Shown: one piece after another, positions 1 through 64,000 of the stretch | How the letters are laid out: each line of letters starts with the position of its first letter | How positions within the stretch are numbered: the first letter of the stretch is position 1 | Translations under genes and position numbers: made by a program | Source: an uncultured Thermoleophilia bacterium | GTDB taxonomy: Bacteria; Actinomycetota; Thermoleophilia; UBA2241 | Length of the DNA: 64,000 nt | Direction of reading: 5' to 3' | Assembly (NCBI GenBank): GCA_963699725.1 | Contig: CAVOVA010000027.1 | Location: forward strand, 170,066-234,065 | Notes under the pieces: model-generated | What the model was told of the DNA's origin: nothing | Databases searched by the model: none | What the model saw: the letters and a program-made list of their open reading frames with translations, nothing else

Positions 1-2
1 TC

Positions 3-230
3 GTGCCGGGCGCCGAGGTGATCTGCGGGCACTATGCCGGCTTCACCGACTCGGGGTACTTCCGGTCCTTCTTCCCCGGCGCAGTCGCCTACGGCTTCTG
101 CCCGTTCCGCGCCGAGAGTGGGGCGGCGATCATGCCGCGCTTCCATGGCGTCGACGAGCGTATAACCGTGGATGACCTCGTCCTCCAAACACGGTTCTCG
201 GAGGCCCTCGCAGTCGATCTGCTCTCCTGA
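3..230 (+). CDS. C-terminal fragment of M20/M25/M40 family metallopeptidase (5'-truncated by window edge)
   Basis: GFTDSGYFR...YGF.P...HGVDERI resembles the M20 C-terminal metal-ligand motif (HxxDE). Confidence 0.65.
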   Translation: MPGAEVICGHYAGFTDSGYFRSFFPGAVAYGFCPFRAESGAAIMPRFHGVDERITVDDLVLQTRFSEALAVDLLS

Positions 231-317
231 CCGGGCGTCAGGCGGCATCGCAAGGGGCTGGGAACGGCGCCGCTCGCCCACGACGGCGTCGGCAGAGTCC
301 TATCCCCGTTGCCGCAC

Positions 318-1157
318 TCAGCGGCCGCCCCAGAGCTCGGCGGCGCTCAGTCCCAGCTCCCGCTCGACCTCCAGGCGGTAGGCGACGACCGCGCGCGCGG
401 TCGCGGGTCCGGGAGCCTCGTCGAAGACGCGGTCCTCGACGACCGCGACCGCCTGGATCTCACGCGCCGAGCCGGCCAGGAACGCCTCCTTGGCGTCGAG
501 CGCCTCCTCGACGCGACACGGACGCTCGATCACGTCCAGATGCCTCATCACGATGCGACGCGTGATGGAATCCAGGATCCCCTCGCTCAGCGGCGGCGTG
601 CACAGATCGCCCTCCGGCGTCACCCAGAAGAACGCCGCCTGCTGCACCTCCATCACGCGGCCGTCCGGCGTCGTGAGCAGAGCCTCCTGGAAGCCGCGCT
701 CCCCAGCCATCCGCTTGGCCACCATGTTGCCCGCGTACGAGAGGCTTTTTGCCCCGAGCAGCACCATCCGCACCGTGTCGGGCACGAGCGCCAGCCGCGC
801 CGGCGGCCAGTCGAGGTACGGCTCGAGAATGACGATGCGTCTGCCGCCGCGCGTCAGTACGATGCGCAGGTCGGTGAAGACGGGGCCCGCCCAGGCGAGA
901 AGCGCGGCGATCTCGCTCTCGAGCAGCTCGCGCTGATACGGCAGGCGAAGCGTCGCGCAGGAACGCGCCAGTCGGTCGAGGTGCTCGCCGAGCGCGAACG
1001 GCCGGCCCGCATAGCAGCGCAGGTACTCGAAGGCTCCGTCGCCGCGCAGCAGGCCGTCGTCGTACATGGGGACGGTCGCCTCGCGCGCGTCGCACAGCAC
1101 CCCGTCGATGGAGGCTGCCTTCTCCGGCGCACGGCCTGCGCCGTGCGCGAGCCCCAT
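318..1157 (-). CDS. PLP-dependent aminotransferase class IV (D-amino-acid/branched-chain/PabC-like)
   Basis: RGDGAFE..., HLDRL, AKSLSY, L.SITR motifs; ATG at 1157 overlaps upstream TGA (TGATG). Confidence 0.8.
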   Translation of the reverse strand: MGLAHGAGRAPEKAASIDGVLCDAREATVPMYDDGLLRGDGAFEYLRCYAGRPFALGEHLDRLARSCATLRLPYQRELLESEIAALLAWAGPVFTDLRIVLTRGGRRIVILEPYLDWPPARLALVPDTVRMVLLGAKSLSYAGNMVAKRMAGERGFQEALLTTPDGRVMEVQQAAFFWVTPEGDLCTPPLSEGILDSITRRIVMRHLDVIERPCRVEEALDAKEAFLAGSAREIQAVAVVEDRVFDEAPGPATARAVVAYRLEVERELGLSAAELWGGR

Positions 1158-3196
1158 CACACCCTCTCCAAACGTACCTCGACCGACTTCATCAGCGGAA
1201 AGCCGCTGATCGGGTCGAAGCGGTCGTCGTGGGTGATGAGGTTCACGTTGGCGTCGTTCCAGCCGTGCGTGATCTGGAGCGTCCTCGTCGGGATCTCGTT
1301 GGCGGCCATCACCTTCGCGGGGATCTCGAGAGCGCCGATCCGCGACGTGACACGGACGAGGTCCCCGTCCTCGACCCGGAGAGCGGCGGCATCGACGGGG
1401 TTGATCTCCACTTCCGGACCCGGGATCGCCGTGAGGAACCGGGGGATGTTGCGGAACCGGCTGTGCAAGTACAGCAGCTTGCGCGCCCCCGTGATGAGCA
1501 CGAACGGGTACTCCTCGTCCGCCGCCGTCCTGTACGAGGGACTCCGGTACACGGGCAGTTCGTCGTAGCCCATGTCCTTCAGGTACTCCGACGCGAACTC
1601 GACCTTGCCCGATGGCGTGGCGAAGCCGTCCTCCTCCCAGCGTCGCGGTCGCGCCGGGCTGTACTCCACCCCTTCGGGGTGCGCAGCCAACTGCTCGAGC
1701 GTGACGCCGGTCGGCTCGAGGAGCCACCGGTTGAGGGCGGTCTCGTCCTCCCAGGGGAAGTAGTCGCCGATGCCGAGGCGCCAGGCCAGATCGTGCCAGA
1801 AGTCGTATTCGCCCTGGACGTCCGGCCACGACACGACCTCGCGCGTGACGCCGACGATCTGGTGCTTGGCATGCGCGTGCAACTCGGTCCGCTCGAGAAA
1901 GGAGGCCGCCGGCAGGACGTAGTCGGCCAGGGCGGCCGTCTCGCTCATGAAGAGATCGCGCACGACGAGCAGATCGAGAGCCTTCAGCGCCTCGACGACT
2001 CTGGCGCTGTTGGGATTCGTCGAGGCCGGATTCGCTCCGGTGGCGATCATCGCCCGGAGGGGATACGGATCGTCGCGGAGGATCGCCTCGATCGCGGTCA
2101 TCGTGTGGCATTCCTGGCGCAGGTCGTAGAGCACCGGGAAGCGATCGGCTCCGAGAGGCCCGAGGTGCCGAAGCGGCGCTTCCTCGTACAAGGTCAGTTC
2201 GCGCAGCGGGACCCCGTCCTTGAAGAACGTGCCGCCCTCCCGGTCCAGCGTGCCGAGCAGCCCATCGAGCATCGCGACCGCGCGGATGTTGTTGACGCCG
2301 TTCTCGTGGTGCTCGAGGCCGTTGCCGACGTAGGCGGCGACGCGGGGAGCGGCGGCCCCCATGGCCCGCGCGATGGCGCGCACGGTCTTCGCGGGCACGC
2401 CGGTCTCCGTCTCCACCGCGTCGGGCGTGAAGGTCTTCGCGTACTCCGCGACCTTGCCGAACCCCAGCGTGTAGCGCTCGACGAAGTCCATGTCGCAGGC
2501 GCCGTCTTCGATCAGTTGGCGGACCAGCCCCCAGGCAAGGGCGCCGTCGGTGCCGGGACGCAGGGCGGCGTGGATGTCGGCGCGCCGCGTGATCGCCGAG
2601 AGCCGCGGGTCGACGACCACGAGGGTCGCACCCTTGCGGCGCGCGGCGGTGATGTACTGCGTCATGTTCGGGTGCGCATAGGGAGGGTTCGCTCCCCACA
2701 AGACGACGCAGCCGGCATTCTCCAGATCGGGGATCGGCCACGCCCCATCCACGAGCTTGAAGCCGAAGTAGCGCGCCGCGTAGCACATGGAATCGTTCGA
2801 GAGATAGTTGGGACTCCCGAAGGCGTGGATGAAGCGACGCGCCAGATTCTCCTGCTGGCCGAAGCCGATCGCCTCGCCCTTCCAGACGCTCACGCTGCGG
2901 CGTCCGTGTCGCTCGGCGATCTCCACCACCCGGGCGGCGATCTCGTCGAGCGCCTGCTCGAGCGGGATCTCCTGCCACCCGTCCGCGGTCCGCTTCAGTG
3001 GCGCGAGGATGCGGTCCGGGTGATAGACCATGTCGGCCGCGGCGCGAGCCTTCACGCAGAGCCGTCCGCGATTCCAGAGATGGTCGCGGTTCCCGACGAT
3101 GTCGACGATGCGTCCGCCTTCCAGCGTCACGTCGATCCCGCAACGGTCGTCGCACATCCGGCAGAGCGTCTGCTGAATCTCGCGGCCGTCGGTCAT
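1157..3196 (-). CDS. Molybdopterin (bis-MGD) oxidoreductase catalytic subunit, no Tat signal
   Basis: N-terminal CRMCDDRC...C 4Fe-4S motif, WGANP, VVDPR, RPGTD, ADYVLPA..E, C-terminal MGD-binding domain. Confidence 0.9.
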   Translation of the reverse strand: MTDGREIQQTLCRMCDDRCGIDVTLEGGRIVDIVGNRDHLWNRGRLCVKARAAADMVYHPDRILAPLKRTADGWQEIPLEQALDEIAARVVEIAERHGRRSVSVWKGEAIGFGQQENLARRFIHAFGSPNYLSNDSMCYAARYFGFKLVDGAWPIPDLENAGCVVLWGANPPYAHPNMTQYITAARRKGATLVVVDPRLSAITRRADIHAALRPGTDGALAWGLVRQLIEDGACDMDFVERYTLGFGKVAEYAKTFTPDAVETETGVPAKTVRAIARAMGAAAPRVAAYVGNGLEHHENGVNNIRAVAMLDGLLGTLDREGGTFFKDGVPLRELTLYEEAPLRHLGPLGADRFPVLYDLRQECHTMTAIEAILRDDPYPLRAMIATGANPASTNPNSARVVEALKALDLLVVRDLFMSETAALADYVLPAASFLERTELHAHAKHQIVGVTREVVSWPDVQGEYDFWHDLAWRLGIGDYFPWEDETALNRWLLEPTGVTLEQLAAHPEGVEYSPARPRRWEEDGFATPSGKVEFASEYLKDMGYDELPVYRSPSYRTAADEEYPFVLITGARKLLYLHSRFRNIPRFLTAIPGPEVEINPVDAAALRVEDGDLVRVTSRIGALEIPAKVMAANEIPTRTLQITHGWNDANVNLITHDDRFDPISGFPLMKSVEVRLERV

Positions 3197-3682
3197 CTAC
3201 TCGTCTCCCTTGTCCAGGTGGAGCACCCGCCGGAGCCGGGCATCGAGCGCCTCCCGGCGGAAGTCGAAGGCCTCGTCCTCCTCGACGAACTGGAGCGCCC
3301 CCGAGATGCAGGTGCGGACACAGGCGGGGTCGCCCCCGCAGAGGTCGCACTTGCGGCTGACGCCCTCGTCCCCATCGTAGTGGATGTTCCCGCTGGGGCA
3401 GGCGAGCAGGCACATCTTGCAGCCCGCGCAGCGGGTCGCGTCGATCTCGATGGCCCCCGTCTCCGGGTCGCGGCTGATGGCCGCCGCCGGACAGACCTCG
3501 AGGCACCACGCCTCGCCACAGTGCATGCAGGTCAGCGGCACGCACGCGCGTTCCTGGGCGTAGAAGTTCACGCGGATGTGGGAGGCGCTCCGCGCGAAGT
3601 CGCCGCTCTGACGGAACGCGCATGCATACTCGCAGTTCCGGCAGGCGACGCAGGCGTCTGGGTCTGCGACTACGATGCGCAC
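3197..3682 (-). CDS. 4Fe-4S dicluster electron-transfer subunit (DmsB/CooF-like)
   Basis: Four Cys clusters: CVACRNCEYAC, CMHCGEAWCLEVCP, CAGCKMCLLACP, CDLCGGDPACVRTC; GTG start at 3682 after GAAGGAGAGG. Confidence 0.88.
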   Translation of the reverse strand: MRIVVADPDACVACRNCEYACAFRQSGDFARSASHIRVNFYAQERACVPLTCMHCGEAWCLEVCPAAAISRDPETGAIEIDATRCAGCKMCLLACPSGNIHYDGDEGVSRKCDLCGGDPACVRTCISGALQFVEEDEAFDFRREALDARLRRVLHLDKGDE

Positions 3683-4965
3683 AGGGTCCTCTCCTTCGCT
3701 GGTCCGGGGTCGCAGGCAGTGCGGATCTCGCCGCGGCCCGCGAGCCGCTCGTCCGTATCTCTCCCCGCGAGAAAGGCAGCCAAGTCCTTCAGCGGCCGCC
3801 GGTGACGCACAAAGGGTCGCAGCCGGCCGAGAAGCGCGGCTCCCTCGGGGTCTCCCAGCGAGATGGCGCCGACCGGCACCCCGGCGTTGGTGACCAGCTT
3901 GAGGTAGCGGATCCCCGGCAGGTCGCGCCTCTCGCAGACGTCGTCGCCGTCCGCCTCCACGAAGCGGCCGAGCGACGCGACCGTGAGGCCGAACATCTCG
4001 GTCACGTTCATGCTCAGGCTCCCACCGTATGCCGCTCCGGCCCCCGCCAGATTGGCGCCGGCCACCCTGCCCTGTTCCACAGCCGTGGGCCACAGTGCAT
4101 GGATCTCCCGCGGCCCGCCGGCCGCGGTGGGGCCCCTGGTGACGTCGCCGGCGGCGAACACGCCGCCGATGGTCGTCTCCATGGTCGCGACCACCGGGAC
4201 ACCCGGCAATCCGGGCTCGAGGCACTCGGGGAGCAGCTGGTCGTTCGGGCGCGCACCGGTGGCCGCGATGACGGCGTCGACGACGAACGGGTCGAGGCCG
4301 AGGGCGGAGATGTGGGCCTTGCCGTCCTGGTCTGTCTCTATGCCGTCGGTGCGGGTTCCGGTGTGAACCTCCACCCCGCACGCCGTGATGCCCTCGTGCA
4401 GGATCCGCGCGGCCGCACCATCGAGCACCCGTGGCAGGACCTGTCCGAGCAGCTCCACCACCGTCACCGCGACGCCGCGCTGCCGGGCGGCCCACGCGGC
4501 CTGCAGGGCGACGAAACCAGACCCCAGCACGAGGGCACGGGCGCCGGGACGAAGCAGCGGGTCCAGCCGGACCGCGTCGTCGAGGGTCCACAGATGATGG
4601 ACGCTCGGGCCGTCGAGGCCGGGGATCGGAGGTCTCGCGGGGCTGGACCCCGTCGCGAGCAGCAGCCGGTCGAAGCCGAGCGTCCTTCGACCGGCCAGCC
4701 TGAGCCTGCGCCGCGCGACGTCGATCTCTTCCACGCGGGTCCCGAACAGGGTCTCCGCGCGGAGGCGCGCGTAGTCTTCCGCCCGGCGGATGAAGAGCCC
4801 ATCGTAGGCGAGCTTCCTCCGCAGGTAGTACGGCAGGAGCACACGCGAGTACGCCGGGCCCGCCTCGTCGGAGATGAGCGTGACCGGCGAGTCCTGGTCG
4901 CGTTCACGGAAGCTCTCGAGCGCGCTCAAGGCGGCAGCGCTGTTGCCGATGATGGCGACCCGCAC
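3670..4965 (-). CDS. FAD/NAD(P)-dependent oxidoreductase (NirB/rubredoxin-reductase-like)
   Basis: IIGNSAA, LLATGS, GSGFVA, FAAGD motifs. Confidence 0.88.
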   Translation of the reverse strand: MRVAIIGNSAAALSALESFRERDQDSPVTLISDEAGPAYSRVLLPYYLRRKLAYDGLFIRRAEDYARLRAETLFGTRVEEIDVARRRLRLAGRRTLGFDRLLLATGSSPARPPIPGLDGPSVHHLWTLDDAVRLDPLLRPGARALVLGSGFVALQAAWAARQRGVAVTVVELLGQVLPRVLDGAAARILHEGITACGVEVHTGTRTDGIETDQDGKAHISALGLDPFVVDAVIAATGARPNDQLLPECLEPGLPGVPVVATMETTIGGVFAAGDVTRGPTAAGGPREIHALWPTAVEQGRVAGANLAGAGAAYGGSLSMNVTEMFGLTVASLGRFVEADGDDVCERRDLPGIRYLKLVTNAGVPVGAISLGDPEGAALLGRLRPFVRHRRPLKDLAAFLAGRDTDERLAGRGEIRTACDPGPAKERTLCAS

Positions 4966-4985
4966 GAGAGGCCCTCTCCCGCCTA

Positions 4986-5141
4986 GTCCGCCGCGCGCTG
5001 GGCCCTTGCGGGCCGCGCGGCGCTCAATAGTCTGCGTGCATTGTCCGCCGCGCGCTGGGCCCTTGCGGGCCGCGCGGCGCTCAATAGTTCTGCGTGCATT
5101 AGTCCGCCGCGCGCTGGGCCCTTGCGGGCCGCGCGGCGCTC
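4986..5141. repeat. Three tandem copies of a 40-bp palindromic intergenic repeat (REP-like)
   Basis: gtccgccgcgcgctgggcccttgcgggccgcgcggcgctc at 4986-5025, 5043-5082 and 5102-5141, with near-identical 17/19-bp linkers. Confidence 0.92.
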
Positions 5142-5154
5142 CAGGACACTGCGT

Positions 5155-6633
5155 TCATTCGCGCACCGCCGATGCGAAGCCGGCGATGAGCCTGTCCGCC
5201 GCCGCGGCGACCTCGGGCGGCAGCGGCGGCGCCTCATTCTCGGCAAGCAGCCGGATCGCCTTCTCCCGAGCCCTGGCCGCCAGGTCCGGGCTCCCCGCGG
5301 CCAGCCAGTTCTCACGGCCCTGCCGGTTGAGGATGCTCGGCTGCCAGCGAACGTCGCGCATGTGGCGGCGGGTGTGCTTGCTCCCCATGAAGTGACCGCC
5401 CGGACCAGCCTGAGCGATCGTCTCGACGGCCAGGCTGTCACGATCGACGGGGACGCCGCCGAGCAGGCGCCTGTTCATGGCGATGAACTCATCGACGACC
5501 ACGATCTCCTCCAGGGAGCAGGTCAACCCGAAGTCGAGATACCCGACGTCGTGGGCCAGGTTGGAGCCGGCCTGCATGGCAAGGAACGTGATCTGTGTGG
5601 CCTCCATGCCGGCCTGGGCGTCGAGCACGTGGCTGTCGCTCGTGCCGGCGTTGCCCCAGTTGGGGATGTCGAGCCACTTGGCCATCTCCACGGCGCACAT
5701 GTAGCCGGTCAGGTAGCCCAGATCGTTGTAGCTAGACTGGGCGGTCGCGATGTCGAGGACGGCGGAGCCGATGCCGAAGAGGAACGGGGCGCCGGGGCTG
5801 CGCAACTGATGCATCACCAGGCCGAACAGACATTCGGCCACTCCCTGGGCGGTGTGGCCCGCGACCGTGATCGGCGCCGTTGCGCCGGCGAGCGGCGCCG
5901 GCGAGTAGATGGACGGCACGCCCGTATCGGCGCACAGCAGGAGCTTCTCGATGCTGTCGACCGGATGGATGAGCGGGCTGATCGGTTCGTTGTAGACGAC
6001 GAAGTACGGCTTCCGGCGCAGTTGCCCGGCCCCGCCGCGAAGCTCGCGGGCGATGTCGATCATCACTCCGAGATCGCTGCCGTTCTCGGCCGTCATGACC
6101 AGCGGCTTGGTGCTGCTCTCCATCATCGCCTGGAAGCTCAGCAGGTACGCCTGGTGGGGGTCCTTGTCGGTGGGATGAGCCGAGCTCATGATGAAGTCCA
6201 GGTTCGGGAGCGCGTCGCAGAGGCGGGCGGCGCGACGGACGTCCTCGAGCACGCTCGGCCGGTGTTCACCGGTTTCGAGATCGTACGTGGACATGAGGTC
6301 CGACCCGGTGCCGAAGTAGCTGTTGTAGCCTCCGAGCTCCATGGCCAGCCCCCCGGTGCGGTCGTACACGTCGACCACGGAGGGCACGGAGAGACGCGCC
6401 TGCTCGACGAGGTGGCGCGGCAGCTGCACCCGGTCATCCGCGGTCAGCGTGCAACCGGCCTCCAGAAGCATGGCCTTCGCCTCGTCGTGATGAACCTGCA
6501 TCCCGACCTTGCCGAGGATGTCGAGCGCGGCCACGTAGATGTCGCGCTTGCCGGCCTCGGTCAGGAACTGAAGGCGGCCGACCTGCGATGCATTCCTGAG
6601 ATCCTTCACGCCCTGTTCTCCCGTCTGGCTCAT
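5155..6633 (-). CDS. MttB-superfamily methyltransferase (non-pyrrolysine) #1
   Basis: YFGTGS, LCDALPNLDF, EPISPL, GATAPITVAG, D.QAG.E, HDVGYL; ATG 6633 after GGAGGGG. Confidence 0.9.
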   Translation of the reverse strand: MSQTGEQGVKDLRNASQVGRLQFLTEAGKRDIYVAALDILGKVGMQVHHDEAKAMLLEAGCTLTADDRVQLPRHLVEQARLSVPSVVDVYDRTGGLAMELGGYNSYFGTGSDLMSTYDLETGEHRPSVLEDVRRAARLCDALPNLDFIMSSAHPTDKDPHQAYLLSFQAMMESSTKPLVMTAENGSDLGVMIDIARELRGGAGQLRRKPYFVVYNEPISPLIHPVDSIEKLLLCADTGVPSIYSPAPLAGATAPITVAGHTAQGVAECLFGLVMHQLRSPGAPFLFGIGSAVLDIATAQSSYNDLGYLTGYMCAVEMAKWLDIPNWGNAGTSDSHVLDAQAGMEATQITFLAMQAGSNLAHDVGYLDFGLTCSLEEIVVVDEFIAMNRRLLGGVPVDRDSLAVETIAQAGPGGHFMGSKHTRRHMRDVRWQPSILNRQGRENWLAAGSPDLAARAREKAIRLLAENEAPPLPPEVAAAADRLIAGFASAVRE

Positions 6634-6667
6634 CGCCCCTCCGGTCGCGGCGCGCGATCTGGGCCGG

Positions 6668-7774
6668 TCACGCCGAGGGTCGCGGCTCGAGCGAGCGCAG
6701 GCGCTCGAGGAAGAAGTCCATCTCCTCGCGGGTGCCCATGCTGACACGGGCCCACCCAGGGCAGCCGAGCCCGTTGCCGTCGCGCACGATGACCCCCATG
6801 GCCATCAGCGCTTCGCACACCCTCTCCTGCGGCACGCGCAAGCCCTCGATGGAGACGAGCACGAAGTTCGTCTGGCTCGGCACCACCTTGCGGCCCATGC
6901 TCACGAGAGCGTTCTGCAGGTACTCACGCGTCTCGATGACCATTTGGCGTCGCTCGAGCACCTGATCCTGGTGCTTGAGCGCTTCCAGCGCCGCGACCTG
7001 CGCCAGCCGATTGACGTTGAACGGCTGGCGCACCTTGTCGAGCGCATCTCTGACCGCCGCCGGGCACACCCCATACGCGACGCGGAGGCCGGCGAGACCG
7101 TAGACCTTCGAGAACGTGCGGAACACGCAGACATTGGGCTTCTCGGCCTGGATCTTCAGGGTGTCCTGCCAGTCGCCGGCGGCAACGAACTCGTTGTAGG
7201 CCTCGTCGATCACCACGAGGACGTCTTCGGGCAGCCTGTCGATGAAGCTCGCGATCTCGGCCGCCGGCAGGTAATTTCCGGTCGGGTTGTTGGGATTGCA
7301 GACGATGACCAGCTTGGTGCGTGAAGTGACTGCGGCGGCCATCGCGTCGAGATCGTGGCCGAAATCGGGCAGCAGCGGGATCATGACGGCCCTGGCGTCA
7401 CGTCGGGCGCAGATGCCCTCGTACAGCATGAACGACGGATCGGCGAAGACGACTTCGTCGCCGTGGTCGAGCAGCGTGTCGCCGAGGAGCTCGAGCAGGT
7501 CGTCCATGCCGTTGCCCACGGCGATCTCCTCGATGGGCCGCCCAAAGCGGTCGGCGAGCGCGTGGCGCAGGTCCAGACAGTCGCCGTCGGGATACCGGTT
7601 CACCTCATCGAACGCGGCTGCCACGGCCGCCCTCACCTCGGCGAACGGCGGTAGCGGGAACTCGTTGGAGGCGAGCTTGACCACCTCTTCCAGCCCGTAC
7701 TCACGCATGACGTTCTCGATCGGGGTGCCGGGGGCGTAGGGCTCGATGCCCTCGATGGCCGGGAGGAATCTCAT
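6668..7774 (-). CDS. hisC: Histidinol-phosphate/aromatic aminotransferase (HisC-like)
   Basis: KLASNE, RYPD, CNPNNPTG, DEAY, RTFSKVYGLAGLR. Confidence 0.82.
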   Translation of the reverse strand: MRFLPAIEGIEPYAPGTPIENVMREYGLEEVVKLASNEFPLPPFAEVRAAVAAAFDEVNRYPDGDCLDLRHALADRFGRPIEEIAVGNGMDDLLELLGDTLLDHGDEVVFADPSFMLYEGICARRDARAVMIPLLPDFGHDLDAMAAAVTSRTKLVIVCNPNNPTGNYLPAAEIASFIDRLPEDVLVVIDEAYNEFVAAGDWQDTLKIQAEKPNVCVFRTFSKVYGLAGLRVAYGVCPAAVRDALDKVRQPFNVNRLAQVAALEALKHQDQVLERRQMVIETREYLQNALVSMGRKVVPSQTNFVLVSIEGLRVPQERVCEALMAMGVIVRDGNGLGCPGWARVSMGTREEMDFFLERLRSLEPRPSA

Positions 7775-8094
7775 CGAGCCGCCCCGCTGCTCGCGCCGCT
7801 CATCCTGCACACCTTCGCCAGCAGGTCGCGGTCGAGGCTGCTCAGCTCCATCAAGGCTCCCTTCTCACGCACCAGCACGCAGGTGAACGGCCGGCGCGAT
7901 TCTCGGCGTGCGCGCGATACCGAGCGACCCCGGACGCCACGGAAGTACGCACGCTCATCATGAACGGTAGCTTCGACGGGTCAAGTTGCCCCAGGAGGGG
8001 TCTCGTATGCTGGACGGGAATGGGCCGGGGTCGAGCGGCTCTGAGCATGCCGGCGGCGCGGGCAGCAACCGGATCCCGCCGACGCGAGCGCTGG

Positions 8095-8733
8095 TCAGTC
8101 GATGCCGAGAGCGCCCGCGATCACCGCCGCCGCCGCGGCGGCGGCGTCACGTGCGAGCTCGACCTCCGTCCGGCTCTCGCGGCGAACGTCGCGAACGGCA
8201 TCGCCGTCCGGCAGCGTCGACAGGTTGATCTCCACGTTCAGCAGCGCCCCCTCGGCGCTCGCTCGCGCGAGATGGACGGCCACGCCCAGGTCGCTGACGG
8301 CTCCGGGGTTGGCGCGGCCCGCAAGCTGCAAGGCGAGCTCCAACGTCTCTCGCGCCGCCGCCAGAGTCTGCAGCGGCACGGCGGCGGCGCCGAGCGTGGC
8401 TCCGGTCAGCGCCTCGGCGCGCGCGGCGCGCTGCGTTTCCTCGGCCTTCGGCATGCGTACGGCCGCCATGACCGCGTCGAATGCAGCCGTGTCCTCATCC
8501 ACGAGCTCAAGGAGGCGACCGCGCAGCCGCTCACTCTGGGCGAGGGCCTCGTCGATCTCGCCGGCAGTCGCAAGGATGTCGTCCCTGCCGAGGCTCAGAT
8601 GACAGACCATGGCCACGAGCCCCGCAGCGACACTGCCGGCAAGAGCCGCGGCGCTGCCGCCGCCAGGCGCCGGCGAGGCCGAGGCCACTTCAGCACCGAA
8701 CGCGCTGACGGTCAGATCGACCAGCGTTCCCAT
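8095..8733 (-). CDS. Formiminotetrahydrofolate cyclodeaminase (FTCD C-terminal family)
   Basis: SPAPGGGSAAAL, D.DT.AF, SD.GV, NVEINL. Confidence 0.88.
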   Translation of the reverse strand: MGTLVDLTVSAFGAEVASASPAPGGGSAAALAGSVAAGLVAMVCHLSLGRDDILATAGEIDEALAQSERLRGRLLELVDEDTAAFDAVMAAVRMPKAEETQRAARAEALTGATLGAAAVPLQTLAAARETLELALQLAGRANPGAVSDLGVAVHLARASAEGALLNVEINLSTLPDGDAVRDVRRESRTEVELARDAAAAAAAVIAGALGID

Positions 8734-8759
8734 TCCTGCTCCTTCACCCGTCATGTCGC

Positions 8760-10133
8760 TCAACTGCTCCGCCGGTCGTCTACGCGATGGCAGGCGGTCT
8801 TTCCCTGGCCCACGGTGTCGCGCGGCAGCGCGTACGGCGCGTGAAGCTCGATCGCGGGCGTCACGCCGACCGTCGTCTTGACTTCCTGCACGAACGCCTG
8901 GGCAAGATCCGCTTGCGCTTCGTCGCTCATTTCGGCGAGGCCCCGGATCTCGACCTGCAGGGTGAGCCGGTCGAGGTTGGAGACGTTCTCCACGACCATG
9001 CAGAAGTTGCTGCCGAACTCGTCGTAGCGCACGAGTACCTCTTCGATCTGACTGGGGAAGACGATCAGACCGCCGACGGAGACGGCGTCGTCGCTGCGCC
9101 CGGTGATGCGGCCGATCCTGGGGTGGCTGCGGCCGCACGCGCACGGCTCCCAGGTTAGCGAGCTGATGTCGTGACTGCGGTAGCGGATCATCGCCGTGGA
9201 GTCGCTGGTCAGCGTGGTCCAGACGAGCTCGCCGGGGGCGCCGTCGGCGACCGGCTCGAGCGTCTGCGGGTCGACGCATTCCACGAGCAGGTGGTCCGAC
9301 CACACGTGCATGCCCTGCTTCACGGGGCACTCGGCGGCCATGCCCGGCCCGAGGAACTCGCCCATGCCGTACTCGTTGAAGACGTCGACCCCCATCGCGG
9401 CGGCGAGCCGCTCACGGCCGGACTCCGGCCATGGCTCGGCGCCGAAGAGGCCCACGCGCAGGCTGGAGTCCGTGGCGAGATCGATGCCACGCTCGAGCGC
9501 CTTCTCGGAGAGGTAGAGGCCGTAGGACGGCGTCGTGCAGAGCGCGGTGACGCCGAGGTCGACGATAAGGTCGATGAGCAGCTCCTGGCGGCCGATGCCG
9601 GCGGGCACGACGCCGATGCCGGCGTGCTGGGCGCCGTACTGGAGGCCGACGCTGGTCGGCAGTCCGTAGCCGAAGCAGTTCTGCAGCAGGTCGCCCGGGC
9701 GCAGGCCGATCATCCACATGGTGCGCGCGTTGCGCTCGAACCAGCGGTCCATGTCCTGGCGGGACGCCCAGATGGGCGTGGGCTTGCCGGTGGTGCCGGA
9801 GGTGCTGTGGACCTCGATGATGTTGTCCAGTCCGCAGGTGCGCAGTCCGTCGGGGTAGTGGTCGCGCAGCGTCGTCTTGTCGATGAAGGGGAGGCGGCGG
9901 ACGTCGTCCAGAGACCGGATGTCCGCAGGCGAGGCGCCTGCCGCCGAGCAGAGGTCCCGATAGGCGGCGCTGTTGGCGTACGAGTGATCGACGACGGCCT
10001 GGAGGCGCTCGAGCTGGAGCGCCCGCAGGGCGCCGGGGTCGAGCGTCTCGCAGTACGGCTCGAAGTACTCGCGCTCCTCATCCGCGGCGTAGTGCGATCC
10101 TGCGGCCGCGCCGCCGGGACAGGTCGTGCTCAT
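8760..10133 (-). CDS. Phenylacetate-CoA ligase-like (PaaK family) aryl/heteroaryl-acetate CoA ligase
   Basis: HSTSGTTGKP, GAEPW, IRYR..D, GR.DD, FPSQIE. Confidence 0.85.
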   Translation of the reverse strand: MSTTCPGGAAAGSHYAADEEREYFEPYCETLDPGALRALQLERLQAVVDHSYANSAAYRDLCSAAGASPADIRSLDDVRRLPFIDKTTLRDHYPDGLRTCGLDNIIEVHSTSGTTGKPTPIWASRQDMDRWFERNARTMWMIGLRPGDLLQNCFGYGLPTSVGLQYGAQHAGIGVVPAGIGRQELLIDLIVDLGVTALCTTPSYGLYLSEKALERGIDLATDSSLRVGLFGAEPWPESGRERLAAAMGVDVFNEYGMGEFLGPGMAAECPVKQGMHVWSDHLLVECVDPQTLEPVADGAPGELVWTTLTSDSTAMIRYRSHDISSLTWEPCACGRSHPRIGRITGRSDDAVSVGGLIVFPSQIEEVLVRYDEFGSNFCMVVENVSNLDRLTLQVEIRGLAEMSDEAQADLAQAFVQEVKTTVGVTPAIELHAPYALPRDTVGQGKTACHRVDDRRSS

Positions 10134-10765
10134 GCCCCGGCCTCGCGGCCGGCGGCGAAGGCGGCGAAGTTGAGGTCCTTCCACTTGGGCGGCACGTTGC
10201 GCACGATCGCCTCCTGCCACGTCTCGAGGGCGAAGGGCAGGTGCGTGGAGAGCGCCCCGACGAGGACGATGCCGGCCACCTTGAGGTCACCGACCTCGAG
10301 GGCGATGCCGTTGCCGTCGACGACGATCACGCTGCGTTCCCCGCCGTCCCCGAGGCGATCGAGCGCGTCGAACGGGTAGCTCATGTCGCCCTGCGCGGCG
10401 AGCGGCGGCACGATCTGCTGCGTGTTGACGATGGCGACCCCGCCGGGGACGACCGACGGCGCCGCCCGAAGACCCTCCGCCGACTCGAACGCCAGCAGGT
10501 AGTCGACCTCGCCGGGGCTGATGCTCGGCGCGACCACGGTCTCGCCGATGCGGATGTGCGAGCTCACGCTGCCGCCGCGCTGGCTCATGCCGCGGGTCTC
10601 ACTGAGCTTGACCTCGAGGCCGCCGTGCAGCAGCGCCGTGTCGGCGATGACGGCGGCGGCCACGATCACGCCTTGGCCGCCGACGCCGACGACCATGATG
10701 TCGTCCACGACGCCGCCGGCGTAATGCCGGGCGGCGGCGTCCTGGGTCCTCGTCGCAGCGCTCAT
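10130..10765 (-). CDS. iorB: Indolepyruvate:ferredoxin oxidoreductase beta subunit
   Basis: GVGGQG, GMSQRGGSVSSH; coupled to iorA by ATGA overlap. Confidence 0.9.
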   Translation of the reverse strand: MSAATRTQDAAARHYAGGVVDDIMVVGVGGQGVIVAAAVIADTALLHGGLEVKLSETRGMSQRGGSVSSHIRIGETVVAPSISPGEVDYLLAFESAEGLRAAPSVVPGGVAIVNTQQIVPPLAAQGDMSYPFDALDRLGDGGERSVIVVDGNGIALEVGDLKVAGIVLVGALSTHLPFALETWQEAIVRNVPPKWKDLNFAAFAAGREAGA

Positions 10766-12624
10766 GCCACACCTGCCTTCGCCTTCGAGATGGCCCCCGG
10801 TTTGCAGAGCTGCTCGCACAGCGAGCAGCCGGTGCAGGTCCCCTCGTCGATCCGCACCTTGTGGCGGCCCTTGTACTCGGCCTCCACGTGCGAGAGCGAC
10901 GGGCAGCCGAGCTTCAGGCACTGCTGGCAGGCGTTGCAGACGTCCTCGTCGACCGTGAACGCCTCGCCGCCGATCTTGGCCGGGAAAAGCATGCACGGGC
11001 GGTCGGTGATGAGGACCGCCGGGCCCTCGAAGGCCAGCCCGGCCTTCAGCGCCTTGAGACACGCGTCGTAGTCGTAGGGGTCGACGGTCTCGATGTGCTC
11101 GACCCCCAGGGCCATGCAGATGCCGACGAGGTCGACCGGCGTGGTCTCGGCGCCGGCCAGCGTGCGCTCGTTGCCGGGGTTGGTCTGACCACCGGTCATC
11201 GCCGTGATCCGGTTGTCCTGGATGAGCAGCGTCATGTTGGTGCGCTGGTGGACGGCGTTGAGCAGGCCGGTGAGGCCAGAGTGGAGGAAGGTCGAGTCGC
11301 CGATCACGGCGATCGAGCCCTTCTCGCTGCCGCCGGCGCGCATGAAGCCCTGCTCCATCGGGATGCTGGCGCCCATCTCGACGGCCGAGTGCATGTGACT
11401 GAACGGCGGCAGCGTCGTCAGGTCGTAGCAGCCGATGTCGCCGTGCACGTCGAGGTTGAGCTTCTTCATCGCCGTGGCCATCCCGCGATGCGGGCAGCCG
11501 GTGCAGAGCACGGGCGGCCGCGGGATGACGGAGCCGTCTTCCGCGGGCTTGTCCTCCGCCCAGCGGGGGAGGTCGAGGCCGGCGGCGTGGAAGCCCCGGC
11601 CCACCCGCACGGCGGTCAGCTCGCCCCACTGCGGGAACCACTGCTTGCCCTCGCAGGCGATGCCGGCCGCCAGGATCTGCTCCTCGAGGAACGGCTCCAG
11701 CTCCTCGACGACGAACAGCCGGTCGACGGTCTGCGCGAACGCGCGGATCGCCTCGACGGGCAGCGGATGGATCATGCCGAGCTTGAGGAAGGCGGCGCCC
11801 GGCAGCGCCTCCCTGGCGCTGAGGTACGCCGCCCCGGCGGAGACCACGCCGATCCTCGCCGAGCCGCCGCCCTGCAGCGGCGCCGGGCCGGCAGCCGGCA
11901 CGATGCGCGCCAGGTCGCCCGAGGCCGCGCTCGCCTCGGCGAACGCCTTCAGGCGCTCGACGCGCTCGAGGAGGCCACGGTGCAGCGGCCGCGAGAACTT
12001 GGGCAACAGGCAGTACTTCTCGGTCTTGCGGTCCGGAGGCCGCCGCTCGGGCGCCGGACGCGTGAGAGCGGCCGGGTCGTCTCCGCCGCCGTCCGCGATC
12101 TCGCCGTCGAAGCGCACGATGCTCTTCTGGTGCGCCGTCTGGATGCTCAGGCGCACCATCACCGGAACGTCGAACTCCTCGCTGATGGTGAAGGCGCGCT
12201 TGGCGTACTCGTAGCACTCCTGGCTGTCCGCCGGCTCGAGCATCGGCATGCTGCTGATGCGACCGAAGTAGCGGTCGTCCTGCTCGGTCATGCCGCTGGC
12301 CATGCCGGGGTCGCCGGCGAGGCAGACGACCAGCCCGCCGTTGACGCCCGTGTAGACCGAGCTGATCAGCGGGTCGGCGGCGACGCTGCCGCCCGCGCTC
12401 TTCATCGCCGTGAGGGCGCGCGCGCCGCCCATGGCAGCCCCGAACGCCACCTCGTAGGCGACCTTCTCGTTGGTCGACCACTCGGCGTACACGCCGTCGT
12501 AGCGGGCCAGGTTGGTGACGATCTCAGTGCTGGGGGTGCCCGGGTACGCGGCGGCGATCTGCACGCCGGCCTCCCAAGCCCCCCGGGCGACCGCCTCGTT
12601 GCCGAGCATCAAGTGGGTGTCCAT
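10762..12624 (-). CDS. iorA: Indolepyruvate:ferredoxin oxidoreductase alpha subunit
   Basis: LGNEAVARGA, YPGTPSTE, NEKVA, LCTGCPHR, GDIGCY, GDSTF.HSG, C-terminal 2x4Fe-4S. Confidence 0.92.
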   Translation of the reverse strand: MDTHLMLGNEAVARGAWEAGVQIAAAYPGTPSTEIVTNLARYDGVYAEWSTNEKVAYEVAFGAAMGGARALTAMKSAGGSVAADPLISSVYTGVNGGLVVCLAGDPGMASGMTEQDDRYFGRISSMPMLEPADSQECYEYAKRAFTISEEFDVPVMVRLSIQTAHQKSIVRFDGEIADGGGDDPAALTRPAPERRPPDRKTEKYCLLPKFSRPLHRGLLERVERLKAFAEASAASGDLARIVPAAGPAPLQGGGSARIGVVSAGAAYLSAREALPGAAFLKLGMIHPLPVEAIRAFAQTVDRLFVVEELEPFLEEQILAAGIACEGKQWFPQWGELTAVRVGRGFHAAGLDLPRWAEDKPAEDGSVIPRPPVLCTGCPHRGMATAMKKLNLDVHGDIGCYDLTTLPPFSHMHSAVEMGASIPMEQGFMRAGGSEKGSIAVIGDSTFLHSGLTGLLNAVHQRTNMTLLIQDNRITAMTGGQTNPGNERTLAGAETTPVDLVGICMALGVEHIETVDPYDYDACLKALKAGLAFEGPAVLITDRPCMLFPAKIGGEAFTVDEDVCNACQQCLKLGCPSLSHVEAEYKGRHKVRIDEGTCTGCSLCEQLCKPGAISKAKAGVA

Positions 12625-12795
12625 CAGGTTCCTCCGCCGATGTGGAGTGGCCCGCCCACGATACGCAGACGCGACTCTGAGGTGCAAGCCGATGGACGGC
12701 CTGTCCCGGGACATGGACGGCAAGCCGGACGCCGGAGCGTGGGGCCCGCCGTCGGGTACACTGAGTGCGCCACGCTCACGCCTCGGAGGAACCAC

Positions 12796-14205
12796 ATGAC
12801 CGACTATCCGCTGCGCGCCGCCGCGCTGGACGAAGACGGGTGCGCCGCGCTGCACGATGCCACGCTTCAACTCCTCGAGCACACCGGTGTCGAGGTCCAG
12901 CACGATGAAGCGCTGGCGCTGCTCGAGAAGGCCGGCGCGCGAGTGGACGGCGCCCGCGTCAGGATGCCGCGCGCGCTCGTGGACGACGCGCTCTTCGCCG
13001 CGCCCCGGAACGTCGCGCTCGCCTCCCGCGCAGATGATGACGGGATCGCCCTGGAGAGCGGCCGGACCTACTACGGTACGGGCTCCGACTGCCTGTACGC
13101 CCTGGGACCGGACCGCCGTGACCGGCGCCCGGTCTCGCTCGACGACGTCGAGGAGATGGCGGCGTTGCAGCAGAAGCTGGATTCCATCGACTTCGTCATG
13201 TCCATGGCGCACCCGCACGAGCTGGACGCCGAGTTCGCCCCGGTCGCACAGTTCGCGGCCATGCTGCGCGGCACCACGAAGCCGCTGATCATGGTCCCTG
13301 AGGCGGGCACCGACATCGCCCTGTTCAAAGAGATGGCCGCCGCCTGCGGCGGCGCGGACAGCTGGGCCGTGTACGCCATGCCGACGCCGCCGCTCGTCCA
13401 CGGTCGCCACTCAGCTGAGCGTCTCCTGCGCTGCGCGGAGCAGGACGTCCCGATGGTCTACGCGGGAGCGTACCTGCAGGGCGCCACCGCCCCGGCGTCC
13501 CGCGCCGGCTGCCTCCTGCTCACCAACGTCGAGATGCTGAGCGGTCTCGTCATCGCCGAGCTCGCCAAGCCGGGCGCGCCGTTCGTGTACGGCGTGACGC
13601 AGGGAGCGATGAACGCACGTTCCGCCCACGTGCTGTACTGCGCGCCGGAGGCGATGGCGGACCAGCAGGCCTCCGCCGATCTCGCCGCCTGGTACGACCT
13701 GCCGACCTTCGGCTACGGCGGCTGCTCGGACTCCCTCATGCTGGACGAGCAGTGGGCGTTCGAGGCCGGGATGACACTGATCACCGCGGCGCTCTCGGGC
13801 GTGACCCTGCTGCACGACCTCGGCTACGTGGCCTCCGGCACCGCCTCCTCCTACGAATCGGTCGTGCTCATGGACGAGCTCGTCCGCTGGGTGAAGGCGT
13901 ACCTCCGGGGCGTGACCGTCGACGAGACGGCCCTCGCCGCGGCGGAGATCGCCGAGGTCGGGCCGGGGGGGACCCACCTGGCGCGCAAGTACACGCGGCG
14001 GCACGTGCGCGACTATCTGCAGCCGGACCTGGTCTCCCAGGACCAGTACGACGGCTGGGCGGCCGCCGGCAGCACCTCGCTGCTCGAGCGCGCGGCCGCG
14101 CGGTCGCGCGAATTGCGCGAGGGCGAGCGCGCCTACGCGCCGGCGCCGGACGCGCTGCGCGAGCTCGACACGCTCGTCGAGCGGGCGCGCGCCGGCGGAG
14201 TCTGA
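12796..14205 (+). CDS. MttB-superfamily methyltransferase (non-Pyl) #2
   Basis: YYGTGSDC, IDFVMSM, GATAPAS, LLHDLGY; ATG 12796 after GGAGGA. Confidence 0.9.
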   Translation: MTDYPLRAAALDEDGCAALHDATLQLLEHTGVEVQHDEALALLEKAGARVDGARVRMPRALVDDALFAAPRNVALASRADDDGIALESGRTYYGTGSDCLYALGPDRRDRRPVSLDDVEEMAALQQKLDSIDFVMSMAHPHELDAEFAPVAQFAAMLRGTTKPLIMVPEAGTDIALFKEMAAACGGADSWAVYAMPTPPLVHGRHSAERLLRCAEQDVPMVYAGAYLQGATAPASRAGCLLLTNVEMLSGLVIAELAKPGAPFVYGVTQGAMNARSAHVLYCAPEAMADQQASADLAAWYDLPTFGYGGCSDSLMLDEQWAFEAGMTLITAALSGVTLLHDLGYVASGTASSYESVVLMDELVRWVKAYLRGVTVDETALAAAEIAEVGPGGTHLARKYTRRHVRDYLQPDLVSQDQYDGWAAAGSTSLLERAAARSRELREGERAYAPAPDALRELDTLVERARAGGV

Positions 14206-14259
14206 CGGCGCGCTGGTCGCACGGGAGAGCTGAGCGACGGAGGGTGGGAAAGGGATACG

Positions 14260-15429
14260 ATGCGGCCTCGTCAGTTCGACGTCCGTTCGCTGCGGATGCC
14301 CGGAGCCGCCAAGGTCCTGAGGCAGGCGGCCCGGAAGACGTCAGGCGACCTCACCACACCGGTGAAGGGCCCGGTCGCCCGCGCTGACGCGCGCCGTACC
14401 GGCTACGCCCTGGCGCGCGCCGGCGCCTGGGGCCCCACCCTGCAGCGGGAGATCGAGACCTCGCAGCGCAAGGAGCCCCTCGCGGCCGCACTCGGCTCCG
14501 TCAACGACGTCTTCTCGACGGTCCGGGACGGCGCAGTGAACCCGCGGACCGCGCCTCTGCCCGACCCTGCCGCCCTCAGCGCGCACATCAGGCACGCGGC
14601 GCGCTTCCTCAAGGCCGACCTCGCCGGCATCTGCGAGCTGCCCCAGTGGGCCATCTACGCGCGCGACTGGAAGCGCGACCCGGTCGTCTGCGACCACCGC
14701 TACGCGATCGTCCTCGTCTCGGAGTGGGACTACGACTCTATGGACGCGTCGACCGGCGACGACTGGATCTCGCTGGCCGAGAGCAACGTCGCCTACAATC
14801 AGTCGGCGCTGGTCGCCTGCACCCTGGCGGAGTACATCCGCGACCTTGGCTATCCCGCCCGCGCGCACTTCCAGGGGACGTTCGACCCGCCCTGCTACGA
14901 CGTGGTCGTCACGCCGCTGCTGCTGCTCGCCGGCCTCGGCGAGCTCAGCCGGCCCGGCTGGGCGCTCAACCCAGTGCTGGGCGGACGCTTCAAGGCCTCG
15001 GTCGTGACCACAGACCTGCCCCTCACACCCGATGAGCCCATCGACTTCGGCCTCCAGGCATTCTGCCGCGTCTGCAAGCGCTGCGCCCGGGAGTGCCCGT
15101 CAGGCGCCATCTCGGACGCGGACGCGCCGGTGCCGCACAACGGCTATCTGGCCTACGAGTTCGACCCCGAGCGCTGCGGCAAGTACCGGATCATGAACCG
15201 CGGCGGCGCCTGGTGCGGCCGCTGCGTCAAGGTCTGCCCGTGGAACAAACCGGAAGGCCTTGTCCACGACCTCGTGCGCCTGGCGGCCGCAAGGGCGCCT
15301 CGCATCGACCCGCTCTGGGTCACGCTCGACGAGTGGCTCGGCTACGGCCGGCCGCGGCCAGAGCGGCAATGGTGGCTCGGCCTGGAGCGCACCGACGAAG
15401 GATTCCGGATGGCCGGGAGCGACGGCTGA
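14260..15429 (+). CDS. Reductive dehalogenase-like cobalamin/2x4Fe-4S protein, no Tat leader
   Basis: ADLAGIC, LGYPARAH, AGLGELSR, TTDLPL.PD.PIDFG, FCRVCKRCARECP, C...CGRCVKVCPWNKP. Confidence 0.82.
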   Translation: MRPRQFDVRSLRMPGAAKVLRQAARKTSGDLTTPVKGPVARADARRTGYALARAGAWGPTLQREIETSQRKEPLAAALGSVNDVFSTVRDGAVNPRTAPLPDPAALSAHIRHAARFLKADLAGICELPQWAIYARDWKRDPVVCDHRYAIVLVSEWDYDSMDASTGDDWISLAESNVAYNQSALVACTLAEYIRDLGYPARAHFQGTFDPPCYDVVVTPLLLLAGLGELSRPGWALNPVLGGRFKASVVTTDLPLTPDEPIDFGLQAFCRVCKRCARECPSGAISDADAPVPHNGYLAYEFDPERCGKYRIMNRGGAWCGRCVKVCPWNKPEGLVHDLVRLAAARAPRIDPLWVTLDEWLGYGRPRPERQWWLGLERTDEGFRMAGSDG

Positions 15430-15473
15430 AAGCGGCTTACGAGGGGCCGGACGGAACTGCCGCGGCGGACGGA

Positions 15474-16877
15474 TCAGGTCCGGCAGTACGTGTCGAGCTG
15501 GCGCCGGGTCACGGCGTCGAGGTCGTCCGGCGGCTCGTGCGCGGCCAGCAACTCGGGGACGCGGCGGGCGGCGACAGCGACGGCGTCCTCGCCGCCCGCC
15601 GCGCGCCAGCGCTCGAAGGGCCCGGGAGCGTAGAGCGGCGCGCGCTCGAAGTCCCGCGCGTGCCGCCGCGTGTGCGCCTGGCCGAGGTAGCCGCCGCCGG
15701 GGCCGACGGCCGCGATCACGCCTTCCGCCAGCTCGTCCTCGCCCACCGGTACGGCGGCGAGCGTTGCGCGCAACGCCTCGACGAGCTCGGCGTCGATCAC
15801 GTACTTCTCGAGTGAGAGTGCGTTGAGCGAGCTCAGCATGCCGGCGGCCTGGAAGAGGAAGTGGCCTCCGGCGAGCGCCGCGGCCGAGAGCCCAGCCGCA
15901 GACTCGGCCATGGCCTGGGCGTCCACGGCGTGAGCATCGGTGGCGGCCGCACCGGCGCGCACTGGGAGCCCGCAGCGACGTGCGAGGCCGGCCGTCGCAC
16001 CGGCCAGGCGGGCGAACTCCGGCGTGCCGAAGTGCGCCGCCCCCGTTCGCAACGAGGCCATGGCCGAGATGCCGCCGTACACGAAGGGGGAACCCTCTCG
16101 CGCCGCTTGGGCGAGCACGAGCGAGGCAAGCACCTCCGCGTGCTGGACCACGAGCACACCGCCGAGCGTGGCGGGCCCGCTGGTGCCGCCCATCACGCAC
16201 GCGGTGACGCACGTGGGCTGGCCGAGCCGCGCCCAGCGCATGAGGATCCTCGCCGTCTCGCCCGAGATCTGCAGCGGAGAGGTCGTGTTGAGGATGATGA
16301 GGGCGCGCGGCCGTTCGTGCCAGGCCGCGCCGAAAAGGATCTCGTTGATGCGCTCCGCGTCGTCGATGTCTGCGTCGACGCTCGCGACCCACTCGATCGC
16401 CTTGTCGCTCGCGATGAGGCGAGCGTGTGTGCCACGCCGCGTCCTGACCTCCTCGGGGAGGTCAAGAGGCTCCATGCAGTCGCTGTTGAAGTCGATCGCC
16501 GGCAGCTGGTGGCCAAGACGGGCCGTCGCCTCCAGATCGGCAAGCGTGCCTGGGCGCATGATGCGACCCTCGATCACGTAGGCAGCGCCCGACCCCGAGG
16601 CGAAGACGCGGCCGCCGGCGCCGCCGAGCGGCAGTCCGAGCTCGGGACGGCGACCGGCAAGCACGAACGAAGAGGGCGCGGCGGCCAGCGCCGCCTGCAC
16701 CGCGCCGGCTTCCAGGTAGACGCGCCGGCCGTCGCAGCGGGCGCCGCGAGAGCGGAGCAGGGCGACGGCCTCGTCGTCCTGGACGAGTACGCCGGTCGTC
16801 TCGAGCACGCGGAGCGCGCTCTCATGGACCGCGGCGACCGAGGCCGCATCCGGGAACTCCGTACCTCCCACGCTCAT
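15474..16877 (-). CDS. MttB-superfamily methyltransferase (non-Pyl) #3
   Basis: NTTSPL, GGTSGPATLGG, FGTPE, DAQA..ES, VGPGG.YL. Confidence 0.87.
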   Translation of the reverse strand: MSVGGTEFPDAASVAAVHESALRVLETTGVLVQDDEAVALLRSRGARCDGRRVYLEAGAVQAALAAAPSSFVLAGRRPELGLPLGGAGGRVFASGSGAAYVIEGRIMRPGTLADLEATARLGHQLPAIDFNSDCMEPLDLPEEVRTRRGTHARLIASDKAIEWVASVDADIDDAERINEILFGAAWHERPRALIILNTTSPLQISGETARILMRWARLGQPTCVTACVMGGTSGPATLGGVLVVQHAEVLASLVLAQAAREGSPFVYGGISAMASLRTGAAHFGTPEFARLAGATAGLARRCGLPVRAGAAATDAHAVDAQAMAESAAGLSAAALAGGHFLFQAAGMLSSLNALSLEKYVIDAELVEALRATLAAVPVGEDELAEGVIAAVGPGGGYLGQAHTRRHARDFERAPLYAPGPFERWRAAGGEDAVAVAARRVPELLAAHEPPDDLDAVTRRQLDTYCRT

Positions 16878-16879
16878 CG

Positions 16880-18328
16880 TCAGCCGCCCGGTACGAACCC
16901 GTCGACCAGCGCGTCGATGCGCGCCGCCACCTCTGCGGGGAGCGGCGCGGGCTCGTGGGTCTCGAGCAGCCTGAGAGCTTTGCGGCGGGCTTTCTCCTTC
17001 AGGTCGAGTCCGCCTTCCTCCTGCCAGCGCACGCGGCTTTGGCGGTTGATGATCGTCGGACGCCACTGGGCTTTGCGGAAGTGCTTCGCGGTGTGGCGGG
17101 CGGTGAGGAAGTCGCCGCCGGGACCGACGCCGCGGACCACGTCGACGGCCAGCGTCTCGGGCGTCACCTCGACGCCGGCGAAGAGCTTGCGGTTGAGGGA
17201 GAGGTACTCGTCGGTCAGCACGATCAGCTCCAGGGAGCCGGTCATCCCGTAGTCCAGATACCCGATGTCGTGGTTCAGATTGGACCCGATGGCGAGGCTC
17301 AGGAAGGTAAGCTCCGCCGCCTCCATACCCGCCTGCGCGTCGATCACCTGGGCGTCGGTGGTGCCCGCATAGCCCCAGTTGGGCAGGTCGAGCCAGCGCG
17401 CCATCTCGACGGCGCAGATGTAGCCCATGAGATACTCGGGAGCGTTGTAGGCAGACTGCATCGTCCCCATGTCGAGTACCCCCGGACCGATGCCGAACAG
17501 GAACGGCGCGCCGGGCTTGCGCAGTTGGTGAACGACGAGCCCCAGCAACGACTCGGCTGAGCTCTGCGCGATGTGGCCGGCGACGGTGATCGGCGCCGTG
17601 CCGCCCGCCAGCGGCGCCGGCGAGTAGATCGCCGGAATGCCGTGGTCGGCGCACAAGAGGAGCTTGTCGATGCTCTCGACCGGGTGGCTGAGTGGGCTGA
17701 CCGGCTCGAGGTACATGGTGAAGTACGGCTTCGCGACCAATTCCTCGGGCCCGCCACGCACCAGCGCGGCGATCTCGGCCATCACGCCGAGGTCGCCAGC
17801 GTTCTCGGCGACGACGACCAGCGGCTTGGTGGTGTTCGCGACCATGGCGCGGAAGCTCTCGAGCAGGGCGGCGTGCGGGTCGCCCTCGCCTGGATGTGCG
17901 TACGCCATGACGAAGTCGATGTTCGGCAGCGCGTCGCAGAGGCGAGCGGCCATGACCCCGTCCGCCAGGACGGTCGGCCGGTGCTCGCCGGTGTCGACAT
18001 CGTAGACGCTGGTGACCGCCGACCCGTTGCCGAAGTACGTCTCGTAGCGGCCCAGGCTCATGGCCGGCTGGCCAGATCGGTCGTAGACGGCGATCACCGG
18101 CGGCGCCGTGCTCCGCGCCGTCTCCACTAGCTCGGGCGGGATCTTGACGAGGTCCGGCTCGGTCACCTCGCAGCCGGCGGCGCGGAGCAGTTCGAGCGCC
18201 TCGGGATGGTGCACGCGCTGGCCGATGGTGGCCATGATCTCCAGGGCGGCCTCGTAGATGGCCGCCTTGTCGGCCTCACTCAGATACGTGAATCTCGGCT
18301 GCGACTGACGCATTGCAGGGGTAGACAC
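16880..18328 (-). CDS. MttB-superfamily methyltransferase (non-Pyl) #4
   Basis: Close paralog of #1: LCDALPNIDF, EPVSPL, DAQAGME, HDIGYLD. Confidence 0.9.
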   Translation of the reverse strand: MSTPAMRQSQPRFTYLSEADKAAIYEAALEIMATIGQRVHHPEALELLRAAGCEVTEPDLVKIPPELVETARSTAPPVIAVYDRSGQPAMSLGRYETYFGNGSAVTSVYDVDTGEHRPTVLADGVMAARLCDALPNIDFVMAYAHPGEGDPHAALLESFRAMVANTTKPLVVVAENAGDLGVMAEIAALVRGGPEELVAKPYFTMYLEPVSPLSHPVESIDKLLLCADHGIPAIYSPAPLAGGTAPITVAGHIAQSSAESLLGLVVHQLRKPGAPFLFGIGPGVLDMGTMQSAYNAPEYLMGYICAVEMARWLDLPNWGYAGTTDAQVIDAQAGMEAAELTFLSLAIGSNLNHDIGYLDYGMTGSLELIVLTDEYLSLNRKLFAGVEVTPETLAVDVVRGVGPGGDFLTARHTAKHFRKAQWRPTIINRQSRVRWQEEGGLDLKEKARRKALRLLETHEPAPLPAEVAARIDALVDGFVPGG

Positions 18329-18634
18329 GGTTGCATCCTCCCGGGGCGACGTTCCTCATCGTGCGCGGTCAACCCTGACGCGGAATCGACCCGACATCAA
18401 GCCGGGCCGGGCAACCCACTGCCATGCGAACTGCGCGTTGCCACGGCTCACCGGGGCCAGCTATGCTGGCCCTCGGCGGCGGCGTCAGCGATGCATCGAG
18501 GATCCGCGCGAGAAGCACCGGGCCTCCCGCTCTACGCGCCGACAGACGCCGCCTCGCCTTGAGACAGCGGCGGACGCCGCGCGACCTTCGAGTCCGCGAC
18601 ACGGCTGCCCGTGGTCCTTCGGAAGGAGACGCTC

Positions 18635-20158
18635 GTGACCATCATCCTGGACGGCTCGTCGCTCAGCGTCGAGAAGCTCGTGCGCATCGCCCGCGAAGGC
18701 GAGCAGGTGGAACTCGACCCGGCCGCGCTCGAACGCATCAGGGCCTGCCGCGCGATGCTCGAGGAGAAGATCGCGGCGCGCGAGATCATGTACGGCACCA
18801 ACACCGGCATCGGCGAGTTCAGCGAGATCATCCTCGACGATGACCAGGTGCAGCAGTTCCAGCGTTTCCTCGTCTACAACCACGCCGCCGGCATCGGCGA
18901 GCCGGCCCCGATCGAGGTCGTGCGCGCCGCCATGGCGGCGCGCGTCAACGTCCACGCGCACGGCAACTCGGGCAACCGGCCCGAGATCACGCAGGCGCTG
19001 GTGGAGCTGCTCAACAAGGGCGTCACCCCCGTGATGAGCTCCAAGGGCTCGGTGGGCGCTTGTGGCGACCTTGCCCCCATGGCCCAGATGGCGCTCGTCA
19101 TGATGGGCGAGGGCGAGTCCTTCTATGAGGGCGAGCGCATGCCGAGCAAGGACGCCCTGGAGCGCGCCGGCATCCCGATCCCGGGGCTGGAGGCGCGCGA
19201 CGGCCTCGCCACCATCAACGGCTCCAACGTCCTCACGGGGATGAGCGCCCTCCTCTGCTACGACGCCGACCGCTGGCTGCGCCAGGCCGAGATCGCCGCG
19301 GCGATGAGCCTCGAGGCGCTCCTCGCCAACCTCAAGCCATACGGCAGCAAGCTGCACGAGTTGCGCGGCTTCCCCGGCGCCGTGCGCAGCGCCGCGGCCG
19401 TCCGCGCCTGCATCCAGGAGAGCGACCTGGCCACCGGCAAGATCAAGACCAAGGTCCAGGACGCCTACTCCATGCGCTCCACGCCGCAGGTGATCGGCGC
19501 CGCCCACGACGCGCTCAGATGGGCCAAGAGCCAGGTCGAGATCGAGCTGAACGGCGTCGGCGACAACCCCATCTGGGTGCCGGAGGAGAAGCTGACGCTG
19601 ACCGGCGCCAACTTCCAGGGCACGCCGGTCAGCCTGCCGATGGAGATGGTCGGCCAGGCGATCACGATGGTCAGCGTACTCAGCGAGCGCCGGCTCAATC
19701 GCCTCGAGAACCCCGCCACGAGTCAGGGCTTGCCCGACTTCCTCACGCCGAAGCCCGGCTTCTACAGCGGTCTCATGCTCAGCCAGTACACCGCCGACAT
19801 GCTCATCACGGAGCAGCGCATCCTGTCGGCGCCGGCGAGCACGATGAGCATCCCTGCGGCGGCCGACCAGGAAGACTTCGTCTCCATGGGCATGAACACC
19901 GCCCTCAAGAACCGGCAGATCCTCGAGAACGCCTACGGCGTGCTCGGCATCGAGTTCATGGCCGCGGCGCAGGCGCTCGATTTCCGCGAGTTCACGCCCG
20001 GCACGGGCGTGCGCGCCGCCAAGGCGGTCGTCCGCAAGCACGTCGACCACCTCGACATCGACCGGCCCCTCTACCCGGACCACGATGCGATGGCCGCACT
20101 GGTCAAGTCGGGCGAGATCCTCGACGCGGTCGAGGCGGAGGTCGGGCCGCTGGGCTGA
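18635..20158 (+). CDS. hutH: Histidine/aromatic amino-acid ammonia-lyase (HAL family)
   Basis: YGTNTG.G, NHAAGIG, GSVGACGDLAP (MIO triad site), QDAYS.R..PQV.G, DNP, QEDFVSMG; GTG after AAGGAG. Confidence 0.85.
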   Translation: MTIILDGSSLSVEKLVRIAREGEQVELDPAALERIRACRAMLEEKIAAREIMYGTNTGIGEFSEIILDDDQVQQFQRFLVYNHAAGIGEPAPIEVVRAAMAARVNVHAHGNSGNRPEITQALVELLNKGVTPVMSSKGSVGACGDLAPMAQMALVMMGEGESFYEGERMPSKDALERAGIPIPGLEARDGLATINGSNVLTGMSALLCYDADRWLRQAEIAAAMSLEALLANLKPYGSKLHELRGFPGAVRSAAAVRACIQESDLATGKIKTKVQDAYSMRSTPQVIGAAHDALRWAKSQVEIELNGVGDNPIWVPEEKLTLTGANFQGTPVSLPMEMVGQAITMVSVLSERRLNRLENPATSQGLPDFLTPKPGFYSGLMLSQYTADMLITEQRILSAPASTMSIPAAADQEDFVSMGMNTALKNRQILENAYGVLGIEFMAAAQALDFREFTPGTGVRAAKAVVRKHVDHLDIDRPLYPDHDAMAALVKSGEILDAVEAEVGPLG

Positions 20159-20185
20159 GGTGGCGGGCGGCGAGAAGAGGGAGGA

Positions 20186-20262
<77 letters not shown>

Positions 20263-20321
20263 GCGGAACCGGGAGTCTAGCACACGGCGTACGGCCCGGC
20301 AAAGCGCCCCGCTCCGGGGCG

Positions 20322-21599
20322 TCAGGCTGCGCCGGATCCGTCTTCGCCGCGCTCCCGGGCGCGGCGCGCCGAGTAGCCGGTCCGTCCGGCCCAGACGGCG
20401 TAGTCGAGCAGGGCGCGGCCGAACCACGGCCTGCCCGGCAGGCCGTGCACGCCGCGCACCATCGGCGCCGCGAGCGCGTCGTCGTAGGCTTCGAGGATGC
20501 TGTCCGTGATGCGCGTCCAGGAGAGCTCGGCGGCGGCGGCGCTCCCGGCGGCGGTCAGCCGCCGCCGCTCCTCGCCGTCGTTCAACAGGTCGAACAGCGC
20601 GTCGGCCAGCGCGACGGGGTCGCCGGGCGGCGATAGCCGCCCGGCTTGGCCGTCGCGCAGCACCGCCCGGTAGCCCGGGAGGTCCGAAGCGACCACCGGC
20701 ACGCCGGCCGCCATCGCCTCTGCCAGCACGATGCCGAAGCTCTCGGCGGCGAGCGACGGCGCGCAGACCACCTCCGCCTGCGCCAGCTGCGCCACCTTCT
20801 CGTCGTCGTCGACCCATCCCAGAGCCTCCACTCCCGCCATGTCGACGATGATCTGGCTGCCGTTGCGCTCCGTCTCGATCAGTTGCCTGCGCGTGGCGCC
20901 CGCGACCACGAGCGTCGCGTGCGGTGCGCGCTCGCGCAGGAGCGTGAACGCCTGGAGGAGAACGCCGAGCCCCTTCCGGCGCTCGGCGCGTCCGATGAAG
21001 AGGATGCGGCCCTCGACCTTGGGCGCCCCCACGGCAACCGCGTACTTCTCCACCGTCACGCCGTTGGGGATGATCCGGAAGTCCTCCGGGAAGAGGCTCG
21101 CCGGGAACTCGCGGGCCGCCTCGGAGACCGCGACGCACACATCGATGTGCTTCATCGCGCTGCGCCCCACCCACTGCGCGTGCTCGTAGCCGAAGGAGGA
21201 CTCGAGTGCGGCGTGGAACGTCGCCACGACCGGCGATGCTGCCAGGAACAGGGCCGCCAGGCTCACCGACGGCACTCCCGGCTCGTGGATGTGCAGCACG
21301 TCGAAGCGCCCGATGCGCAGGGCCCGATCCATGCGCATCACCACTCGGGGATTGACGCTGATGTAGGCGAGCGAGCCGTTGGACGGCAAGGGCACCGCCG
21401 TGCCCATCGGGATGAAGCGCTCGGTCATCGGATGGCGACGGCTGTCGACCGCGCGCCGCGCCGGTGTGATGGCCCCCACCGGCGCGATGATCCAAGGCTC
21501 GTGGCCGCGCTCCTCGAGCTCCGCCGCGAGATGCTCGATGTGATGGTTCACACCGCCGGGGACGGTCCATGAGTACGGAGATACGAGCCCTACGCGCAT
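20322..21599 (-). CDS. GT4 glycosyltransferase, PimA-like (phosphatidylinositol mannosyltransferase)
   Basis: SPYSW.VPGGV, P.NGS, HIHEP, RKG, ESFGIVL.EAMAAG. Confidence 0.8.
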   Translation of the reverse strand: MRVGLVSPYSWTVPGGVNHHIEHLAAELEERGHEPWIIAPVGAITPARRAVDSRRHPMTERFIPMGTAVPLPSNGSLAYISVNPRVVMRMDRALRIGRFDVLHIHEPGVPSVSLAALFLAASPVVATFHAALESSFGYEHAQWVGRSAMKHIDVCVAVSEAAREFPASLFPEDFRIIPNGVTVEKYAVAVGAPKVEGRILFIGRAERRKGLGVLLQAFTLLRERAPHATLVVAGATRRQLIETERNGSQIIVDMAGVEALGWVDDDEKVAQLAQAEVVCAPSLAAESFGIVLAEAMAAGVPVVASDLPGYRAVLRDGQAGRLSPPGDPVALADALFDLLNDGEERRRLTAAGSAAAAELSWTRITDSILEAYDDALAAPMVRGVHGLPGRPWFGRALLDYAVWAGRTGYSARRARERGEDGSGAA

Positions 21600-21606
21600 C
21601 GCCGGA

Positions 21607-22248
21607 TCAGCCCCGGCGCTCGTCGCGGTCGAGCCAGAAGCGATTCCACACGACCTCGGGGGACTCCGGCAGACCTGCACCGGGCGAGCCCTTGAGGCGA
21701 GCGGCGAAGATCACGGTGATCAGGGCGAGCGGTCCGAGCGCGCGCCGGGGACTGCGATGCAACGCGAGGCTGATGAGCGGCAGCGAGAGCGCTGTGATGC
21801 TCACTGCCTGTGCGTGACGATGCACCAGGCTGCCGCCGACCAGCGGTACACAGGCGACCGTCATCATCGCCGGATCCATGGCGAAGGCGGCGCCGAGGGC
21901 GCAGGCGGCGCCGCGCCCGCGGACGACGGCGATGTGCCCGCACATCGCGGAGATACCGACCGCGGCGGTGGCGCCGTCGCCGGAGCCGTCCAGCCTCGCG
22001 GCCATCGCCGGCACGTATGCCTTGAGAGCGTCCAGCGCAAGCACCCCGGCGCCTGCCTGCCAGCCGACGCTGCGGGCGACGTTGGACGAGCCCGGCTTGC
22101 CGTCGCCGAGATCGTCGAGCTGCTCGCCGGTGACCGCGCGCGTGACCAGCCGGCCGGTCGGGATGGTGCCGGCGGCGAAGGATGCGGCCATCCACGCGAG
22201 TGAGCGCGCCGCTCCCCAGCGGCGGCGGCGCGTACCTCGTCCGCTCAC
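21607..22248 (-). CDS. Glycerol-3-phosphate acyltransferase PlsY-like membrane protein
   Basis: G.IP.G, GDGKPGSSNV.R, D.LK, GH...RG.G.A motifs; start uncertain (GTG 22248 or ATG 22191). Confidence 0.7.
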   Translation of the reverse strand: MSGRGTRRRRWGAARSLAWMAASFAAGTIPTGRLVTRAVTGEQLDDLGDGKPGSSNVARSVGWQAGAGVLALDALKAYVPAMAARLDGSGDGATAAVGISAMCGHIAVVRGRGAACALGAAFAMDPAMMTVACVPLVGGSLVHRHAQAVSITALSLPLISLALHRSPRRALGPLALITVIFAARLKGSPGAGLPESPEVVWNRFWLDRDERRG

Positions 22249-23426
22249 CGGGCGGCCGCCCTGTGCAGCAGTTCGCGGTAGCGCTCGCCCACGACCGCCG
22301 GCGTGTGGCGTGCCAGCGCGAGCTCGCGTCCCCTGACGCCCATCTCCCGACGCTGGTCGGGCGAGCGCCGCAGGATCGACGCCAGCGCGGCGGCGATCTG
22401 CTGGCAAGAATGACCGTCGACGACGAGGCCGGTCTCGCCCTGGATGACCGCCTCCGGCGCGCCGCCGGAATTCCCGGCGATCACCGGCAACCCGGTGAGC
22501 GCGGCCTCCGCGAAGACGATGCCGAAGCCCTCGACCTCGAGGCCGCCCCAGCGGCTGCGGCACGGAGACGCGAAGATGTCGGCGGCCCGCAGCCACTCCA
22601 TCATCGCGGGGTCGGCGAGCGCGCCCGTGAGGTGCACGCGTTCGCCCACCCCGCGCTTCTGTGCGCGATCGTAGAGGCCCGTGGCCAGGCGCCCCTCGCC
22701 GATGAGCACGAGGTGCAGGCGAGGGAACTCGCTGCGGAGGAGGGCCAGGGCGTCGATGAGCTTGTCCTGGCCCTTGCGCGGTATGAGCCGGCCGACACAG
22801 ACGACGAGCTGGCCGTCGATGCCGTGGCGCGTACGCAGCGCCCGCGCCTCGTCGCCGGCAGCGGGCACGAAGTCGTCGACCGACAGCGGCGGACGCAGCA
22901 CCTCCGCGGGCACCCGGCCGTCGGTCTGCTTGCGCGCCGCCGCCGCGGTGTACTCGCTCACGGTGAGCAGCATCGAAGCGTTGCCGAGTACGTGGCGAAG
23001 CAGGTTGCCCACCCCCGGGACCACACCCGGCAGCGTGACCTCGGCCCCGCCGAGGAACACGACGTAGGGCAGCCCGTGCCGCTGACGGAGCCGCGGTCCG
23101 AGAAGGCCGGCCGGCAGCGGATGGCCGAGCTGGATGAGCTCCGCTCCTTCGCGCTCGGCCATCTGCTCCACCGTGTGCAGCATGGCGTTCGTCGGCCACA
23201 GCACGGAGGTAGAGGCGCGCACGACCGTGTACGGGTGCGTCGCGTCGAAGGCGGCGGCGTCGATGTGCGCCGGCGCGAGGATCGCGACCTCGGAGGGGTC
23301 GAGCGTGCGGATCACGCCCCAGTAGTACGACTGGGCGCCGCCGATCCGGGGTGGGAAGTCATTGGTGACGAAAAGCGTGCGCGGCGCTCGCTCGGCTGTC
23401 GTGCTGGCTGCCAGGTCTCCCTCCAC
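22245..23426 (-). CDS. GT4 glycosyltransferase, PimB-like
   Basis: TNDFPPR.GG.QSY, RL.PRKGQD, EGFGIVF.EA...G.PV.AG.SGGAPE. Confidence 0.82.
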   Translation of the reverse strand: MEGDLAASTTAERAPRTLFVTNDFPPRIGGAQSYYWGVIRTLDPSEVAILAPAHIDAAAFDATHPYTVVRASTSVLWPTNAMLHTVEQMAEREGAELIQLGHPLPAGLLGPRLRQRHGLPYVVFLGGAEVTLPGVVPGVGNLLRHVLGNASMLLTVSEYTAAAARKQTDGRVPAEVLRPPLSVDDFVPAAGDEARALRTRHGIDGQLVVCVGRLIPRKGQDKLIDALALLRSEFPRLHLVLIGEGRLATGLYDRAQKRGVGERVHLTGALADPAMMEWLRAADIFASPCRSRWGGLEVEGFGIVFAEAALTGLPVIAGNSGGAPEAVIQGETGLVVDGHSCQQIAAALASILRRSPDQRREMGVRGRELALARHTPAVVGERYRELLHRAAAR

Positions 23427-23572
23427 TGTCGTCGCACGGCCCCCGCCGGGGACGAGTCCGATTCACTCTACCATGACCACCGGGGACTCGACCCGACACC
23501 GGCCGGCGGCCCCGGCTGGGCTCGGCGGGCCGCTCGTCCTTCTCCTGCGCGACGCACGTCGCGGCGGCAACG

Positions 23573-24316
23573 TCATGAGGGAGCGGCCGGGAGCGTGAGC
23601 GACGCCGTCAAGCCCTTGCCGCCCTCACTCGCGAGCGCTACGGTCCCACCGTTGCGCGCGGCGAGCTCCCGGCAGACCCAGAGACCGGCGCCGAGGCCGG
23701 GCACGCCCAGGCTCCTGGCCAGCTCCCCGCGGAACCCGAACTCGAAGGCCCGGGGCAGCTCCTCCGGAGTGATCCCCGGGCCGGAGTCGGCGACCTGGAT
23801 GACGACGGTTCCGGGCTCGTCGCCGGGCCGGATGTGCACACCGATGCTGCCGGTGCCCGGCGCGTAGGCCGCGGCGTTGCGGACGAGGTCGGCGACGATC
23901 TGGCGCACGTCGTCACGGTCGGCCCACGCGCGCAAGGGCGGCTGCGGCCCGAAGTCGACGGTGACCGGCGGTCCGCCGTCATCGTCGACTCTGCGTACGA
24001 GGAGGATCTCCTCCACCACGTCCTCAAGTGCCACGACGGCCGGCAGCGCCGGCGCCACCGAGCAGTCGGTCCAGCCGCTGGCGGTCGCTGCGGTGATCAG
24101 GCCTTCGAGACGCGCGACGTTGCGGTCCAGCGTCTCGAGGTACCCCCGCTGCTTCGGGCTGAGCTCGCCGGCGCCGCCGTCGAGCAGCAGCGAGAGCAAG
24201 GGGTAGATCACCGCGAGCGGGGCGCGGAGCTCGTGTCGCACGTGCGACTGACGCTCGCGCGCGGCCCCGATCGCGGCCTCCAGCGCGTCGCGGTCGGCGG
24301 CCGGCGACCCGGTCAT
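23573..24316 (-). CDS. Histidine kinase (HisKA + HATPase_c) without input domain
   Basis: HELRAPL H-box, NA..Y, DSGPGI, G.GL. Confidence 0.8.
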   Translation of the reverse strand: MTGSPAADRDALEAAIGAARERQSHVRHELRAPLAVIYPLLSLLLDGGAGELSPKQRGYLETLDRNVARLEGLITAATASGWTDCSVAPALPAVVALEDVVEEILLVRRVDDDGGPPVTVDFGPQPPLRAWADRDDVRQIVADLVRNAAAYAPGTGSIGVHIRPGDEPGTVVIQVADSGPGITPEELPRAFEFGFRGELARSLGVPGLGAGLWVCRELAARNGGTVALASEGGKGLTASLTLPAAPS

Positions 24317-24496
24317 GCTCTCTCCCCTGGCGTCATGCCTGTACCTTATCCCAGCGGGAATCGTGCCGGCACCGGTACTTCCGCCCAGACATCTGGTCAT
24401 GCCGAGTCGACTTCATGAGCTGGGGCGCGACCGGCGACCGACCCGAGAGACCCCGTCCCCAGCGACGCTGCGTTCGTCTGGATGACTCCCCCGGCC

Positions 24497-25054
24497 TCAG
24501 TCCACGGTGGAGGCGGCCGCCGCGTAGATCAGCGACGCCCTCCCGTCCGCGTCGGAGAAGGTGAGGCTGCCGTCGTTCACCTCGTACGCGGTCGCTCCCG
24601 CGAGCAACTCGAGGTACGTGGTCTCGGCGCGCATGTCCGGCTCGGGGCCCGCCATCATCGTGCTCGCCATCTCGCCGACGCTGAAGGTCCCGTCGGACCC
24701 GGCCTCATACGAACCGCCGTAGGTGTTGACTGCCGAAGTGCCACCGATCCGCCCGTCGGCGAACTCGGCTGTGATGGTGAAGTCGGCGGGATCTTGAGTG
24801 TCGTCCGACCAGCCCGTCAGCCGCCAGGAGGTGCCCTCCAGCGACGGGGTGTCGTCAGGTTCGCCGCCCGAGCCGCAGCCGGCGCCGAAGGCGACGAGCA
24901 TCGCGGCCGCAAGCCAGACGGCGAGCAGAAGGGAGAGGGAATGATGGGCGGCTCGCCCTGCGGCGGCCGCCGACACTCGCTTCGGCCCTATCGCCTGGCT
25001 CCTCTCGTCGACGACATCTGCTGGGACGACGACCGGGCGACGAACGGGGTTCAC
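24497..25054 (-). CDS. META-domain (HslJ-like) lipoprotein
   Basis: Lipobox-like GAGC, L.GTSW.L, GGTSAVNTY, STMMAG; start uncertain. Confidence 0.72.
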   Translation of the reverse strand: MNPVRRPVVVPADVVDERSQAIGPKRVSAAAAGRAAHHSLSLLLAVWLAAAMLVAFGAGCGSGGEPDDTPSLEGTSWRLTGWSDDTQDPADFTITAEFADGRIGGTSAVNTYGGSYEAGSDGTFSVGEMASTMMAGPEPDMRAETTYLELLAGATAYEVNDGSLTFSDADGRASLIYAAAASTVD

Positions 25055-25078
25055 GCCCGCGACGGTGACTGGTCCACG

Positions 25079-25153
25079 TGGTGGGCGATGCTGGATTTGA
25101 ACCAGCGACCCCCTGCTTGTAAGGCAGGTGCTCTACCCCTGAGCTAATCGCCC
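25079..25153 (-). tRNA. tRNA-Val (TAC)
   Basis: GGGCGATTAGCTCAGGGGTAGAGCACCTGCCTTACAAGCAGG...GGTTCAAATCC...CGCCCACCA. Confidence 0.95.
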
Positions 25154-25266
25154 GCACGCGGCCTAGTATACGACGGCCGCGTCCGCCGGCCCGCCTGCGC
25201 CGTCGCCCTGGCCGGCCCGCCCGGCCTGCGGACGTCGACCTCGCTGCGTACGGCGCCGTACGCCGA

Positions 25267-25299
25267 AGGGGCGGGAGGCCCTTCCGGCCTCCCGCCCCT
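25267..25299 (-). terminator. GC-rich stem-loop downstream of pilin cluster
   Basis: aggggcgggaggcc-cttcc-ggcctcccgcccct, perfect 14-bp stem; no strong U-tract. Confidence 0.6.
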
Positions 25300-25323
25300 C
25301 AGAATCAGGATGTGTTGACTGCG

Positions 25324-26475
25324 CTACTGCGGCCGCACCTCGCGCCACGTGTTGCGCACCCGGCGACACATCGACGGGAAGCGCTCGTCAAGGTTCGCGA
25401 TGCATTTGTCGTTGTAGAGGATGTTCGGCGTACCCCTCATGTCTTCGTCGGTGTTGGCGATCACCATCCCGTGGATGTCGCCGGTGCCGTGCGACGTGTT
25501 CATCGGCCCTTCGCAGTACATCACGCCGTAGTACTGGGCGGTGCCGCCCCAGGAGAGGGTGCTGCCCCCAAGAACCATGAGGATGCCCGGATTGTCTTCG
25601 CTGTTGAGGACCGTGTTGCCCTGGACCTTGAGCTCGATCACGCTCGGCGGCTCGATCACCGTGAGGCCACTCAAGCCGCCCGTCGGGCTCCAGACGGCGT
25701 TCGCGGGGCTCGCCTCGGCAGCGGCCAGGGACGTGAAGTAGCGGCCGTTGGCCTGTGCCGTCGTGGTGAGAGCATCGACGAGTGTCTGGGGGAAGACCTG
25801 GTCCAGCGGCGTGATGGCCGCGCCGGTCAGCTGCGCGATGCCGCCGGCCGTGACATCAGTCTCTTCGATCGTGCCGCCCACGTGGACCGTCGTGGTGATG
25901 CCGGTGGGCGGCGGCACCTCGACCTTGATCTTCGGGTTGTTGCCGCCCCCGTTGCTGTACAGGTCTCCGCCGGCCCACAGCGGGATGCCCCGCGGCAGCG
26001 CCATCTTGAAGTAGCTGCGCTCGACTTGGCTGATGACGCGCGTCGCGCGCGATCCCACGTTCGATTGAGACACCATCCAGAGCTTGCCGTCGTCATCGGC
26101 GTCCCAGTGCACCGAGGTGTCGCTCGGGTCGTCGTACCAAGTGACGCTGATGAACTGCCCGCTCGACGGGTCGGGGAACTCGCTGGTGGGGAAGCGCCCG
26201 CGAAACGTCGTCGCGTCGAACGTGGGTATCCCCGTCGAGGACACCGGCCACTGGTTGCTGAGAAGGGCCATGCCGGCGTCGAGACCCGCCTCACACACCG
26301 TGAACGACTTGACGTGCTGCCGGGTGTCCGCGGTGTTGTGCTGCACGTTTGCGATGAACACGACGAGGGTCGCCGCTGAGATCGCGAGGGCGGCGACCAC
26401 GCCGATGATGAGGACCAGGCCCGCACCCCGCTCGGGGATGCGATCGTGGCTCCTCTCTTCAGTCCCCGTGCTCAC
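25324..26475 (-). CDS. PilX-like minor pilin / pilus assembly protein
   Basis: ERG|AGLVLII hydrophobic N-terminus lacking Glu5, EAGL, C-terminal WRE. Confidence 0.7.
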   Translation of the reverse strand: MSTGTEERSHDRIPERGAGLVLIIGVVAALAISAATLVVFIANVQHNTADTRQHVKSFTVCEAGLDAGMALLSNQWPVSSTGIPTFDATTFRGRFPTSEFPDPSSGQFISVTWYDDPSDTSVHWDADDDGKLWMVSQSNVGSRATRVISQVERSYFKMALPRGIPLWAGGDLYSNGGGNNPKIKVEVPPPTGITTTVHVGGTIEETDVTAGGIAQLTGAAITPLDQVFPQTLVDALTTTAQANGRYFTSLAAAEASPANAVWSPTGGLSGLTVIEPPSVIELKVQGNTVLNSEDNPGILMVLGGSTLSWGGTAQYYGVMYCEGPMNTSHGTGDIHGMVIANTDEDMRGTPNILYNDKCIANLDERFPSMCRRVRNTWREVRPQ

Positions 26476-26515
26476 CGCTCACCTCCGTCGTGGGGCATGC
26501 CCATCCGCCCCATCG

Positions 26516-27262
26516 CTATCTCGTGTTGCGCAGTTGCGCCGTCGTACGCACGTGCCAGTACACCGGCGACTTGCCGGGGTTCAGGTCGACCAGGAGGTTG
26601 AACTCGACCGCCCTGATCTGGGCGCGGTTCTGCGTGCCGCGCACGTCGTGCGCGTGCACCAGGCTGCCGCTGGAGTCGTAGTAGATGTAGCTGAACAGTT
26701 CCGTCGGGTTCGCCGTGGTCGGCGTGCTCAGGTTGACCACGTCCTCGATCATGAGTTGCGCGCCCTCCCCGGCCTCGGGCGTGCCCAGAGGGCCCTCGAG
26801 CGACATGTTCACGCCCGCGATGGCGCCCGAGCCGTCGGCATCACTGAACCGCCAGAGTTGGCCGTTGCCATACAGGCGGTACATGACCAGCCGGGGTGGC
26901 GTGGTCACGTCGTCGTTGCCGGACTTGTTGAAGGTCGTGTAGACGACGATGTAGTACGGACGAGCCCGGACGATGGACACCTCGCTCACGGTCGCCGGCG
27001 GCTGCTCCGCGTCGCGGACCTCGCGCTCCATCCGGTCCAGCGCCTGCCGGGCGAAGTCGCTCGCCGTCCCCCGCCTCACCGTGTTGGCGTACGAGCCCGA
27101 GAGGGCGACCCAGCTGAGGATGATCATCGCCGAGATGACGAGGCTGATGCTCATGGCCACGAGCAACTCGACGAGCGTCATGCCGCGCTGATCCCTCGCG
27201 CGCCGAGTGCACCTGCTCCCGCCCATCTCACGCTGTATGACGCTCATGTCGGCTCCCGCCAC
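26516..27262 (-). CDS. PilW-like prepilin-type protein
   Basis: QRG|MTLVELLVAM class III signal, C-terminal LRN; start uncertain. Confidence 0.78.
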   Translation of the reverse strand: MAGADMSVIQREMGGSRCTRRARDQRGMTLVELLVAMSISLVISAMIILSWVALSGSYANTVRRGTASDFARQALDRMEREVRDAEQPPATVSEVSIVRARPYYIVVYTTFNKSGNDDVTTPPRLVMYRLYGNGQLWRFSDADGSGAIAGVNMSLEGPLGTPEAGEGAQLMIEDVVNLSTPTTANPTELFSYIYYDSSGSLVHAHDVRGTQNRAQIRAVEFNLLVDLNPGKSPVYWHVRTTAQLRNTR

Positions 27263-27263
27263 A

Positions 27264-28982
27264 TCATGGGTAACTCGCGGTGCCGTTGCCGGCGCTCGCG
27301 TTCACGGCCAGGGTCTTCAGGAAGATGCTGGGCCACGAGGACGTCGCGGAGAAATAGACGTTGTAGACGCCGCCCGGCAGGTTGGACCAGGTGACGCTCT
27401 TGTTCTTCTTCACCCTCTCGCCCGAGGCCGGCCGTGTGGGGGATGCCGCGCCGTCGGTCGCGTACCAGGTGAGCAGCCCGGCGTTCTGCACCCACACGAA
27501 CACGTCTGATGAGCTGTTGTTGGTGACGTCGATGCTCCGGTAGATGATCGGTACGGTGGTCACGGGGCCGGCGCCGGCATTCGCCGACGCGTTGCCGGCG
27601 AGGTCGACCGCCCGGACCTGGTAGTACCAGGTAGTGGCCCAGCCGGCGGCGGTGTCGTCGTAGAAGACGTCGCCGTAGCCACCCTGCAGCGTGGTCCACG
27701 AGCCCGGCGCGCCGGTGGGACTGCGCTCGATGATGTAGCCCGCCAGCCCGGAGGCCGGGGTGCCGCCGTCGACAGACGCCGTCCAGCTGAGGTGGACCGT
27801 TGGCTGCGCCGGGTCGGCGGAGGCGAGCAGCGGCGCCGGCGCGCTCGGAGCGACGCTGTCGCCCGTGATGTTGGGCGTCGCCGGGACCGCGTCCGTCGGC
27901 GGCCCGACGAGGCCCTCGCTGTCGACGGTCCTCACCTTGTAGTAGTACGTAGTACCGTTGCTGACCGCATTGTCCGTGTAGAACACAGACGTCTCGTCGG
28001 CGAGCTTGGCGAAGTTGACGCCGTCAACGGACCGCCAGACCTCGTAGTGATGGACGTCGCCGGCGGACGGCGTGACCCAGCCGAGCGCGACGACGCCGTC
28101 GCCGACGGAGGTGACGTTCAGGCCCGTGGGGGGCGGGGGAGCGTGGCTTTCGTACTTCAGGGCGATGCTCACGGGCATGCCCTGCGTGCGCGATCCGAAG
28201 CCGGCCACCGCCACCGCCTGGAAGATGTAGACGCCATCGGGCGCTGAGGAATTATCCCACTCGAACGAGTAGTGACCGCTGTCGAGCGCGCTCACCGGGG
28301 CGGTGACTTTCTGGGAGACGACCGCGGTGCCGTTCAGCGGGGTGACCGTGAACTCCACGTAGCCGCGGTCCTCCTCGGCGGCGGCCTGGTTCATGCTCAG
28401 GATGTCCTCGTTTGCCAGGTAGGCGTCAAGGACCACCGGTCCTGAGATGATGCTCCAGCTGCCGCTCGTCTCCTTGATGATGGCGTCGGGGCCGACTTCG
28501 AAGCGGACGATCCGCGGGCCCGCATATTGCTTGGAGACCATCGTACTGAGCACCACGGGCTTGACCGGCTTGGGGTTGCCCGTCCACGCCACCGTGATCG
28601 TCACCTGCTTGTAGGATTCGGCGCCGTCGGTAGAACCGACGGGCAGAAGGTCGACCTGATAGGCGACCGTGTAGTCGCGCGTGCCCCCGCCGCCGGTGGC
28701 CCACGCTACCGTGGTGCCGAACTGAGCGTTGGGGATGGTGTCGTTGGTCAGGCCAGCCTGAGTGATCACGTCGTAGTCGAGCCCACGGACCTTCTCGAGC
28801 TTGTCCTGGGCAAGACCGAGCGCGGCGTTACGCTGCTGTTCTCCGGAGGCGACCTGCTGCGCTCCGACGAAGACGGGGACGAGCGCCGCGAACGCGATGC
28901 CCGCGATGATGATGGTGACCAGCAGCTCCACGAAACTGAAGCCGGCGGTGCGGTCACAGGCTTGTCTGCAGTGCCTGCTCAT
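27264..28982 (-). CDS. Prepilin-type (PilV-like) protein with C-terminal fibronectin-III domains
   Basis: AG|FSFVELLV signal; two FN3-like repeats (W...Y.V.RS...YYY.VR.VD). Confidence 0.78.
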   Translation of the reverse strand: MSRHCRQACDRTAGFSFVELLVTIIIAGIAFAALVPVFVGAQQVASGEQQRNAALGLAQDKLEKVRGLDYDVITQAGLTNDTIPNAQFGTTVAWATGGGGTRDYTVAYQVDLLPVGSTDGAESYKQVTITVAWTGNPKPVKPVVLSTMVSKQYAGPRIVRFEVGPDAIIKETSGSWSIISGPVVLDAYLANEDILSMNQAAAEEDRGYVEFTVTPLNGTAVVSQKVTAPVSALDSGHYSFEWDNSSAPDGVYIFQAVAVAGFGSRTQGMPVSIALKYESHAPPPPTGLNVTSVGDGVVALGWVTPSAGDVHHYEVWRSVDGVNFAKLADETSVFYTDNAVSNGTTYYYKVRTVDSEGLVGPPTDAVPATPNITGDSVAPSAPAPLLASADPAQPTVHLSWTASVDGGTPASGLAGYIIERSPTGAPGSWTTLQGGYGDVFYDDTAAGWATTWYYQVRAVDLAGNASANAGAGPVTTVPIIYRSIDVTNNSSSDVFVWVQNAGLLTWYATDGAASPTRPASGERVKKNKSVTWSNLPGGVYNVYFSATSSWPSIFLKTLAVNASAGNGTASYP

Positions 28983-29391
28983 GTACCCTGCCTCCGGATT
29001 GCGGGTAGTCCTCTAGTCGCTGTATCGGCGAGGGGACGACGAAACGTGAGCGCTTTCTGTCCGTCGTCGTGGCCCCAGGGAACTCGCGCGCTTAACGGTT
29101 CGCCCACCCCGGCTGCGAACCTGCGAGTCAGTCCCCCGCGTACCCGTCGCGACGTATGGACCGCCATCTTGCCACCTCTCAGCGGTGACGAAAGCCTCGG
29201 GACGTGCGCCCCGCGTCGCCAGAGCGCGTGTTGTCAGAGCTGGCGACGCTTGTTCACGGCCCATTTCGAGCCCTTCCGCGCGTGCCGGTAGTCGGCGCGT
29301 GCGTACCACAGTCTGCCTCGTGAGCCGGAGCGCGGGAAGAGAACGTTTGTCTACTTGGGGCCGCCGGCGGCCGCAGGCGGCCCGGCCGCTA

Positions 29392-32349
29392 CTATTGCTG
29401 GAGTCGCTGGAGGTCCGCCAGGGCCTGCTCGAGCGCATCAATACGGCGGCCGTACTCGGCGAAGTCGCCGGCCTTGAGAGCGTCCTGGGCGGCCTGGAAC
29501 TCGGTGTTCGCGCGCGCGACGAGGTCGCGGGCTTCAACGCTCAGGCCGCCGCCCGTCTGCCCGCCGCCGGGAGCGGGGGTCTCGCCCGTGTCCGCCGGGG
29601 TGCCGCCGGAGGCGCTGCCGGTGTCGAACGACTCGCCGAAGGCGGCGATCAGCGCCTCGCCGAGCGTCGGCCGCATGGCCACGACCTGCACGGCGTTGTC
29701 CTCGCTGCCCGCCAGCTCGGGGGCGCGGTAGAAGACGATCACGCGCTTGAGCTGCGGCAGCTGAGTCTGGTCGCTCTGCAGATAGAGCGGCTGCACATAG
29801 AGCAGCGAGTCCTCGATCGGCACCACGAGCAGGTTGCCGAGGATCACCTGTGAGCCCTGCTGCCCCCAGAGCGTGCGCTGCGCGGAGATCTCCGGGTCCT
29901 GGTTGATCGCCGACTCGACCTGGTTGGGGCCGTAGACCGTGGTGCTCCGCGAGAACAGGATGTTGAGCCGGCTGCCGTACTGAGGCTCGTCGCTGCGCGC
30001 GGCCAACCAGCTGATCATGTTCTTCCTGCCGTTGGGCACGAAGGGGAGCATCTGCAGGAACTCCTCATCCTGCTCGCCCGGCAGCCGCATGATCACGTAG
30101 TAGGAATCCATGCGGCCCATCTCGGTGGTCGACACGTTCTCGGGGATCGCCCACTGGTCACCCTTGTTGTAGAGGATCTCCGGTCCGTCGACGTGATAGG
30201 TCGTCCAGGTCTCGGCCTGGATGTTGAAGAGAGCCTCGGGATAGCGCACGTGATCGAGCAGGCTCTTGGGCACCTCGCTGCGCGGAACGAACAGATCGGG
30301 GTAGATGGAGCGCCACGCCGCGAGCAGGGGGTCGTCCTCATCCCAGACGTAGAAGACCATGGAGCCGTTGTAGGCGTCGATGACGATCTTCACCGAGTTG
30401 CGCAGGTAGTTCAGGTCTCCCTGCGGCGTCGCATAGGGATAGCGGTCGGTGACGGTGTAGGCGTCCTGGATCCACCACAGGCGACCGTCGGCGATCACCA
30501 TGTACGGATCGGGGTCCAGCTCGAGGAAGGGCGCCGTCGCCTGCACCCGCTCGCGGATGTTGTTGCGGAAGATCAGGCGGCTGTCGCCCTCGAGCGCCGA
30601 CGTCGTGAAGAACTTGATGGTGCCGTACTTGACGGAGAACGCGAGGCGGTTGAGGACCGGGGAGATGGGCACCCCGCCGCTGCCCGAGTAGCCGTCGGTG
30701 TAGACGTCGCCGTCCGCCGCCGGATAGTCGAACTCGGCTTCCGTCGTGTTGACCAGAGTGTAGTCGGTGCCGCGCTCGCCGTAGTAGATGCGCGGCTGCT
30801 CGATCTCGAGTCCGGGCGCGCTCACCGGCGGCACGTCCTGGACCAGGAAGTCCGGTGAGCCGTCGGCCGTCACCTGGTTGACGGCGCTCATGGCGACGCC
30901 GAAGCCGTGGGTGTAGGTGATGTGCTGGTTCACCCAGGTCTGGGCCTGCGACGGCAGGCCCTCGATGTTGAGCTCGCGCGCCGAGAGCATGGTCTGGCGG
31001 TAGACATCGTTCACCGTGTACCTGTCCACGTCGGCGTCGAGGAAGATGTAGTACGGCCGCAGCTCCTGGAGCTGACGATAGCTGGTGACCAGCGTACTGG
31101 GGTCCCACAGGCGGATGTTGCGCAGCGTCGGCTGGTTGTCCTCGAGCTTCTGCGGCGTGAGCACCTCCTTGGGGGCCAGCGCCTTCTGCTCGATGCCCAC
31201 GAGGTCGTAGGCCTGCTTGGTGGCCTCGAGGTTGCGCGCGATGTACTCCCGCTCCTTGCTGAGCTGATTCGGGTTCACGACAAGCGACTGGTAGGCGGCC
31301 GGGACGACGCCGCGCAGGAGCACGAGCACGACGACCCAGACGGCGATGGTGAGCGGCCACCACTGGTGGCGCCGCCACATGTTCCACACCAGCACGGCGG
31401 CGAGCAGCAACGCGACCGCCATGGTGACGTAGGTCAGAGGGAGCCGGACATGGACGTCGGTGTAGGCGGCGCCGTAGATGGCCCCCGCCGTGGAATACAG
31501 CAGGTCCCAGCCCTTGAAGAGCTGGCCGACGGCGACGACGACGAAGATGGCCGCGAGCAGGCCGGAGAGGTGAGCGACGGCGCGGCCGCCGAGCTTGATG
31601 TCGAACTCCGGGAGCTGTGGCGCGGCGGCGCGCTGGGCGCGGGTGAACGGCGAGGCTTGTCCGGCCTCTCCGGCGTCGCCTGCACCACCGCCTCCGGCGC
31701 CGCCGGAGGCACCGCGCCCGGGCTTCTGTTTGAGCTCGATGCCGCCCATGATGAGGTGGACGACGGCGGTGAGGACGAGCGCGGCGATGAGGGCGGCCAG
31801 CGCGAAGTCGAGGACGCTCCGCCACATCGGCATCGAGAACACGTAGAACGAGACGTCGCGGCCGAAGACCGGGTCCTTCTCACCGAACGGGGCCTGATTG
31901 AAATAGAGCAGGAAGCGTTGCCAGGTGCCCGAGGCGGCGACGCCGGCCATGAAGGCGACGATGACGCAGACGACCGCCGCGCCGATGCCGACCCACCGGC
32001 GCACGGCCGGGCTGCGCGGCTCGAGCAGCGTCCCGTCAACGTCGGCGCGAAAGTCCGGCGCCAGCCGCCGCGCCAGTTCGACGTTGACCCAGATGATGAC
32101 GAAGAAGGCGACAAAGGCGACGACGCCCACCAGGAGCCGCGCCCAGATTCCCGTCCAGAAGACGCTGCGGAAGCCGACCTCACCGAACCAGAGCCAGTCC
32201 ACGTAGAGGCCGAGCAGGCGGCTGCCGAAGGCCAGGACGAGGACGACGATGGCGACGACGACCGCGAGGATGACCCGTCGTCGCGTCTGCCGGTCGCGGC
32301 GTTTTGGCGCTGGCTTCTTCTTCGGGCGGAGCGGGCGGACGTTGTCCAT
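29392..32349 (-). CDS. UPF0182 family membrane protein
   Basis: DWLWF.E.GF, DP.F..D..FY.F, NIRLWD, DVDRY, YTHG.G, NY.RNSVK..IDAY.G. Confidence 0.9.
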   Translation of the reverse strand: MDNVRPLRPKKKPAPKRRDRQTRRRVILAVVVAIVVLVLAFGSRLLGLYVDWLWFGEVGFRSVFWTGIWARLLVGVVAFVAFFVIIWVNVELARRLAPDFRADVDGTLLEPRSPAVRRWVGIGAAVVCVIVAFMAGVAASGTWQRFLLYFNQAPFGEKDPVFGRDVSFYVFSMPMWRSVLDFALAALIAALVLTAVVHLIMGGIELKQKPGRGASGGAGGGGAGDAGEAGQASPFTRAQRAAAPQLPEFDIKLGGRAVAHLSGLLAAIFVVVAVGQLFKGWDLLYSTAGAIYGAAYTDVHVRLPLTYVTMAVALLLAAVLVWNMWRRHQWWPLTIAVWVVVLVLLRGVVPAAYQSLVVNPNQLSKEREYIARNLEATKQAYDLVGIEQKALAPKEVLTPQKLEDNQPTLRNIRLWDPSTLVTSYRQLQELRPYYIFLDADVDRYTVNDVYRQTMLSARELNIEGLPSQAQTWVNQHITYTHGFGVAMSAVNQVTADGSPDFLVQDVPPVSAPGLEIEQPRIYYGERGTDYTLVNTTEAEFDYPAADGDVYTDGYSGSGGVPISPVLNRLAFSVKYGTIKFFTTSALEGDSRLIFRNNIRERVQATAPFLELDPDPYMVIADGRLWWIQDAYTVTDRYPYATPQGDLNYLRNSVKIVIDAYNGSMVFYVWDEDDPLLAAWRSIYPDLFVPRSEVPKSLLDHVRYPEALFNIQAETWTTYHVDGPEILYNKGDQWAIPENVSTTEMGRMDSYYVIMRLPGEQDEEFLQMLPFVPNGRKNMISWLAARSDEPQYGSRLNILFSRSTTVYGPNQVESAINQDPEISAQRTLWGQQGSQVILGNLLVVPIEDSLLYVQPLYLQSDQTQLPQLKRVIVFYRAPELAGSEDNAVQVVAMRPTLGEALIAAFGESFDTGSASGGTPADTGETPAPGGGQTGGGLSVEARDLVARANTEFQAAQDALKAGDFAEYGRRIDALEQALADLQRLQQ

Positions 32350-32402
32350 GCCTGCAGTATGGCAGATTCCCGGCGTCGGGAGCCAGCCAGGACGGACGCG
32401 GC

Positions 32403-35400
32403 CTAGTTGTGCTCGGCCTTGTCGGCGCGGAGCATCGCCGCAAACCGCTGGACCATCTTCGGGTCCAGCTCGTGCGCCGCGCGGTCGCGCAGATCGGCGA
32501 CGCTGTCGCCGTTGTGCGCGGTCGGGTCGAACCGGCGGCAGACGGCGAAGGCGCGGGCGACGCGAGGAATCTCGCTCCCGCGCCGTCCCTCCGGATAGCC
32601 GGCGCCGTCCCATCGCTCATTGCCGTACACGAGCGCCTCGACGGCGTTCTGCCGTACTTCGTTGGGCTCGGCGTCGGCGTCGGTGCCGGAGCCCAGGATC
32701 ACCTGCACCTCGTCGTGCACCGTCGCACCCGTCTCGTGGACCGCCAGGGCGGTGATCAGACCAGCCGTCTCGGCTTCGCTCAGCCCGATGAAATCGGCGA
32801 AGCGGCGGCCAACGGCCGCGAGGCGACCCTCGAACTCGGCCATCGCGCCGGCGACCGCGTCCGTGTACAGGCAGACGCGGTTGCGGCCGGTCCCCTTGGC
32901 ATGCAGCAGCGCCGCGTCCGCGGCGCCCAGCACACCGTCGCTGTCTTTGGCCGACTCGGGGTAGGCCGAGATGCCGATCGACATCGTCACGTGCAGGTCG
33001 GGATGGCCGGGATCGAGCGCGGCGACCGAGACGCGGACGCGCTCGGCCAGTGTCTTGGCCTCTTCCAGGGTGGTCCGGGGCAGGATCATGGCGAACTCCT
33101 CGCCGCCGTAGCGGGCGAGATAGTCCGACTCGCGGGAGCAGCTGCGCAGCACACCTGAGACCGCGCGCAGTACGTCGTCGCCCTTCTGGTGGCCGATGGT
33201 GTCGTTGACCGCCTTGAAGTGGTCGAGGTCCATCATCAGCAGGCAGAAGTGGTCGCCATACCGGCCGGCGCGCCTGACCTCAGCCTTGAGCGACTCGTGG
33301 AAGTGGCGGTGGTTGTGGATGCCGGTGAGGCCGTCGCTGATCGCCTGCCGCTCCATCTCCTCGTAGGTGCGCGCGTTCTGGATGGCGATCGCCGCCAGGT
33401 TGGCGAACAGGATCGCCGGCTCCAGCTCGTGCTGCTCGAAGGTGCGGCCGCCGAGGCGGTCGAGACAGAGCACGCCCGTGACCTTGCCGAGGACGTTGAG
33501 CGGCACGATGATGCTGGCCTGCGGCTCGTCCTCCTCTGTGCCGGGGATCTGCACGATGCGCGGATCGTGCAGCATGTCGTTCACCAGCTGGGCCTCGTTG
33601 TGGCGCACGACCCAGCCGCTGACGCCCTCGTCGATGGACATGCGGAACTGCTCCATCTGCTCGGCGTTGAGGTCGCGCGAGTAGATGCACACCAGCTCGC
33701 GCGACACCTCGTCGAGCAGGCGGATGTCCATGGCGTCGTAGTCGACGATGTCCTTGAGCATGGTGGTGATGCGCGAGAAGACCTCGTGCTGGTCGAGCGA
33801 GGTCAGCAGCATCGTGCTGATGTCCATGAGCTGATGCTGCATCTCCAGCTGGTTCTCGAGCTGCGCCGACGTGTGCTCGAGCTCGTCGTACCGGCGGGCA
33901 TTGGATATGGCCAGGGCGGCCAGGTTGGCGAACAGCCGTGCCGGCTCGAGCTCGCGCTGCTCGAACGTCCTGCCGCCCAGCCGGTCCATGGTCATGACGC
34001 CGATCACCTCGTCGCCCACCGAGAGCGGCAAGAGGATACACGCCTGCTGCTCCTCCCATTCGGTACCGGGGATGTGCACGGCGCGGGGATCCCTGTCCAT
34101 GGCGTTGATCAGCTGGGGCTCGTCGTGGCGCACGACCCAGCCGCTGATGCCCTCGTCCATCGAGATCGCGAAGTCGAAGATCTCCTGCCCGTCCTGCTCG
34201 TTGCGAGCATAGATGGCCACGAGCTGCCGGCGCTCCGCATCCACCAGGCGGACGTCCATCGTGTCGTAGTCGACGATCTGCTTCAACGTGTCGGCGATGT
34301 GCTCGAGGACTTCGTTCTGCTCGAGCGACGAGAGCACGGCGCCGCTGGCGCTCAGCAATTCGTGGCTGAGCGCGAGCTGCTCCTCGAGACGCTTCGACGC
34401 CCGCTCCGCCTCCTCGTACTGCCGGGCGTTGTGGATGGCGATGGCGGCGAGGTTGGTGAACAGGGTGACGGGCTCGAGCTCGTGCTCGGAGAAGGTGCGC
34501 TCGCCCAGCCGGTCGAGCGCGAGCACGCCGATCACCGTCTCGCCCAGCGTCAAGGGCGCGATGATGCTCGCCCGCGCCTCCTCCTCCGCGCCGGGCACGG
34601 GCGTGCCGCGCGGGTCGTTCGTCATGTCGTTGACCAGCTGGGCCTCGTTGTGACGCACGACCCAGCCGCTGACGCCCTCGTCGACGGAGCTGCGCCGGCA
34701 TTGCGCCTGCTCCTGGTCCTGGCCGTAGGCGTAGCACCTGTCGAGCTCACCGGTCTCCGCGTCGACCAGCCGGATCTCGAGTTCGTCGTAGTCGACGATC
34801 TCCTTGAGCAGTGTCGCGACGCGGGCGAAGACCTCGTGCGGCTCGAGCGTCGCAAGGAGCGCGCCGCTGAGCTCGAGGATCGCGTGGCGCAAGGCCAGCT
34901 GCGCCTGCAGCTGCGCCGATGCCTCCTCCAGCGCCTCGTACTGGCGCGCGTTCTCGATCGCGACCGCCGCGTGCGTGGCGAACACCTCGAGCGACTTGAC
35001 GATATCGAGCGTAGGCAGCGCCCGGTCTGTGGGATCGTAGAGGTCCAGCACGCCCATCAGCTGGTGGTCCTTGTCGTACAGCGGGACGAAGAGGTCGTCG
35101 TTCTTCTGCCACTCGTCCTCGCGGCGCGGCCCGAGGTCCAGTTCCGGCAGGTAGTAGAGCTGCTCCTCGGTCCACGCGTGGCGGCGGTGGTCGATGAAGA
35201 AGGACGAGCCGATCTGGTGCTTCTCGAGGAAGAGCTGGTCCCAGATGCGCTGCGGGACCGGGCGCTCGAAGAGCACGCGGTCAAAGTCGGGGAACTCGCC
35301 GACGGTGGCATGCACGGCGAAGTCGCCGCCGGCCTCGCGCAAGTAGACGCTCGCCTCGCGGAAACCGAAGGTCTCGCTCAGCGCCGTGGCGATGACGTGG

Positions 35401-35513
35401 ACGATCGCGTCGAGTGTGAGGCTCGACTGCAGCTGGTTCGCCAGCCGGATGAGGCCCCGCAGGAGCTCGAGTTCTCCCCGCTCGGCCTTGCGATTCTTGG
35501 TGTGGAACGCCAT
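32403..35513 (-). CDS. Multi-GAF diguanylate cyclase with degenerate C-terminal HD-GYP remnant
   Basis: Four GAF-like units, D.LTG..N, DLDHFK..ND..GH..GD, RESD I-site, YGGEEF; ERWDG.GYP.G tail. Confidence 0.88.
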   Translation of the reverse strand: MAFHTKNRKAERGELELLRGLIRLANQLQSSLTLDAIVHVIATALSETFGFREASVYLREAGGDFAVHATVGEFPDFDRVLFERPVPQRIWDQLFLEKHQIGSSFFIDHRRHAWTEEQLYYLPELDLGPRREDEWQKNDDLFVPLYDKDHQLMGVLDLYDPTDRALPTLDIVKSLEVFATHAAVAIENARQYEALEEASAQLQAQLALRHAILELSGALLATLEPHEVFARVATLLKEIVDYDELEIRLVDAETGELDRCYAYGQDQEQAQCRRSSVDEGVSGWVVRHNEAQLVNDMTNDPRGTPVPGAEEEARASIIAPLTLGETVIGVLALDRLGERTFSEHELEPVTLFTNLAAIAIHNARQYEEAERASKRLEEQLALSHELLSASGAVLSSLEQNEVLEHIADTLKQIVDYDTMDVRLVDAERRQLVAIYARNEQDGQEIFDFAISMDEGISGWVVRHDEPQLINAMDRDPRAVHIPGTEWEEQQACILLPLSVGDEVIGVMTMDRLGGRTFEQRELEPARLFANLAALAISNARRYDELEHTSAQLENQLEMQHQLMDISTMLLTSLDQHEVFSRITTMLKDIVDYDAMDIRLLDEVSRELVCIYSRDLNAEQMEQFRMSIDEGVSGWVVRHNEAQLVNDMLHDPRIVQIPGTEEDEPQASIIVPLNVLGKVTGVLCLDRLGGRTFEQHELEPAILFANLAAIAIQNARTYEEMERQAISDGLTGIHNHRHFHESLKAEVRRAGRYGDHFCLLMMDLDHFKAVNDTIGHQKGDDVLRAVSGVLRSCSRESDYLARYGGEEFAMILPRTTLEEAKTLAERVRVSVAALDPGHPDLHVTMSIGISAYPESAKDSDGVLGAADAALLHAKGTGRNRVCLYTDAVAGAMAEFEGRLAAVGRRFADFIGLSEAETAGLITALAVHETGATVHDEVQVILGSGTDADAEPNEVRQNAVEALVYGNERWDGAGYPEGRRGSEIPRVARAFAVCRRFDPTAHNGDSVADLRDRAAHELDPKMVQRFAAMLRADKAEHN

Positions 35514-35722
35514 GGGCTCCCCCGCTGGCCACGGCCGGTTCGAAGGGTACCCTTTAGTGTACGCCCGCAGGGGTGCCCGCGACATGGCCGGCGCTCGCCT
35601 CGCCTACGACCATCGTGTCGGCAGAGTCCGCGGATTGCTTGAGGGGGAACAAACACCCGGGCCGGAGCCCGGCAAGGCGACGTGGGGGCGGACCGCCGAT
35701 GGCCCGCCCGGATCGTCCGGTC

Positions 35723-36550
35723 TCAGCCCGCGTACTCGCCGAGCTTGAGGATCTGCCGCGCCTCGTCGGGGGTCGCGCAGGGGCGGTCCCACTCGTGCGC
35801 GAGGCGCGCGACGCGGCCGACGAGCTCGGCGTTCTCCTTCGCGAGCACGCCCTTGTGCAGGAAGATGTTGTCCTCGAACCCGAGACGCACGTTGCCGCCC
35901 AGGGCGAGCGCGGTCATCGTGACCGGCATGTGCCAGCGGCCGATGCCGGTGCAGGTCCAGGTCGACCCCTCGGGGATGCGGTCGACCAGGAACACGAGGT
36001 TCCTCGGCTCGCCGCTCATGCTGCCGGGCACGCCGAGAACGAAGTCCCAGTGCAGCAACGGGCCGGCCGGGCCGTGCTTCTTCACCAGCTTGAGCGCGTT
36101 GTCGATCTGCCCGGCCTCGAAGATCTCGAACTCGGGCCGGACGCCTTTCGTCTGCATGCGCTGGTAGAACTCGCTCATCAGCGCCGTGTCGTTGAAGAAG
36201 ACCTCGTCGCCGAAGTTGGAGGTACCCGTCGTGAGCGAAGCCATCTCCGGGCCCAGCTCCAGCGGCTGCAACCGCTCGTCGGCGGTCATGCCCATGGCAC
36301 CGCCGGTGCTCGTCTGGATGATGATGTCGGTGCGCTCGCGGATCGCCTCGATCGCCGCCGCGAAGACCTCCTCGGCCTGCGTCGGGTTGGCCTCGGCGTC
36401 GCGCACGTGCAGGTGGTACATCGCGGCGCCGGCCTCGCGGCAGCGCGCCGCGTCGGCGCCGATCTCCGCCGCGGTCACCGGCAGTCCCGGCTGAGCATCC
36501 CTCGTGGTCTCGGCGCCGACGCCGGCCACGGTGATGATGAGCTTCTCCAT
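35723..36550 (-). CDS. kce: 3-keto-5-aminohexanoate cleavage enzyme (BKACE family)
   Basis: GAETTR.AQP.LP, HLHVR, STGGA, NFGD, GFEDN; adjacent to kat. Confidence 0.85.
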   Translation of the reverse strand: MEKLIITVAGVGAETTRDAQPGLPVTAAEIGADAARCREAGAAMYHLHVRDAEANPTQAEEVFAAAIEAIRERTDIIIQTSTGGAMGMTADERLQPLELGPEMASLTTGTSNFGDEVFFNDTALMSEFYQRMQTKGVRPEFEIFEAGQIDNALKLVKKHGPAGPLLHWDFVLGVPGSMSGEPRNLVFLVDRIPEGSTWTCTGIGRWHMPVTMTALALGGNVRLGFEDNIFLHKGVLAKENAELVGRVARLAHEWDRPCATPDEARQILKLGEYAG

Positions 36551-36578
36551 CGTCTCCCCCTACTCCGTCGCCGGCCCG

Positions 36579-37847
36579 TTACTTCGAGTACGGGAACTGC
36601 TGGTTCACGAACGCCAGGCTCTCCTCCACCACTTCCAGCGCCCGGCTCAGGTCGCGCTCGGTGTGGCGGTAGCAGATGTACCAGTGGTGATACGGCTGCA
36701 CGAAGAGGCCGCGGCGGATGCACTGCGTGTAGAACTCCGTGCGCCGCTCCCGGTAGTGGTCGTCCACCGGGTCGAAGGTGAGGAACGGCATCGGCGGGAT
36801 GCCGCTCTTGGTCACCGGCACGCCGGAGGCGTCGACGATCTCGCCGAGGGCGTCGAGGAAGCGCGTGCCGCGCTCCCAGATCGCGTCCTGCACCTTCTCG
36901 CGCTCGAGGATCTCGAGGCACTTCATGCTGGCGGCCATCTCCAGGCTGTTGGGGAAATAGGTTGAGCTGAGGAAGGCGTCCTTGACGTAGACCTCCATGA
37001 ACTCGCGCTTGCCGACCAGCGCGGCGATCGAGTAGCCGTTGGCCATCGCCTTGCCGACCGTCGTGAGGTCGGGAGTCACCCCGTAGCGCTCGCTGGCGCC
37101 GCCCATGGCGACGCGGAAGCCGGTGCGGATCTCGTCGAAGGTGACGATGGCGCCGTTCCTGTGCGCCAGGTCGATGACCGCCTGCAGGTAGCCGTCCGGC
37201 GGCACGATGAGCGGCTTGGCCATCGGGTGGCCGACCGGGGTGATGATGACGCCGGCGACCTCGCCCGGGTTCTCGGCGAAGACGCGCTCGAGGTCGCGGA
37301 GGTCGCCGTACTCGAACTCCTTGGTGAGGTCGGTCACGGCCTGCGGGACGCCGCCGTGATGCTCGACGCACCAGTCGCCCCAGCCGTGGTAGCCGCAGCG
37401 GGCGATCTTGTCGCGGCCGGTATAGGCGCGCATGGCGCGCACGGCCGCGTTGGTGGCGTCCGAGCCGGTCTTGACGAGGATGGTCTGCTCACCGCAGGGC
37501 ATGATGTCGGCGAGCCGCTCCTCCAGGTCGTTCTGGAGCGGCTGCACGAGGCTGAAGCAGAAGCCCTTGTCCATCTGCGCCCTGGCGGCGTCGTTGATCT
37601 CGTCCTCGACGTAGCCGAGGATGATCGGCCCGTAGGCGCAGAGCATGTCGATGTACTCGTTGCCGTCGACGTCGACGATGTGGCCGCCATGGCCGTGGGT
37701 GATGAAGACGGGATACTCGCCGACGACGAAGTTGTAGGCGCGGCGGATGCCGCCGACGCCGCCGGGCGTGAGACGCTGGGCGTCCTCGAGCATGGACATG
37801 GACTTGATGAGATTGAGCTTGGGGGCGTTCTCGACGGGTTTCGTCAT
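36579..37847 (-). CDS. kat: Class III aminotransferase, 3-aminobutyryl-CoA aminotransferase (Kat)-like
   Basis: GGV.GIRR.YNFV.GEYP, YHGW.DWCVE, GKAMANGY, QPYHH.YICYRHT match my recollection of Cloacimonas Kat; next to kce. Confidence 0.75.
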   Translation of the reverse strand: MTKPVENAPKLNLIKSMSMLEDAQRLTPGGVGGIRRAYNFVVGEYPVFITHGHGGHIVDVDGNEYIDMLCAYGPIILGYVEDEINDAARAQMDKGFCFSLVQPLQNDLEERLADIMPCGEQTILVKTGSDATNAAVRAMRAYTGRDKIARCGYHGWGDWCVEHHGGVPQAVTDLTKEFEYGDLRDLERVFAENPGEVAGVIITPVGHPMAKPLIVPPDGYLQAVIDLAHRNGAIVTFDEIRTGFRVAMGGASERYGVTPDLTTVGKAMANGYSIAALVGKREFMEVYVKDAFLSSTYFPNSLEMAASMKCLEILEREKVQDAIWERGTRFLDALGEIVDASGVPVTKSGIPPMPFLTFDPVDDHYRERRTEFYTQCIRRGLFVQPYHHWYICYRHTERDLSRALEVVEESLAFVNQQFPYSK

Positions 37848-38370
37848 CTGGGCTCCTTTCGGCCGGATGAGAAGAGGCGGACGGCGACGGGCCCGCGAGC
37901 GGTCGGCGGTTCCGAATCGTCAGCCTGAAGATTCACGGTAGGCGGGTGCGACGGCCCGGTCTCACCCCGGGTCTGGCCAGAGTCGGCTGTACATGAGGAG
38001 GATGGTCACGCTGGGCTCCCTCCCGAGCCGGTGGGCTCTCGGGCGACGTCCGCCTCGAGCCCGCGAGCCGGCAGCGGCGTCCGTCCCCGAGCCCGCCGCC
38101 AGAGCGTACCGGATACGCCGCGCCTTGGCATCCCCCACGCGTTCGCGCGCGGAACAAGCCGGGCCCGACCTCTCGCCAGGATGTCCCGCCGCGGTCCAGC
38201 AGCGAGCGCGTGCCCAGCCCCAGCCCAGCCGGACTCGATCGCTGATGCCTCCTGTGTTCGGGCACCGGTGCGCGAACGTGTCCGGGCCCGCGTGTGGACT
38301 CCGTGCGGCGGATCGAGCACCCCGGATAGCCGACTGCGGGTCCGCCGTGGCGCACCCGGCCCGCGGTCAC

Positions 38371-39285
38371 TCAAGGCGCAAGCTCCAGCGACGTCGCGCC
38401 CTCTTCCTCGTGCTCGCCGAGCAGCACTACCAGCAGACCGGCGATGACGATGAGGGCGCCGCCGATCACCGTCCAGATCGAGATCCCCTGGCCGAGAAGA
38501 AGCAGCGCGTACAGCGGCGCCGAGACCGGCTCGAGGTAGCCAAGGATGGAGCTGTGCTGGACCTTGATCAGGCCCATGCCGTGCGTCCACATCAGGTAGG
38601 CGACCGCCGTGCACAGGACGCCGAGCGTGACACCGGCGACCAGATCGCGGGCGGTGAGGTGGTAGCCGGCGGCGACCGTCTGCCACAGCGCCAGCGGCAG
38701 GAGGATGAGCGTGTCGAGCCAGACCTCGGTGAAGACGATAGTCACTGCGGAGACGCGCCTGGTGAGGTCCTTGACCACGAGCTGGAAGGCGGCGTAGCCA
38801 AAGCCTGCGAGGATGCCCGCCGTGACTCCCCAGGCGGAGAGCCGGACGCCCTCGCCGAGCAGAGGCGGCGTCAGGATCACGGCCAGTCCGACGAGGGCGA
38901 TCGCCAGCGCGGGGTAGACGATGCCCTCGGTCCGGGTGCGAAACACGCGCGGCGCGATCAGCGCCACCCAGACCGGCGCGAGGAACTGCAGGAACATGCC
39001 GATGGCGACGCTGGTCCCGCGGATGGCGGCGAAGAAGAGCAGGAGCATGAAGGCGTCGATCGCGGCCATCAGCAGGAGGCGCGGCCAGACAGAACGGGCG
39101 GCGACACCGGCGAGCGGCCGGCGGCGGGCGAAGACCACGCCGAGCACGAGTCCTGCCGTCGCAAACCGCAAGACCAGCAGGGCGCTCTCCGGCGCCGGCG
39201 CCCATTCCACGAGAGCGCCGATGAGCCCCATGATGAGGAAGGAGCCCGCGACGAGCAGGTAGCCGCGCACGGCGCGACTCTTCAT
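38371..39285 (-). CDS. EamA/DMT family transporter (6th of tandem array)
   Basis: About 10 TM helices, VQHSSILGYLEPV. Confidence 0.88.
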   Translation of the reverse strand: MKSRAVRGYLLVAGSFLIMGLIGALVEWAPAPESALLVLRFATAGLVLGVVFARRRPLAGVAARSVWPRLLLMAAIDAFMLLLFFAAIRGTSVAIGMFLQFLAPVWVALIAPRVFRTRTEGIVYPALAIALVGLAVILTPPLLGEGVRLSAWGVTAGILAGFGYAAFQLVVKDLTRRVSAVTIVFTEVWLDTLILLPLALWQTVAAGYHLTARDLVAGVTLGVLCTAVAYLMWTHGMGLIKVQHSSILGYLEPVSAPLYALLLLGQGISIWTVIGGALIVIAGLLVVLLGEHEEEGATSLELAP

Positions 39286-39298
39286 CGGACGCGCGGCG

Positions 39299-40231
39299 TC
39301 ACAGCGGCTCCGGCTCGGCAGCCGCGGCGACCGAGGCCTCGCCCTCGCCGCGCCCGAAGATCACCACCAGCAGACCGGCGCCGAGAATGAGCGCGCCGCC
39401 GATGACGGTCCAGGCGGTCGGCAGCTGCCCTACCAGGAAGACGGCGTACAGCGGCCCTGCCACGGGCTCGATGTAGCCGAGGATGGTGACGTGCTCAACG
39501 CGCACGCGCTTCGTGCCCTCGATCCAGAGCGTGTACGCGATGGCCGTACAGAACACGCCCATGACGACGGCCGCGATCCAGATGCGGTCGTCCGGCTGAT
39601 ACCCCGTACTGCCGAGCTGCCAGAGCGCCAGCGGCAGGACCAGCAGGGCGTCCCCGCCGGCCTCCGCCGTCGAGATGGTCGACGGAGAGACGATCTTCGT
39701 CAGCCCCTTCACCGAGACCGCGTACGTCGCGTAGCCGAAACCGGTGAAGAGGGCGGCCAGCAGCCCGGCGAAGGAGAGCGTGACCTCCTCGCCGACGAGA
39801 TCGGGGACGAGGATCACGGTCAGGCCGGCGAGAGCGAGGGCGAGTGCGGGCCACACGATCGGCTCGCGCGGCGACTTGAAGAGGCGGGGCGCCGCCAGCG
39901 CCACCCAGACCGGCATCAGGAAGAGCAGGAACATGGCGATGGCGACGGTCGTGTGGCGCACAGCGTAGAAGAAGAGAAGCAGGGTCAGCGACGACATCGC
40001 CGCCATGAGGATGAGCCGCCAGGCGGCGCCCGGACGGCGCCAGTCGGCGATCATCGGGCGCCGCAGAAAGACGGCGCCGAGCGCCAGCGCCGCGAACGCC
40101 ATGCGCAGGAAGAGGATGATCGCCTCGGGCGCGTCGGCCCACGCGACCAGCGGCGCGCTGCCGGCCATGCCAAGGTACGAGATCAGGACGATCGCATAGC
40201 CGAGCAGGTCGCGACGCGGAGCGACGCTCAC
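39299..40231 (-). CDS. EamA/DMT family transporter (5th)
   Basis: VRVEHVTILGYIEPV; GTG overlaps upstream TGA. Confidence 0.86.
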   Translation of the reverse strand: MSVAPRRDLLGYAIVLISYLGMAGSAPLVAWADAPEAIILFLRMAFAALALGAVFLRRPMIADWRRPGAAWRLILMAAMSSLTLLLFFYAVRHTTVAIAMFLLFLMPVWVALAAPRLFKSPREPIVWPALALALAGLTVILVPDLVGEEVTLSFAGLLAALFTGFGYATYAVSVKGLTKIVSPSTISTAEAGGDALLVLPLALWQLGSTGYQPDDRIWIAAVVMGVFCTAIAYTLWIEGTKRVRVEHVTILGYIEPVAGPLYAVFLVGQLPTAWTVIGGALILGAGLLVVIFGRGEGEASVAAAAEPEPL

Positions 40232-41172
40232 AGCGGCGGCTCCAGACTCGGCTCGCCGCTGCCGAAAGCCACGACCAGCGCGCCCGCGATCAGGATGAGC
40301 GCGCCGCCGGCGATCGTCCAGGCGGCGATGCCCTGCCCGAGAAAGACGAACGCATAGATCGGCGCCGCGACGGGCGTGATCAGCCCCAGGATGGAACTGT
40401 GCTGCACGCGGATGCGCGCCACGCCGTCCACCCACATCGTGTACGCGAGCGCTGTGGAGACAAGACCCATGGCCAAAGCCGTCACCCAGTCGCGAGAGGT
40501 GAGCCCTTGACCCGAGTCCGCCAACTGCCAGAAGGCGAGCGGCAAGAGGAAGGCCGCGTCGAGGACGCTCTGGACGATGACCAGTGTCACGCTCGAGACC
40601 TGGCGGGTCAGCTGTTTCACGAACAGCTGGAAGAAGGCGTAGGACCACCCGGCCGCAAGACACGCGGCCAGACCGAGGACCGACAGGCTCACGGCGTCGT
40701 CGGCGAACGAGGGCAACAGAATGAGTGCCATGCCGGCGCCGGCGATCACCAGGGCAAAGTACACGAGACGCTCCGTGGCCGCGTGCAGGAAGCGCGGCGC
40801 GATGAGCGCCACCCAGACCGGCTGCAGGAAGAGAAAGAACGTGGCGATGGCCACGCCGACTGTGCGGACGGCAAAGAAGTAGGCGATCACGGAGAACGCG
40901 TCGAGCGCCCCCATCACGAGCAGGCGCTGCCAGTTCCCGGGCTTGAAGACACCGGCGAGAGGCTGTCGGCGGGCGAAGACCACAAGGAGGACCAGCGCCG
41001 CGAGGGCGAAGCGGATCACCATCAGCACGCTCGCCGGTGCGTCGGCCCAGGTCACCAGCGTCGCGCTGAGACCGAAGAGGAGGTAGGAGCCGATGACGAG
41101 CGCATAGCCGGCGGGATCACGGCCGCTCGGCGACGGCGTGGAGGCCGTGGTCCGGCAAGCTCCATCGCTCAT
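40228..41172 (-). CDS. EamA/DMT family transporter (4th)
   Basis: IRVQHSSILGLITPV; ATGA overlap. Confidence 0.86.
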   Translation of the reverse strand: MSDGACRTTASTPSPSGRDPAGYALVIGSYLLFGLSATLVTWADAPASVLMVIRFALAALVLLVVFARRQPLAGVFKPGNWQRLLVMGALDAFSVIAYFFAVRTVGVAIATFFLFLQPVWVALIAPRFLHAATERLVYFALVIAGAGMALILLPSFADDAVSLSVLGLAACLAAGWSYAFFQLFVKQLTRQVSSVTLVIVQSVLDAAFLLPLAFWQLADSGQGLTSRDWVTALAMGLVSTALAYTMWVDGVARIRVQHSSILGLITPVAAPIYAFVFLGQGIAAWTIAGGALILIAGALVVAFGSGEPSLEPPL

Positions 41173-42071
41173 ACGGGAGGCTCCAGCTCGAGATCCCCCT
41201 GCCCGCGCAACACCACGAGGATGCCGGCGGCCAGGATGAGAGCGCCACCGGCCACCGTCCACGCGGTGATGCTCTGGCCCAGGAAGACGAGGGCGTAGAT
41301 GGGTGCCGCCACCGGCGTCAGGAAACCGAGCACCGCGCTGTGCTGGACGCGCACCCAGCGCATACCCTCCATCCACAGCGTGTACCCCACCGCCGTGACC
41401 ACAAGCCCCAGCAGGAGAGCGACGATCAGGTCACGACTCGTGAGCCTGTAGCCGGTGCCCAGAGTCTGCCAGAGCGCCAGCGGCAGCAGGAAGAGTCCGT
41501 CCAGCGCGCACTCGGCAAGAACCATGGAGATGCTCTCCATGCGCCGGGTCAGTCCTTTCGTCACGAGCGCGAACCCGGCGTACGCGAGGCCGCAGGCGAA
41601 TCCGGCCACGAGGCCGAGGACCGAGACGTGGACGTTGTCTCCGAGCACCGCGGGGACCAGCAGGATCGCCAGCCCACAGAGGGCGAGGCCGATGGCGACG
41701 AAGACGAAGCGTTGCGTGGAGCTACCCAGGAGACGCGGTGCGAGCAGCGCGATCCACACTGGCTGGATGAAGAGGAAGAAGGTGCCGATGGCCACGCCGG
41801 TCTCCCGGACGGCGACGAAGAAGAGCAGCAGCGCCGCGGCGTCGAGAGCGCCCATGAGCAAGAGCCGCGGCCAGAGGCCGCGGTCCAGCAGGCTGGCGAG
41901 GCGCCGCCGCCGCCCGAAGACGGCGCCGATGGCGAGGGTGGCGATGACGAACCGCAGGACGAGGAGCACGCTTCCTGGCGCCGTCGCCCAAGTCACGAGC
42001 GTGCCCGACAGACCGATGAGCAGGTAGGAGGCCGCCACCATGGCGTACGCCCGTGCCGTGCGGCCGCTCAT
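41169..42071 (-). CDS. EamA/DMT family transporter (3rd)
   Basis: VRVQHSAVLGFLTPV; ATGA overlap. Confidence 0.86.
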   Translation of the reverse strand: MSGRTARAYAMVAASYLLIGLSGTLVTWATAPGSVLLVLRFVIATLAIGAVFGRRRRLASLLDRGLWPRLLLMGALDAAALLLFFVAVRETGVAIGTFFLFIQPVWIALLAPRLLGSSTQRFVFVAIGLALCGLAILLVPAVLGDNVHVSVLGLVAGFACGLAYAGFALVTKGLTRRMESISMVLAECALDGLFLLPLALWQTLGTGYRLTSRDLIVALLLGLVVTAVGYTLWMEGMRWVRVQHSAVLGFLTPVAAPIYALVFLGQSITAWTVAGGALILAAGILVVLRGQGDLELEPPV

Positions 42072-43030
42072 CCCAGCGGCTCCAGCTCGGGCTCTCCGCG
42101 GGCGTAGAGCACCACCAGGATGCCCGCGGCGACGATCAGCGCCCCGCCGGCGAACGTCCACCCGCTCGGCCGCTGGCCGAGCAGAACGAGCGCGTAGAGC
42201 GGGGCGCTCACCGGCTCGACGTAGGCGATGATGCCCGCGTGCTGGACGCGGATGTAGCGCAGACCGTGCATGAAGAGACTGAAGCTGAAGGCGGTGGTAA
42301 GGAGGCCGAGCAGGGCCGCCATCAACAGGTCGACGCCCGCGTACCGGTACCGGGCGGCGCTCACCGCGAGCAGTCCGGGGGCGAGCATCACCGCGGCGGT
42401 GAACGCGCTCTGCGTGAACACCACCGCCGTGCTGCGCACGTGCAGGCCGCGCAGACTCTTGGCGAAGAGCAGGTACACGGCGTACATCGCGCCGGCCCCC
42501 AAGGCGCAGACCAGCCCGGCGGGCGAGAGCCTCACGCCCTCCAGCAGCAGACCAGGTGCGAGGATCAGCGCCATGCCCGAGAGGCCCACCGCGAGGGCCA
42601 CGTAGACGATGCGCTCGGTCTTCTCCTTCAGGATCAGCGGCGCGATGAAGGCAAGGTACACAGGCGCAAGGTAACTCAGGAAGATCGCCACGGCCACACC
42701 CGTGTAGCGGATGGCGAGGAAGTACAGGATCAGGTTCAGCGCCAGCGCGACGCTGATCCCCAGCATGCGGACGGGCGCGCCCGGCGTACGCAGGTCGCGC
42801 CAGCTGCCGGTGGCGAGCACGACGATGCCGAGCGCGGCGGCCGCGAACGCCATGCGCAGGCAGAGGAGCATCGTCGCCGGCATGTCGGCGTAGGTGACCA
42901 TGACGCCGATGGAGCCGTTGGCGAGGCTGGCGAGGCCGACCTCGAGGTAGCCGCGGAGGCGCTCCGGAGGCTCGGTGGCGGCGGTCGTGGCACCCTCGAT
43001 GCCGTCGGGAGCGGGCCGGGCAATGGTCAT
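42068..43030 (-). CDS. EamA/DMT family transporter (2nd)
   Basis: IRVQHAGIIAYVEPV. Confidence 0.87.
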   Translation of the reverse strand: MTIARPAPDGIEGATTAATEPPERLRGYLEVGLASLANGSIGVMVTYADMPATMLLCLRMAFAAAALGIVVLATGSWRDLRTPGAPVRMLGISVALALNLILYFLAIRYTGVAVAIFLSYLAPVYLAFIAPLILKEKTERIVYVALAVGLSGMALILAPGLLLEGVRLSPAGLVCALGAGAMYAVYLLFAKSLRGLHVRSTAVVFTQSAFTAAVMLAPGLLAVSAARYRYAGVDLLMAALLGLLTTAFSFSLFMHGLRYIRVQHAGIIAYVEPVSAPLYALVLLGQRPSGWTFAGGALIVAAGILVVLYARGEPELEPLG

Positions 43031-43234
43031 GTGTACGCATCCGGCACCACGGGTGGTGCCGGATGCGGTGCCGGCAGAGGCGCCAACCCTGTCACCGACA
43101 CCATGGCCCCGCGGCGCAAAGGCCTGGAGGTCCAGCTGCAGCCCTGACGGTGCGCGTGGGTGCGGCGGTGGCCGGAGCTGCCCGTCCCGCGCAGACCACG
43201 GGCAACGCGCCCCGGTGAGGTGCGCGCGCCGCCG

Positions 43235-44155
43235 TCACGTCAGCGGCTCCACAAGCGGCTCCGCCTCGCCCTTGCCGAAGACGATCACGAGGATGCCGGC
43301 GGCCACGATGAGGGCGCCGCCGGCGTATGTCGTCCACGGCGGCTTCTCGCCGATGAGCAGAAACGCCCACAGCGGCGACGTGACCGGCTCCAGGTACCCG
43401 ATGATGCCGGCGTGCTCCACGCGCACGAAGCGGATGCCGTCCGTGAAGAGACTGAAGCAGAGCGCCGTGTAGATCAGGCCGCTGATCACGACGATCCACA
43501 CGTCAGTCGCCGTCAGCCGGTAGTCGGTGGTCAGCGTCTCCCAGACGGCGAGCGGCGTGAGCAGCACCACGCTGCCAAGACAGAAGAACAGCGCGAACGT
43601 CGAGCCGCGCACGCCCGTTCCCATGCTCTTGATGAGCATCATCGCCGTCGCGAACATCAGCCCCGCGAGCAGCCCGAAGATGACGCCGGGGATGCTCGTG
43701 GCGCCCTCGCCGAGGGCCAGTCCGGGCAGGACGAGGAGCGCCATGCCGCCGACGGCGATGGCCACCGCGACGAGGTCCATGCCCTGGCGCCGTGTACGCA
43801 GCAGCCACGGCGCCAGGAGCGCCACCCAGACCGGCGCCATGTACTCGAGCGAGACTCCGACGGTGACGTTGGCCAAGCGGACGGAGGCGAAGTAGAAGAC
43901 CAGCTCGAGCGCGACGACGAGGCCCACTACGACCATCCGGCGGAAGTGCCCCGAGCTGCGGACCTCCTGCACTCCGCCCGTCGCCAGGAAGAGGATCCCG
44001 AGGGCGATCCCGGCCAGCGCCATTCGCAGGACGATCAGCAGCCCGGCCGGCATCGTGGCAATCTGGATGGTCGTCGCCGAGGTGCCGAGGATCAGCGACG
44101 CGACGCCGATCTCGGCGTAGCCGCGAAGCCGCCGATCAGGGCGGGGTGCGCTCAA
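43235..44155 (-). CDS. EamA/DMT family transporter (1st)
   Basis: VRVEHAGIIGYLEPV; TTG start at 44155 after GAGGGGGG preferred over GTG 44188. Confidence 0.85.
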   Translation of the reverse strand: MSAPRPDRRLRGYAEIGVASLILGTSATTIQIATMPAGLLIVLRMALAGIALGILFLATGGVQEVRSSGHFRRMVVVGLVVALELVFYFASVRLANVTVGVSLEYMAPVWVALLAPWLLRTRRQGMDLVAVAIAVGGMALLVLPGLALGEGATSIPGVIFGLLAGLMFATAMMLIKSMGTGVRGSTFALFFCLGSVVLLTPLAVWETLTTDYRLTATDVWIVVISGLIYTALCFSLFTDGIRFVRVEHAGIIGYLEPVTSPLWAFLLIGEKPPWTTYAGGALIVAAGILVIVFGKGEAEPLVEPLT

Positions 44156-44183
44156 ATCCCCCCTCGCCGATTCAGGGATGCCT

Positions 44184-44222
44184 CTCACTGAGGGGTGCGG
44201 CGCCGCCGCACCCCTCAGTGAG
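44184..44222. terminator. Perfect 18-bp inverted repeat between RACE gene and EamA array
   Basis: ctcactgaggggtgcggc-gcc-gccgcacccctcagtgag. Confidence 0.6.
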
Positions 44223-44235
44223 CCCGCTGCGTGGC

Positions 44236-46023
44236 TCAGTCGCCGGCGAAGCCGAGGCGACCGGCGAAGACATCCAGGAAGCGCTTGTCGGTGGCGAGGT
44301 CGAGGAACTCGATGCGATCGCGCAGCCGCGCCATGCGGCGTCTCGCGCGCACGTCGATGAGGGCCATCTGGGCGCCTACGCCGGCGGCGTTGCCGACGAA
44401 CGCGACGCGTCGCGTCGCGACCGGCGGGAACAGGCCGAGGTACTGCGCCGCAGCCAGATCCAGGTAGTTGCCGAAGGCTCCGGCGATGTACACGGTGTCG
44501 AGCTCCTCGAGCGAGACGCCGAGGCCGTCCATGAGCAGCTCCCAGCCGGAGTGGATGGCGCCCTTGGCGAGCTGCAGGCTGCGCACGTCGTGCTGGGTGA
44601 ACACGATGTTGCCGTGCGGGCCGGTGGTGAGCAGGAACTCGCTGCCTTCCTCGCCTTTGCTCACCCGCGGGTGGTCCTTCTGCATACGGCCGCTCTTGTC
44701 GATGACGCCGGCGTGGATGAGTCCGGCGAGCAGGTCCACGACGCCCGAGCCGCAGATGCCGATGGGTTCGGCGCCGGCGATGGTCACGATCTCGACCGGG
44801 TCGCCCTCGGGCGTGATCTTCACGCGCTCGATGGCGCCGGCCACGGCCTTCATGCCGTTGCGGATCTGGTACCCCTCGAAGGCGGGGCCGGAGGCGCAGC
44901 TGGTCACGGTGACGCGGCCGTCGTGGGCGAGCGCGATCTCGGTATTGGTGCCGATGTCGATCGCCATCGACGGCCGCTTCTTGTTCGCGAGATGCGTCGC
45001 GGACACCACGGCGAGCGCGTCGGAGCCGACGAACCCCGCGATTGGCGGCGGGAAGTGCACGCCCCCGTCGGGGTTCATGTTGATGCCGAGCTCACTCGCG
45101 CGCAGCGTGAGCGGCTCGGCCGCAGCCGGAGCGAATGGCGCCTGGCCCAGTCCCACCGGCGACAGGCCCAGGGCGAGGTGATGCATCGCCGTGTTGCCGA
45201 CCACGGTCATGTCGCAGACGTGGTTGGGGTGGACCTCCTGGCGCTCGTACAGCGCGGCCAGGTTCGCGTTGATGCCCTCGCGCACGGCGGCCGCGAGCGT
45301 CGCCGTGTCGTTGTGCTGTGATGCGTGCGCGATACGGCTGATGACGTCCTCGCCGTAGCGCATCTGTGGGTTCTCTACGGCCTCCTGGTCGATGAGCGTG
45401 CCGAGATTCAGGTCGAAGAGGTAGGCGATGACCTTGGACGTGCCGATGTCGACGGCGACGCCGTAGAGCTCGCGCTCGCGCTCGCCCGGGTGCACATCGA
45501 TGACGCGCTTGCCGTAGCACGTCGCGGTGACCTTCCACTTGCCGTCGCGCAGCTTGGCCGGCAGGCACTCGAGGACGTGCAGCGGCACGTCGACGCCGCC
45601 GAGGCCGTCGTCGAAGCGCTCCAGGTCGGAGCGCTTGTCGACCAGCGTCGGCGGCTCCAGCTGTACGGAGACCGTGCGCACCGCCGGGCGGGAGGCGCCG
45701 TGCGTCAGCTTCGAGGTCGTCAGGATGCGGCGCTGGCCAGCGGTGCCGCGCACCTCGATGCTGACGCGCGCCGAGCGCGGATATGCCTGGCAGGCCAGGC
45801 GCCAGCCCTCGGCGCGCAGCTTCTCGGGGATGCGCTTGATCTCGCGCTCGGTCGGCGCCGTGAGCTCACCCGAGCCGAGGCGCATGAGGCACTTGCCGCA
45901 GGTGCCGCGGCCCGCGCAGTCCGTGGGGATGTCGATCTGGGCGCGCACGAGGCCGTCGAGCAGGTTCTCCTGCTCGTCCACGGTGAGCGTGAGTCCGATG
46001 GGCTCGACGAAGACTTTCGGCAC
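44236..46023 (-). CDS. ASKHA-domain/2Fe-2S reductive activator of corrinoid enzymes (RACE/RACo-type)
   Basis: CAGRGTCGKC...RLACQ ferredoxin; DIGTS, NPQ..YG.DVISR, DIGTNTE, GPAFEG, GICGSG, AGAFG. Confidence 0.9.
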   Translation of the reverse strand: MPKVFVEPIGLTLTVDEQENLLDGLVRAQIDIPTDCAGRGTCGKCLMRLGSGELTAPTEREIKRIPEKLRAEGWRLACQAYPRSARVSIEVRGTAGQRRILTTSKLTHGASRPAVRTVSVQLEPPTLVDKRSDLERFDDGLGGVDVPLHVLECLPAKLRDGKWKVTATCYGKRVIDVHPGERERELYGVAVDIGTSKVIAYLFDLNLGTLIDQEAVENPQMRYGEDVISRIAHASQHNDTATLAAAVREGINANLAALYERQEVHPNHVCDMTVVGNTAMHHLALGLSPVGLGQAPFAPAAAEPLTLRASELGINMNPDGGVHFPPPIAGFVGSDALAVVSATHLANKKRPSMAIDIGTNTEIALAHDGRVTVTSCASGPAFEGYQIRNGMKAVAGAIERVKITPEGDPVEIVTIAGAEPIGICGSGVVDLLAGLIHAGVIDKSGRMQKDHPRVSKGEEGSEFLLTTGPHGNIVFTQHDVRSLQLAKGAIHSGWELLMDGLGVSLEELDTVYIAGAFGNYLDLAAAQYLGLFPPVATRRVAFVGNAAGVGAQMALIDVRARRRMARLRDRIEFLDLATDKRFLDVFAGRLGFAGD

Positions 46024-46082
46024 GATCTCTCCTTGCGTTCCGTAAGTACAGGCGAGCGGGTCCTACCCCCTCGACTCCCTCC

Positions 46083-47378
46083 TCAGACCTTGACCGGCCC
46101 GAAGATGTCGGCCATGCGGTTCTTGCGGTCGACCACCTTCTGCATGCGTGCGTCCCACACCTCGCTGAGCGTCGGGCCGTGGCTCTCGTCGAACATCCCG
46201 GCCACGCCGAGGCGCTCGCGATCGGGCTCGCAGTCCTCGCAATGACACTGGCCCTCGACGTAGTCGTCGGGCTCCGTGTACTTGCTGATCACGCCCTCGT
46301 AGTTGCGCAGGATGATCTTGCCCGGCGCCTGGCTGATGACGTAGTTGGGGAACACCGGCGTCTTCCCGCCGCCGCCGATGGCGTCGATGATGTAGGTGGG
46401 CACGCCGAAGCCGGTGGTGTGACCACGCAGGCTCTCGTAGATCTCGATGCCCTTGGCGACGCTGGTGCGGAAGTGCGCCGTGCCCTGGGCGAGGTCGCAC
46501 TGGTAGTAGTAGTAGGGCTTGACGCGATACTCGAGCAGCCGGTGGGAGAGCTTCTTCATCACCGCGGCGCAGTCGTTGATGCCGCGCAGCAGCACCGTCT
46601 GGTTGCCCATGGGGATGCCGGCGTCGTTCAGGCGATCGCAGGCGAGCTTGCTCTCGGGGGTGAACTCCTGCGGGTGGTTGAAGTGGGTGTTGAAGTACAG
46701 CGGCTGGTACTTGCTCAGCATCGCCACGAGCTCGGGGGTGATGCGCTGCGGGCAGACGACCGGCATGCGCGAGCCGATGCGGATGATCTCCACGTGGTCG
46801 ATCGCGTGCACGCGCTCGAGGATGCTCTCGAGCTGCCCGTCGGAGAGCACCAGCGGGTCGCCGCCGCTGATCAGTACGTCGCGGACCTCGGTGGCGCGCT
46901 CGAGGTACTCGATGGCGTGGTCGATCTCGGCCCGGGCGACGATGTCCTCGGTGCCGCCGACCAGGCGGCGGCGCGTGCAGTGGCGGCAGTACATGCTGCA
47001 CATCTCGGTGACCACGAAGAGCACCCGGTCCGGGTAGCGGTGGGTGATGCGCGGCGTCGGCGAGTCGAAGTCCTCGGAGACGGCGTCCTCGAGGTCTTCG
47101 GCGTGGAACACGAGCTCGGGCGGCGTCGGCACGCCCTGCATGCGCACCGGGTCAGTGGGGTCGTCCGGGTCCATGAGCGACGCGTAGTAGGGCGTGACGG
47201 ACACGCGGAACTTGCCCATGCAGGCGTCGAGGTCACGGCGCTGCGGCTCGGTGAGGTTGAGCACGCCGGCGAAGTCGTCGGTGGTGGTGAGGCGGTTGCG
47301 GAGCTGCCAGCGGTAGTCGTCCCAGTCGGCGTCGCTGACGTCTCTGAAGCGCGGTATGTCCTTGCGGTCTCTGATCAT
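46083..47378 (-). CDS. kamA: Lysine 2,3-aminomutase (radical SAM, PLP)
   Basis: HRYPDRVL, CSMYCRHCTRRR, SGGDPL, HFNHP.E, YYYQCD, GGGGK, C-terminal CHCEDC. Confidence 0.9.
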   Translation of the reverse strand: MIRDRKDIPRFRDVSDADWDDYRWQLRNRLTTTDDFAGVLNLTEPQRRDLDACMGKFRVSVTPYYASLMDPDDPTDPVRMQGVPTPPELVFHAEDLEDAVSEDFDSPTPRITHRYPDRVLFVVTEMCSMYCRHCTRRRLVGGTEDIVARAEIDHAIEYLERATEVRDVLISGGDPLVLSDGQLESILERVHAIDHVEIIRIGSRMPVVCPQRITPELVAMLSKYQPLYFNTHFNHPQEFTPESKLACDRLNDAGIPMGNQTVLLRGINDCAAVMKKLSHRLLEYRVKPYYYYQCDLAQGTAHFRTSVAKGIEIYESLRGHTTGFGVPTYIIDAIGGGGKTPVFPNYVISQAPGKIILRNYEGVISKYTEPDDYVEGQCHCEDCEPDRERLGVAGMFDESHGPTLSEVWDARMQKVVDRKNRMADIFGPVKV

Positions 47379-47501
47379 CGAGCTGCTCCTTCTCCGCGAG
47401 GCCCCTGACCCTCACGGCTCATTCCTTCACTGGCGACGGCGGACTGAAGCGCCGGCGTTGATGCCCTGGTGCCCGCGCCGATGCACGGGTGCGTACGCAT
47501 G

Positions 47502-48905
47502 TTACAGCCCCGACTCGGCGACGATACGCTGGAGCGTGCCGCGGACCTCGTCGCCGAGCGGCACGGCGGTGTGTTCGGCGACGAGCCGGCCCGCGAGGAT
47601 GGTCGCCTTCGCGTAGGCGCCCTCCCGGCCGGAGGCGATCCACGCGTCCCACATGCTGCGGTCGAGCAGACGCGGACGCCACACGTCTTTCATGTGCCGG
47701 CGCGTGTGGCGCTGGCCAAGGTAGTTGCCGCCGATGCCTACCTGATTGATCGCGTCGAGGGCGATGGTCTCGTCCTCGACCTCGATGCCGGAGGCGATCC
47801 TCGCGTTCCAGCTGAAGATCTCGGAGTCCATGACCAGCTGCTGTGGGCTGAACGCGTCGCCGGCGCCGAGGGTACCGGCTCCGCTGGTCACGTCGGCGCC
47901 CGCGGCGGTCGTGCTGAGCGTGGCGAAGGCGCCTTGGGTGCAGGCCTGCCAATCGGGCTCGTGGCTCACGGTACGCTGACCGCCGGCGACGACCGGCAGG
48001 CCCACCAGGGCCGCGAGCTGAGCGGCGGCGAGCAGGAATAGCGCGGCCGACGGGCCCGCGGCCGGCAAGCCGGCGGCGGCGGGGTCGGCGGCGTAGAAGA
48101 ACGGCGCGCCGGGGGCCGCGGCCTGTACGGCCGCGCACCCGGCGAGCACGCCGGCGTGGTGACGGATCAGGGCGGCGCCGAGGCCGGCGGCAATCGGTGC
48201 GCCCGCATCGTCCCCTGGCGATTTGACCAGTCCGACTGGCAGGCCGGCGCAGGCGAAGGCGAGCGCCGCATCCAGCGCGTCGGCGCCGCCGCAGAGCGAG
48301 AGCGGCGGGCGGCTGCGGGCGGCTGCGGCCGAGCCGGCGACGGCCGCGGTCATCGCGACGGCCGCGTCGGCTTCGGCGGCCGACGTCAGGCCCGAGGCCA
48401 TCACATGCTTGCTGGTGCCGGTCAGGCAGCGCGCGAGCTCGCCGAGCGGAGTCTCGCCGGCAGCGTGCACCGGCGGACCCGCGACGACGGCCACCTCGGG
48501 CAGCGCGTCGGCGAGGCGTACGGCAGCGTCGAGGTCTGCTGCGGTCGCCGGGACGGGGTCGTCGCCGGCGAGCGGGCGTACCCGCGAGGGCACGCCGGCG
48601 GGGCCGGCGGTCGCGATCCCGGCGGCCAGCCAGATCCGACCGGCACCGACGCGCACATCGTGCTCCGGCGCGCGCCCGGCGAGCACGAAGCTTGGGGGCG
48701 CCGACTGAGCCGCGGCCTCGGCCGCGGCGGCCTCGGCGCCGAGCAGCTCGAGCGCGGCCGCGTGCACGCGCGCCACGTCGTCATCGCTCAGCACGCGCAG
48801 GGCGAGGCGCGCTCGGGTCGTCAGGATGGAGCGCGCCCGCGGCAGCGCCTGCGGCGCGCCGCCGGCGGCGCCCGCCGCACTCGCGACGTTCGACGGCTCG
48901 GTCAC
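47502..48905 (-). CDS. Divergent, Ala-rich MttB-superfamily protein #5
   Basis: RVH.AALE, LADALP, EPDWQA, QLVMD.E, YLGQRHTR; internal deletions. Confidence 0.72.
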   Translation of the reverse strand: MTEPSNVASAAGAAGGAPQALPRARSILTTRARLALRVLSDDDVARVHAAALELLGAEAAAAEAAAQSAPPSFVLAGRAPEHDVRVGAGRIWLAAGIATAGPAGVPSRVRPLAGDDPVPATAADLDAAVRLADALPEVAVVAGPPVHAAGETPLGELARCLTGTSKHVMASGLTSAAEADAAVAMTAAVAGSAAAARSRPPLSLCGGADALDAALAFACAGLPVGLVKSPGDDAGAPIAAGLGAALIRHHAGVLAGCAAVQAAAPGAPFFYAADPAAAGLPAAGPSAALFLLAAAQLAALVGLPVVAGGQRTVSHEPDWQACTQGAFATLSTTAAGADVTSGAGTLGAGDAFSPQQLVMDSEIFSWNARIASGIEVEDETIALDAINQVGIGGNYLGQRHTRRHMKDVWRPRLLDRSMWDAWIASGREGAYAKATILAGRLVAEHTAVPLGDEVRGTLQRIVAESGL

Positions 48906-50338
48906 CTTCTGCTCCCCTCTGCCTCGGCAAGCACAGCCTGCAGCCGGTCGCGGATCGAGTCTTCAAGTGCGAACGCGCGCGGCTCGTCGCGCAGCTCCTG
49001 CGTGCGCGCGGCCACGCGCTCCCTGAGCGTGGTCGCCCCGGCGGCGGCCCAGCGGTCGTGCGTCGCGCGGTCGAAGAGGCGCGGCGCCCACGTCTCGCGG
49101 TGGTGCTGACGCGTGTAGCCCCGGCCAAGGTGACTGCCGCCTGGACCGACGGCGTCGATCTCATTGAGCGCCAGCGCCTCGTCGTCGACGCCCACCTCGA
49201 CCAGCAGCGCGCGGGCATAGCTCACCAGCTCGTCACCGAGGACCACCGTCTGGTAGCTGCTCTGCATGCCGCTCTCGAGGTAGCCGACGTCGTGGAGCAG
49301 CGTGGCGCGGCTGAGCGCGCCGAGCACCGCCGTGATGCCGGCCTCGGCGGCCCACTGCTCGTCGAACGTCTTGGCGTCGGCGACGGCGGCGTAGGCGAAG
49401 CTCGGCAGCCCGTAGAAGCGGGCCAGGTCCGTTGCCGCGGCGTTGCCGAGGAAGTGCTCGGGCGCGCCGTACACGTCGACGGCGGTGCGCATGTCGAACG
49501 CACCGCAGCCGACACCGTACACAAAGGGCGCCCCTGGCCGTGTCAGCTGGTGGACGACCAGGCCGCTCAGCGTCTCGGCGTTGCCGATCACGATGGTCGC
49601 GGTCATCGAGGCCGGCGCCGTGGTGCCGGCGGCCGGCGCCGGCGCGTAGATCAGCGGGACATCGAGCTCGGCGCAGGCGCAGACCTTGTCGAGCGCCTCG
49701 TCGCTGTGGATCAACGGCGGGTTGGGCATCGCGTAGCAGCCGAAGCTGCGCGCCTCGCCGCACATGGCGGCCATGTCCTTCATGCGGCGCAGGGACACGG
49801 CGTCGTGCGCCGTCGTCAGCAGCGGCTTGCGCGTGCCGGCCAGCATGGCGGCGAACTGGGCCAGGTCGCCGATCTCCGCCGCCACGTCGCTCGGCAGTCC
49901 CATGCTCATGACGAAGTCGAGGTTGGGGAGCTTCTCCGCGAGTGCGGCCATTCCCTCGACGTCGGCGGTCGTGCTCCGCCGGCGCTCGCCGCTGTCGGGG
50001 TCGGTGACGTAGACGCAATCCGACCCCGTGCCGAAGTAGCTGTTACCGTCCTCGAGTTCGAGACCGCCGAGCTCACCGCGGCGCGCGTGGCCCTCGCCGC
50101 CGGACGCGCCGCGCTCCCTGAGCTTGAAGTGGCGCGGCGCGCTCTGCAGGGCGGCGTCGACCAGTGTGGCCGGGATGCGGGCGCGCGTCCCTTCGACGCA
50201 CGCGCCAGCCTGCGCCAGTTGCTCGCGGGCGCGGGCGTGACGGACCTCCACGCCGGTCTCCTCGAGCAGCGCGAGTGTCGCCTCGTGGACGCGCCAGCAG
50301 GCGGCGTCGTCCCACACGGTGAGGCGGGCGGCGGGCAT
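48902..50338 (-). CDS. MttB-superfamily methyltransferase (non-Pyl) #6
   Basis: YFGTGSDC, LDFVMSMGLP, GTTAPAS, LLHDVGYLE. Confidence 0.9.
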   Translation of the reverse strand: MPAARLTVWDDAACWRVHEATLALLEETGVEVRHARAREQLAQAGACVEGTRARIPATLVDAALQSAPRHFKLRERGASGGEGHARRGELGGLELEDGNSYFGTGSDCVYVTDPDSGERRRSTTADVEGMAALAEKLPNLDFVMSMGLPSDVAAEIGDLAQFAAMLAGTRKPLLTTAHDAVSLRRMKDMAAMCGEARSFGCYAMPNPPLIHSDEALDKVCACAELDVPLIYAPAPAAGTTAPASMTATIVIGNAETLSGLVVHQLTRPGAPFVYGVGCGAFDMRTAVDVYGAPEHFLGNAAATDLARFYGLPSFAYAAVADAKTFDEQWAAEAGITAVLGALSRATLLHDVGYLESGMQSSYQTVVLGDELVSYARALLVEVGVDDEALALNEIDAVGPGGSHLGRGYTRQHHRETWAPRLFDRATHDRWAAAGATTLRERVAARTQELRDEPRAFALEDSIRDRLQAVLAEAEGSRR

Positions 50339-50400
50339 CAGCGAATCCTGGCGGTCACGGGCGTCCTCGAGGCGGTCATCTGCGCTTCTGGCCGGGGCCG

Positions 50401-51867
50401 TCAGGCCCCCGCCAGCTCCTTGTCGGCGCGCGCGACGATCGCGCGCAGCTCGTTTGCGACGTCCTCCGAGAGCGGCTCGGGCTGATAGCTCGCCAGGATG
50501 TCGTCGGCGATCTCCGTGGCCTTCTCCAAGGCGCCCTTCTTGCCCTCCCGCAGCCAGTTGTCGTACGGCGTGCGGTCCCACACGGTCGGGCGCCAGATCT
50601 CCTTCATGTGCTGCCGGGTGTGCTTCTGGGCGAGGTAGGTGCCGTTCGGCCCGACCTTCTTGATCAGGTCGAGCGCCAGCGTCTCGTCATCGACCACGAT
50701 GCCGCCGGCAACCTTCTGGATGATGCCGTAGATCTCGATCTCCATCACCATGTGCGGGTAGCTGAGGATCTTGGAGCCGTTGAGCAGGCCGGCGCCGTTC
50801 ATCATATCGGCGCTGGTCATCACACTGGCGAAGGTGCTGAGCGAGTCGTCGATCGCGGCCTGCCAGTCGGGCTCCTTGGCCCCGGTGGCCATGGTGCCCA
50901 TCGCCATCGGCACGCCGTAGAAGTGAGCGAGCTGGGTGGACGCGCCTGCAAGGAGGTAGTCCTCGGGCGAGCCGCCGGTGTACCCGCCGGTCTTGAGGTC
51001 GATCACGCTCGGAGCGCCGGCGAAGAAGGCCGGCACGCCCGGGTAGGCCAGCTCGAGGAGGACGACGCCGCTGAGCGCCTCGGCGTTCTGGACGACGAGA
51101 TTGCCGGCCAGCGTCGCCGGGCCGGTCCCGGCCGCGAGCGGCATAGGCATGAAGCCGCTGGCCAGCCCATGCTCGGCGGCTACGAGGTTGGCCTCGAGGT
51201 TGGGACCGTCGTGCGCCAGCGGGTCCACTGCACACTGCATGAAGCTGAGTATCGGACGCTCGCGCAACGCATCCGTTCCGCCGGCGATCGTGGCCGCCAT
51301 CTCGACCAGGTAGCGGGCGGGCTTCTCGCCGACCGTGGTCACCGTCTGGAAGTGCTTGCTGGTGTTGGTGAACACGGCCTCGGCGTCGTGCAGCGCCTTG
51401 GTCGCGGGAGGAACGTCCTGACTGGTGACCACAGGGCCCCAGTAATAGCTGATGCTGGGCAGCGCGTCGACGAAGCGAGCGCTGGTCGCCGCGTCGGCCT
51501 TGGTACTCGGCCGCTTCTCGCCCTTCTTGTGGTCCCAGACGAAGACGCCGGAGCCGTCGTTGCTGAGGTAGCTGTGCTTGCCGTCGACGAGCATGTCGCA
51601 GGCGGGGTCGCGGCCGGCGAGCACGTAGCTGTCCGGCACCTGCGAGACGGCCTCCATGACGACCGCGCGAGGGAGCTTGGCGACCTGCGTCGCGCGGTCG
51701 ATCTCACACCCGTTCTGCTCGAGGACGTCGAGGGCGCGTTCGCTCGGGAACCGGATGCCGACCGTCTCGAGGACGTCGAGCGTGGCCTCGTGAATGCGCT
51801 CGAGCTCGCTTGGGTTGAGCACGTCCCACCTGAGACGGGGGGCGATGGGATTGATTCGGGTGGTCAT
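50401..51867 (-). CDS. MttB-superfamily methyltransferase (non-Pyl) #7
   Basis: NTSKH, GTGPATLAG, DL.TG, EPDWQA, VGP.G.YL. Confidence 0.9.
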   Translation of the reverse strand: MTTRINPIAPRLRWDVLNPSELERIHEATLDVLETVGIRFPSERALDVLEQNGCEIDRATQVAKLPRAVVMEAVSQVPDSYVLAGRDPACDMLVDGKHSYLSNDGSGVFVWDHKKGEKRPSTKADAATSARFVDALPSISYYWGPVVTSQDVPPATKALHDAEAVFTNTSKHFQTVTTVGEKPARYLVEMAATIAGGTDALRERPILSFMQCAVDPLAHDGPNLEANLVAAEHGLASGFMPMPLAAGTGPATLAGNLVVQNAEALSGVVLLELAYPGVPAFFAGAPSVIDLKTGGYTGGSPEDYLLAGASTQLAHFYGVPMAMGTMATGAKEPDWQAAIDDSLSTFASVMTSADMMNGAGLLNGSKILSYPHMVMEIEIYGIIQKVAGGIVVDDETLALDLIKKVGPNGTYLAQKHTRQHMKEIWRPTVWDRTPYDNWLREGKKGALEKATEIADDILASYQPEPLSEDVANELRAIVARADKELAGA

Positions 51868-52038
51868 TGCGGCAGCCTCGAAGGGGTCCGACGACGGCGG
51901 GTCAGGTTGGAGCCGGCAGCGGGCGGGCAGTCGCGGTGTTGCTCAGGAGGAGCCCGTCCGCGGAAGCGGAGGGCCTAGAGACCGCAGGCGCGGTTGATCG
52001 TGCTGATGCTGATGCTGGGAACGGCGGGCACGGGTCGG

Positions 52039-52051
52039 AGTCTACCACCGG
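52039..52051 (-). promoter_or_regulatory. Putative extended -10 promoter upstream of mttB #7
   Basis: CCGGTGGTAGACT on minus strand, with TTGTCG 16 bp upstream of TAGACT. Confidence 0.45.
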
Positions 52052-52150
52052 CCTCGCGCGCGACAAAACGCAGCGGGTTGCCGCGCGGTGCAGCGGTTTT
52101 TCAGTCGACGGAGCGGGCGGCGCAGCGCCCACCCGCCCCGTCGGCGAAGG

Positions 52151-52732
52151 TCAGCTCGGGTCGAGGCCGAGCCGCTCGGCCATCGAGCGCCCGAGCGCCC
52201 GGGCCTGGGCCATGAGCTCCGCGTCATCCGCCGCCGACCCGGGCTTGTCGGCACACCCGCCGAGGGCCACCACGGGCAGCTCTTCGGGGTTCGACAGCGC
52301 CACGAAGCGGCGCATGGCCGCCAAGGTGTCGTCCGCGCTGGACTCCGCGGCGACGGCGATCAGGCCCACGACTTTCGGGGCCAGCCACTCCTCGTGGTAG
52401 TAGCGGGTGGCGTTGCGGTCCATGAACGTCTTCATCTGCCCCGAGACGTTCTCGTAGTAGATCGGCGTCGCAAGGATGAGGCCGTCGGCCGCGTACACTT
52501 GCTCGAGGACGCCGGGCATGTCGTCGTCGTGGGGGCAGGACTGCCGCTCGCCGCAGTTCTCGTGGCCGTCGCAGGCGTTGATGCGCACCTCGGAGAGCAC
52601 GATCCGCGTGCAGTCGCAGCCGCTGAGCTGGAGCTCCTCGAGGGCGGCGTCGACCAAGGTCGCGGTATTGCCGCCTCGCCTGGGGCTGCCGATCACGGCG
52701 ACGACCTTCAGACGGGCTTCAGGAGCGCTCAT
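52151..52732 (-). CDS. Iron-sulfur flavoprotein / flavodoxin family
   Basis: GSPRRGGNT, C..H..C.....C...DDM, TP.Y...VSGQMK.F.DR; RBS GGAGG. Confidence 0.85.
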   Translation of the reverse strand: MSAPEARLKVVAVIGSPRRGGNTATLVDAALEELQLSGCDCTRIVLSEVRINACDGHENCGERQSCPHDDDMPGVLEQVYAADGLILATPIYYENVSGQMKTFMDRNATRYYHEEWLAPKVVGLIAVAAESSADDTLAAMRRFVALSNPEELPVVALGGCADKPGSAADDAELMAQARALGRSMAERLGLDPS

Positions 52733-52782
52733 GTCAATGCCTCCGGATGTAGGTGACGTGGCTTGGACGACGTGGCTCCGGC

Positions 52783-54195
52783 CTAGTCTGTCAGACCGGC
52801 GTGATCGCGAAAGCGCTGGACGCAGTTTATCGGCAGGTCGAGCAGCTCCGCGATCCTGAACTTGGCCTCCATGGCGCTGGACTGGGTGGGGTAGCTGATC
52901 TCGAAGGTCGTGATGCGCCCCAGCTGCCGCTCCCTGCGCACGTCTTCCATTGCGATGGGGTCGGAGAGATCGAAGGGACTGACTCCGAGACGCTCTGCAA
53001 CGTACGCCTTGGCATCGCCGATCCGCATCCCCCGAGTGATCTGCATGCGCGCCACCAGATCTCCAGCAGCGCGCATCCCGCACATCCCCGAGGCGGTCGC
53101 GTGGGCACACGGCATCCCGAGAGGGTCGCCGCCGCCGACCTACAAGCCGTCCAGCCGCAGGATGTCGACGGTGGCTCGCGAGGCGCGCGCGACCGCATCC
53201 AGCGGCAGGTAGCTGGTGATGGGGACGGCGCCGACGCCCATGCCGATGTTCATGTGCACGGGGATCTCGGCCACTTCCATGCACGGCTTGACCACCGTCA
53301 GCGCGCGCGCGATGTTCCACGCCCCCGAGCGGCGCGTGTTCACGGTGACGGCCGGCCCGTAGATGGTCGCTCCTGCCCGGCGAACGAGCTCCATCTGCCC
53401 ACGGGGCCAGAGGCCGGCCAGGCGTACGCCGTCGTACTCGAGCCGGCCGTGCATCCCGAGGACGAACTCGCCGGCCATGCCGACCTGGATGCCCATGTCG
53501 GGGTGGGCCGCCCGGATCCGCTCGATGGCGAGAAGGGTGGCCAGGAAATCGCCGTCTCCGGCGGCGCCGGCGGTGTCGAAATCGATGCCGTCGGCGCCGG
53601 CCTCCCACAAGGCGTCGGCGGTCTTCACCATGTCCTCGACAGCGTGCCCTACCGCCTCTTCCTGGGCCGCCCGCGCCTCGTCCACGCGCGCCAGCGGGAG
53701 CAGCTCCGACCAGTTGGGCGCCGGACCGTCGGGCCTCGAGTACAGCCCCAGGTTGGGCATCGCCCCGTACATCACCGGCACCGTCAGGACCGCCTGCGCG
53801 TCTTTCATGCTCTGGGCTTCGAACGGCAGGATCGTCCGGATGGCCTTGAACGAGTAGTCGACGTGCCCGAGCTCCACAGAGTCGGCGCCGAACATCTGCT
53901 CGTAGATGAGCAGGTCCTGGGTGCGCGTCCCGACCGTCTTGGAGCCGGAGCCGTCGTACGTGAGCACGACCTCGTCGCCGATGTCGACGGCGGAGAACTT
54001 GGCCGGCGACGCCCAGATCTCCAGGAGGTGATCGAGCTCGTCCTCGGCCAGCGGCGGCACCTTGGCTCGGCCCGCGGCCGCCAGGGTGCCCTCCTCGAGC
54101 TCGGCGCGGAGCTCGCTCCGGGTCATCCGCGTGAGCGAACCATCGCCCATGCGGGTGGGGTAGTGCGTCTCCATCTTGCGGCTCTCCCTCGTCAC
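52783..54195 (-). CDS. mtbB: Dimethylamine:corrinoid methyltransferase with in-frame amber (pyrrolysine) at 53140-53142
   Basis: TRMGDG N-terminus, GAMPNLGLY..PDGP, FDT.GAAGDGD; ...LRLDGL[TAG]VGGGDPLGMP..H..ASGM.G.RAAGDLVARMQ continues in frame to 52783. Confidence 0.9.
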
Positions 54196-55631
54196 TGGGT
54201 AGTAGCGCCCGCGGCGCGCGCGTAGCGCTCGAACGTGCCGCGCGCCTCGCGGCGGGCATCGTCGGGAATCGGTGTGGGCACGTGCGCGGCGAGCACGGCT
54301 TCGGCGCGCTCCAGCGCGTCGCTCACGAGAGACCGCCCAGCGAACTCGGACAGGCTCCCGCGCTGGAAGACCGACGGACGCCAGATCTCGCCGCGGCGTG
54401 AGCCCTCGCGGGAGCTCCGCCGACCGAGGAAGTGGCCTCCGGGGCCTACCGCGGCGATGTCGTCGAGCAGCGTCGACGCGTCGTCCACCGCCGGCAACCG
54501 GAGGAGCCGGCGCAGGGACCCGATGGTGTCACAGTCGAGCATGACCTTGGCGGTCGAGATGGCCTGGACCGAGTCCACGAGCCCGACGGCCACGAGCATG
54601 TCGGCCCCGGCGAGGACGGTCGCCATTCCGGTGATGGCGCCCTCGGCGCCGGCCTGGAAGTTGGCCGCCTTGGCATCCGAACTGATCCCCGAGCCCATGC
54701 TGGGGAGCCCGAGGTGCTTGCTCATGGAGAGGCACACCATGTCGAGCAGCGCGACCTCCGGGGCCCCGCACAGGTAGCCGCCGGTGCGCAGGTCGGTCGC
54801 GCCACCGGTGGCTGCGACCGTCAACGCGCAGCCGGGCACCGCGGTCTGGAAGATGACGATCCCGGCGAGGAACTCCGCGATCCCGGTCACGGCCGAGCCC
54901 AGGATGCTCATCGGACTGGTCGATCCCATCAGCGGCAGCGGATGGACGTTGATCGACACCCCATGACGCGCCAGCTCGATCGCGGCGTCGAGCTTGTCGC
55001 TCTCGAACTGCAGCGGCGACACGGGGCAGTGCAGGGAGGAGTAGATGGGTCGCTCGGAGAGCGGCGCGCCCGCGATGGCCTCGAGCATCTCCAGCAGTGG
55101 CGGCACCTGCTCCGGCGAGTGCGCGACGATGCTCTGGACGTGCTTCGAGGTCGACTCCAGGGCGATCAGGTCGGTCTCGAGGCCGCCCGTGAGATCGTCG
55201 AAGCGGGGGTTCGTGAGCGTTGTCCAGACGAAGTCGATCTCGGACAGGGCGTCGAAGAGGCCGAAGTAGTACTCGAGATCGGCTTGGGTGGCCCCGCGCA
55301 CCTCGCCGGTCGCGTCGTCCATGACCATCGTCGCCATGCCGTCGGTGGTGCAGGCGAGCGGCGAGCCGTCGCCGACGACGAGGTCGCGCGCCGGGTCGCG
55401 CCCGGCCATGCGGATCTGGCGCGGCGTCTGTGCGAGGCAGCTCTCCACAAGCGCCGGCGGAAGCTTGGCGACCCGGCGCTCCCGGTGGACCTCCGCCCCC
55501 GCCGCGGCGAGCAGGCGAAGGACGCTCTCCGAGCCGACACCCACGCCAATGTGCTCGAGGACGTGCAGCACGCGCTGGTACAGCGCGTCCTTCTCGGCCG
55601 CCGAGAGGCAGTCGACCCGCGGCGCGGTCAC
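54192..55631 (-). CDS. MttB-superfamily methyltransferase (non-Pyl) #8
   Basis: TSKH, CPVSPL, GSTSP, GAPE, SSDAK...QAG.E; GTGA overlaps at both ends. Confidence 0.88.
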   Translation of the reverse strand: MTAPRVDCLSAAEKDALYQRVLHVLEHIGVGVGSESVLRLLAAAGAEVHRERRVAKLPPALVESCLAQTPRQIRMAGRDPARDLVVGDGSPLACTTDGMATMVMDDATGEVRGATQADLEYYFGLFDALSEIDFVWTTLTNPRFDDLTGGLETDLIALESTSKHVQSIVAHSPEQVPPLLEMLEAIAGAPLSERPIYSSLHCPVSPLQFESDKLDAAIELARHGVSINVHPLPLMGSTSPMSILGSAVTGIAEFLAGIVIFQTAVPGCALTVAATGGATDLRTGGYLCGAPEVALLDMVCLSMSKHLGLPSMGSGISSDAKAANFQAGAEGAITGMATVLAGADMLVAVGLVDSVQAISTAKVMLDCDTIGSLRRLLRLPAVDDASTLLDDIAAVGPGGHFLGRRSSREGSRRGEIWRPSVFQRGSLSEFAGRSLVSDALERAEAVLAAHVPTPIPDDARREARGTFERYARAAGATTQ

Positions 55632-57100
55632 TCCCGCGCCGCCGCGTCGCGGTCCGCCGCGTCGACGATGGCGCGGATCTCGCGCACCACGTCGTCCGGC
55701 AGCGGCTCCGGCATGTGCGTGGCGAGAATGCGGCGCGCCTCCTCCAGCGAGCGCTGATGCAGATCCTTGCCGCCCGCGGCGGCCCAGTCCTCTCGCACCC
55801 TGCGGTCGATCAGCTTGGGCTGGGACTGACAGCGCATGAACTTGAGCGTGGAGTCCAGGCTGAGGAAGTCCCCGAAGGGGCCCACCTGAGCGATGTCGTC
55901 CACGCCGAGCAACTCGTCGTCCATCGGGACGCCCCCGACCGCGTGCTTGATCATCCGAGCGAACTCGTTGTCCATGACGAGCTGGCCGAAATCGAACGCG
56001 ACACCCGACTCGATCATCCCCGCGCCGTAGATCAGGTTGGCACCTGCCAACGCCGGCAGCAGCGCGGTCAGCGTCTTCTCGTGACCGGTCTGAGCGTCGA
56101 AGAGCTTGGAGTCGCCCTACAACCCGGCGACGTAGCTCGGCAGGCGATACCGCCGCGCGATGGCGGCGACGGCGGCGCTGATCACGCCGCACTCCGGCGA
56201 GCCGACAGAGGCGGCGGCGAGGCGCAGGTCCATGGCCGTCGTCGAGCTGCCGTAGAGCACCGGAGCGCCGGGACTGGCGAGCTGCGCGAGCGTGATCCCG
56301 GCCAGCACCTCGGCGTTGTGGACGACGAGGGTGCCGGCGAGGTTGACGGGGGCCGACCCGCCCGACATCGCCATCGAGAGGACCAGACAGGGTACGCCGG
56401 CCCGGGCGGCCGAGACGATGGCCTCGGAACACTCCTTCGGCAGCCGCAGCGGGCTGACGGGGCAGACGCCGATCATCACGATCGGGCGCCGCCGCAAGGC
56501 CTCCCGGCCGCCCACCGCGGCGGCGGCGATGTCGAGGATCACCTCCGTCTCCCACCTGGAGAGTGGACCGGCGCAGATGTGCTTGGAGGTGTTGAGCACC
56601 GCCGCCTCGTAGCTGTGGATCGTCGCCGTCGCGGTGGGCATGTCGTGGGCTCCGACGGCGATCTCGTAGGCGTCCAGCTCATCCAGGTAGTCGGCCAGTC
56701 GCGCGGTGTCGGCGACGTCCTGCTTGGTCGGCTCGCGCATCTCGCCGGTCTCGAGGTCGGCGATCTTCAGGCCCTCGCCGAACGTGGTGAAGCCGACGCG
56801 ACCGGCGTCGAGCATGATGTCGTCCCTGGGGCTGCGGCCGGCGGCGAAGACGCGCTCCGGTGACGAATCGATGGCCGCCTCGACCAGCCGGGGCGGGATC
56901 CTCACTACGCCGGTCGCACGATCGACGATCGCGCCCCCGGCCTCGAAGATGTCCGTCGCCTCACGGTCGTCGGAGAACACGCCGGTCTGCTCGAGGACCT
57001 CCAACGTGGCGAGGTGCAGGTCCCTGAACTCGTCCTCGGTGAAGGCATTCAGGCTGAAGCCTCCACTGCGCGTTCGCCCTGAATGGGCACGTCGTTTCAA
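55628..57100 (-). CDS. mttB: Trimethylamine:corrinoid methyltransferase with in-frame amber (pyrrolysine) at 56117-56119
   Basis: ...LPSYVAGL[TAG]GDSKLFDAQTGHEKTLTALLPALAGANLIYGAGM... continuous frame; TTG start after GGAGGAGG. Confidence 0.92.
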
Positions 57101-57117
57101 CGACCCTCCTCCCCGGT

Positions 57118-57163
57118 GATTTCGCTATCTGTACGTATAGCAAGCGAATCTGGTCCGCGTCAA
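57118..57163 (-). promoter_or_regulatory. Putative mttB promoter with overlapping inverted repeat (operator candidate)
   Basis: TTGACG-18 bp-TATACG on minus strand; gctat-N8-atagc palindrome at 57124-57141. Confidence 0.45.
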
Positions 57164-57187
57164 GCACCCCGTGGTACTCTCGGCAGG

Positions 57188-57865
57188 ATGGCCCGATCGA
57201 GACCGACAACCAGGCCGGCGACGAGCGCCGGACCGCGTCCCAACAAGCGTCAGCTGAGCGCTGCCGCGTCGAAGGAGAAGCTGATCGAGGCCACGATCCT
57301 CTGCATGGCCAACTACGGCCCCGCCGGCGTATCGATAGAGAAGATCACCGACGCCGCCGGGGTCTCCCGGGGTCTCGTCCGGCACCACTTCGGCAGCAAG
57401 CGGCGGCTCCTCCTCGAGGCGTTCCAGCGGCTGGCCGACGAGCAGCGGACGGCGTTCGGCGGCGACCTGGCCACGGACGGCGATCCGACGGCGGCGCTGC
57501 GCGCCGCCGTCGCCACGTCGTTCCGCGATGAGCTGGCGGCGCCCGAGCGCTCCCATGCGTGGTTCGGGTTCTGGCAGGCGGCTCTCGGGGACCCGGACCT
57601 GAGAGAGATCAACGAGCGCGTCTACGCGGAGGAGCGCGAGCGGTACAGCGAGCTGTTCAGCGAGGCGGCGCGGCAACAAGGCCTGGACATCGATTCCCGC
57701 GAGGCCGGGACCGGGCTCGTCGCCCTGGCCGACGGGGCCTGGAGCGAGCTGCTGATGGCGGCGGCGGACTTCAGCGTCGACGACGCGCTCGCGCTCTGCG
57801 ACCACTACATCGACATGATCCTGGAGCGGGGCCGCGCGGACCGGGGGCGACCCGCGGGCACCTAG
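57188..57865 (+). CDS. TetR family regulator, BetI-like
   Basis: LI.AT..., I...AGVS.GLV.HHFGSK HTH; W..FW..A and DG.W typical of BetI-type C-domain; divergent from Pyl-mttB. Confidence 0.85.
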   Translation: MARSRPTTRPATSAGPRPNKRQLSAAASKEKLIEATILCMANYGPAGVSIEKITDAAGVSRGLVRHHFGSKRRLLLEAFQRLADEQRTAFGGDLATDGDPTAALRAAVATSFRDELAAPERSHAWFGFWQAALGDPDLREINERVYAEERERYSELFSEAARQQGLDIDSREAGTGLVALADGAWSELLMAAADFSVDDALALCDHYIDMILERGRADRGRPAGT

Positions 57866-57891
57866 GTCGTCCCGGCGCGGGCGCCTGCCGG

Positions 57892-59304
57892 TCAGACTCC
57901 CGGCCGCCCGACCTCCACCTCCGCGAGGATCCGATCGAGGCCGGCCTTCACGTCGTCGGGCAGCTCGAAGGCGCGCGGCGGGGAGCGCAGCTCGGAGACC
58001 CGCGCCCGCAGGCGGTCGAGCAGCGTCTGCGATCCATCGGTCTCCCATGCGTCGTGACGGGTCGTGTCGAAGAGGTCGCTCTGCCAGATCTGGCGGAAGT
58101 GCCCGCGCGTGTAGGTCCGGGCCAGGTGACTTCCGCCCGGCCCCACCGCCTTGATCTCGGCCAGCGCCAGCGCCTCATCGTCCACGGCCAGCGGCGCCAT
58201 GAACGCCTTCGCCCAGCCGAGCAGGTGGTCGCCGAGGACGATCGACTCGTAGCTGCTCTGGAGGCCGCACTCGAGGTAGCCGACGTCGTGCAGCAGCGTC
58301 CCTCGCGAGAGCTTGCCGAGTATCGCCGTGAGCGCGGTCTCGGCGCTCCACTGTTCGTCCAGCACCTTGCTGTCCGTATGCGCCGCGTAGGCGAAGCTGG
58401 GAAGGTCATACCAGCGCGCGAGGTCGGTCTGGGCCTGATGGCCGCGGAAGACGTCGGCGGACGAGTACACCTCGTTCATCGTACGCATGTTCATGGCGCC
58501 GACGCCGACGCCCCAGACGAAGGGCGCGCCGGGCCTCGCGGCCTGGCTGAGCACGAGCCCGGCGAGCACCTCGGCGTTGGCAATCACGATCACCGAAGCG
58601 ATGCTCGCCGGCGCCGTGGTGCCGGCGTTCGGCGCCGGCGCCCAGATGAGCGGGACGCCGAGCCCGGCGCAGGCGACGACCTTGCTGGCGCCGTCCTCGT
58701 CGAAGAGCAACGGCGGCACCGGCATCGCGTAGATGGCGAAGCTGTCGGCCTCGCCGGCCAGCGCCGCCATCTCCTGCATCCTGCCGAGGACGTGGCCGTC
58801 ACGCGGGGCGACGAGGAGGGGCTTGCGCGTGCCGCGCAGCATGGCGTCGACCTGGACGAGGTCGTCGATCGCCTGTGGGGCGTCCTCGGGCAGGCCCATG
58901 CTCATCACGAAGTCGATGTTGGGCAGTACCTCGCAGAGCGCGGCCATGCCCTCGACGTCGGCGCGGCGCACGCGGCGGCGCTCGCCGCTCTCGGGATCGC
59001 GCACGTAGAGGCAGTCCGAGCCGGTGCCGCAGTAGCTGTGGGCGGCGTCGAGCACGAGCGGCTCGGAGTCGCCGCCGCGCGGCTTGATGGTCCAGTCGCG
59101 CGGCGCGGTCTCGAGGGCGGCCTCGACCAGCCCGGCGGGGATGCGCACGCGCGTCCCGTCCACCTGAGCGCCGGCCTTGGCGAAGAGCTCGGCGGCGGGC
59201 GCGTACCTGACCTCGATGCCGGTCTCGGCGAGCACCTCCAAGGTCGCCTCGTGGACGCGCCGGCAGGCGTCCTCGTCCCAGATCGTCAGGCGAGCTGCGT
59301 TCAT
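57892..59304 (-). CDS. MttB-superfamily methyltransferase (non-Pyl) #10
   Basis: Close paralog of #6: ARLT.WD..AC.RVHEATL, GTGSDC, LLHDVGYLE; RBS AAGGAGG. Confidence 0.9.
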   Translation of the reverse strand: MNAARLTIWDEDACRRVHEATLEVLAETGIEVRYAPAAELFAKAGAQVDGTRVRIPAGLVEAALETAPRDWTIKPRGGDSEPLVLDAAHSYCGTGSDCLYVRDPESGERRRVRRADVEGMAALCEVLPNIDFVMSMGLPEDAPQAIDDLVQVDAMLRGTRKPLLVAPRDGHVLGRMQEMAALAGEADSFAIYAMPVPPLLFDEDGASKVVACAGLGVPLIWAPAPNAGTTAPASIASVIVIANAEVLAGLVLSQAARPGAPFVWGVGVGAMNMRTMNEVYSSADVFRGHQAQTDLARWYDLPSFAYAAHTDSKVLDEQWSAETALTAILGKLSRGTLLHDVGYLECGLQSSYESIVLGDHLLGWAKAFMAPLAVDDEALALAEIKAVGPGGSHLARTYTRGHFRQIWQSDLFDTTRHDAWETDGSQTLLDRLRARVSELRSPPRAFELPDDVKAGLDRILAEVEVGRPGV

Positions 59305-59430
59305 GTCGCCCCCCTCCTTCGCTGTCGTGATGGCGGGCCTGCCGTGGCAGACCGAGTGGCGCTCGGCGATGGCGCCGCGCTCTCGTCGCACGGCCGGACG
59401 GGCCGCAGCCGTCGGCTCGAGCGGGCCGTG

Positions 59431-59443
59431 ACTCTACCACCGG
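59431..59443 (-). promoter_or_regulatory. Putative extended -10 promoter upstream of mttB #10
   Basis: CCGGTGGTAGAGT, 12/13 identical to the element at 52039-52051. Confidence 0.4.
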
Positions 59444-59606
59444 ATGCACGGTCACGCCGCCGGCGGCGGCGGCGGGCATCGCCGGCGCACGGCGATGTCC
59501 CGCAACGGTCGGCCACGCTGGAACGAGACGAGGGTGCGACAGCCGCCAGCCTGGCCTGGCACGAACGGCTCCTGCGGACGTCGTGGTCCTCGCGCAACGA
59601 GGAGCA

Positions 59607-60245
59607 TCAGGCCTGTGGCTTCTCCCTGAGGTAGGTGAGCACCATGTCCTCCCAGAGGCGGTAGGCGCCCTTGTGGTCGAACTGCTCCCGGTCGGCGGCG
59701 TACTGCACGGCCAGGCCCTCGACGATGGCGACGCTGAGCGCCGCGAGCTTGTCGAGGTCTGTAGCCCCGCCGGCGCGGCCGCGGATGCCGCCGACAGCGC
59801 GACCGGCCGCGAGCGTCTGGCGGTCGAGCTCCCGCGACTTCGCGTAGTTCGCGGCGAGGTCCTCGCGCAAGCGATCGTCGCGCATGATGTGCGGCAGGAG
59901 CTCGTAGAAGGCGCAGAACCCGCGCCAATCCGCCGAGATCTGCCGCTGTTCGTCGATCAGCGTCCGCACGCGCTCCTCGGGCTTCTCGATGCCCTCGAGA
60001 TGCTCGCGGAGCGCCCTGTCCTCGTTGTCCATCAGCGAATCGATGATCGCGTCGACGAGGCCCTGCTTGCTTCCGAAGTAGTACGCGACGAGAGCCCGGT
60101 ATTCTCCCGACTCCTCTTCGATCGCCTGGAGAGTGAGTTTCGAGTAGCCCCTCTCCGAAAGGATCTTCTTCGCGGCGTCGAGGATGCGGAGTGCCGTCGG
60201 CGACGTGGCGATGTCCCTGCCCTGCTGTCGCACCCGCACTGCCAC
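59607..60245 (-). CDS. TetR family regulator
   Basis: RILDAA...LV.YYFGSK..L; GTG after GGAGG; divergent from aguA. Confidence 0.85.
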   Translation of the reverse strand: MAVRVRQQGRDIATSPTALRILDAAKKILSERGYSKLTLQAIEEESGEYRALVAYYFGSKQGLVDAIIDSLMDNEDRALREHLEGIEKPEERVRTLIDEQRQISADWRGFCAFYELLPHIMRDDRLREDLAANYAKSRELDRQTLAAGRAVGGIRGRAGGATDLDKLAALSVAIVEGLAVQYAADREQFDHKGAYRLWEDMVLTYLREKPQA

Positions 60246-60287
60246 GTGCATCCTCCGATCGGACCCGATAGTGCTTGCGTGCGTGAC

Positions 60288-60307
60288 TTGATTGACCGTA
60301 CAATAAA
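60288..60307. promoter_or_regulatory. AT-rich palindromic TetR operator candidate
   Basis: ttgATTGaccgtaCAATaaa (ATTG-N6-CAAT) between divergent tetR and aguA. Confidence 0.55.
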
Positions 60308-60378
60308 CTCGTCTAGGACCGAATGCAAGGGCCCGCGGCCAGGTTCTCGGCCGCGCGGCCCCACGCGAAGGAGCCGTC

Positions 60379-61452
60379 ATGCCGTCAGCCGCCGATTCCA
60401 GTACCGAAGGCCGTCCGGGGCCGACCCCCTCAGCCCTGGGCTTCCACATGCCCGCTGAATGGGAGCCGCACGAGCGCTGCATCATGGGCTGGCCCACGGA
60501 GCTTCGCCGCGATTCGGTCTGGCACGAGCACTACCTGCTGGCCATGGCGAGCTACGCCGCGGTGGCTCACGCCGTCGCGCGGTTCGAGCCGGTACTCATG
60601 CTCGCGCGCCCAGGCGAGGGCGCGGTCGCGCGCAGCTACTGCGGGGGGGACATCGAGGTCGTCGAGCTGCCGATCGACGACTCGTGGCTGCGTGACAGCG
60701 GCCCGCTCTTCGTCACGAAAGCGGATGGCAAGCTCGCCGCGAGCGACTTCGTCTTCAACTCCTGGGGCGAGAAGTACCTGCCCTACGACAACGACGCCGC
60801 CATCGGCCGACGACTGGCCGACCACTTCGGCGTGGAGCGCTTCGCCGCCCCGATGGTCCTCGAGGGGGGCGGCATCACCGTCGACGGCGAGGGCACGCTG
60901 ATCACCACGGAGAGCTGCCTGCTGCACCCGTCCCGCAATCCCGGCCTCACCAGGGACGAGATGACGCAGGTCCTCAAGGACTACCTCGGCGTCGAGAAGG
61001 TCATCTGGCTCGTCTCGGGACTCGGGCTCGACGAGGACCCGGACACCGACGGGCACGTGGACGGCGTCGGCGCCTTCGTCGGGCCGGGCCGCGTCTTGCT
61101 CCACATGGTGCGCGATCCGCAGCACCCCGACTACGAGAACCTCCTCGAGAACCGTCGCCGCCTGGAGACGATCGACGCGCGCGGTCGCGAGCTCGAGGTG
61201 ATCGAGTTCGACGCGCGCAGCCGCCCGGTGCTCATCGGCGACACGCCGATCGTCGAGACGTACATCAACTCGTACTTCGCCAACGGCGCGCTGATCGTGC
61301 CGACCGGCGGGACCGGGGCGGACGACCTGGCCGCGCTCGACGCGCTGCGCGAGATCGTGCCCGATCGCGAGGTCGTCGGCGTGCCGTGCGCGGTCATCGG
61401 CTATGGCGGTGGCGGCATCCACTGCATCACCCAGCAGGTCCCGCGCACGTAG
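60379..61452 (+). CDS. aguA: Agmatine deiminase / peptidyl-arginine deiminase family
   Basis: MPAEWEPH, DSWLRD.GP, LEGG, DTDGHVD, GGGGIHCITQQ. Confidence 0.9.
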   Translation: MPSAADSSTEGRPGPTPSALGFHMPAEWEPHERCIMGWPTELRRDSVWHEHYLLAMASYAAVAHAVARFEPVLMLARPGEGAVARSYCGGDIEVVELPIDDSWLRDSGPLFVTKADGKLAASDFVFNSWGEKYLPYDNDAAIGRRLADHFGVERFAAPMVLEGGGITVDGEGTLITTESCLLHPSRNPGLTRDEMTQVLKDYLGVEKVIWLVSGLGLDEDPDTDGHVDGVGAFVGPGRVLLHMVRDPQHPDYENLLENRRRLETIDARGRELEVIEFDARSRPVLIGDTPIVETYINSYFANGALIVPTGGTGADDLAALDALREIVPDREVVGVPCAVIGYGGGGIHCITQQVPRT

Positions 61453-61526
61453 ACCCCTTCCGGCCGACCGCGAGGCGGCAGCCGCGCTGGACAAGCGACC
61501 CGCGGCGCGGTGATGCTTGCCGCACG

Positions 61527-62738
61527 ATGAACGTCCAGCACGTCTACGACGATGGTCTCTGCATGCAGTGCGGCACCTGTGAGGGCGTCTGCCCCACGGG
61601 GTCGGTCTCGCTGACCTGGGACCTGCGGGTGGGCTACCGTCTCCGCGTCGACGAGCAGTCCTGCACGGACTGCGGCCGTTGCCACGACGCGTGCCCGGGG
61701 CCCGGCCTCGACTTCTCGCCGGGCGCCTGGTGGCGCGAGCGCAACGAGGGCGCGCCGTTCGAGGACTTCCTCGGCCCCTGGCGCCGGCTTTGGTTCGGTT
61801 GGTCGGCGGACCCGCGGGTGCGGCACGTGGGCGCCTCGGGAGGCGTGGCCACGACGCTCATGCAGGCGGCGCTCGAGACCGGGGCCGTGGACGCCGTGGT
61901 GGCGGTACGGATGCGCGCGGCCAATCCCCTCGAGGCGGAGGGCGCGATCTGCCGGTCGCCCGAGGAGATCGCCGCCTGCCGAGGCTCCAAGTACACCGTG
62001 GTGGCGATCAACACCGTACTGCGGCGGATTCTGGAAGAGCCCGGCCGCTACGCCCTGGTCGGGCTGCCCTGCCATGTCCAGGGGCTGCGCCTGGCGCAGC
62101 GCCACTCCCGGCAGCTGCGCGAGCGCGTGGTGCTCACCCTCGGCATCTACTGCGGCCTCACCCAGGAGCCACGCGCGACCGCCGTACTCGCACGACAGGC
62201 GGGACTGGACCCAGCGGAGCTGAGCGACGTCTCCTACAGAGGTCCGGGCTGGCCGGGCGGCATGCATCTGTCCGACCGGCACGGCACGGTCCGCTGGCGG
62301 GAGTACCCCGACTACATCGACCGCGGGTTCCTGGCTCTCGTACCACCGCGCTGCCGCGTCTGCCCCGATGCACTGGCGGAGCTCGCGGACGTCTCCGTCG
62401 GCGACGCCTGGCTCGACCGGTTCACCGGTTCTGACGGCGTGAGCGACATCATCGCGCGCACGCCCGCCGGCGAGCGTCTGCTCGGGGATGCCGCCGGATC
62501 CCTCGTGCTTCAGACCGCGAGTCCCCGAGAGATGGTCGCGTCCCAGACGGAGACGTACCTCGTGAAGCGGGATGTGTGCCGCGGCAGGCTCTGGCTCCGC
62601 TCACTCGCCGGGCAGCCGGTGCCGGACTACCCGGGTCTCGAACTGTCGGCGTCGGCGAGCGATCGGCTGCGCGGCGTCGCCGACGCGGCGCAGGAGCGCC
62701 TGTTCCGCCTTCTCGTCGACAGGCGCCATCCCGACTGA
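61527..62738 (+). CDS. Coenzyme F420 hydrogenase/dehydrogenase beta-subunit (FrhB) family with N-terminal ferredoxin
   Basis: CMQCGTC...CP, CTDCGRC...CP, ASGG..T, GSKY, VGLPCH, C.VC.D, DVSVGDAW. Confidence 0.82.
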   Translation: MNVQHVYDDGLCMQCGTCEGVCPTGSVSLTWDLRVGYRLRVDEQSCTDCGRCHDACPGPGLDFSPGAWWRERNEGAPFEDFLGPWRRLWFGWSADPRVRHVGASGGVATTLMQAALETGAVDAVVAVRMRAANPLEAEGAICRSPEEIAACRGSKYTVVAINTVLRRILEEPGRYALVGLPCHVQGLRLAQRHSRQLRERVVLTLGIYCGLTQEPRATAVLARQAGLDPAELSDVSYRGPGWPGGMHLSDRHGTVRWREYPDYIDRGFLALVPPRCRVCPDALAELADVSVGDAWLDRFTGSDGVSDIIARTPAGERLLGDAAGSLVLQTASPREMVASQTETYLVKRDVCRGRLWLRSLAGQPVPDYPGLELSASASDRLRGVADAAQERLFRLLVDRRHPD

Positions 62739-62793
62739 TTCGACCGCGCCGACCTTTGACCGCGCGCGGCCGACCGGACCGCCGCGCCGCCGC

Positions 62794-64000
62794 TCAGTCC
62801 ATCTCGTCCCGGCGCCACAGGGTGACGCCCCTCGGCACCGAGATGTTGAGGCAGCGTCGCAGCGAGCGCGAGACCAGGTCGGGCCTCCGGCCCTCGTCCT
62901 CCATCACCTCGCAGCGCTCGATGGCGCTGCGCACGGCGCGGGCGCCTGCCGAGCGGATGGGCTCCGGCGGCAGGTAGGTCGGCGGCTCGGAGACGAGCGG
63001 CGACTGCGCGTAGTCGTCCTCGAGACCCAGGGCGAGCGAGGCCAAGGTGCGGCCGATGAGGTTGGAGGCCGAGACGCCGTTGCCGGAGTAGCCCAGGCCG
63101 TAGTGGACGTTGCGGTACTTGCCGAGGACGCCGACCCAGGGAATGCCGTGCTGGGTGCGGTCCAGGGGCCCGCCCCAGCGCCACTCGACCGCGAGCTCAC
63201 GCGTCGCCGGCAGCAACGCGTGCATGTCGGCGACGATCTCCTCGATCTCGCGGGCATCGTGGTAGTGAGCCGGGATGATGTGGCCGCCGTACCCGAGGCG
63301 GCCGCCGCCGCGACCGAAGACGACGCGGTCGTCGGAGGTGCGCTGCGCGTAGTGCACGGCGGTGCGCCCGTCCCCGAAAGGACGGCCGGCAGCCCAGCCG
63401 AGGCGGTCCAGCGCTTCGGCTGAGCTTGCCGTGGCGACGACATGCGAGGGGATGATGAAGACGGTGCGGCGCAGCTCGGGCACGAGCGCGAGCCGGGCGC
63501 CGGAGGCGAGGACGACCTGGTCCGCGGTCACGCTTCCGGACGGGGTCTTGACGACGGCGGGCAGGGTGCGCTGCAGACCGACCATCGGCGTGGCCTCGTA
63601 GATGCGCACGCCGGCCGCAACTGCCAGCCGGCGCAGGCCCTGGACGAGCAGCGCTGGCTGGACGCTGCCGGCCTGCAGAATGAGCACTCCGGCCTGCGCC
63701 GCGGGCGAGCCCGACATCGCGACGGCCTCGTCCTTGTCCAAGATGCGGAAGAAGTCGTCGTGACCCAGCTCGCGTGCCAGGAGCGCGGGCTCGAGGACGC
63801 CGTCGACCTGGGCCGGGGAGAGCGCCACGGTCAGGCCGCCCGCGAACGAGAGGTCGCAGTCGATGTCGCCGGCACGCACCGTGTCACGGATGTCGTCGAG
63901 GCTGCGCCGGGAGGCGTCGACGAGTCCCAGCGCGGCGTCCCGACCGAACCGGGAGACGAGCTTGGGTAGCACGTCGTCCCAGCCGTTCACCCAGCCGCCG
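62794..64000 (-). CDS. FAD-dependent oxidoreductase (DadA/PuuB-like), 5'-truncated by window edge
   Basis: GSVQP..L..GL, IYE.TP, W.GP.D, GYSGNGV. Confidence 0.8.
   Translation of the reverse strand, partial: GGWVNGWDDVLPKLVSRFGRDAALGLVDASRRSLDDIRDTVRAGDIDCDLSFAGGLTVALSPAQVDGVLEPALLARELGHDDFFRILDKDEAVAMSGSPAAQAGVLILQAGSVQPALLVQGLRRLAVAAGVRIYEATPMVGLQRTLPAVVKTPSGSVTADQVVLASGARLALVPELRRTVFIIPSHVVATASSAEALDRLGWAAGRPFGDGRTAVHYAQRTSDDRVVFGRGGGRLGYGGHIIPAHYHDAREIEEIVADMHALLPATRELAVEWRWGGPLDRTQHGIPWVGVLGKYRNVHYGLGYSGNGVSASNLIGRTLASLALGLEDDYAQSPLVSEPPTYLPPEPIRSAGARAVRSAIERCEVMEDEGRRPDLVSRSLRRCLNISVPRGVTLWRRDEMD

Follow-up and report, generated by a model that had tools for sequence, protein, structure and literature searches.

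An island of ten MttB-family genes in an uncultured Thermoleophilia bacterium pairs a pyrrolysine enzyme with nine divergent pyrrolysine-free paralogs

Results

Ten MttB-family genes in 54 kb

The window analyzed here is a 64,000-nucleotide stretch of one contig from the MAG of an uncultured Thermoleophilia bacterium (3.24 Mb, 87% complete), an actinobacterium of soil and sediment. A profile search with PF06253 (MTTB) found exactly ten matches in the window, all above the curated cut-off, which bears out the first-pass annotation's count of ten MttB paralogs in 54 kb. The ten genes, W1 to W10, span positions 5155–59391; nine lie on the minus strand and W2 alone on the plus strand. Genome-wide, the profile search and alignment gave 49 MttB-superfamily matches, eight of them with an in-frame TAG, and the same MAG carries 10 Pyl-MtbB genes and five MtmB-family genes. 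At this density (49 in 3.24 Mb), ~0.8 matches would be expected per 54 kb, and Poisson arithmetic puts the probability of ten on the order of 1e-8. A 160-kb stretch of the contig holds 23 of the 49 matches, the window being its densest part, and both the MttB expansion and PylS are genus-wide. The features of the window are as follows:

5155..6633, minus strand: W1, MttB-family (PF06253), clade A, Thr at the Pyl column
12739..14205, plus strand: W2, MttB-family (PF06253), clade B, Cys at the Pyl column
15474..16877, minus strand: W3, MttB-family (PF06253), Ala at the Pyl column
16880..18328, minus strand: W4, MttB-family (PF06253), clade A, Thr at the Pyl column
35723..37847, minus strand: BKACE enzyme (PF05853), most similar to 3-keto-5-aminohexanoate cleavage enzyme (NF052387 score of 346 bits, under the cut-off of 382), and class-III aminotransferase/aminomutase-like gene (PF00202)
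38371..44155, minus strand: six tandem EamA (DMT-superfamily) transporter genes, PF00892 in all six, mutual identity 34–56%
44236..46023, minus strand: RamA/RACo-type corrinoid reductive activase (Fer2, RACo_linker, Raco_middle and RACo_C_ter; the NCBIfam AcsV and RamA models score below their own cut-offs)
46083..47378, minus strand: lysine 2,3-aminomutase (KAM; KamA/AblA type), TIGR03820 559 bits against a cut-off of 525
47502..48905, minus strand: W5, MttB-family (PF06253), Arg at the Pyl column
48902..50338, minus strand: W6, MttB-family (PF06253), clade B, Val at the Pyl column
50401..51867, minus strand: W7, MttB-family (PF06253), Ala at the Pyl column
52151..52696, minus strand: NADPH-dependent FMN reductase (PF03358), placed by synteny at that end of the inserted MtbB-W8-W9 block which faces W7
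52783..54195, minus strand: mtbB, dimethylamine methyltransferase, in-frame TAG at 53140–53142, PF09505 in two pieces; TIGR02368 458 bits with TAG readthrough against a cut-off of 369
54192..55631, minus strand: W8, MttB-family (PF06253), Ser at the Pyl column
55628..57100, minus strand: W9, mttB proper, in-frame TAG at 56117–56119 read as pyrrolysine
57305..57865, plus strand: BetI-type TetR regulator (TetR_N and TetR_C_6), between W9 and W10
57892..59304, minus strand: W10, MttB-family (PF06253), clade B, His at the Pyl column
59607..60380, minus strand: second BetI-type TetR regulator (domain match)

The longest open reading frame of W10 extends to 59391; the start is probably at 59304, because its orthologues are 470 aa long.

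The pyrrolysine gene and its operon

When all 49 genome matches were aligned with MAFFT, the eight in-frame TAGs fell in one column, at which W1 to W10 carry T, C, A, T, R, V, A, S, TAG and H. The first-pass annotation had listed these residues and quoted the strings IPNWGNAG-T-SDSH (W1) and LPSYVAGL-O-GDSK (W9), and all were correct in this alignment. HMMER alignments anchored the column to solved structures: the TAG of W9 and the Thr of W4 lie opposite X (Pyl) of M. barkeri MttB (7XCL), and the Ala of W3 and the Val of W6 opposite the Leu of D. hafniense MtgB (9YCE/2QNE). A tRNA-Pyl(CUA) gene is adjoined by pylB, pylC and pylD, with pylSn and pylSc on the same contig.

W9 scored 686 bits against TIGR02369 (cut-off 525) and is alone in passing; the other nine genes scored 221–458 bits, including W1 (335), W2 (303), W4 (352) and W7 (458, the top non-Pyl score). 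The TAG of W9 is kept in 5/5 orthologues. W8 lies between the Pyl-MttB and Pyl-MtbB genes with a GTGA overlap at either side, and its Ser is found in 9 of 11 orthologues; mtbB and W8 are adjacent in 11/11 congener loci that hold both. The TetR regulator at 57305..57865 is conserved beside W9/W8 in congeners.

Deep lineages with separate neighborhoods

The ten paralogs share 25–60% pairwise identity. In the quick version of the family-tree search, they fell into at least six lineages, the nine non-Pyl genes spanning at least five deep lineages besides that of W9. Two of the subgroups proposed in the first-pass annotation stood, W1/W4 (clade A; 57% identity, support 100) and W2/W6/W10 (clade B; 45–60% identity, support 99), whereas the pairing of W5 with W7 was weak, with an identity of just 35% and a fork (support 86) that is drawn open. 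Placement of all ten in one characterized clade, which that annotation had set against its own reading, was not what we found, given these lineages and the single pass of TIGR02369.

All ten genes are under purifying selection relative to their congener orthologues (median omega 0.11–0.32; 0.16 for W1 and W2, 0.12 for W6 and 0.11 for W7), and each has a conserved neighborhood of its own across congeners. KAM-W5-W6-W7 recurs in 17 loci and W4-W3, with W4 directly upstream, in six; W1 is accompanied by aminotransferase and Pyr_redox genes, and W2 adjoins IorA. More than 60 loci hold orthologues of W7 at 78–96% identity, and almost all of these loci come from Thermoleophilia/Actinomycetota MAG records.

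A degenerate member

Do all ten genes encode enzymes? By its sequence, W5 is a degenerate, fast-evolving member of the family. Its Pfam score is the lowest of the ten (159 bits), and of 36 columns conserved in the family it lacks 13, more than any other of 44 paralogs of the genome; 10 of the 13 fall within residues 55–251, and the C-terminal conserved positions are kept. Its amino-acid make-up is odd, its omega is 0.32, and locally its DNA matches that of the closest congener at 87% identity with six gap openings, compared with 94% for the whole block. Two stop codons interrupt one orthologue. W5 is probably an altered or non-catalytic member.

A broader proposal, that some members are not enzymes, with W5 serving as a non-catalytic partner subunit of W6 (or W7) and the catalysts numbering fewer than ten, is a serious possibility, though we would put it at well under even odds. 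It agrees with the GTGA overlap that joins W5 and W6, with the synteny in 17 loci, with the predicted MttB-like barrel fold and with the C-terminal extension that MtgB and MttB subunits are described as giving to the partner's cavity (PMC13080624). On the other hand, the fold is predicted to be intact (pLDDT 81; TM 0.73–0.76 to MttB and MtgB, 0.76 to 7XCL), and 16/18 orthologues retain the Arg at the Pyl column, which suggests a pocket in use. The lysine 2,3-aminomutase gene lies directly downstream of W5 and adjoins it in the 17 congener loci.

Absence of the carboxylate-binding Arg from eight genes

The glycine-betaine motif of MtgB (Y97/R312/H348/F356) has been experimentally tested, and its carboxylate-binding Arg, R312, is reported as conserved in MtgB, MtcB, MtpB, MtyB and MthB, all with acidic substrates (PMC13080624, 2026). 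In our alignments, the motif was present in none of the nine non-Pyl genes, and the R312 equivalent was kept in W3 only, the other eight being without it. Among the solved structures, W3 is closest to MtgB (247 bits to 9YCE/2QNE and 155 bits to 7XCL); direct alignment showed that R312 is kept and that S, Q and L replace Y97, H348 and F356, and the Arg is present in 7/7 full-length W3 orthologues. W6 carries S, F, H and G at the four positions, with the H348 equivalent kept and F at R312. The lineages also have different residues at the positions equivalent to R312, H348 and F356.

As judged from these alignments, the eight genes without the Arg may have no activity on carboxylated quaternary amines. 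Their lineages (clades A and B, W7 and W8) would then use other methyl donors, such as methylated amines that are neutral or basic, or compounds methylated at sulfur, oxygen or halogen. The retention of the Arg in the acidic-substrate enzymes and the reductive-dehalogenase-family gene that comes after W2 in the window favor this idea, but we consider it unlikely: an RdhA-like gene adjoins W2 in few congeners only, all six characterized members are described as using N-methyl donors (PMC12155760), and the block also contains BetI-type regulators and the Pyl methylamine operon.

The pyrrolysine column and substrate choice

Does the residue at the Pyl column set the substrate? Among orthologues, T was found in 5/5 for W1 and 10/10 for W4, C in 7/7 for W2, V in 20/20 for W6, A in 22/22 for W7 and H in 17/17 congener orthologues of W10. 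That these residues are fixed in the genus counts as weak evidence, because 31–87% of all columns are invariant in these shallow congener orthologue sets. Clade B keeps constant flanks, LPSF[AS]YA[AG]-x-[ST]DSK, around an x that depends on the subgroup and can be H, M, V, N or C (M in 14/14 of the Met subgroup); in a deeper W10 set of 97 sequences with 27% invariant columns, His dominates, with a few Cys or Tyr. The W3 group (n = 8) shows A in 2, C in 2, V in 3 and L in 1. The column therefore looks specificity-linked in one clade and freely variable in the group of W3, and it is not a strict determinant, since W3 orthologues vary and close relatives of W10 carry Cys or Tyr.

This tolerance, the near-identical motif of W1 and W4 (NWG[NY]AG-T-[ST]D[SA][HQ]), the Pyl-column Leu of DhMtgB, which falls outside the set of four binding residues that PMC13080624 names (Y97, R312, H348 and F356), and the two BetI-type regulators within the block would suit redundant isozymes that share a few common substrates (glycine betaine, choline derivatives, TMA precursors) and differ in regulation or affinity, but this is the least probable of the readings considered, as the lineages are only 25–35% identical, as distant as MttB is from MtgB (31%, PMC9842639), each is retained separately genus-wide at omega 0.11–0.32, and their neighborhoods and pocket columns are unlike one another.

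Discussion

The ten-gene island is a real and conserved case of a family expansion known from other anaerobes. Large MttB expansions, of 42 copies in E. limosum (PMC12155760) and 82 in strain DCMF (PMC9768040), were already on record, and peatland Actinobacteriota MAGs had been reported to express Pyl-mttB and mtbB together with further methyltransferase genes (PMC10805028).

With a probability of roughly 0.7, we interpret the window as the place where a lineage-wide expansion of MT1 enzymes (corrinoid-dependent substrate:corrinoid methyltransferases, MttB superfamily) is densest. The host would be an anaerobic member of the Thermoleophilia with a Wood-Ljungdahl-type acetyl-CoA synthase. On this reading, W9 is a genuine trimethylamine methyltransferase with UAG read as pyrrolysine, co-transcribed and translationally coupled with W8 and the Pyl-dependent MtbB. 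Most of the nine Pyl-free genes, each conserved as a distinct orthologue throughout the genus, would demethylate different methylated amines, and the "diversified substrate library" of the first-pass annotation is a reasonable hypothesis for them.

The methyl groups would pass to Co(I) in corrinoid proteins whose genes lie elsewhere in the genome and which are probably common to several enzymes; the RamA-type activase of the window would re-reduce these proteins. The methyl groups would then move to a pterin carrier, likely for oxidation or acetyl-CoA synthesis. Corrinoid coupling is assumed here, because domain searches found no gene for a corrinoid protein or a methylcorrinoid:pterin methyltransferase in the window. 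The genome encodes ~13 small corrinoid proteins elsewhere, as well as acetyl-CoA synthase and pterin-binding methyltransferases. In E. limosum, one corrinoid protein, MtqC, is described as common to MtpB, MtcB and MtyB (PMC12155760).

How does the island compare with known systems? W9 aligns over its full length with M. barkeri MttB (7XCL/7XCM/7XCN; 418 bits), and its operon includes a Pyl-MtbB gene. However, the host is an Actinomycetota bacterium and not a methanogen, there is no mttC-type corrinoid gene in cis, the genome has eight Pyl-MttB genes, and the nine other window genes are Pyl-free. D. hafniense MtgB shares the superfamily and fold and is itself Pyl-free, with a hydrophobic residue (Leu) at the Pyl column; of the window genes W3 is the most closely related to it, but no mtgC/mtgA lies in cis.

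The quaternary-amine system of E. limosum consists, as described, of MtpB, MtcB and MtyB with the shared MtqC/MtqA and of MthB/MthC/MthA/MthK; it likewise combines a large paralog family in one genome with few corrinoid proteins for many MT1 enzymes and feeds methyl groups into the Wood-Ljungdahl pathway (PMC12155760). Unlike the present genome, its 42 MttB genes are reported as all non-Pyl, and, comparing by description, its characterized enzymes keep the R312 Arg (PMC13080624) that eight of nine genes lack here. 'Candidatus Formimonas warabiya' DCMF, with 82 MttB-superfamily genes, seven with Pyl, likewise combines many non-Pyl members with several Pyl members in one bacterial genome (PMC9768040). 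It is a Peptococcaceae Firmicute, and its genome is much larger, whereas the window host has its 49 matches in a 3.2-Mb MAG along with the 10 Pyl-MtbB genes.

The Stordalen Mire Actinobacteriota MAGs belong to the same phylum and are described with the same gene set, and the W7 orthologue loci include palsa, bog and fen Actinomycetota isolate records. The account drawn on here (PMC10805028) concerns whether the genes are present and expressed, and paralog lineages, pocket residues and neighborhoods are not described in it. Metatranscriptome contigs from three studies, which are short, assembled, mostly from relatives and from libraries that may include DNA, covered 30/30 bins of positions 42000–61900 at 90–99% identity, weak but positive evidence that the window genes are expressed.

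Ten MttB-Family Genes in 54 kb

The genome (3.24 Mb, 87% complete) gave 49 matches in a profile search with PF06253 (MTTB), and precisely ten of these, genes #1 to #10, fall in the window, at 5155-59391, in agreement with the ten MttB paralogs that the first-pass annotation had claimed for a 54-kb stretch. All ten are full-length matches of 159-346 bits against a cut-off of 25 bits, with gene limits based on the extent of each profile match and on start codons close to it. Because an even spread of the 49 matches would place only ~0.8 of them in 54 kb, ten copies are far beyond chance. The window (~70% G+C) is the core part of a 160-kb region of its contig, C27, that carries 23 of the genome's matches.

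All 49 genome matches, 44 of them full length, were then aligned. Eight genes contain one in-frame TAG each, and all of these TAGs fell in one alignment column, which we call the Pyl column. Direct HMMER alignments placed the TAG of #9, and likewise the Thr of #4, opposite the pyrrolysine of M. barkeri MttB (X in 7XCL), and the Ala of #3 and the Val of #6 opposite the Leu of D. hafniense MtgB (9YCE/2QNE). The residues read earlier at this column for #1 to #10 (T, C, A, T, R, V, A, S, TAG and H) were identical in the alignment, and the two peptide strings quoted with them matched exactly.

The Pyrrolysine Gene #9 and Its Neighbors

Read through its TAG, #9 scored 686 bits on TIGR02369 (trimethylamine methyltransferase), compared with an equivalog cut-off of 525. 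The codon (56117-56119) occupies the position of Pyl334, where the other nine window genes have sense codons, and it is retained in all five congener (same-genus) orthologues. The pyrrolysine machinery lies entirely on contig C1, where ARAGORN called one tRNA-Pyl(CUA); pylB, pylC and pylD are directly upstream of this tRNA gene, all above their NCBIfam cut-offs, and pylSn and pylSc are on the same contig. The score, the UAG position and the pyrrolysine system in the genome mark #9 as a predicted MttB proper (TIGR02369). A second pyrrolysine gene lies close by:

52783-54195: mtbB, predicted dimethylamine methyltransferase, two genes from #9; TAG at 53140-53142; TIGR02368 458 bits versus a cut-off of 369

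Genome-wide, we counted 8 Pyl-MttB genes, 10 MtbB genes (each with one in-frame TAG), 1 Pyl-MtmB gene and 4 non-Pyl MtmB homologues, which amounts to ~19 pyrrolysine genes in a 3.2-Mb actinobacterial MAG. Although the genome is predicted to decode TAG as pyrrolysine, the codon is not avoided as a stop, since 9 of 49 called window genes end in it, mtbB itself among them. The MAG also uses selenocysteine, with two tRNA-Sec calls.

Start and stop codons overlap as GTGA from #9 to #8 and from #8 to mtbB; an FMN reductase gene follows, and a BetI-type TetR gene lies upstream. We observed that mtbB and #8 are adjacent in all 11 congener loci that have both. In at least ten congeners, #10 directly adjoins #7, and the FMN reductase-mtbB-#8-#9-TetR segment (52151-57865), which lies between them here and in a few other genomes, therefore behaves as an insertable module. 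The idea that #8 stands in for a missing MtmB was dropped as unneeded, as the genome has the Pyl-MtmB and the four non-Pyl MtmB homologues.

The Nine Non-Pyrrolysine Genes

The nine non-Pyl genes scored 221-458 bits on TIGR02369, all below the 525-bit cut-off, and the NCBIfam scan returned no other model at E <= 1e-10. With TIGR02369 as the sole NCBIfam match, no named subfamily can be assigned to them. Pairwise identity among the window paralogs is 25-60%. When the genome's 44 full-length paralogs were placed in a quick maximum-likelihood tree, #1 and #4 grouped with two other paralogs (clade A, support 100), #2, #6 and #10 with four others (clade B, support 99), #8 fell in a five-member clade (support 100), #9 fell within the eight-member Pyl clade, and #3 stood alone on a long branch. 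Two of the subgroups proposed from the first reading, #1/#4 and #2/#6/#10, are thus solid; the third, #5/#7, is weak, as these genes fall in a poorly resolved group (support 86) that is drawn open.

A homologue search with #10 found nothing characterised among the at least 120 matches listed, all of which belong to the same lineage or the nearest paralog group and carry automatic names only. The public name of #10 orthologues is "trimethylamine--corrinoid protein Co-methyltransferase", despite a His in place of pyrrolysine and a failing TIGR02369 score, which is probably a systematic over-annotation. The automatic trimethylamine-methyltransferase annotation is probably wrong for nine of the ten window genes.

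Could any of the nine be an MtgB? According to mutagenesis and a substrate-bound structure published in 2026, MtgB binds glycine betaine through Y97 and F356 (cation-pi) and R312 and H348 (carboxylate); the same paper gives R312 as conserved in MtcB, MtpB, MtyB and MthB, all of them enzymes with acidic substrates (PMC13080624). Our comparison with the defining features of known SPECIFICITIES rests on this MtgB motif (PMC13080624). The 2QNE chain index equals the native number plus 16, and the HMMER alignments place R312 five residues before the Pyl column. At the R312 column, genes #1 to #10 have W, F, R, W, V, F, A, M, Y and F; the Arg is kept by #3 only, and the other eight non-Pyl genes are without it. 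In direct alignment, the Y97/R312/H348/F356 positions hold S, R, Q and L in #3 and S, F, H and G in #6. The full motif was found in none of the nine by direct alignment of #3 and #6 and by alignment bridged via #9 for the others, where the bridge runs one residue off at Y97 compared with direct alignment and the Y97 column is unreliable. Because no gene has all four residues, the tested motif identifies none of the nine as an MtgB. Judged by sequence, eight of the nine lack the sole residue common to all characterised quaternary-amine members, with MtpB, MtcB, MtyB and MthB compared by published description.

A further MttB-family gene lies outside the window:

C27:101585-102962, + strand: MttB-family gene split in two ORFs (profile positions 31-197 and 202-491)

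No other paralog of the genome combines Arg, His and Phe at the columns of R312, H348 and F356, which makes this gene the most MtgB-like copy; it appears to be broken or frameshifted.

Selection and Conservation of the Pyl Column

Orthologues were defined as syntenic loci from DNA searches of 40 congeners with both halves of the island. Compared with these orthologues, all ten genes showed a median dN/dS of 0.11-0.32.

Residue at the Pyl column of the ten window genes and its occurrence in congener orthologues
Gene; residue; orthologues
#1; T; 5 of 5
#2; C; 7 of 7
#3; variable (A 2, C 2, V 3, L 1); 8 orthologues
#4; T; 10 of 10
#5; R; 16 of 18
#6; V; 20 of 20
#7; A; 22 of 22
#8; S; 9 of 11
#9; TAG; 5 of 5
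#10; H; 17 of 17

Fixation of the Pyl column in the genus is weak evidence, because 31-87% of all columns are invariant within these shallow orthologue sets anyway. For clade B, we examined a deeper set of 97 His-bearing sequences at least 67% identical to #10, in which just 27% of columns are invariant. A few close relatives of #10 at the same identity level have Cys (six) or Tyr (two) replacing His, and a neighboring subgroup at 62-64% identity to #10 has Met in 14 of 14 sequences, while the flanks LPSF[AS]YA[AG]-x-[ST]DSK are constant across the deeper set. Constant flanks combined with residue switching by subgroup are the usual signature of a specificity-linked position. Since the clade B column combines the two, it fits this signature, and its pattern is, as far as sequences can tell, of the specificity type. 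On the other hand, the signature does not hold for the group of #3, whose column drifts among small hydrophobic residues. The earlier interpretation of the array as a diversified substrate library for N-methyl compounds is partly supported.

The Lysine 2,3-Aminomutase Block

The genes #7, #6 and #5 (the last two GTGA-coupled) lie on one strand with KamA, the lysine 2,3-aminomutase gene directly downstream of #5, a RamA/RACo-type activase gene, six EamA genes, a 140-aa orphan gene, a class-III aminotransferase/aminomutase-like gene and a gene for a BKACE enzyme. KamA scored 559 bits on TIGR03820 compared with a cut-off of 525; the nearest model for the BKACE enzyme is the lysine-fermentation cleavage enzyme, at 346 bits, below the 382-bit cut-off. 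KamA-#5-#6-#7 is contiguous in 17 congener loci.

38371-44155, - strand: six tandem EamA (DMT-superfamily) transporter genes, mutual identity 34-56%

This transporter array parallels the methyltransferase array and shares the strand block of #5-#7, KamA and RamA. Inside its first EamA gene, ARAGORN called a 97-nt tRNA-Glu (38881-38977), probably a false positive.

Gene #5 has an Arg at the Pyl column, the lowest Pfam score of the window genes and an aberrant amino-acid make-up. Of the 36 family-conserved columns it lacks 13, ten of them in residues 55-251, compared with at most 7 in any other paralog, and its omega of 0.32 is the highest of the ten. Its DNA is 87% identical to the closest congener, with six gap openings, compared with 94% for the whole block, and one orthologue contains two stop codons; the gene is syntenic in 17 loci. 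The fold predicted with its orthologues is a confident MttB-like barrel (pLDDT 81, pTM 0.82, TM 0.73-0.76 to 7XCL, 2QNE and 9YCE), and for the other nine window genes we infer a TIM-barrel fold like that of the solved members. Gene #5 is a divergent member under relaxed constraint and is possibly a non-catalytic partner of #6.

Could the block act on a methylated derivative of lysine? We give a chance of roughly one in ten to the reading that KamA-#5-#6-#7, a block under strict conservation in the genus, belongs to a complete uptake and breakdown route for a basic lysine-derived methylated amine, for which N-epsilon-trimethyllysine or beta-lysine betaine would be candidate substrates. The Arg-less, pyrrolysine-free MttB homologues would take off the methyl groups, possibly stepwise, ahead of lysine fermentation, with the degenerate #5 serving as a non-catalytic partner subunit. 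The route would also include the RamA activase, the six tandem DMT transporters, the class-III aminotransferase/aminomutase-like enzyme and the 3-keto-5-aminohexanoate-cleavage-type enzyme. If true, this would add a new substrate class to the MttB superfamily, basic and not acidic, and the first heteromeric MttB enzyme.

Methyl-Transfer Partners and Other Neighborhoods

Searches for corrinoid proteins and pterin-binding or URO-D-type methyltransferases (PF02310, PF00809, PF01208) gave no match inside the window, and the activase is the only partner of the MT1 genes from the three-component system that is encoded there. The rest of the genome has ~13 dispersed genes for small corrinoid proteins, of which the nearest lie a short way beyond the two ends of the window, as well as several MT2 candidates. 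An acetyl-CoA synthase gene lies near a pterin-binding gene; an MtrH-type methyltransferase as methyl acceptor was not found in the 87%-complete genome. In E. limosum, one corrinoid protein serves several MttB-family enzymes (PMC12155760).

The genes #4 and #3 form a pair that is conserved in six loci and is divergent from a histidine-ammonia-lyase (HAL)-like gene:

18611-20158, + strand: HAL-family gene; passes the HAL subfamily model (527 versus 524 bits) and fails the hutH equivalog (502 versus 539 bits)

A role for this gene as a TMA-releasing ergothionase was rejected, as it scored 292 bits against HAL compared with 191 against ergothionase 6S7J and passed the HAL subfamily model. It has Ala-Cys-Gly at the Ala-Ser-Gly triad of P. 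putida HAL, the triad that forms the MIO cofactor.

On one side, #2 adjoins indolepyruvate:ferredoxin oxidoreductase genes, and directly downstream of it is a gene that adjoins #2 in only a few congeners:

14260-15429, + strand: reductive-dehalogenase-family protein, 389 aa; TIGR02486 182 versus 160 bits

A class-I/II aminotransferase gene and a pyridine-nucleotide-disulfide oxidoreductase gene accompany #1. The latter, which stays with #1 in congeners, is part of the segment directly downstream of #1:

1157-4965, - strand: molybdopterin oxidoreductase, 4Fe-4S dicluster protein and pyridine-nucleotide-disulfide oxidoreductase

Expression, Significance and Distribution

Methylated amines are major methane precursors and, in guts, major TMA precursors. 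[quoted passage not shown] Large paralog families are already known, and so is methyltransferase-gene expression in this phylum: E. limosum has 42 non-Pyl MttB members (PMC12155760), strain DCMF has 82 members, seven of them Pyl (PMC9768040), and Actinobacteriota MAGs of Stordalen Mire express Pyl-encoding mttB, mtbB and other methyltransferase genes (PMC10805028). A 2022 survey listed PylRS in two Actinobacteria (PMC9630628). Our search of the literature on Thermoleophilia mttB, pyrrolysine and RBG-16-64-13 methyltransferases found no description of the present paralog lineages; supplements may hold relevant trees.

To this knowledge, the window adds a ten-gene sample over at least six lineages, eight of nine non-Pyl genes without the Arg anchor, the specificity-type Pyl-column pattern in clade B and a paralog trio whose linkage to lysine 2,3-aminomutase is fixed. 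The locus is valuable as a well-defined target set for substrate discovery: two clades without the Arg anchor that all characterised quaternary-amine enzymes share, a clade with constant flanks around a pyrrolysine-equivalent residue that switches from subgroup to subgroup, and the trio fixed beside lysine 2,3-aminomutase.

Three sediment metatranscriptome runs from three studies contained small shares of the block (word shares 0.05-0.06). Short RNA contigs covered all 30 bins of 42000-61900, mostly at 90-99% identity, and because of this identity they come largely from relatives. They count weakly against the genes being unexpressed, as gene ranking, strand, starts and strain identity cannot be read from them and DNA may be present in RNA libraries.

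These Thermoleophilia of soil, peat and sediment carry ~50 MttB members and ~19 pyrrolysine genes in a 3-Mb genome, and each paralog lineage is kept across dozens of species. All 24 congeners searched had 15 to ~30 scored MttB matches each, with scoring limited to 28 candidates, compared with 0-3 each in 16 genomes from other families of the class, and PylS was present in 23 of the 24 congeners compared with 1 of those 16 genomes. The MttB expansion is a feature of the genus. For #7, orthologues at 78-96% identity occur at over 60 loci; the record titles read Thermoleophilia, Actinomycetes or Actinomycetota bacterium in nearly all cases and Deltaproteobacteria in one, and the nearest true outsiders are a Desulfovibrio MAG and a Bacillota MAG at 54% identity.

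Follow-up and report, generated by a model that had tools for sequence, protein, structure and literature searches.

A twice-recruited pairing of kamA with a non-Pyl MttB-family gene points to an undescribed route for methylated lysine-like compounds in Thermoleophilia

In an uncultured soil Thermoleophilia actinobacterium and its relatives, the gene for lysine 2,3-aminomutase (kamA) is linked to one particular member of the non-Pyl MttB family, mttB5, and a comparison with a second lineage indicates that this pairing was recruited separately in the two. The separately arisen pairing points to an undescribed route for the breakdown of a methylated lysine-like compound. The genes belong to a 21-kb co-oriented run (positions 35723-57100, all on the minus strand) within the analyzed stretch of 64,000 nucleotides, hereafter the window. 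Reading frames were set from GC3 and starts were assigned separately; all genes that a first-pass annotation had listed for the run were recovered in place, in the same order and on the minus strand. Two parts can be distinguished within the run: a variable Pyl module, in which the Pyl genes mttB1 and mtbB are accompanied by TetR, mttB2, and a flavoprotein gene, and a conserved core with the order mttB5-mttB6-mttB7-kamA-RACo-6xEamA-kat-kce.

The Pyl module is headed by a divergently oriented TetR/BetI-type regulator (57083..57865, plus strand; PF00440 and PF13977), which accompanies the module in relatives and adjoins mttB1 orthologues in L034, L045, and L093. The first gene of the run, mttB1 (55628..57100, minus strand), encodes a Pyl-type trimethylamine methyltransferase (TIGR02369, 686 bits at a cut-off of 525; PF06253, 294 bits) and carries an in-frame TAG at 56119-56117, which by eye aligns with the Pyl position of Methanosarcina barkeri MttB (chain 7xcl). 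It is followed by the non-Pyl gene mttB2 (54192..55631, minus strand; PF06253, 220 bits), with a 4-nt overlap between the mttB2 GTG start and the mttB1 stop, and by mtbB (52783..54195, minus strand) for a Pyl-type dimethylamine methyltransferase (PF09505, 559 bits; TIGR02368, 458 bits at a cut-off of 369), which has an in-frame TAG at 53142-53140 and also terminates with TAG. The last gene (52151..52732, minus strand) encodes an FMN_red-family flavoprotein with a Cys-rich insert (PF03358, 93 bits), plausibly a putative Isf. Pyl decoding in this genome is supported by pylD (PylD, 203 bits at a cut-off of 150) and an adjoining tRNA-Pyl with anticodon CUA. Most relatives lack the module at this position, and the best explanation is that it serves trimethylamine and dimethylamine and was inserted upstream of the core as a strain-variable element. 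Expression of Pyl mttB and mtbB has been reported for peat Actinobacteriota in the available text of PMC10805028. As there is no enzyme that releases trimethylamine (TMA), the proposal that the run scavenges freed TMA and dimethylamine is unfounded; moreover, the Pyl genes sit in the variable module.

The conserved core opens with three non-Pyl MttB-family genes on the minus strand, all of them free of in-frame stops: mttB5 (50401..51867; PF06253, 326 bits), mttB6 (48902..50338; 249 bits), and the divergent, Ala-rich mttB7 (47502..48905; 161 bits), whose GTG start overlaps the mttB6 stop. Together with mttB1 and mttB2, they are full-length matches above the PF06253 gathering cut-off of 25. Against TIGR02369 (cut-off 525), mttB2, mttB5, mttB6, and mttB7 reach 300, 458, 310, and 221 bits, respectively, and none contains a TAG; they are therefore not Pyl-type TMA methyltransferases. 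MttB5 aligns with the MtgB structure (PDB 9yce/2qne) at 252 bits. We rejected MttB5 as an MtgB-type glycine betaine methyltransferase, as the binding residues Y97, R312, H348, and F356 named in the available text of PMC13080624 are replaced by G105/S106, A322, N357, and S365; a substrate other than glycine betaine is therefore expected.

The next gene, kamA (46083..47378, minus strand), is assigned by TIGR03820 (559.5 bits at a cut-off of 525.4) and is present as a single copy, with one tblastn match in the genome. KamA aligns with PDB 2A5H at 533 bits, with conserved substrate-binding and PLP residues. We take the key elements of KamA to be the CxxxCxxC cluster motif, the PLP lysine, an Arg that binds the carboxylate, and an Asp pair that binds the epsilon-ammonium group. 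All 27 aligned KamAs retain the residues equivalent to R134, D293, D330, and K337, and MttB-linked and canonical sequences differ in just two columns of this alignment, both conservatively. Nothing in these 27 sequences suggests that the binding residues have adapted to a methylated side chain; KamA therefore probably requires free lysine. This counts against a route for methylated lysines.

At the far end of the core, kce (35723..36550, minus strand) encodes a BKACE protein that scores 381.7 bits with the KCE model NF052387, i.e., 0.3 bits short of the cut-off of 382. It aligns with the Cloacamonas Kce structure 2Y7D at 280 bits with conserved metal-binding and catalytic residues, and by eye retains E14, H46, H48, S82, E143, R226, E230, and D231, which, in 2Y7D numbering, are presumably the Zn ligands and catalytic residues. 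Judged by inspection of these alignments, the active sites of both KamA and Kce look canonical. The adjoining gene (36579..37847, minus strand; PF00202, 166 bits) encodes a HemL-like class-III aminotransferase, whose best matches are GSAM models, all below cut-off. It is probably the 3-aminobutyryl-CoA aminotransferase Kat, given its position beside kce; a fused aminotransferase-BKACE protein exists (P0089), and the available text of PMC3149608 describes Kat as 'HemL-like'. KamB, KamD, KamE, a thiolase, and Kdd are encoded at C27:294.8-300.8 kb, about 80 kb from the run, and the genome thus holds a Kat-variant lysine fermentation set (KamA, KamDE, Kdd, Kce, thiolase, and the inferred Kat). In view of the canonical-looking KamA and Kce, the single kamA, and this distant second locus, these are ordinary lysine-fermentation genes split over two loci, and KamA, Kce, and Kat do not form a self-contained new backbone pathway.

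Between kamA and kat lie an activase gene and a permease array. The RACo-type reductive activase of corrinoid enzymes (44236..46023, minus strand; PF14574, PF17651, PF17650, and PF00111) combines a 2Fe-2S domain with an ASKHA ATPase, all four RACo/Fer2 domains being above their cut-offs, and is one of three paralogues in the genome. It is followed by six tandem full-length EamA/DMT permease genes (38371..44188, minus strand; two PF00892 domains each), located at 43235-44188, 42068-43030, 41169-42071, 40228-41172, 39299-40231, and 38371-39285. EamA2 to EamA5 are joined via 4-nt start/stop overlaps, the paralogues are 35-42% identical to EamA1 and are found in the genome solely at this array, and relatives have between one and seven copies. 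A consensus scan detected a terminator-like hairpin with a T-rich tail (35657..35672, minus strand) 50 bp past the kce stop, which is probably the 3' end of the unit. The co-oriented run extends further downstream into GGDEF and UPF0182 genes, and genes of these two kinds, as well as pilin genes, are interspersed within the same MttB-rich island.

The 4-nt overlaps, short gaps, and terminator-like site favor a functional unit, whereas a 523-bp gap between the EamA array and kat-kce counts against it. The same applies to the absence of a corrinoid protein and of a corrinoid:THF methyltransferase from the run (35723-57100), which means that MT1, corrinoid protein, MT2, and activase are not all encoded together there. 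The 64-kb window contains no B12-binding match, the nearest being located at C27:158 kb and C27:237 kb.

Synteny was evaluated for Thermoleophilia-type loci with enough flank, 62 in total. In this comparison, which the first-pass annotation had suggested for mttB, kamA, and RACo, the genes stay together: kamA follows the mttB5 orthologue within 5.5 kb in 45/45 genome loci and 17/17 metagenome loci, and RACo is next in order in 45/45 and 15/15, respectively. An mttB7 counterpart (at least 35% identity) is present in 45/45 genome and 14/17 metagenome loci, and mttB6 in 34/45 and 5/17. The order mttB5...kamA-RACo-EamA-AT-BKACE was found in all ten same-genus genomes (fetched with ±19 kb). At other Actinomycetota kamA loci, kdd is adjacent in eight of nine cases, and MttB, RACo, or EamA in none of the nine; a search of five of these genomes gave an MttB5 match in 0/5. 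Since synteny is inherited within each lineage, these loci cannot be counted many times.

The link recurs in a second lineage, whose RpoB is 55% identical to that of the Thermoleophilia genome. Eight loci (L094, L095, L168, L171, L172, L175, L176, and L178) share the order GNAT-kamA-mttB5like-corrinoid protein-MttB(-corrinoid protein), with GNAT and kamA directly upstream of the mttB5-like gene in seven of them; L178 has kamA, with no GNAT shown. The best counterpart of this lineage's corrinoid protein in the Thermoleophilia genome is encoded at C27:389.7 kb. The L094 gene and mttB5 are reciprocal best matches, with 54% identity and 553 bits; the second-best of the 49 paralogous matches reaches 34% and 272 bits. 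In the KamA tree, the Thermoleophilia KamA groups with canonical Actinomycetota lysine-cluster KamAs (support 93/92), and the second-lineage KamA forms its own clade (support 100/100). Both lineages show the same rearrangement, in that the sole close lysine 2,3-aminomutase gene adjoins MttB5, and kamDE is located elsewhere.

The most serious alternative is that no functional link exists: an ancestral rearrangement placed the lysine genes into an MttB-rich island, the order was inherited, and the second lineage reflects coincidence or shared regulation only. The island itself would fit such a history and counts against a dedicated pathway, as 23 of the 49 PF06253 matches in the genome fall between C27:83 kb and C27:243 kb, a span of ~160 kb that includes the window. 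Ten of the 49 are inside the window itself, and unrelated pilin, GGDEF, and UPF0182 genes are scattered through the island. The canonical active sites of KamA and Kce and the completion of the lysine pathway by a second locus are likewise in line with it. Furthermore, the pairing is known from just two independent lineages, and three MttB5-like lineages (L164, L174, and L179; 61-74% identity to the L094 gene) have no adjacent kamA. However, G426, a second-lineage genome of 2.5 Mb, has just two PF06253 genes, both of which flank the kamA operon, and the link is therefore not a crowding effect. The second-lineage neighbor of kamA is, among 49 paralogous matches, the very orthologue of mttB5, the KamA tree argues for two separate recruitments, and the linkage holds in 62/62 loci at 68-96% mttB5 identity despite variable EamA number and upstream genes. 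The link is not accounted for by the 49 MttB matches of the genome, and we consider its functional irrelevance unlikely.

We tentatively prefer the reading, to which we give somewhat less than an even chance, that the core takes up a methylated compound of the lysine type and removes methyl groups from it, the product then feeding lysine fermentation. The EamA permeases would import an N-methylated lysine-type compound, N-epsilon-trimethyllysine or less methylated forms being the best guess, and MttB5, possibly with MttB6 and MttB7, would transfer methyl groups from this compound to a corrinoid protein whose gene lies elsewhere in the genome, with RACo maintaining that protein in the reduced state. 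The freed lysine would then enter ordinary fermentation via KamA, followed by KamDE and Kdd (~80 kb away), and finally Kce and Kat. Of the methyl-lysine pathway put forward from the first inspection, the conserved kamA-MttB5-RACo-EamA-kat-kce link stands, whereas we infer which substrate is used, which way the flux runs, and whether MttB6 or MttB7 takes part, and the KamA residues are unadapted. A further point against it is that, in the available text of the surveyed literature, each characterized non-Pyl MttB member takes one methyl group off a quaternary amine; by that account, full demethylation down to lysine would be unprecedented. In a more specific version, which we consider rather unlikely, the MttB5 clade would act on an amino-acid side chain (N-epsilon-trimethyllysine), a first for a corrinoid-dependent methyltransferase, and three non-Pyl paralogues in these Thermoleophilia would remove the methyl groups one step at a time, leaving free lysine for fermentation. 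If true, this would give anaerobes a TMA-free trimethyllysine route and show that non-Pyl MttB chemistry reaches past quaternary amines; the literature searched contained no paper joining trimethyllysine with MttB.

KamA, together with GNAT in the second lineage, could instead prepare the MttB5 substrate by converting a side-chain-methylated lysine to its beta-isomer, optionally N-acetylated, which Kat/Kce-like chemistry could then shorten. The phosphorylation of choline by MthK before MthB acts, as presented in the available text of PMC12155760, provides an analogy, and both the position of GNAT and kamA in seven of eight second-lineage loci and the beta-aminotransferase and beta-keto-acid cleavage enzyme at the end of the Thermoleophilia core would suit this order of events. 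We nevertheless regard it as improbable, as the epsilon-ammonium-binding residues are unchanged in all 27 KamAs, Kce retains the residues of a 3-keto-5-aminohexanoate enzyme, the single-copy kamA is needed by the KamDE/Kdd locus for the canonical pathway, and no GNAT is encoded within the Thermoleophilia core. GNAT-KamA pairs that make N-epsilon-acetyl-beta-lysine are AblB/AblA in methanogens and YodP/KamA in Bacillus subtilis. Osmolyte housekeeping, in which KamA (with GNAT) makes a beta-lysine-derived compatible solute and MttB consumes a betaine-type solute under a shared regulon but with no shared carbon skeleton, would agree with the resemblance to these pairs, with KamA passing the 'AblA' model TIGR03820, and with the NhaC-family transporter at the head of the second-lineage operon, yet it is very improbable given that the GNAT (157-182 aa) matches no beta-lysine acetyltransferase model (best NCBIfam score 54 bits at a cut-off of 124), that the Thermoleophilia core lacks a GNAT and has catabolic kat-kce after kamA in a genome with KamDE and Kdd, and that MttB5 lacks the glycine-betaine-binding residues reported in the available description of MtgB.

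Substrates are known for a minority of MttB-superfamily members, and the twice-arisen neighborhood link suggests a testable class for one clade, i.e., lysine-derived methylated amines. Trimethyllysine is released widely as proteins are broken down. Anaerobic demethylation as in the preferred reading would bear on quaternary-amine use without trimethylamine release, and on methyl flow in anoxic peat and sediment; the available text of PMC10805028 reports that Actinobacteriota express methylamine methyltransferase genes there. For annotation, the run calls for caution, as a striking 21-kb stretch of co-oriented genes actually mixes a conserved core with a variable Pyl module.

Compared with known systems, mttB1 and mtbB resemble the Pyl MttB and MtbB of M. 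barkeri (7xcl) in passing the equivalog models and carrying an in-frame TAG, but differ in being located in a variable module outside the conserved kamA-linked core. The second-lineage GNAT directly upstream of kamA is reminiscent of AblB/AblA and YodP/KamA; unlike in these, the two genes precede two MttB and two corrinoid-protein genes, and the Thermoleophilia core has no GNAT. With MtgB of Desulfitobacterium hafniense, as described in the available text of PMC13080624, MttB5 shares the superfamily, the fold class, and the non-Pyl character. The lysine genes match the set of the Kat variant of 'Candidatus Cloacamonas acidaminovorans', in which, by the available text of PMC3149608, a HemL-like aminotransferase replaces Kal, whereas here they are divided between two loci ~80 kb apart, with kamA and kat-kce among MttB, RACo, and EamA genes. 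A further parallel is the MthB/MthC/MthA/MthK choline (phosphocholine) system: in Eubacterium limosum, the MttB-family MthB gene co-localizes with that of the substrate-handling MthK (available text of PMC12155760). The partner here is a radical-SAM lysine 2,3-aminomutase instead of a kinase, and the Thermoleophilia run has neither a corrinoid protein nor a THF methyltransferase. As far as the two can be compared by description, both combine a non-Pyl MttB-superfamily gene with an enzyme that acts, or in our case would act, on the non-methyl part of the substrate, and in both the co-localization recurs across genomes.

The window has a G+C content of about 70%, so reading frames were set by third-position G+C, and start codons were checked separately. 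Every gene named in the first-pass annotation was recovered on the minus strand. The upstream part of the run comprises the pyrrolysine (Pyl)-type mttB1 (55628–57100; in-frame TAG; TIGR02369, 686 bits against a cut-off of 525), mttB2 (54192–55631; PF06253), the Pyl-type mtbB (52783–54195; in-frame TAG; TIGR02368, 458 against a cut-off of 369), and a flavoprotein of the FMN_red family with a Cys-rich insert (52151–52732). It is followed by three PF06253 genes without in-frame stops, mttB5 (50401–51867), mttB6 (48902–50338), and mttB7 (47502–48905), by kamA (46083–47378; TIGR03820, 559.5 against a cut-off of 525.4), by the gene for RACo (44236–46023; four domains), and by genes for six EamA permeases (38371–44188; PF00892, two domains in each). 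The last two genes encode a class-III aminotransferase (kat; 36579–37847), HemL-like by its profile matches, and a BKACE protein (kce; 35723–36550; KCE model, 381.7 bits against a cut-off of 382). Start and stop codons overlap by 4 nt at mttB1–mttB2, at mttB6–mttB7, and from EamA2 to EamA5. A consensus scan placed a terminator-like hairpin after kce, nine of ten such matches lying within coding sequence or on the opposite strand. A scan for sigma-70-like promoters returned no sites and is uninformative for this organism. No corrinoid protein is encoded in the run, the nearest B12-binding matches being outside the window. In a comparison with RNA libraries, one sequencing run contained 7% of the sampled words, and 29 of 30 bins are hit by its contigs, which stem from relatives; a 293-nt contig among them covers the kamA–RACo junction (45841–46130), which proves neither a single transcript nor transcription and was given no weight. 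ARAGORN called a 97-nt "tRNA-Glu" within the EamA6 coding sequence (38881–38977), probably a false positive.

Comparison with related loci, drawn from records titled uncultured Thermoleophilia or Actinomycetota MAGs, identified the run as a composite of a conserved core and a variable Pyl module. The order mttB5-(mttB6)-mttB7-kamA-RACo-EamA(1–7)-aminotransferase-BKACE was kept in all ten same-genus genomes (fetched with ±19 kb), in G018 only as far as kamA, where the contig ends. Where the contig continues, GGDEF and UPF0182 genes lie downstream of the core (9/10 each). In these ten genomes, mttB5 is mostly preceded by a further MttB-family gene, mttB0, and not by the Pyl module. In the 67 Thermoleophilia-type loci whose upstream flank reaches 5 kb or more, mttB5 is preceded by mttB0 in 30 cases, by an mttB5 paralogue in 14, by the Pyl-module flavoprotein in 11, and by various genes in the rest. 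The Pyl genes therefore form an insertion that varies among relatives and lies outside the conserved unit. Of the co-oriented run described in the first-pass annotation, the core part is conserved in relatives, but the Pyl-type mttB and mtbB are mostly absent upstream of mttB5.

The genome assembly (3.24 Mb, 28 contigs, 87% complete) contains 49 PF06253 matches, eight of them with one in-frame TAG; 23 lie between 83 and 243 kb of the window's contig (C27), and ten within the window. Furthermore, we found 10 mtbB-like, 3 RACo, and 22 B12-binding matches, and Pyl decoding is backed by pylD and an adjoining tRNA-Pyl. As Actinobacteriota of thawing permafrost peatland are reported to express Pyl-type mttB and mtbB (PMC10805028), the methylotrophy of the group is already known in outline. 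Several further amine-related genes were observed in the window. A member of the aromatic-amino-acid-lyase family (PF00221, 532 bits; 18563–20158, plus strand) stands in divergent orientation to a pair of neighbouring MttB genes (about 15483–18367, minus strand), an arrangement that could link methyltransferases to a lyase of the betaine or histidine type. Another MttB gene (5155–6804) and a class I/II aminotransferase gene (6668–7864) overlap or directly adjoin each other, and a further MttB match (about 12814–14190, plus strand) was missed by the gene list based on third-position G+C. Upstream of the run, mttB0, a second TetR/BetI regulator, an agmatine-deiminase-type gene (PF04371), and a DAO-family oxidoreductase form another amine-related gene set (57892–63999).

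KamA matches the Clostridium enzyme 2A5H with 533 bits, and the alignment shows that it retains the cluster motif, the PLP lysine, the Arg that binds the carboxylate, and the two Asp residues that bind the epsilon-ammonium group. BKACE matches Kce 2Y7D with 280 bits, with metal ligands and catalytic residues kept. The window's aminotransferase resembles the characterised 3-aminobutyryl-CoA aminotransferase Kat in being HemL-like, as the latter was described (PMC3149608). It is also 80% identical to P0089, a protein of 668 aa in which a HemL-like aminotransferase is fused to a BKACE domain. Judged by sequence, the genes for KamA, Kce, and the aminotransferase look like ordinary lysine-fermentation genes. 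KamB, KamD, KamE, thiolase, and Kdd are grouped at C27:294.8–300.8 kb, where neither kamA nor kce was found. Given these two loci and a single genomic copy of kamA, the genome encodes the Kat variant of lysine fermentation once and in full, divided between the two loci and with the aminotransferase as the probable Kat. A specialised KamA was rejected: the lysine-binding residues are retained in 27 of 27 compared sequences (9 canonical, 8 from a second, distant lineage, and 10 from Thermoleophilia), and only two conservative columns separate MttB-linked from canonical forms. Plain lysine is most likely the substrate of KamA. In six genomes (G004, G010, G011, G019, G446, and G447), kamA occurs in two or more frame-shifted pieces, which may represent either genuine pseudogenes or faults of the assembly.

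The linkage of mttB with kamA and RACo that the first-pass annotation singled out held in relatives. In 45/45 genome loci and 17/17 metagenome loci with sufficient flank, kamA follows the mttB5 orthologue at a distance of up to 5.5 kb, and RACo comes next in 45/45 and 15/15, respectively. This synteny in Thermoleophilia is inherited and represents one event. Among 54 genomes of the genus, 46 contain both mttB5 and kamA, four contain neither, and four are discordant; of the latter, G006 and G434 have the locus at a contig edge, and G013 and G433 are fragmented assemblies (330 and 1070 contigs). Two of the four genomes with neither gene (G381 and G435; 1.7–1.8 Mb, about 98% complete) also lack a match to KamD and show very few MttB candidates. 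Within the genus, the gene sets for methylotrophy and for lysine thus appear to be accessory. In other Actinomycetota, nine kamA orthologues (53–58% identity) were fetched; kdd adjoins in eight of them, none of the nine has MttB, RACo, or EamA in its flanks, and MttB5 had no match in the five of these genomes that were searched.

Scans of genomes and metagenomes with MttB5 revealed eight loci of the second lineage (L094, L095, L168, L171, L172, L175, L176, and L178), with a gene set of sigma-54 activator, NhaC-family transporter, GNAT, kamA, an mttB5-like gene, corrinoid protein, MttB, and corrinoid protein. The GNAT had no match to an AblB-type profile. L094 is labelled Desulfovibrio sp. and L095 Bacillota bacterium; their RpoB proteins are 83% identical, so that at least one label is doubtful, and we counted one distant lineage rather than three phyla carrying the link. 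RpoB of this lineage is 55% identical to that of the window's genome. The L094 gene finds its best match there in mttB5 (54% identity, 553 bits; next paralogue 34%). In the KamA tree, Thermoleophilia group with canonical Actinomycetota (support 93/92), and the second lineage stands apart (100/100). Both of its genomes encode KamDE elsewhere without kamA, and the one further KamA-like gene that they have shows 43% identity. In the L094 genome (G426), the only two MttB genes both lie at the kamA locus, on which grounds crowding was rejected as the whole explanation. Together, orthology, tree, and G426 place kamA beside the same MttB clade twice, which indicates two separate recruitments. Three MttB5-like lineages lack an adjoining kamA (L164, L174, and L179). 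In the more distant locus L164 (1525–3986), the mttB5-like gene is separated from the NhaC-family transporter not by GNAT-kamA but by genes for an M20 peptidase and for an amidinotransferase/DDAH-like protein, a hint at a broader association of the MttB5 clade with modified basic amino acids. For the corrinoid protein neighbouring the second-lineage mttB5-like gene, the best counterpart in the window's genome (53% identity) lies at C27:389.7 kb, within a locus (C27:381000–396000; L184) that also holds another corrinoid protein, two URO-D-type methyltransferases, a YheO-like regulator, an aminotransferase, a TetR regulator, MttB, and an arginase-family gene; nothing at this locus ties it to lysine.

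Regarding the substrate of MttB5, the four glycine-betaine-binding residues of MtgB are not kept in the alignment, and the Pyl position is Ala, which argues against both glycine betaine and TMA; a role as glycine betaine enzyme was rejected on the former grounds. The comparisons show the gene identities, the two-locus pathway, the orthology of MttB5, and the double recruitment; substrate and flux we infer as follows. The EamA permeases would import a methylated lysine-type compound, which MttB5, perhaps also MttB6 and MttB7, would demethylate, passing the methyl groups to a corrinoid protein that comes from another locus and that RACo would keep active. The lysine would then be fermented via KamA, KamDE, Kdd, Kce, and Kat. 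Rival explanations are that kamA came to lie in an MttB-rich island by coincidence, that KamA acts before MttB5 to make its substrate and not after it on the product, or that the genes share an osmolyte regulon. In the literature searched, no paper mentions trimethyllysine together with MttB, and the one that mentions both an aminomutase and MttB does not connect them. Read as demethylation followed by lysine fermentation, the core would extend the MttB superfamily to a candidate new class of substrates and couple it to amino-acid fermentation. The closest precedent for the kamA–MttB5 pairing is that of MthK with MthB for choline (PMC12155760).

What the first reader, a model, noticed from the sequence alone, without database searches (positions are those of the whole stretch)
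52783..54195. Pyrrolysine-type dimethylamine methyltransferase split by an amber codon
Seen: ORFs 53140-54195 and 52783-53115 are in one frame joined by a single TAG (codon 352): LRLDGL*VGGGDPLGMP. Established: archaeal MtbB has Pyl in the matching DG-x-O-x-G-x-GDP context near residue 356. A second independent amber at the right place makes sequencing error or pseudogenisation unlikely.
Basis: partly seen in the sequence, partly recalled or inferred. Interest (0 to 1): 0.85.

Follow-up and report, generated by a model that had tools for sequence, protein, structure and literature searches.

The report
Pyrrolysine dimethylamine methyltransferase gene, actinobacterial
This is a real gene for a dimethylamine methyltransferase whose internal TAG "stop" is almost certainly read as the 22nd amino acid pyrrolysine, in an uncultured high-GC actinobacterium that carries the full pyrrolysine machinery; it is a known kind of gene in a lineage where it has barely been described.

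Summary
Window 52783-54195 (minus strand) is one reading frame with a single TAG at 53142-53140. Read through, it is a full-length MtbB: PF09505 at 7e-168, and TIGR02368 at 458 bits against a cut-off of 369.

- **The TAG sits at the family's pyrrolysine (Pyl) codon.**
  - Rfam PYLIS_2 (RF02509, "Pyrrolysine insertion sequence mtbB") starts with UAG. It aligns end to end from this TAG at 78 bits against a gathering score of 36.
  - Among 14 control genomes the model hits only Methanosarcina acetivorans.
- **The TAG is conserved.** All 10 mtbB paralogues in the genome and 79 of 79 related loci keep it at the same column.
- **The machinery is present.** Contig C1 of the same genome holds pylB, pylC, pylD, tRNA-Pyl(CUA), pylSn and pylSc.
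- **A hairpin follows the UAG.** It lies +67 to +98 from the UAG and covaries at synonymous sites.

Close relatives are Thermoleophilia MAGs. Papers already note Pyl genes in Actinobacteria (PMC9630628, PMC10805028).

Verdict: a genuine new member of a known kind. I could not align it directly to a Methanosarcina protein, and there is no peptide evidence.

The parts
52783..54174 (-). mtbB coding sequence, from the likely ATG start to its terminal TAG at 52785-52783. An alternative GTG start at 54195 overlaps the TGA of the upstream gene.
   Evidence: frame. (PF09505 7e-168; TIGR02368 458 bits, cut-off 369). (ATG 54174 and the GTGA overlap). (homologues mostly 344 aa).
53140..53142 (-). In-frame TAG, the proposed pyrrolysine codon. 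It is codon 352 counted from the GTG and 345 from the ATG.
   Evidence: Aligned TAG in 79 of 79 loci and 10 of 10 paralogues. Positions 1-3 of RF02509.
53043..53142 (-). PYLIS_2 element (Rfam RF02509, 'Pyrrolysine insertion sequence mtbB'): the 100 nt starting at the UAG.
   Evidence: 78.1 bits, gathering 36, E 1.9e-19, model 1-100 of 100; all 10 own mtbB copies score over the cut-off; the control hits only M. acetivorans.
53045..53076 (-). Conserved RNA hairpin inside PYLIS_2. It has 14 pairs in the window copy, a core at 53048-53073, and the loop AGAU. It lies +67 to +98 from the U of the UAG.
   Evidence: z -3.5. (three third-codon-position pairs covary). (90% of cells paired against 82.4% in shuffles, 0 of 500 as high; 32-42% when slid). 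(ranks 2, 4 and 6 of 528 column pairs). (the only strong consensus structure in the gene).
54184..54190 (-). Shine-Dalgarno-like GAGGGAG, with 9 nt between it and ATG 54174.
   Evidence: Read directly from the sequence.
52729..52782 (-). The 17 sense codons and TGA that follow the terminal TAG in frame. The TGA overlaps the ATG (52732-52730) of the next gene.
   Evidence: A possible read-through extension; inferred only.
52151..52732 (-). Downstream gene for an FMN reductase or flavodoxin-like protein.
   Evidence: PF03358, 1.4e-26. Start read.
54192..55634 (-). Upstream gene, an MttB-family methyltransferase without an in-frame TAG.
   Evidence: PF06253, 1.6e-64.
   Evidence: PF06253, 1.5e-87. 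(its TAG aligns with chain residue 334 of 7xcm). (named Pyl334 in PMC9842639).
44236..46062 (-). RACo/RamA-type reductive activase of corrinoid proteins, on the same strand in the same cluster.
   Evidence: RACo_C_ter 8.5e-78, Raco_middle, RACo_linker, Fer2.
47502..51942 (-). Three further MttB-family genes without TAG (47505-48962, 48905-50686, 50404-51942).
   Evidence: PF06253 at 2.3e-47, 7.6e-74 and 2.8e-97.

Best explanation
The locus is a functional mtbB gene. It encodes a dimethylamine:corrinoid-protein Co-methyltransferase with a TIM-barrel fold.

**Proposed decoding.**
- The ribosome does not stop at UAG 53142-53140.
- tRNA-Pyl(CUA) inserts pyrrolysine there.
- The bacterial split synthetase PylSn plus PylSc charges that tRNA.
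- PylB, PylC and PylD make pyrrolysine from lysine.
- All six genes lie together on contig C1 of the same genome.
- The 100 nt after the UAG form the known mtbB PYLIS_2 element. Its 3' hairpin is kept by compensatory synonymous changes and may favour read-through over termination.

**Proposed chemistry.**
- In the enzyme, Pyl lies in the last barrel strand.
- By analogy with MtmB and MttB, its imine binds the methylamine and activates a methyl group for transfer to a Co(I) corrinoid protein.
- A RACo/RamA-type activase encoded 7 kb away would keep that corrinoid reduced.
- A second methyltransferase would then pass the methyl group into one-carbon metabolism. The genome has acetyl-CoA synthase.

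**Shown here:** the gene, the frame, the family, conservation of the TAG, the PYLIS_2 match, the covariation, and the presence of the pyl genes.

**Inferred:** actual Pyl insertion, dimethylamine as the substrate of this particular paralogue, any role of the hairpin, and where the methyl group goes.
For: **Family.** PF09505 matches residues 11-464 of 470 at 7e-168. The TIGR02368 equivalog scores 458.3 bits against a cut-off of 369.1. In 14 control genomes this model hits only M. acetivorans.

**Position of the TAG.**
- RF02509 model positions 1-3 (UAG) align to it, over the full length, at 78.1 bits against 36.
- 10 of 10 own paralogues, 45-64% identical to the window copy, each have exactly one TAG at the same column.
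- 79 of 79 loci from genome contigs have it too.
- In five near-complete relatives, all 35 matches that span the site have one TAG.
- None of the 120 best database homologues covers more than 75% of the query, and most are 344 aa. They are gene calls cut at the TAG.
- By my count, 22 of 150 cluster representatives end exactly at residue 351.

**The downstream part is coding.** Mean identity is 0.62 after the TAG and 0.64 before it, with many invariant residues after it.

**Machinery on contig C1.**

| Gene | Coordinates on C1 | Score | Cut-off |
|---|---|---|---|
| pylB | 148839-149837 | 443 bits | 348 |
| pylC | 149887-151026 | 339 bits summed | 248 |
| pylD | 151122-151907 | 203 bits | 150 |
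| tRNA-Pyl (cta) | 151964-152036 | ARAGORN call | - |
| pylSn | 153172-153432 | 128 bits | 51 |
| pylSc | 156335-157060 | 321 bits | 178 |

The tRNA folds as a cloverleaf with a 5-nt D loop.

**Not a binning artefact.** In 4 of 5 relatives with few contigs, PylSc and a TAG-bearing mtbB lie on one contig. PylSc exceeds its cut-off in 32 of 36 genomes of the same family.

**Hairpin.**

**Structure.** The AlphaFold2 model has pLDDT 86 and pTM 0.89, with an alternating strand-helix pattern. Residue 352 lies in strand 350-354. Foldseek finds TIM barrels.

**Context.** A RACo activase and six MttB-family genes lie on the same strand. CdhC/acetyl-CoA synthase is at C21.

**Sequence seen elsewhere.** Contigs from three RNA libraries bridge the TAG. 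One is identical to the window over 53046-53178 (records 10, 17 and 25).
Against: - There is no peptide or activity evidence. Pyl insertion is inferred.
- I could not make a direct protein alignment to a named Methanosarcina MtbB. PDB has no MtbB chain, the listing of cluster members was off, and Paul et al. 2000 is not held. The link to archaeal mtbB rests on the curated models TIGR02368 and RF02509 and their control hits.
- No corrinoid-protein gene lies in the window (13 in the genome, the nearest about 11 kb before the window's start). This copy therefore lacks the classic mtbB-mtbC pairing.
- With 10 paralogues, dimethylamine is not assured as the substrate of this copy.
- TAG is not avoided as a terminator. 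It ends about 23% of 1616 crude ORFs, and it ends this gene too. Decoding must therefore be ambiguous or regulated, and the full-length yield is unknown.
- Rfam's tRNA model did not match the tRNA-Pyl. Only ARAGORN calls it.
- The genome is a MAG, 87% complete with 4.7% contamination.
- RNA-library contigs can carry DNA.
- No MtrH-type methyltransferase was found.
Confidence: 0.9

Rival explanations
1. The gene is real and uses Pyl, but this paralogue no longer acts on dimethylamine. It has diverged to another methylated amine. In this reading the ten MtbB lineages of the genome are a substrate-diversified enzyme family.
For: - There are ten paralogues, 45-64% identical to the window copy.
- Six of them, including the window copy, have orthologues at 90-97% identity in other MAGs but are at most 67% identical to any own paralogue. 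The lineages are therefore old and kept apart.
- Residues just after Pyl differ between lineages: VGGGDPLGM, VGSGDPHGM, IGAGDNHSQ.
- The window copy sits among non-Pyl MttB-family genes rather than beside a corrinoid partner.
Against: - It scores above the equivalog cut-off of TIGR02368.
- Isozymes with one substrate are known: a review reports three mtbB genes encoding DMA methyltransferase isozymes in M. barkeri (PMC2933860, passages).
- No biochemical data exist either way.
Confidence: 0.2
2. The UAG mostly terminates translation. The cell makes a 344-residue N-terminal fragment, perhaps with a separate C-terminal peptide from ATG 53115, and the full-length protein is rare or absent. In effect this is a split or decaying gene.
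For: - TAG is a common terminator in this genome (about 23% of crude ORFs).
- An ATG-started ORF exists at 52783-53115.
- Gene callers split every homologue at this point.
Against: - The most conserved stretch (V-G-x-G-D, with invariant G356 and D357) lies between the TAG and that ATG, so neither piece would contain it.
- The TAG itself is invariant in 79 of 79 plus 10 of 10 copies, although these are only 45-97% identical. A decaying gene would not keep one exact stop codon and an intact downstream frame.
- The barrel's last strand spans the TAG.
- Dedicated Pyl machinery is present.
Confidence: 0.03
3. The UAG is read through, but by a near-cognate or suppressor tRNA that inserts a standard amino acid (Gln, Lys, Trp or Tyr) rather than pyrrolysine.
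For: - A few database translations carry W, L, Q or S at this column (P0128, P0144, P0182, P0227).
- P0128 is a full-length 463-aa homologue with W there.
Against: - The genome has a complete pylBCD-pylT-pylSn-pylSc set, and PylSc is found across the family (32 of 36 genomes).
- ARAGORN found no other CUA-anticodon tRNA in the 28 contigs.
- If a sense residue worked, some of the 89 copies would have a sense codon there. None does.
- The letters may come from other translation tables or noisy assemblies. Several of those rows are visibly frameshifted.
Confidence: 0.03
4. The TAG is an assembly or sequencing error in this MAG.
For: The genome is a metagenome-assembled draft (87% complete, 4.7% contamination).
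Against: - The same TAG occurs in 79 of 79 independent assemblies and in all 10 paralogues.
- One run's contig is identical to the window across 53046-53178 (record 10).
Confidence: 0.005

Closest known systems
MtbB, dimethylamine:corrinoid methyltransferase of Methanosarcina (TIGR02368 / PF09505)
   Same: - Full-length match above the equivalog cut-off.
- A single in-frame UAG, followed by the family's PYLIS_2 element.
- x-G-x-G-D-P-x-G-M context after Pyl.
- TIM-barrel model.
   Different: - The host is a bacterium with 69% G+C, and its closest relatives are Thermoleophilia MAGs. It is not a methanogen.
- There are ten copies, against the three mtbB isozyme genes reported for M. barkeri (PMC2933860).
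- No adjacent mtbC.
- The pyl system is the split pylSn plus pylSc type.
- The methyl acceptor downstream is unlikely to be coenzyme M. No MtrH was found, and acetyl-CoA synthase is present. This point is inferred.
PYLIS_2 (Rfam RF02509), the mtbB UAG-downstream RNA element
   Same: - 100 of 100 model positions match at 78 bits.
- Both model hairpins are present.
- The 3' hairpin is the one that covaries here.
   Different: - The window copy extends the 3' stem to 14 pairs.
- The element's function is untested in any bacterium.
- The 5' hairpin is only 64% paired across the 77 sequences.
Bacterial Pyl systems of Desulfitobacterium, Acetohalobium and Deltaproteobacteria
   Same: - Split pylSn and pylSc, with pylBCD and pylT clustered.
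- They co-occur with TAG-bearing methylamine methyltransferase genes, corrinoid proteins and RamA homologues. PMC2933860 (passages) describes this pattern for bacteria.
   Different: - The gene order here is pylB-pylC-pylD-pylT-pylSn, then 3 kb further on an inverted pylSc.
- A 2014 paper described mtbB as almost exclusive to Methanosarcinales (PMC3941956). Here it is the most expanded Pyl gene.
Actinobacteriota MAGs of Stordalen Mire reported to express Pyl-encoding mttB and mtbB (PMC10805028)
   Same: - Same phylum and the same two gene types.
- One related locus (L054, 61% identical) comes from the MAG 'bog_752', and that paper names a genus Bog-752.
   Different: In the passages I read, that paper judged Pyl genes by truncation only. 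Those passages report no pyl machinery, paralogue counts or PYLIS. I did not see its supplements.

Membership tests
MtbB (TIGR02368 dimeth_PyL / PF09505) | Full-length sequence match above the curated equivalog cut-off | tested here: met
   458.3 bits against 369.1, covering 8-464 of 470. PF09505 at 7e-168; the control hits only M. acetivorans.
MtbB (TIGR02368 dimeth_PyL / PF09505) | A single in-frame UAG at the family's pyrrolysine position | tested here: met
   the UAG at positions 1-3 of RF02509 aligns to 53142-53140; the same column is TAG in 10 of 10, 79 of 79 and 35 of 35 spanning matches. I could not align it directly to a named archaeal protein.
MtbB (TIGR02368 dimeth_PyL / PF09505) | Pyl is actually present in the protein | not testable with these tools
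   Needs mass spectrometry or a crystal structure.
MtbB (TIGR02368 dimeth_PyL / PF09505) | Methylates a cognate corrinoid protein (MtbC) with dimethylamine | not testable with these tools
   Needs an enzyme assay. Thirteen corrinoid-protein genes are in the genome.
MtbB (TIGR02368 dimeth_PyL / PF09505) | Adjacent gene for the cognate corrinoid protein (mtbBC arrangement) | tested here: not met
   no B12-binding protein gene in the window. Another paralogue (C12:103134-104501) is followed by one at C12:104595-105221.
PYLIS_2 (Rfam RF02509) | Covariance-model score at or above the gathering score | tested here: met
   78.1 bits against 36; 10 of 10 own copies over the cut-off.
PYLIS_2 (Rfam RF02509) | Base pairs supported by compensatory change | tested here: met
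   The 3' hairpin is supported. The 5' hairpin is weak, with 64% of cells paired.
PYLIS_2 (Rfam RF02509) | Promotes Pyl insertion at the UAG | not testable with these tools
   Needs reporter assays with synonymous stem mutations.
Bacterial pyrrolysine system | pylB, pylC and pylD present | tested here: met
   each over its NCBIfam cut-off. The three genes are contiguous on C1.
Bacterial pyrrolysine system | Synthetase split into pylSn and pylSc | tested here: met
   separate genes on opposite strands, 3 kb apart.
Bacterial pyrrolysine system | tRNA with a CUA anticodon and the compact tRNA-Pyl shape | tested here: met
   ARAGORN reports tRNA-Pyl (cta) directly after pylD; cloverleaf with a 5-nt D loop and a short variable region. 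That these are hallmarks of tRNA-Pyl is my recollection. Rfam's general tRNA model gave no match.

The most novel reading that the evidence does not exclude
In this Thermoleophilia family, MtbB has radiated into about ten old paralogue lineages. Every one keeps the Pyl codon and the PYLIS_2 hairpin.

The boldest reading the evidence does not exclude has two parts. First, these are Pyl enzymes with different substrates, covering a range of secondary or other methylated amines and not only dimethylamine. Second, these non-methanogenic actinobacteria, which carry acetyl-CoA synthase, are a major methylamine sink in soil and sediment and compete with methylotrophic methanogens. That would make the lineage the richest known natural set of Pyl enzymes outside archaea.
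Probability: 0.25. Interest if true: 0.65.

Novelty: new member of a known kind. Interest (0 to 1): 0.45.

Why it matters
Pyrrolysine decoding is known mainly from methanogens, a few Firmicutes and Deltaproteobacteria.

**What print already says about Actinobacteria.**
- A 2022 survey counted two Actinobacteria among PylRS-encoding genomes (PMC9630628, passages).
- A 2023 peat study noted in one sentence that some Actinobacteriota MAGs express Pyl-encoding mttB and mtbB (PMC10805028, passages).
- Only one paper held both 'pyrrolysine' and 'Thermoleophilia', and by its title and abstract start it concerns serpentine soil geochemistry and microbiology (listing only).

**What this window adds.**
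- A Thermoleophilia-type genome has the whole system.
- It has 10 mtbB, one TAG-bearing mtmB, and about nine close mttB relatives. I checked the TAG in only one of those mttB copies, the window's.
- The trait is family-wide: PylSc is present in 32 of 36 sampled genomes of the family.
- The mtbB PYLIS_2 hairpin is under RNA-level selection in bacteria.

**Practical consequence.** Standard gene callers cut all these genes in two. Methylamine use by these soil and sediment bacteria is therefore systematically under-annotated.

Tried and rejected
- **Direct alignment to a Methanosarcina MtbB protein.** It could not be made.
  - PDB has no MtbB chain at E up to 1.
  - The listing of cluster members, meant to name distant representatives, was switched off.
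  - Paul et al. 2000 (PMC111316) is not held.
  - The 79 loci returned by genome contigs were all bacterial MAGs.
  - I used the curated models TIGR02368 and RF02509 and their control genomes instead.
- **AOR-ferredoxin pair next to pylB.** An in-frame TAG joins an aldehyde:ferredoxin oxidoreductase ORF and a ferredoxin ORF (L003 1265-3667). I considered it as another Pyl gene. I rejected it because the AFOR_C match ends at residue 624 of about 630, and the ferredoxin has its own ATG five codons after the TAG.
- **Helices next to the UAG.** In the window's minimum-free-energy fold, A4 columns 3-6/45-48 are only 39% paired across relatives and columns 7-20/25-39 only 64%. Only the 3' stem-loop is well supported.
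- **Foldseek against PDB.** It gave only generic TIM barrels (PriA/HisA, IMPDH, BHMT) at TM 0.30-0.37. No residue-level mapping of Pyl was possible.
- **Rfam tRNA model on the tRNA-Pyl region.** No match.
- **MtrH (PF02007).** No match in a genome that is 87% complete. This is not evidence of absence.
- **Representatives that run across the TAG column.** Several are visibly frameshifted. I could not determine where their W, L, Q or S letters come from.
- **RNA-library contigs.** They bridge the TAG, but such libraries can hold DNA and contigs give no expression level. I treat this as weak support only. Runs with small word shares that I did not lay (X22-X24) are not used. Parts of the gene without cover in X20 and X21 mean nothing.
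- **Stop-codon usage.** It rests on a crude ORF filter (at least 150 aa, GC3 at least 0.85, GC2 at most 0.56, 1616 ORFs). The filter includes the N-terminal pieces of the Pyl genes themselves.
- **Supplements.** Supplementary files of the papers were not opened. Those of PMC10805028 and PMC3639795 (Additional file 2, Figure 4) may already hold the MAG list and the mtbB structure.
Full report
**1. The observation**

- Translating window 52783-54195 on the minus strand gives one frame of 470 codons. It has a single internal stop after LRLDGL and before VGGGDPLGMP, plus a final stop.
- The internal stop is TAG at 53142-53140, and the final stop is also TAG, at 52785-52783.
- The window is 67-73% G+C, so long spurious ORFs abound on both strands. 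The mtbB frame nevertheless shows the codon-position pattern of real genes here: GC3 of 0.82-0.86 and GC2 of 0.50-0.54.
- The likely start is ATG 54174, with 9 nt between it and GAGGGAG (54190-54184). A GTG at 54195 overlaps the TGA of the upstream gene and cannot be excluded.
- Most of the 120 best database homologues are 344 aa. That is the length from this ATG to the TAG.

**2. What the gene is**

- Read through with TAG=O, the product (P0001) matches Pfam Dimeth_Pyl over residues 11-464 at 7e-168.
- It matches the NCBIfam equivalog TIGR02368, [dimethylamine--corrinoid protein] Co-methyltransferase, at 458 bits against a cut-off of 369.
- In 14 named control genomes that model hits only Methanosarcina acetivorans.
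- No solved structure shares detectable sequence similarity.
- An AlphaFold2 model built on 31 aligned read-through sequences has pLDDT 86 and pTM 0.89. It shows the alternating strand-helix pattern of a TIM barrel, with residue 352 inside strand 350-354.
- Foldseek against PDB returns only generic TIM barrels.

**3. Does the TAG stand where pyrrolysine stands?**

I could not fetch a named archaeal MtbB protein. Four independent lines answer the question instead.

- **(a) The Rfam match.**
  - Rfam holds a family for exactly this element: RF02509, PYLIS_2, 'Pyrrolysine insertion sequence mtbB'.
  - Its consensus begins with UAG.
  - The window matches all 100 model positions starting at the TAG, at 78.1 bits against a gathering score of 36, E 1.9e-19.
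  - Among the control genomes the model hits only M. acetivorans.
  - Read as codons (my translation), the consensus after the UAG gives I-G-V-G-D-P-M-G-M. The window has V-G-G-G-D-P-L-G-M.
- **(b) The paralogues.** The genome holds ten mtbB paralogues, 45-64% identical to this one. Each is over the TIGR02368 cut-off, and each has exactly one TAG at the same alignment column.
- **(c) Related loci.**
  - A scan of one genome per prokaryotic species kept 79 distinct loci, 58-96% identical.
  - All 79 have TAG at the aligned codon.
  - In 3 of the 79, another stop lies somewhere in the aligned stretch.
- **(d) Database protein calls.**
  - None of the 120 best hits covers more than 75% of the query.
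  - By my count, 22 of the 150 listed 50%-identity cluster representatives end exactly at residue 351.
  - Nine run across that point. Of these, several are visibly frameshifted and four carry W, L, Q or S at the column.

The sequence after the TAG is as conserved as that before it (0.62 against 0.64 mean identity) and holds many invariant residues. This excludes a pseudogene and a simple split gene.

**4. The decoding machinery**

The window is C27:170066-234065 of a 3.24-Mb, 28-contig genome that is 87% complete with 4.7% contamination. Contig C1 carries the following, in this order.

| Gene | Coordinates on C1 |
|---|---|
| pylB | 148839-149837 |
| pylC | 149887-151026 |
| pylD | 151122-151907 |
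| tRNA with anticodon CUA, which ARAGORN names tRNA-Pyl | 151964-152036 |
| pylSn | 153172-153432 |
| radical SAM gene and a corrinoid-protein gene | between pylSn and pylSc |
| pylSc (opposite strand) | 156335-157060 |

- Every protein model is over its curated cut-off.
- The tRNA folds into a compact cloverleaf with a 5-nt D loop. Rfam's general tRNA model does not see it.
- The split synthetase marks the bacterial type (PMC2933860, passages).
- Binning is not the explanation. In four of five near-complete relatives with few contigs, PylSc and a TAG-bearing mtbB lie on the same contig.
- PylSc is over its cut-off in 37 of 201 sampled genomes of the class. That is 32 of 36 in the window's own family, 5 of 35 in a second family, and none of the remaining 130.

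**5. The RNA element**

- The 113 nt from the UAG fold better than all 200 shuffles (z -3.5).
- On an alignment of 77 sequences, RNAalifold keeps one hairpin, at columns 70-95. Three of its pairs join fourfold-degenerate third codon positions and switch among GC, CG, AU and GU.
- For the 14-pair stem at columns 67-98 (window 53076-53045), the counts are:

| Measure | Observed | 500 shuffles | 3' side slid |
|---|---|---|---|
| Cells paired | 90% | 82.4 ± 0.6% (0 of 500 as high) | 32-42% |
| Covariation score | 0.205 | 0.080 | - |

- These controls do not remove relatedness. I therefore built a tree of 89 genes and counted changes on it.
  - For pairs 72-93, 75-90 and 78-87, changes on the two sides fall together far more often than for other pairs.
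  - They rank 6, 4 and 2 of 528 third-position column pairs.
- All ten own paralogues keep 11-14 of the 14 pairs.
- A sliding RNAalifold scan of the whole 1410-nt gene finds no other consensus structure of comparable strength.
- This hairpin is the 3' stem of the Rfam model, so it is not new. Theil Have et al. 2013 had proposed a consensus structure for the mtbB region (PMC3639795, section 17 read; the figure was not available to me).
- An outer helix (columns 50-63 with 99-113) is 80% paired. The helices next to the UAG are weak.
- The stem begins 64 nt after the UAG codon. That is too far to touch a ribosome paused on the UAG. Its role in decoding is therefore an inference, and a weak one.

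**6. Context and likely physiology**

- The gene sits in a minus-strand block. In window order it holds:
  - a RACo/RamA-type corrinoid activase;
  - a KamA-like radical SAM gene;
  - three MttB-family genes without TAG;
  - an FMN reductase;
  - mtbB;
  - another MttB-family gene without TAG;
  - an mttB with TAG;
  - a divergent TetR/BetI regulator;
  - one more MttB-family gene.
- The TAG of that mttB aligns with residue 334 of the solved M. barkeri MttB. The authors call that residue Pyl334 (PMC9842639, passages).
- Genome-wide, tblastn gives about 46 MttB-family hits. Nine besides the window copy are 42-60% identical to it, but I did not check whether they carry the TAG.
- There are five MtmB homologues, one with TAG.
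- There are 13 corrinoid proteins, none of them in the window.
- There are three URO-D-family candidates for the second methyl transfer.
- An acetyl-CoA synthase is present.
- No MtrH was found.
- On C12, TAG-bearing mtmB and mtbB copies and a close mttB relative are each followed by a corrinoid-protein gene. The window copy is therefore an extra paralogue without its own partner.
- TAG is not avoided as a terminator (about 23% of 1616 crude ORFs), and this gene itself ends in TAG. A read-through there would add 17 residues before a TGA that overlaps the next gene's ATG.

**7. Where it comes from and what is in print**

- The closest loci (96% and 95% identical) are from MAGs titled uncultured Thermoleophilia bacterium. 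Nearly all of the 79 are labelled Thermoleophilia, Actinomycetes or Actinomycetota. One is labelled Dehalococcoidales, one Proteobacteria and one Alphaproteobacteria.
- Contigs from three RNA libraries of different studies bridge the TAG. One is letter-identical over 53046-53178. This is weak evidence of transcription.
- In print:
  - Guo et al. 2022 list two Actinobacteria among 81 bacterial PylRS genomes (PMC9630628, passages).
  - Ellenbogen et al. 2023 state that some Actinobacteriota MAGs express Pyl-encoding mttB and mtbB (PMC10805028, passages).
  - Borrel et al. 2014 still described mtbB as almost exclusive to Methanosarcinales (PMC3941956, passages).
- My searches for pyrrolysine with Thermoleophilia, Actinobacteriota or Actinobacteria found nothing more specific. 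I did not see any supplements.

**8. Verdict**

- It is a new member of a known kind, not a new mechanism.
- Three things go beyond the obvious:
  - the size of the mtbB family (ten old lineages, six of them with 90-97% orthologues in other MAGs);
  - clear compensatory evolution in the PYLIS_2 hairpin.
- Confidence that this is a functional, Pyl-decoded methylamine methyltransferase gene: about 0.9. Confidence that its substrate is dimethylamine: lower.

Noticed in passing
window 55628-57100 (-), TAG at 56117-56119: An mttB gene with an in-frame TAG. Its TAG aligns with residue 334 of the solved M. barkeri MttB (7xcm), the Pyl334 of PMC9842639.
   Followed up: yes
window 52729-52785 (-): The mtbB gene's own terminator is TAG. 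In frame, 17 sense codons follow, then a TGA that overlaps the ATG of the FMN-reductase gene (ATGA). In a Pyl-decoding cell this could give a C-terminally extended form.
   Followed up: partly
window 47502-51942, 54192-55634 and 57892-59433 (-): Five MttB-family genes without TAG surround the two Pyl genes. tblastn gives about 46 MttB-family hits genome-wide, which is a very large methyltransferase repertoire for 3.2 Mb.
   Followed up: partly
window 46083-47411, 36579-37919 and 35723-36559 (-): A lysine-2,3-aminomutase-like radical SAM gene, a class III aminotransferase and a beta-keto acid cleavage enzyme (BKACE) lie in or near the methyltransferase cluster. They look like lysine or beta-amino-acid catabolism genes. 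Any link to the methylamine genes is unknown.
   Followed up: no
L003 1265-3667 (+) = G000 C1:145264-147666: An aldehyde:ferredoxin oxidoreductase ORF ends in TAG and is in frame with the next ferredoxin ORF, just upstream of pylB. I judge these to be two genes that happen to share a frame, not a Pyl gene.
   Followed up: yes
G000 C4:29545-29642 and C21:104561-104652: ARAGORN reports two tRNA-Sec (tca) genes in the same genome. The organism may therefore use both selenocysteine and pyrrolysine.
   Followed up: no
P0128 (463 aa, database representative): A full-length MtbB homologue, 36% identical, has W at the Pyl column and an altered motif. It may be a non-Pyl MtbB relative. No DNA or name was available.
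   Followed up: no
A4 columns 79-81 = window 53064-53062 (-): The Gly378 codon is GGA in all 77 aligned sequences (A81 is an invariant column). The genomes otherwise have about 90% G or C at third positions. The A is the first loop base of the hairpin, and GGAG resembles a Shine-Dalgarno site.
   Followed up: partly
G000 C1:224461-225819, C5:251011-252360, C1:262214-263554, C10:48109-49470: Four MtmB-family genes have no in-frame TAG, beside one with TAG at C12:95593-96945. Each of the four lies next to a corrinoid-protein gene.
   Followed up: no
window 38881-38977 (-): ARAGORN calls a 97-nt tRNA-Glu (ttc), which is unusually long. It lies inside an ORF with EamA transporter domains, so it is possibly a false call.
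   Followed up: no
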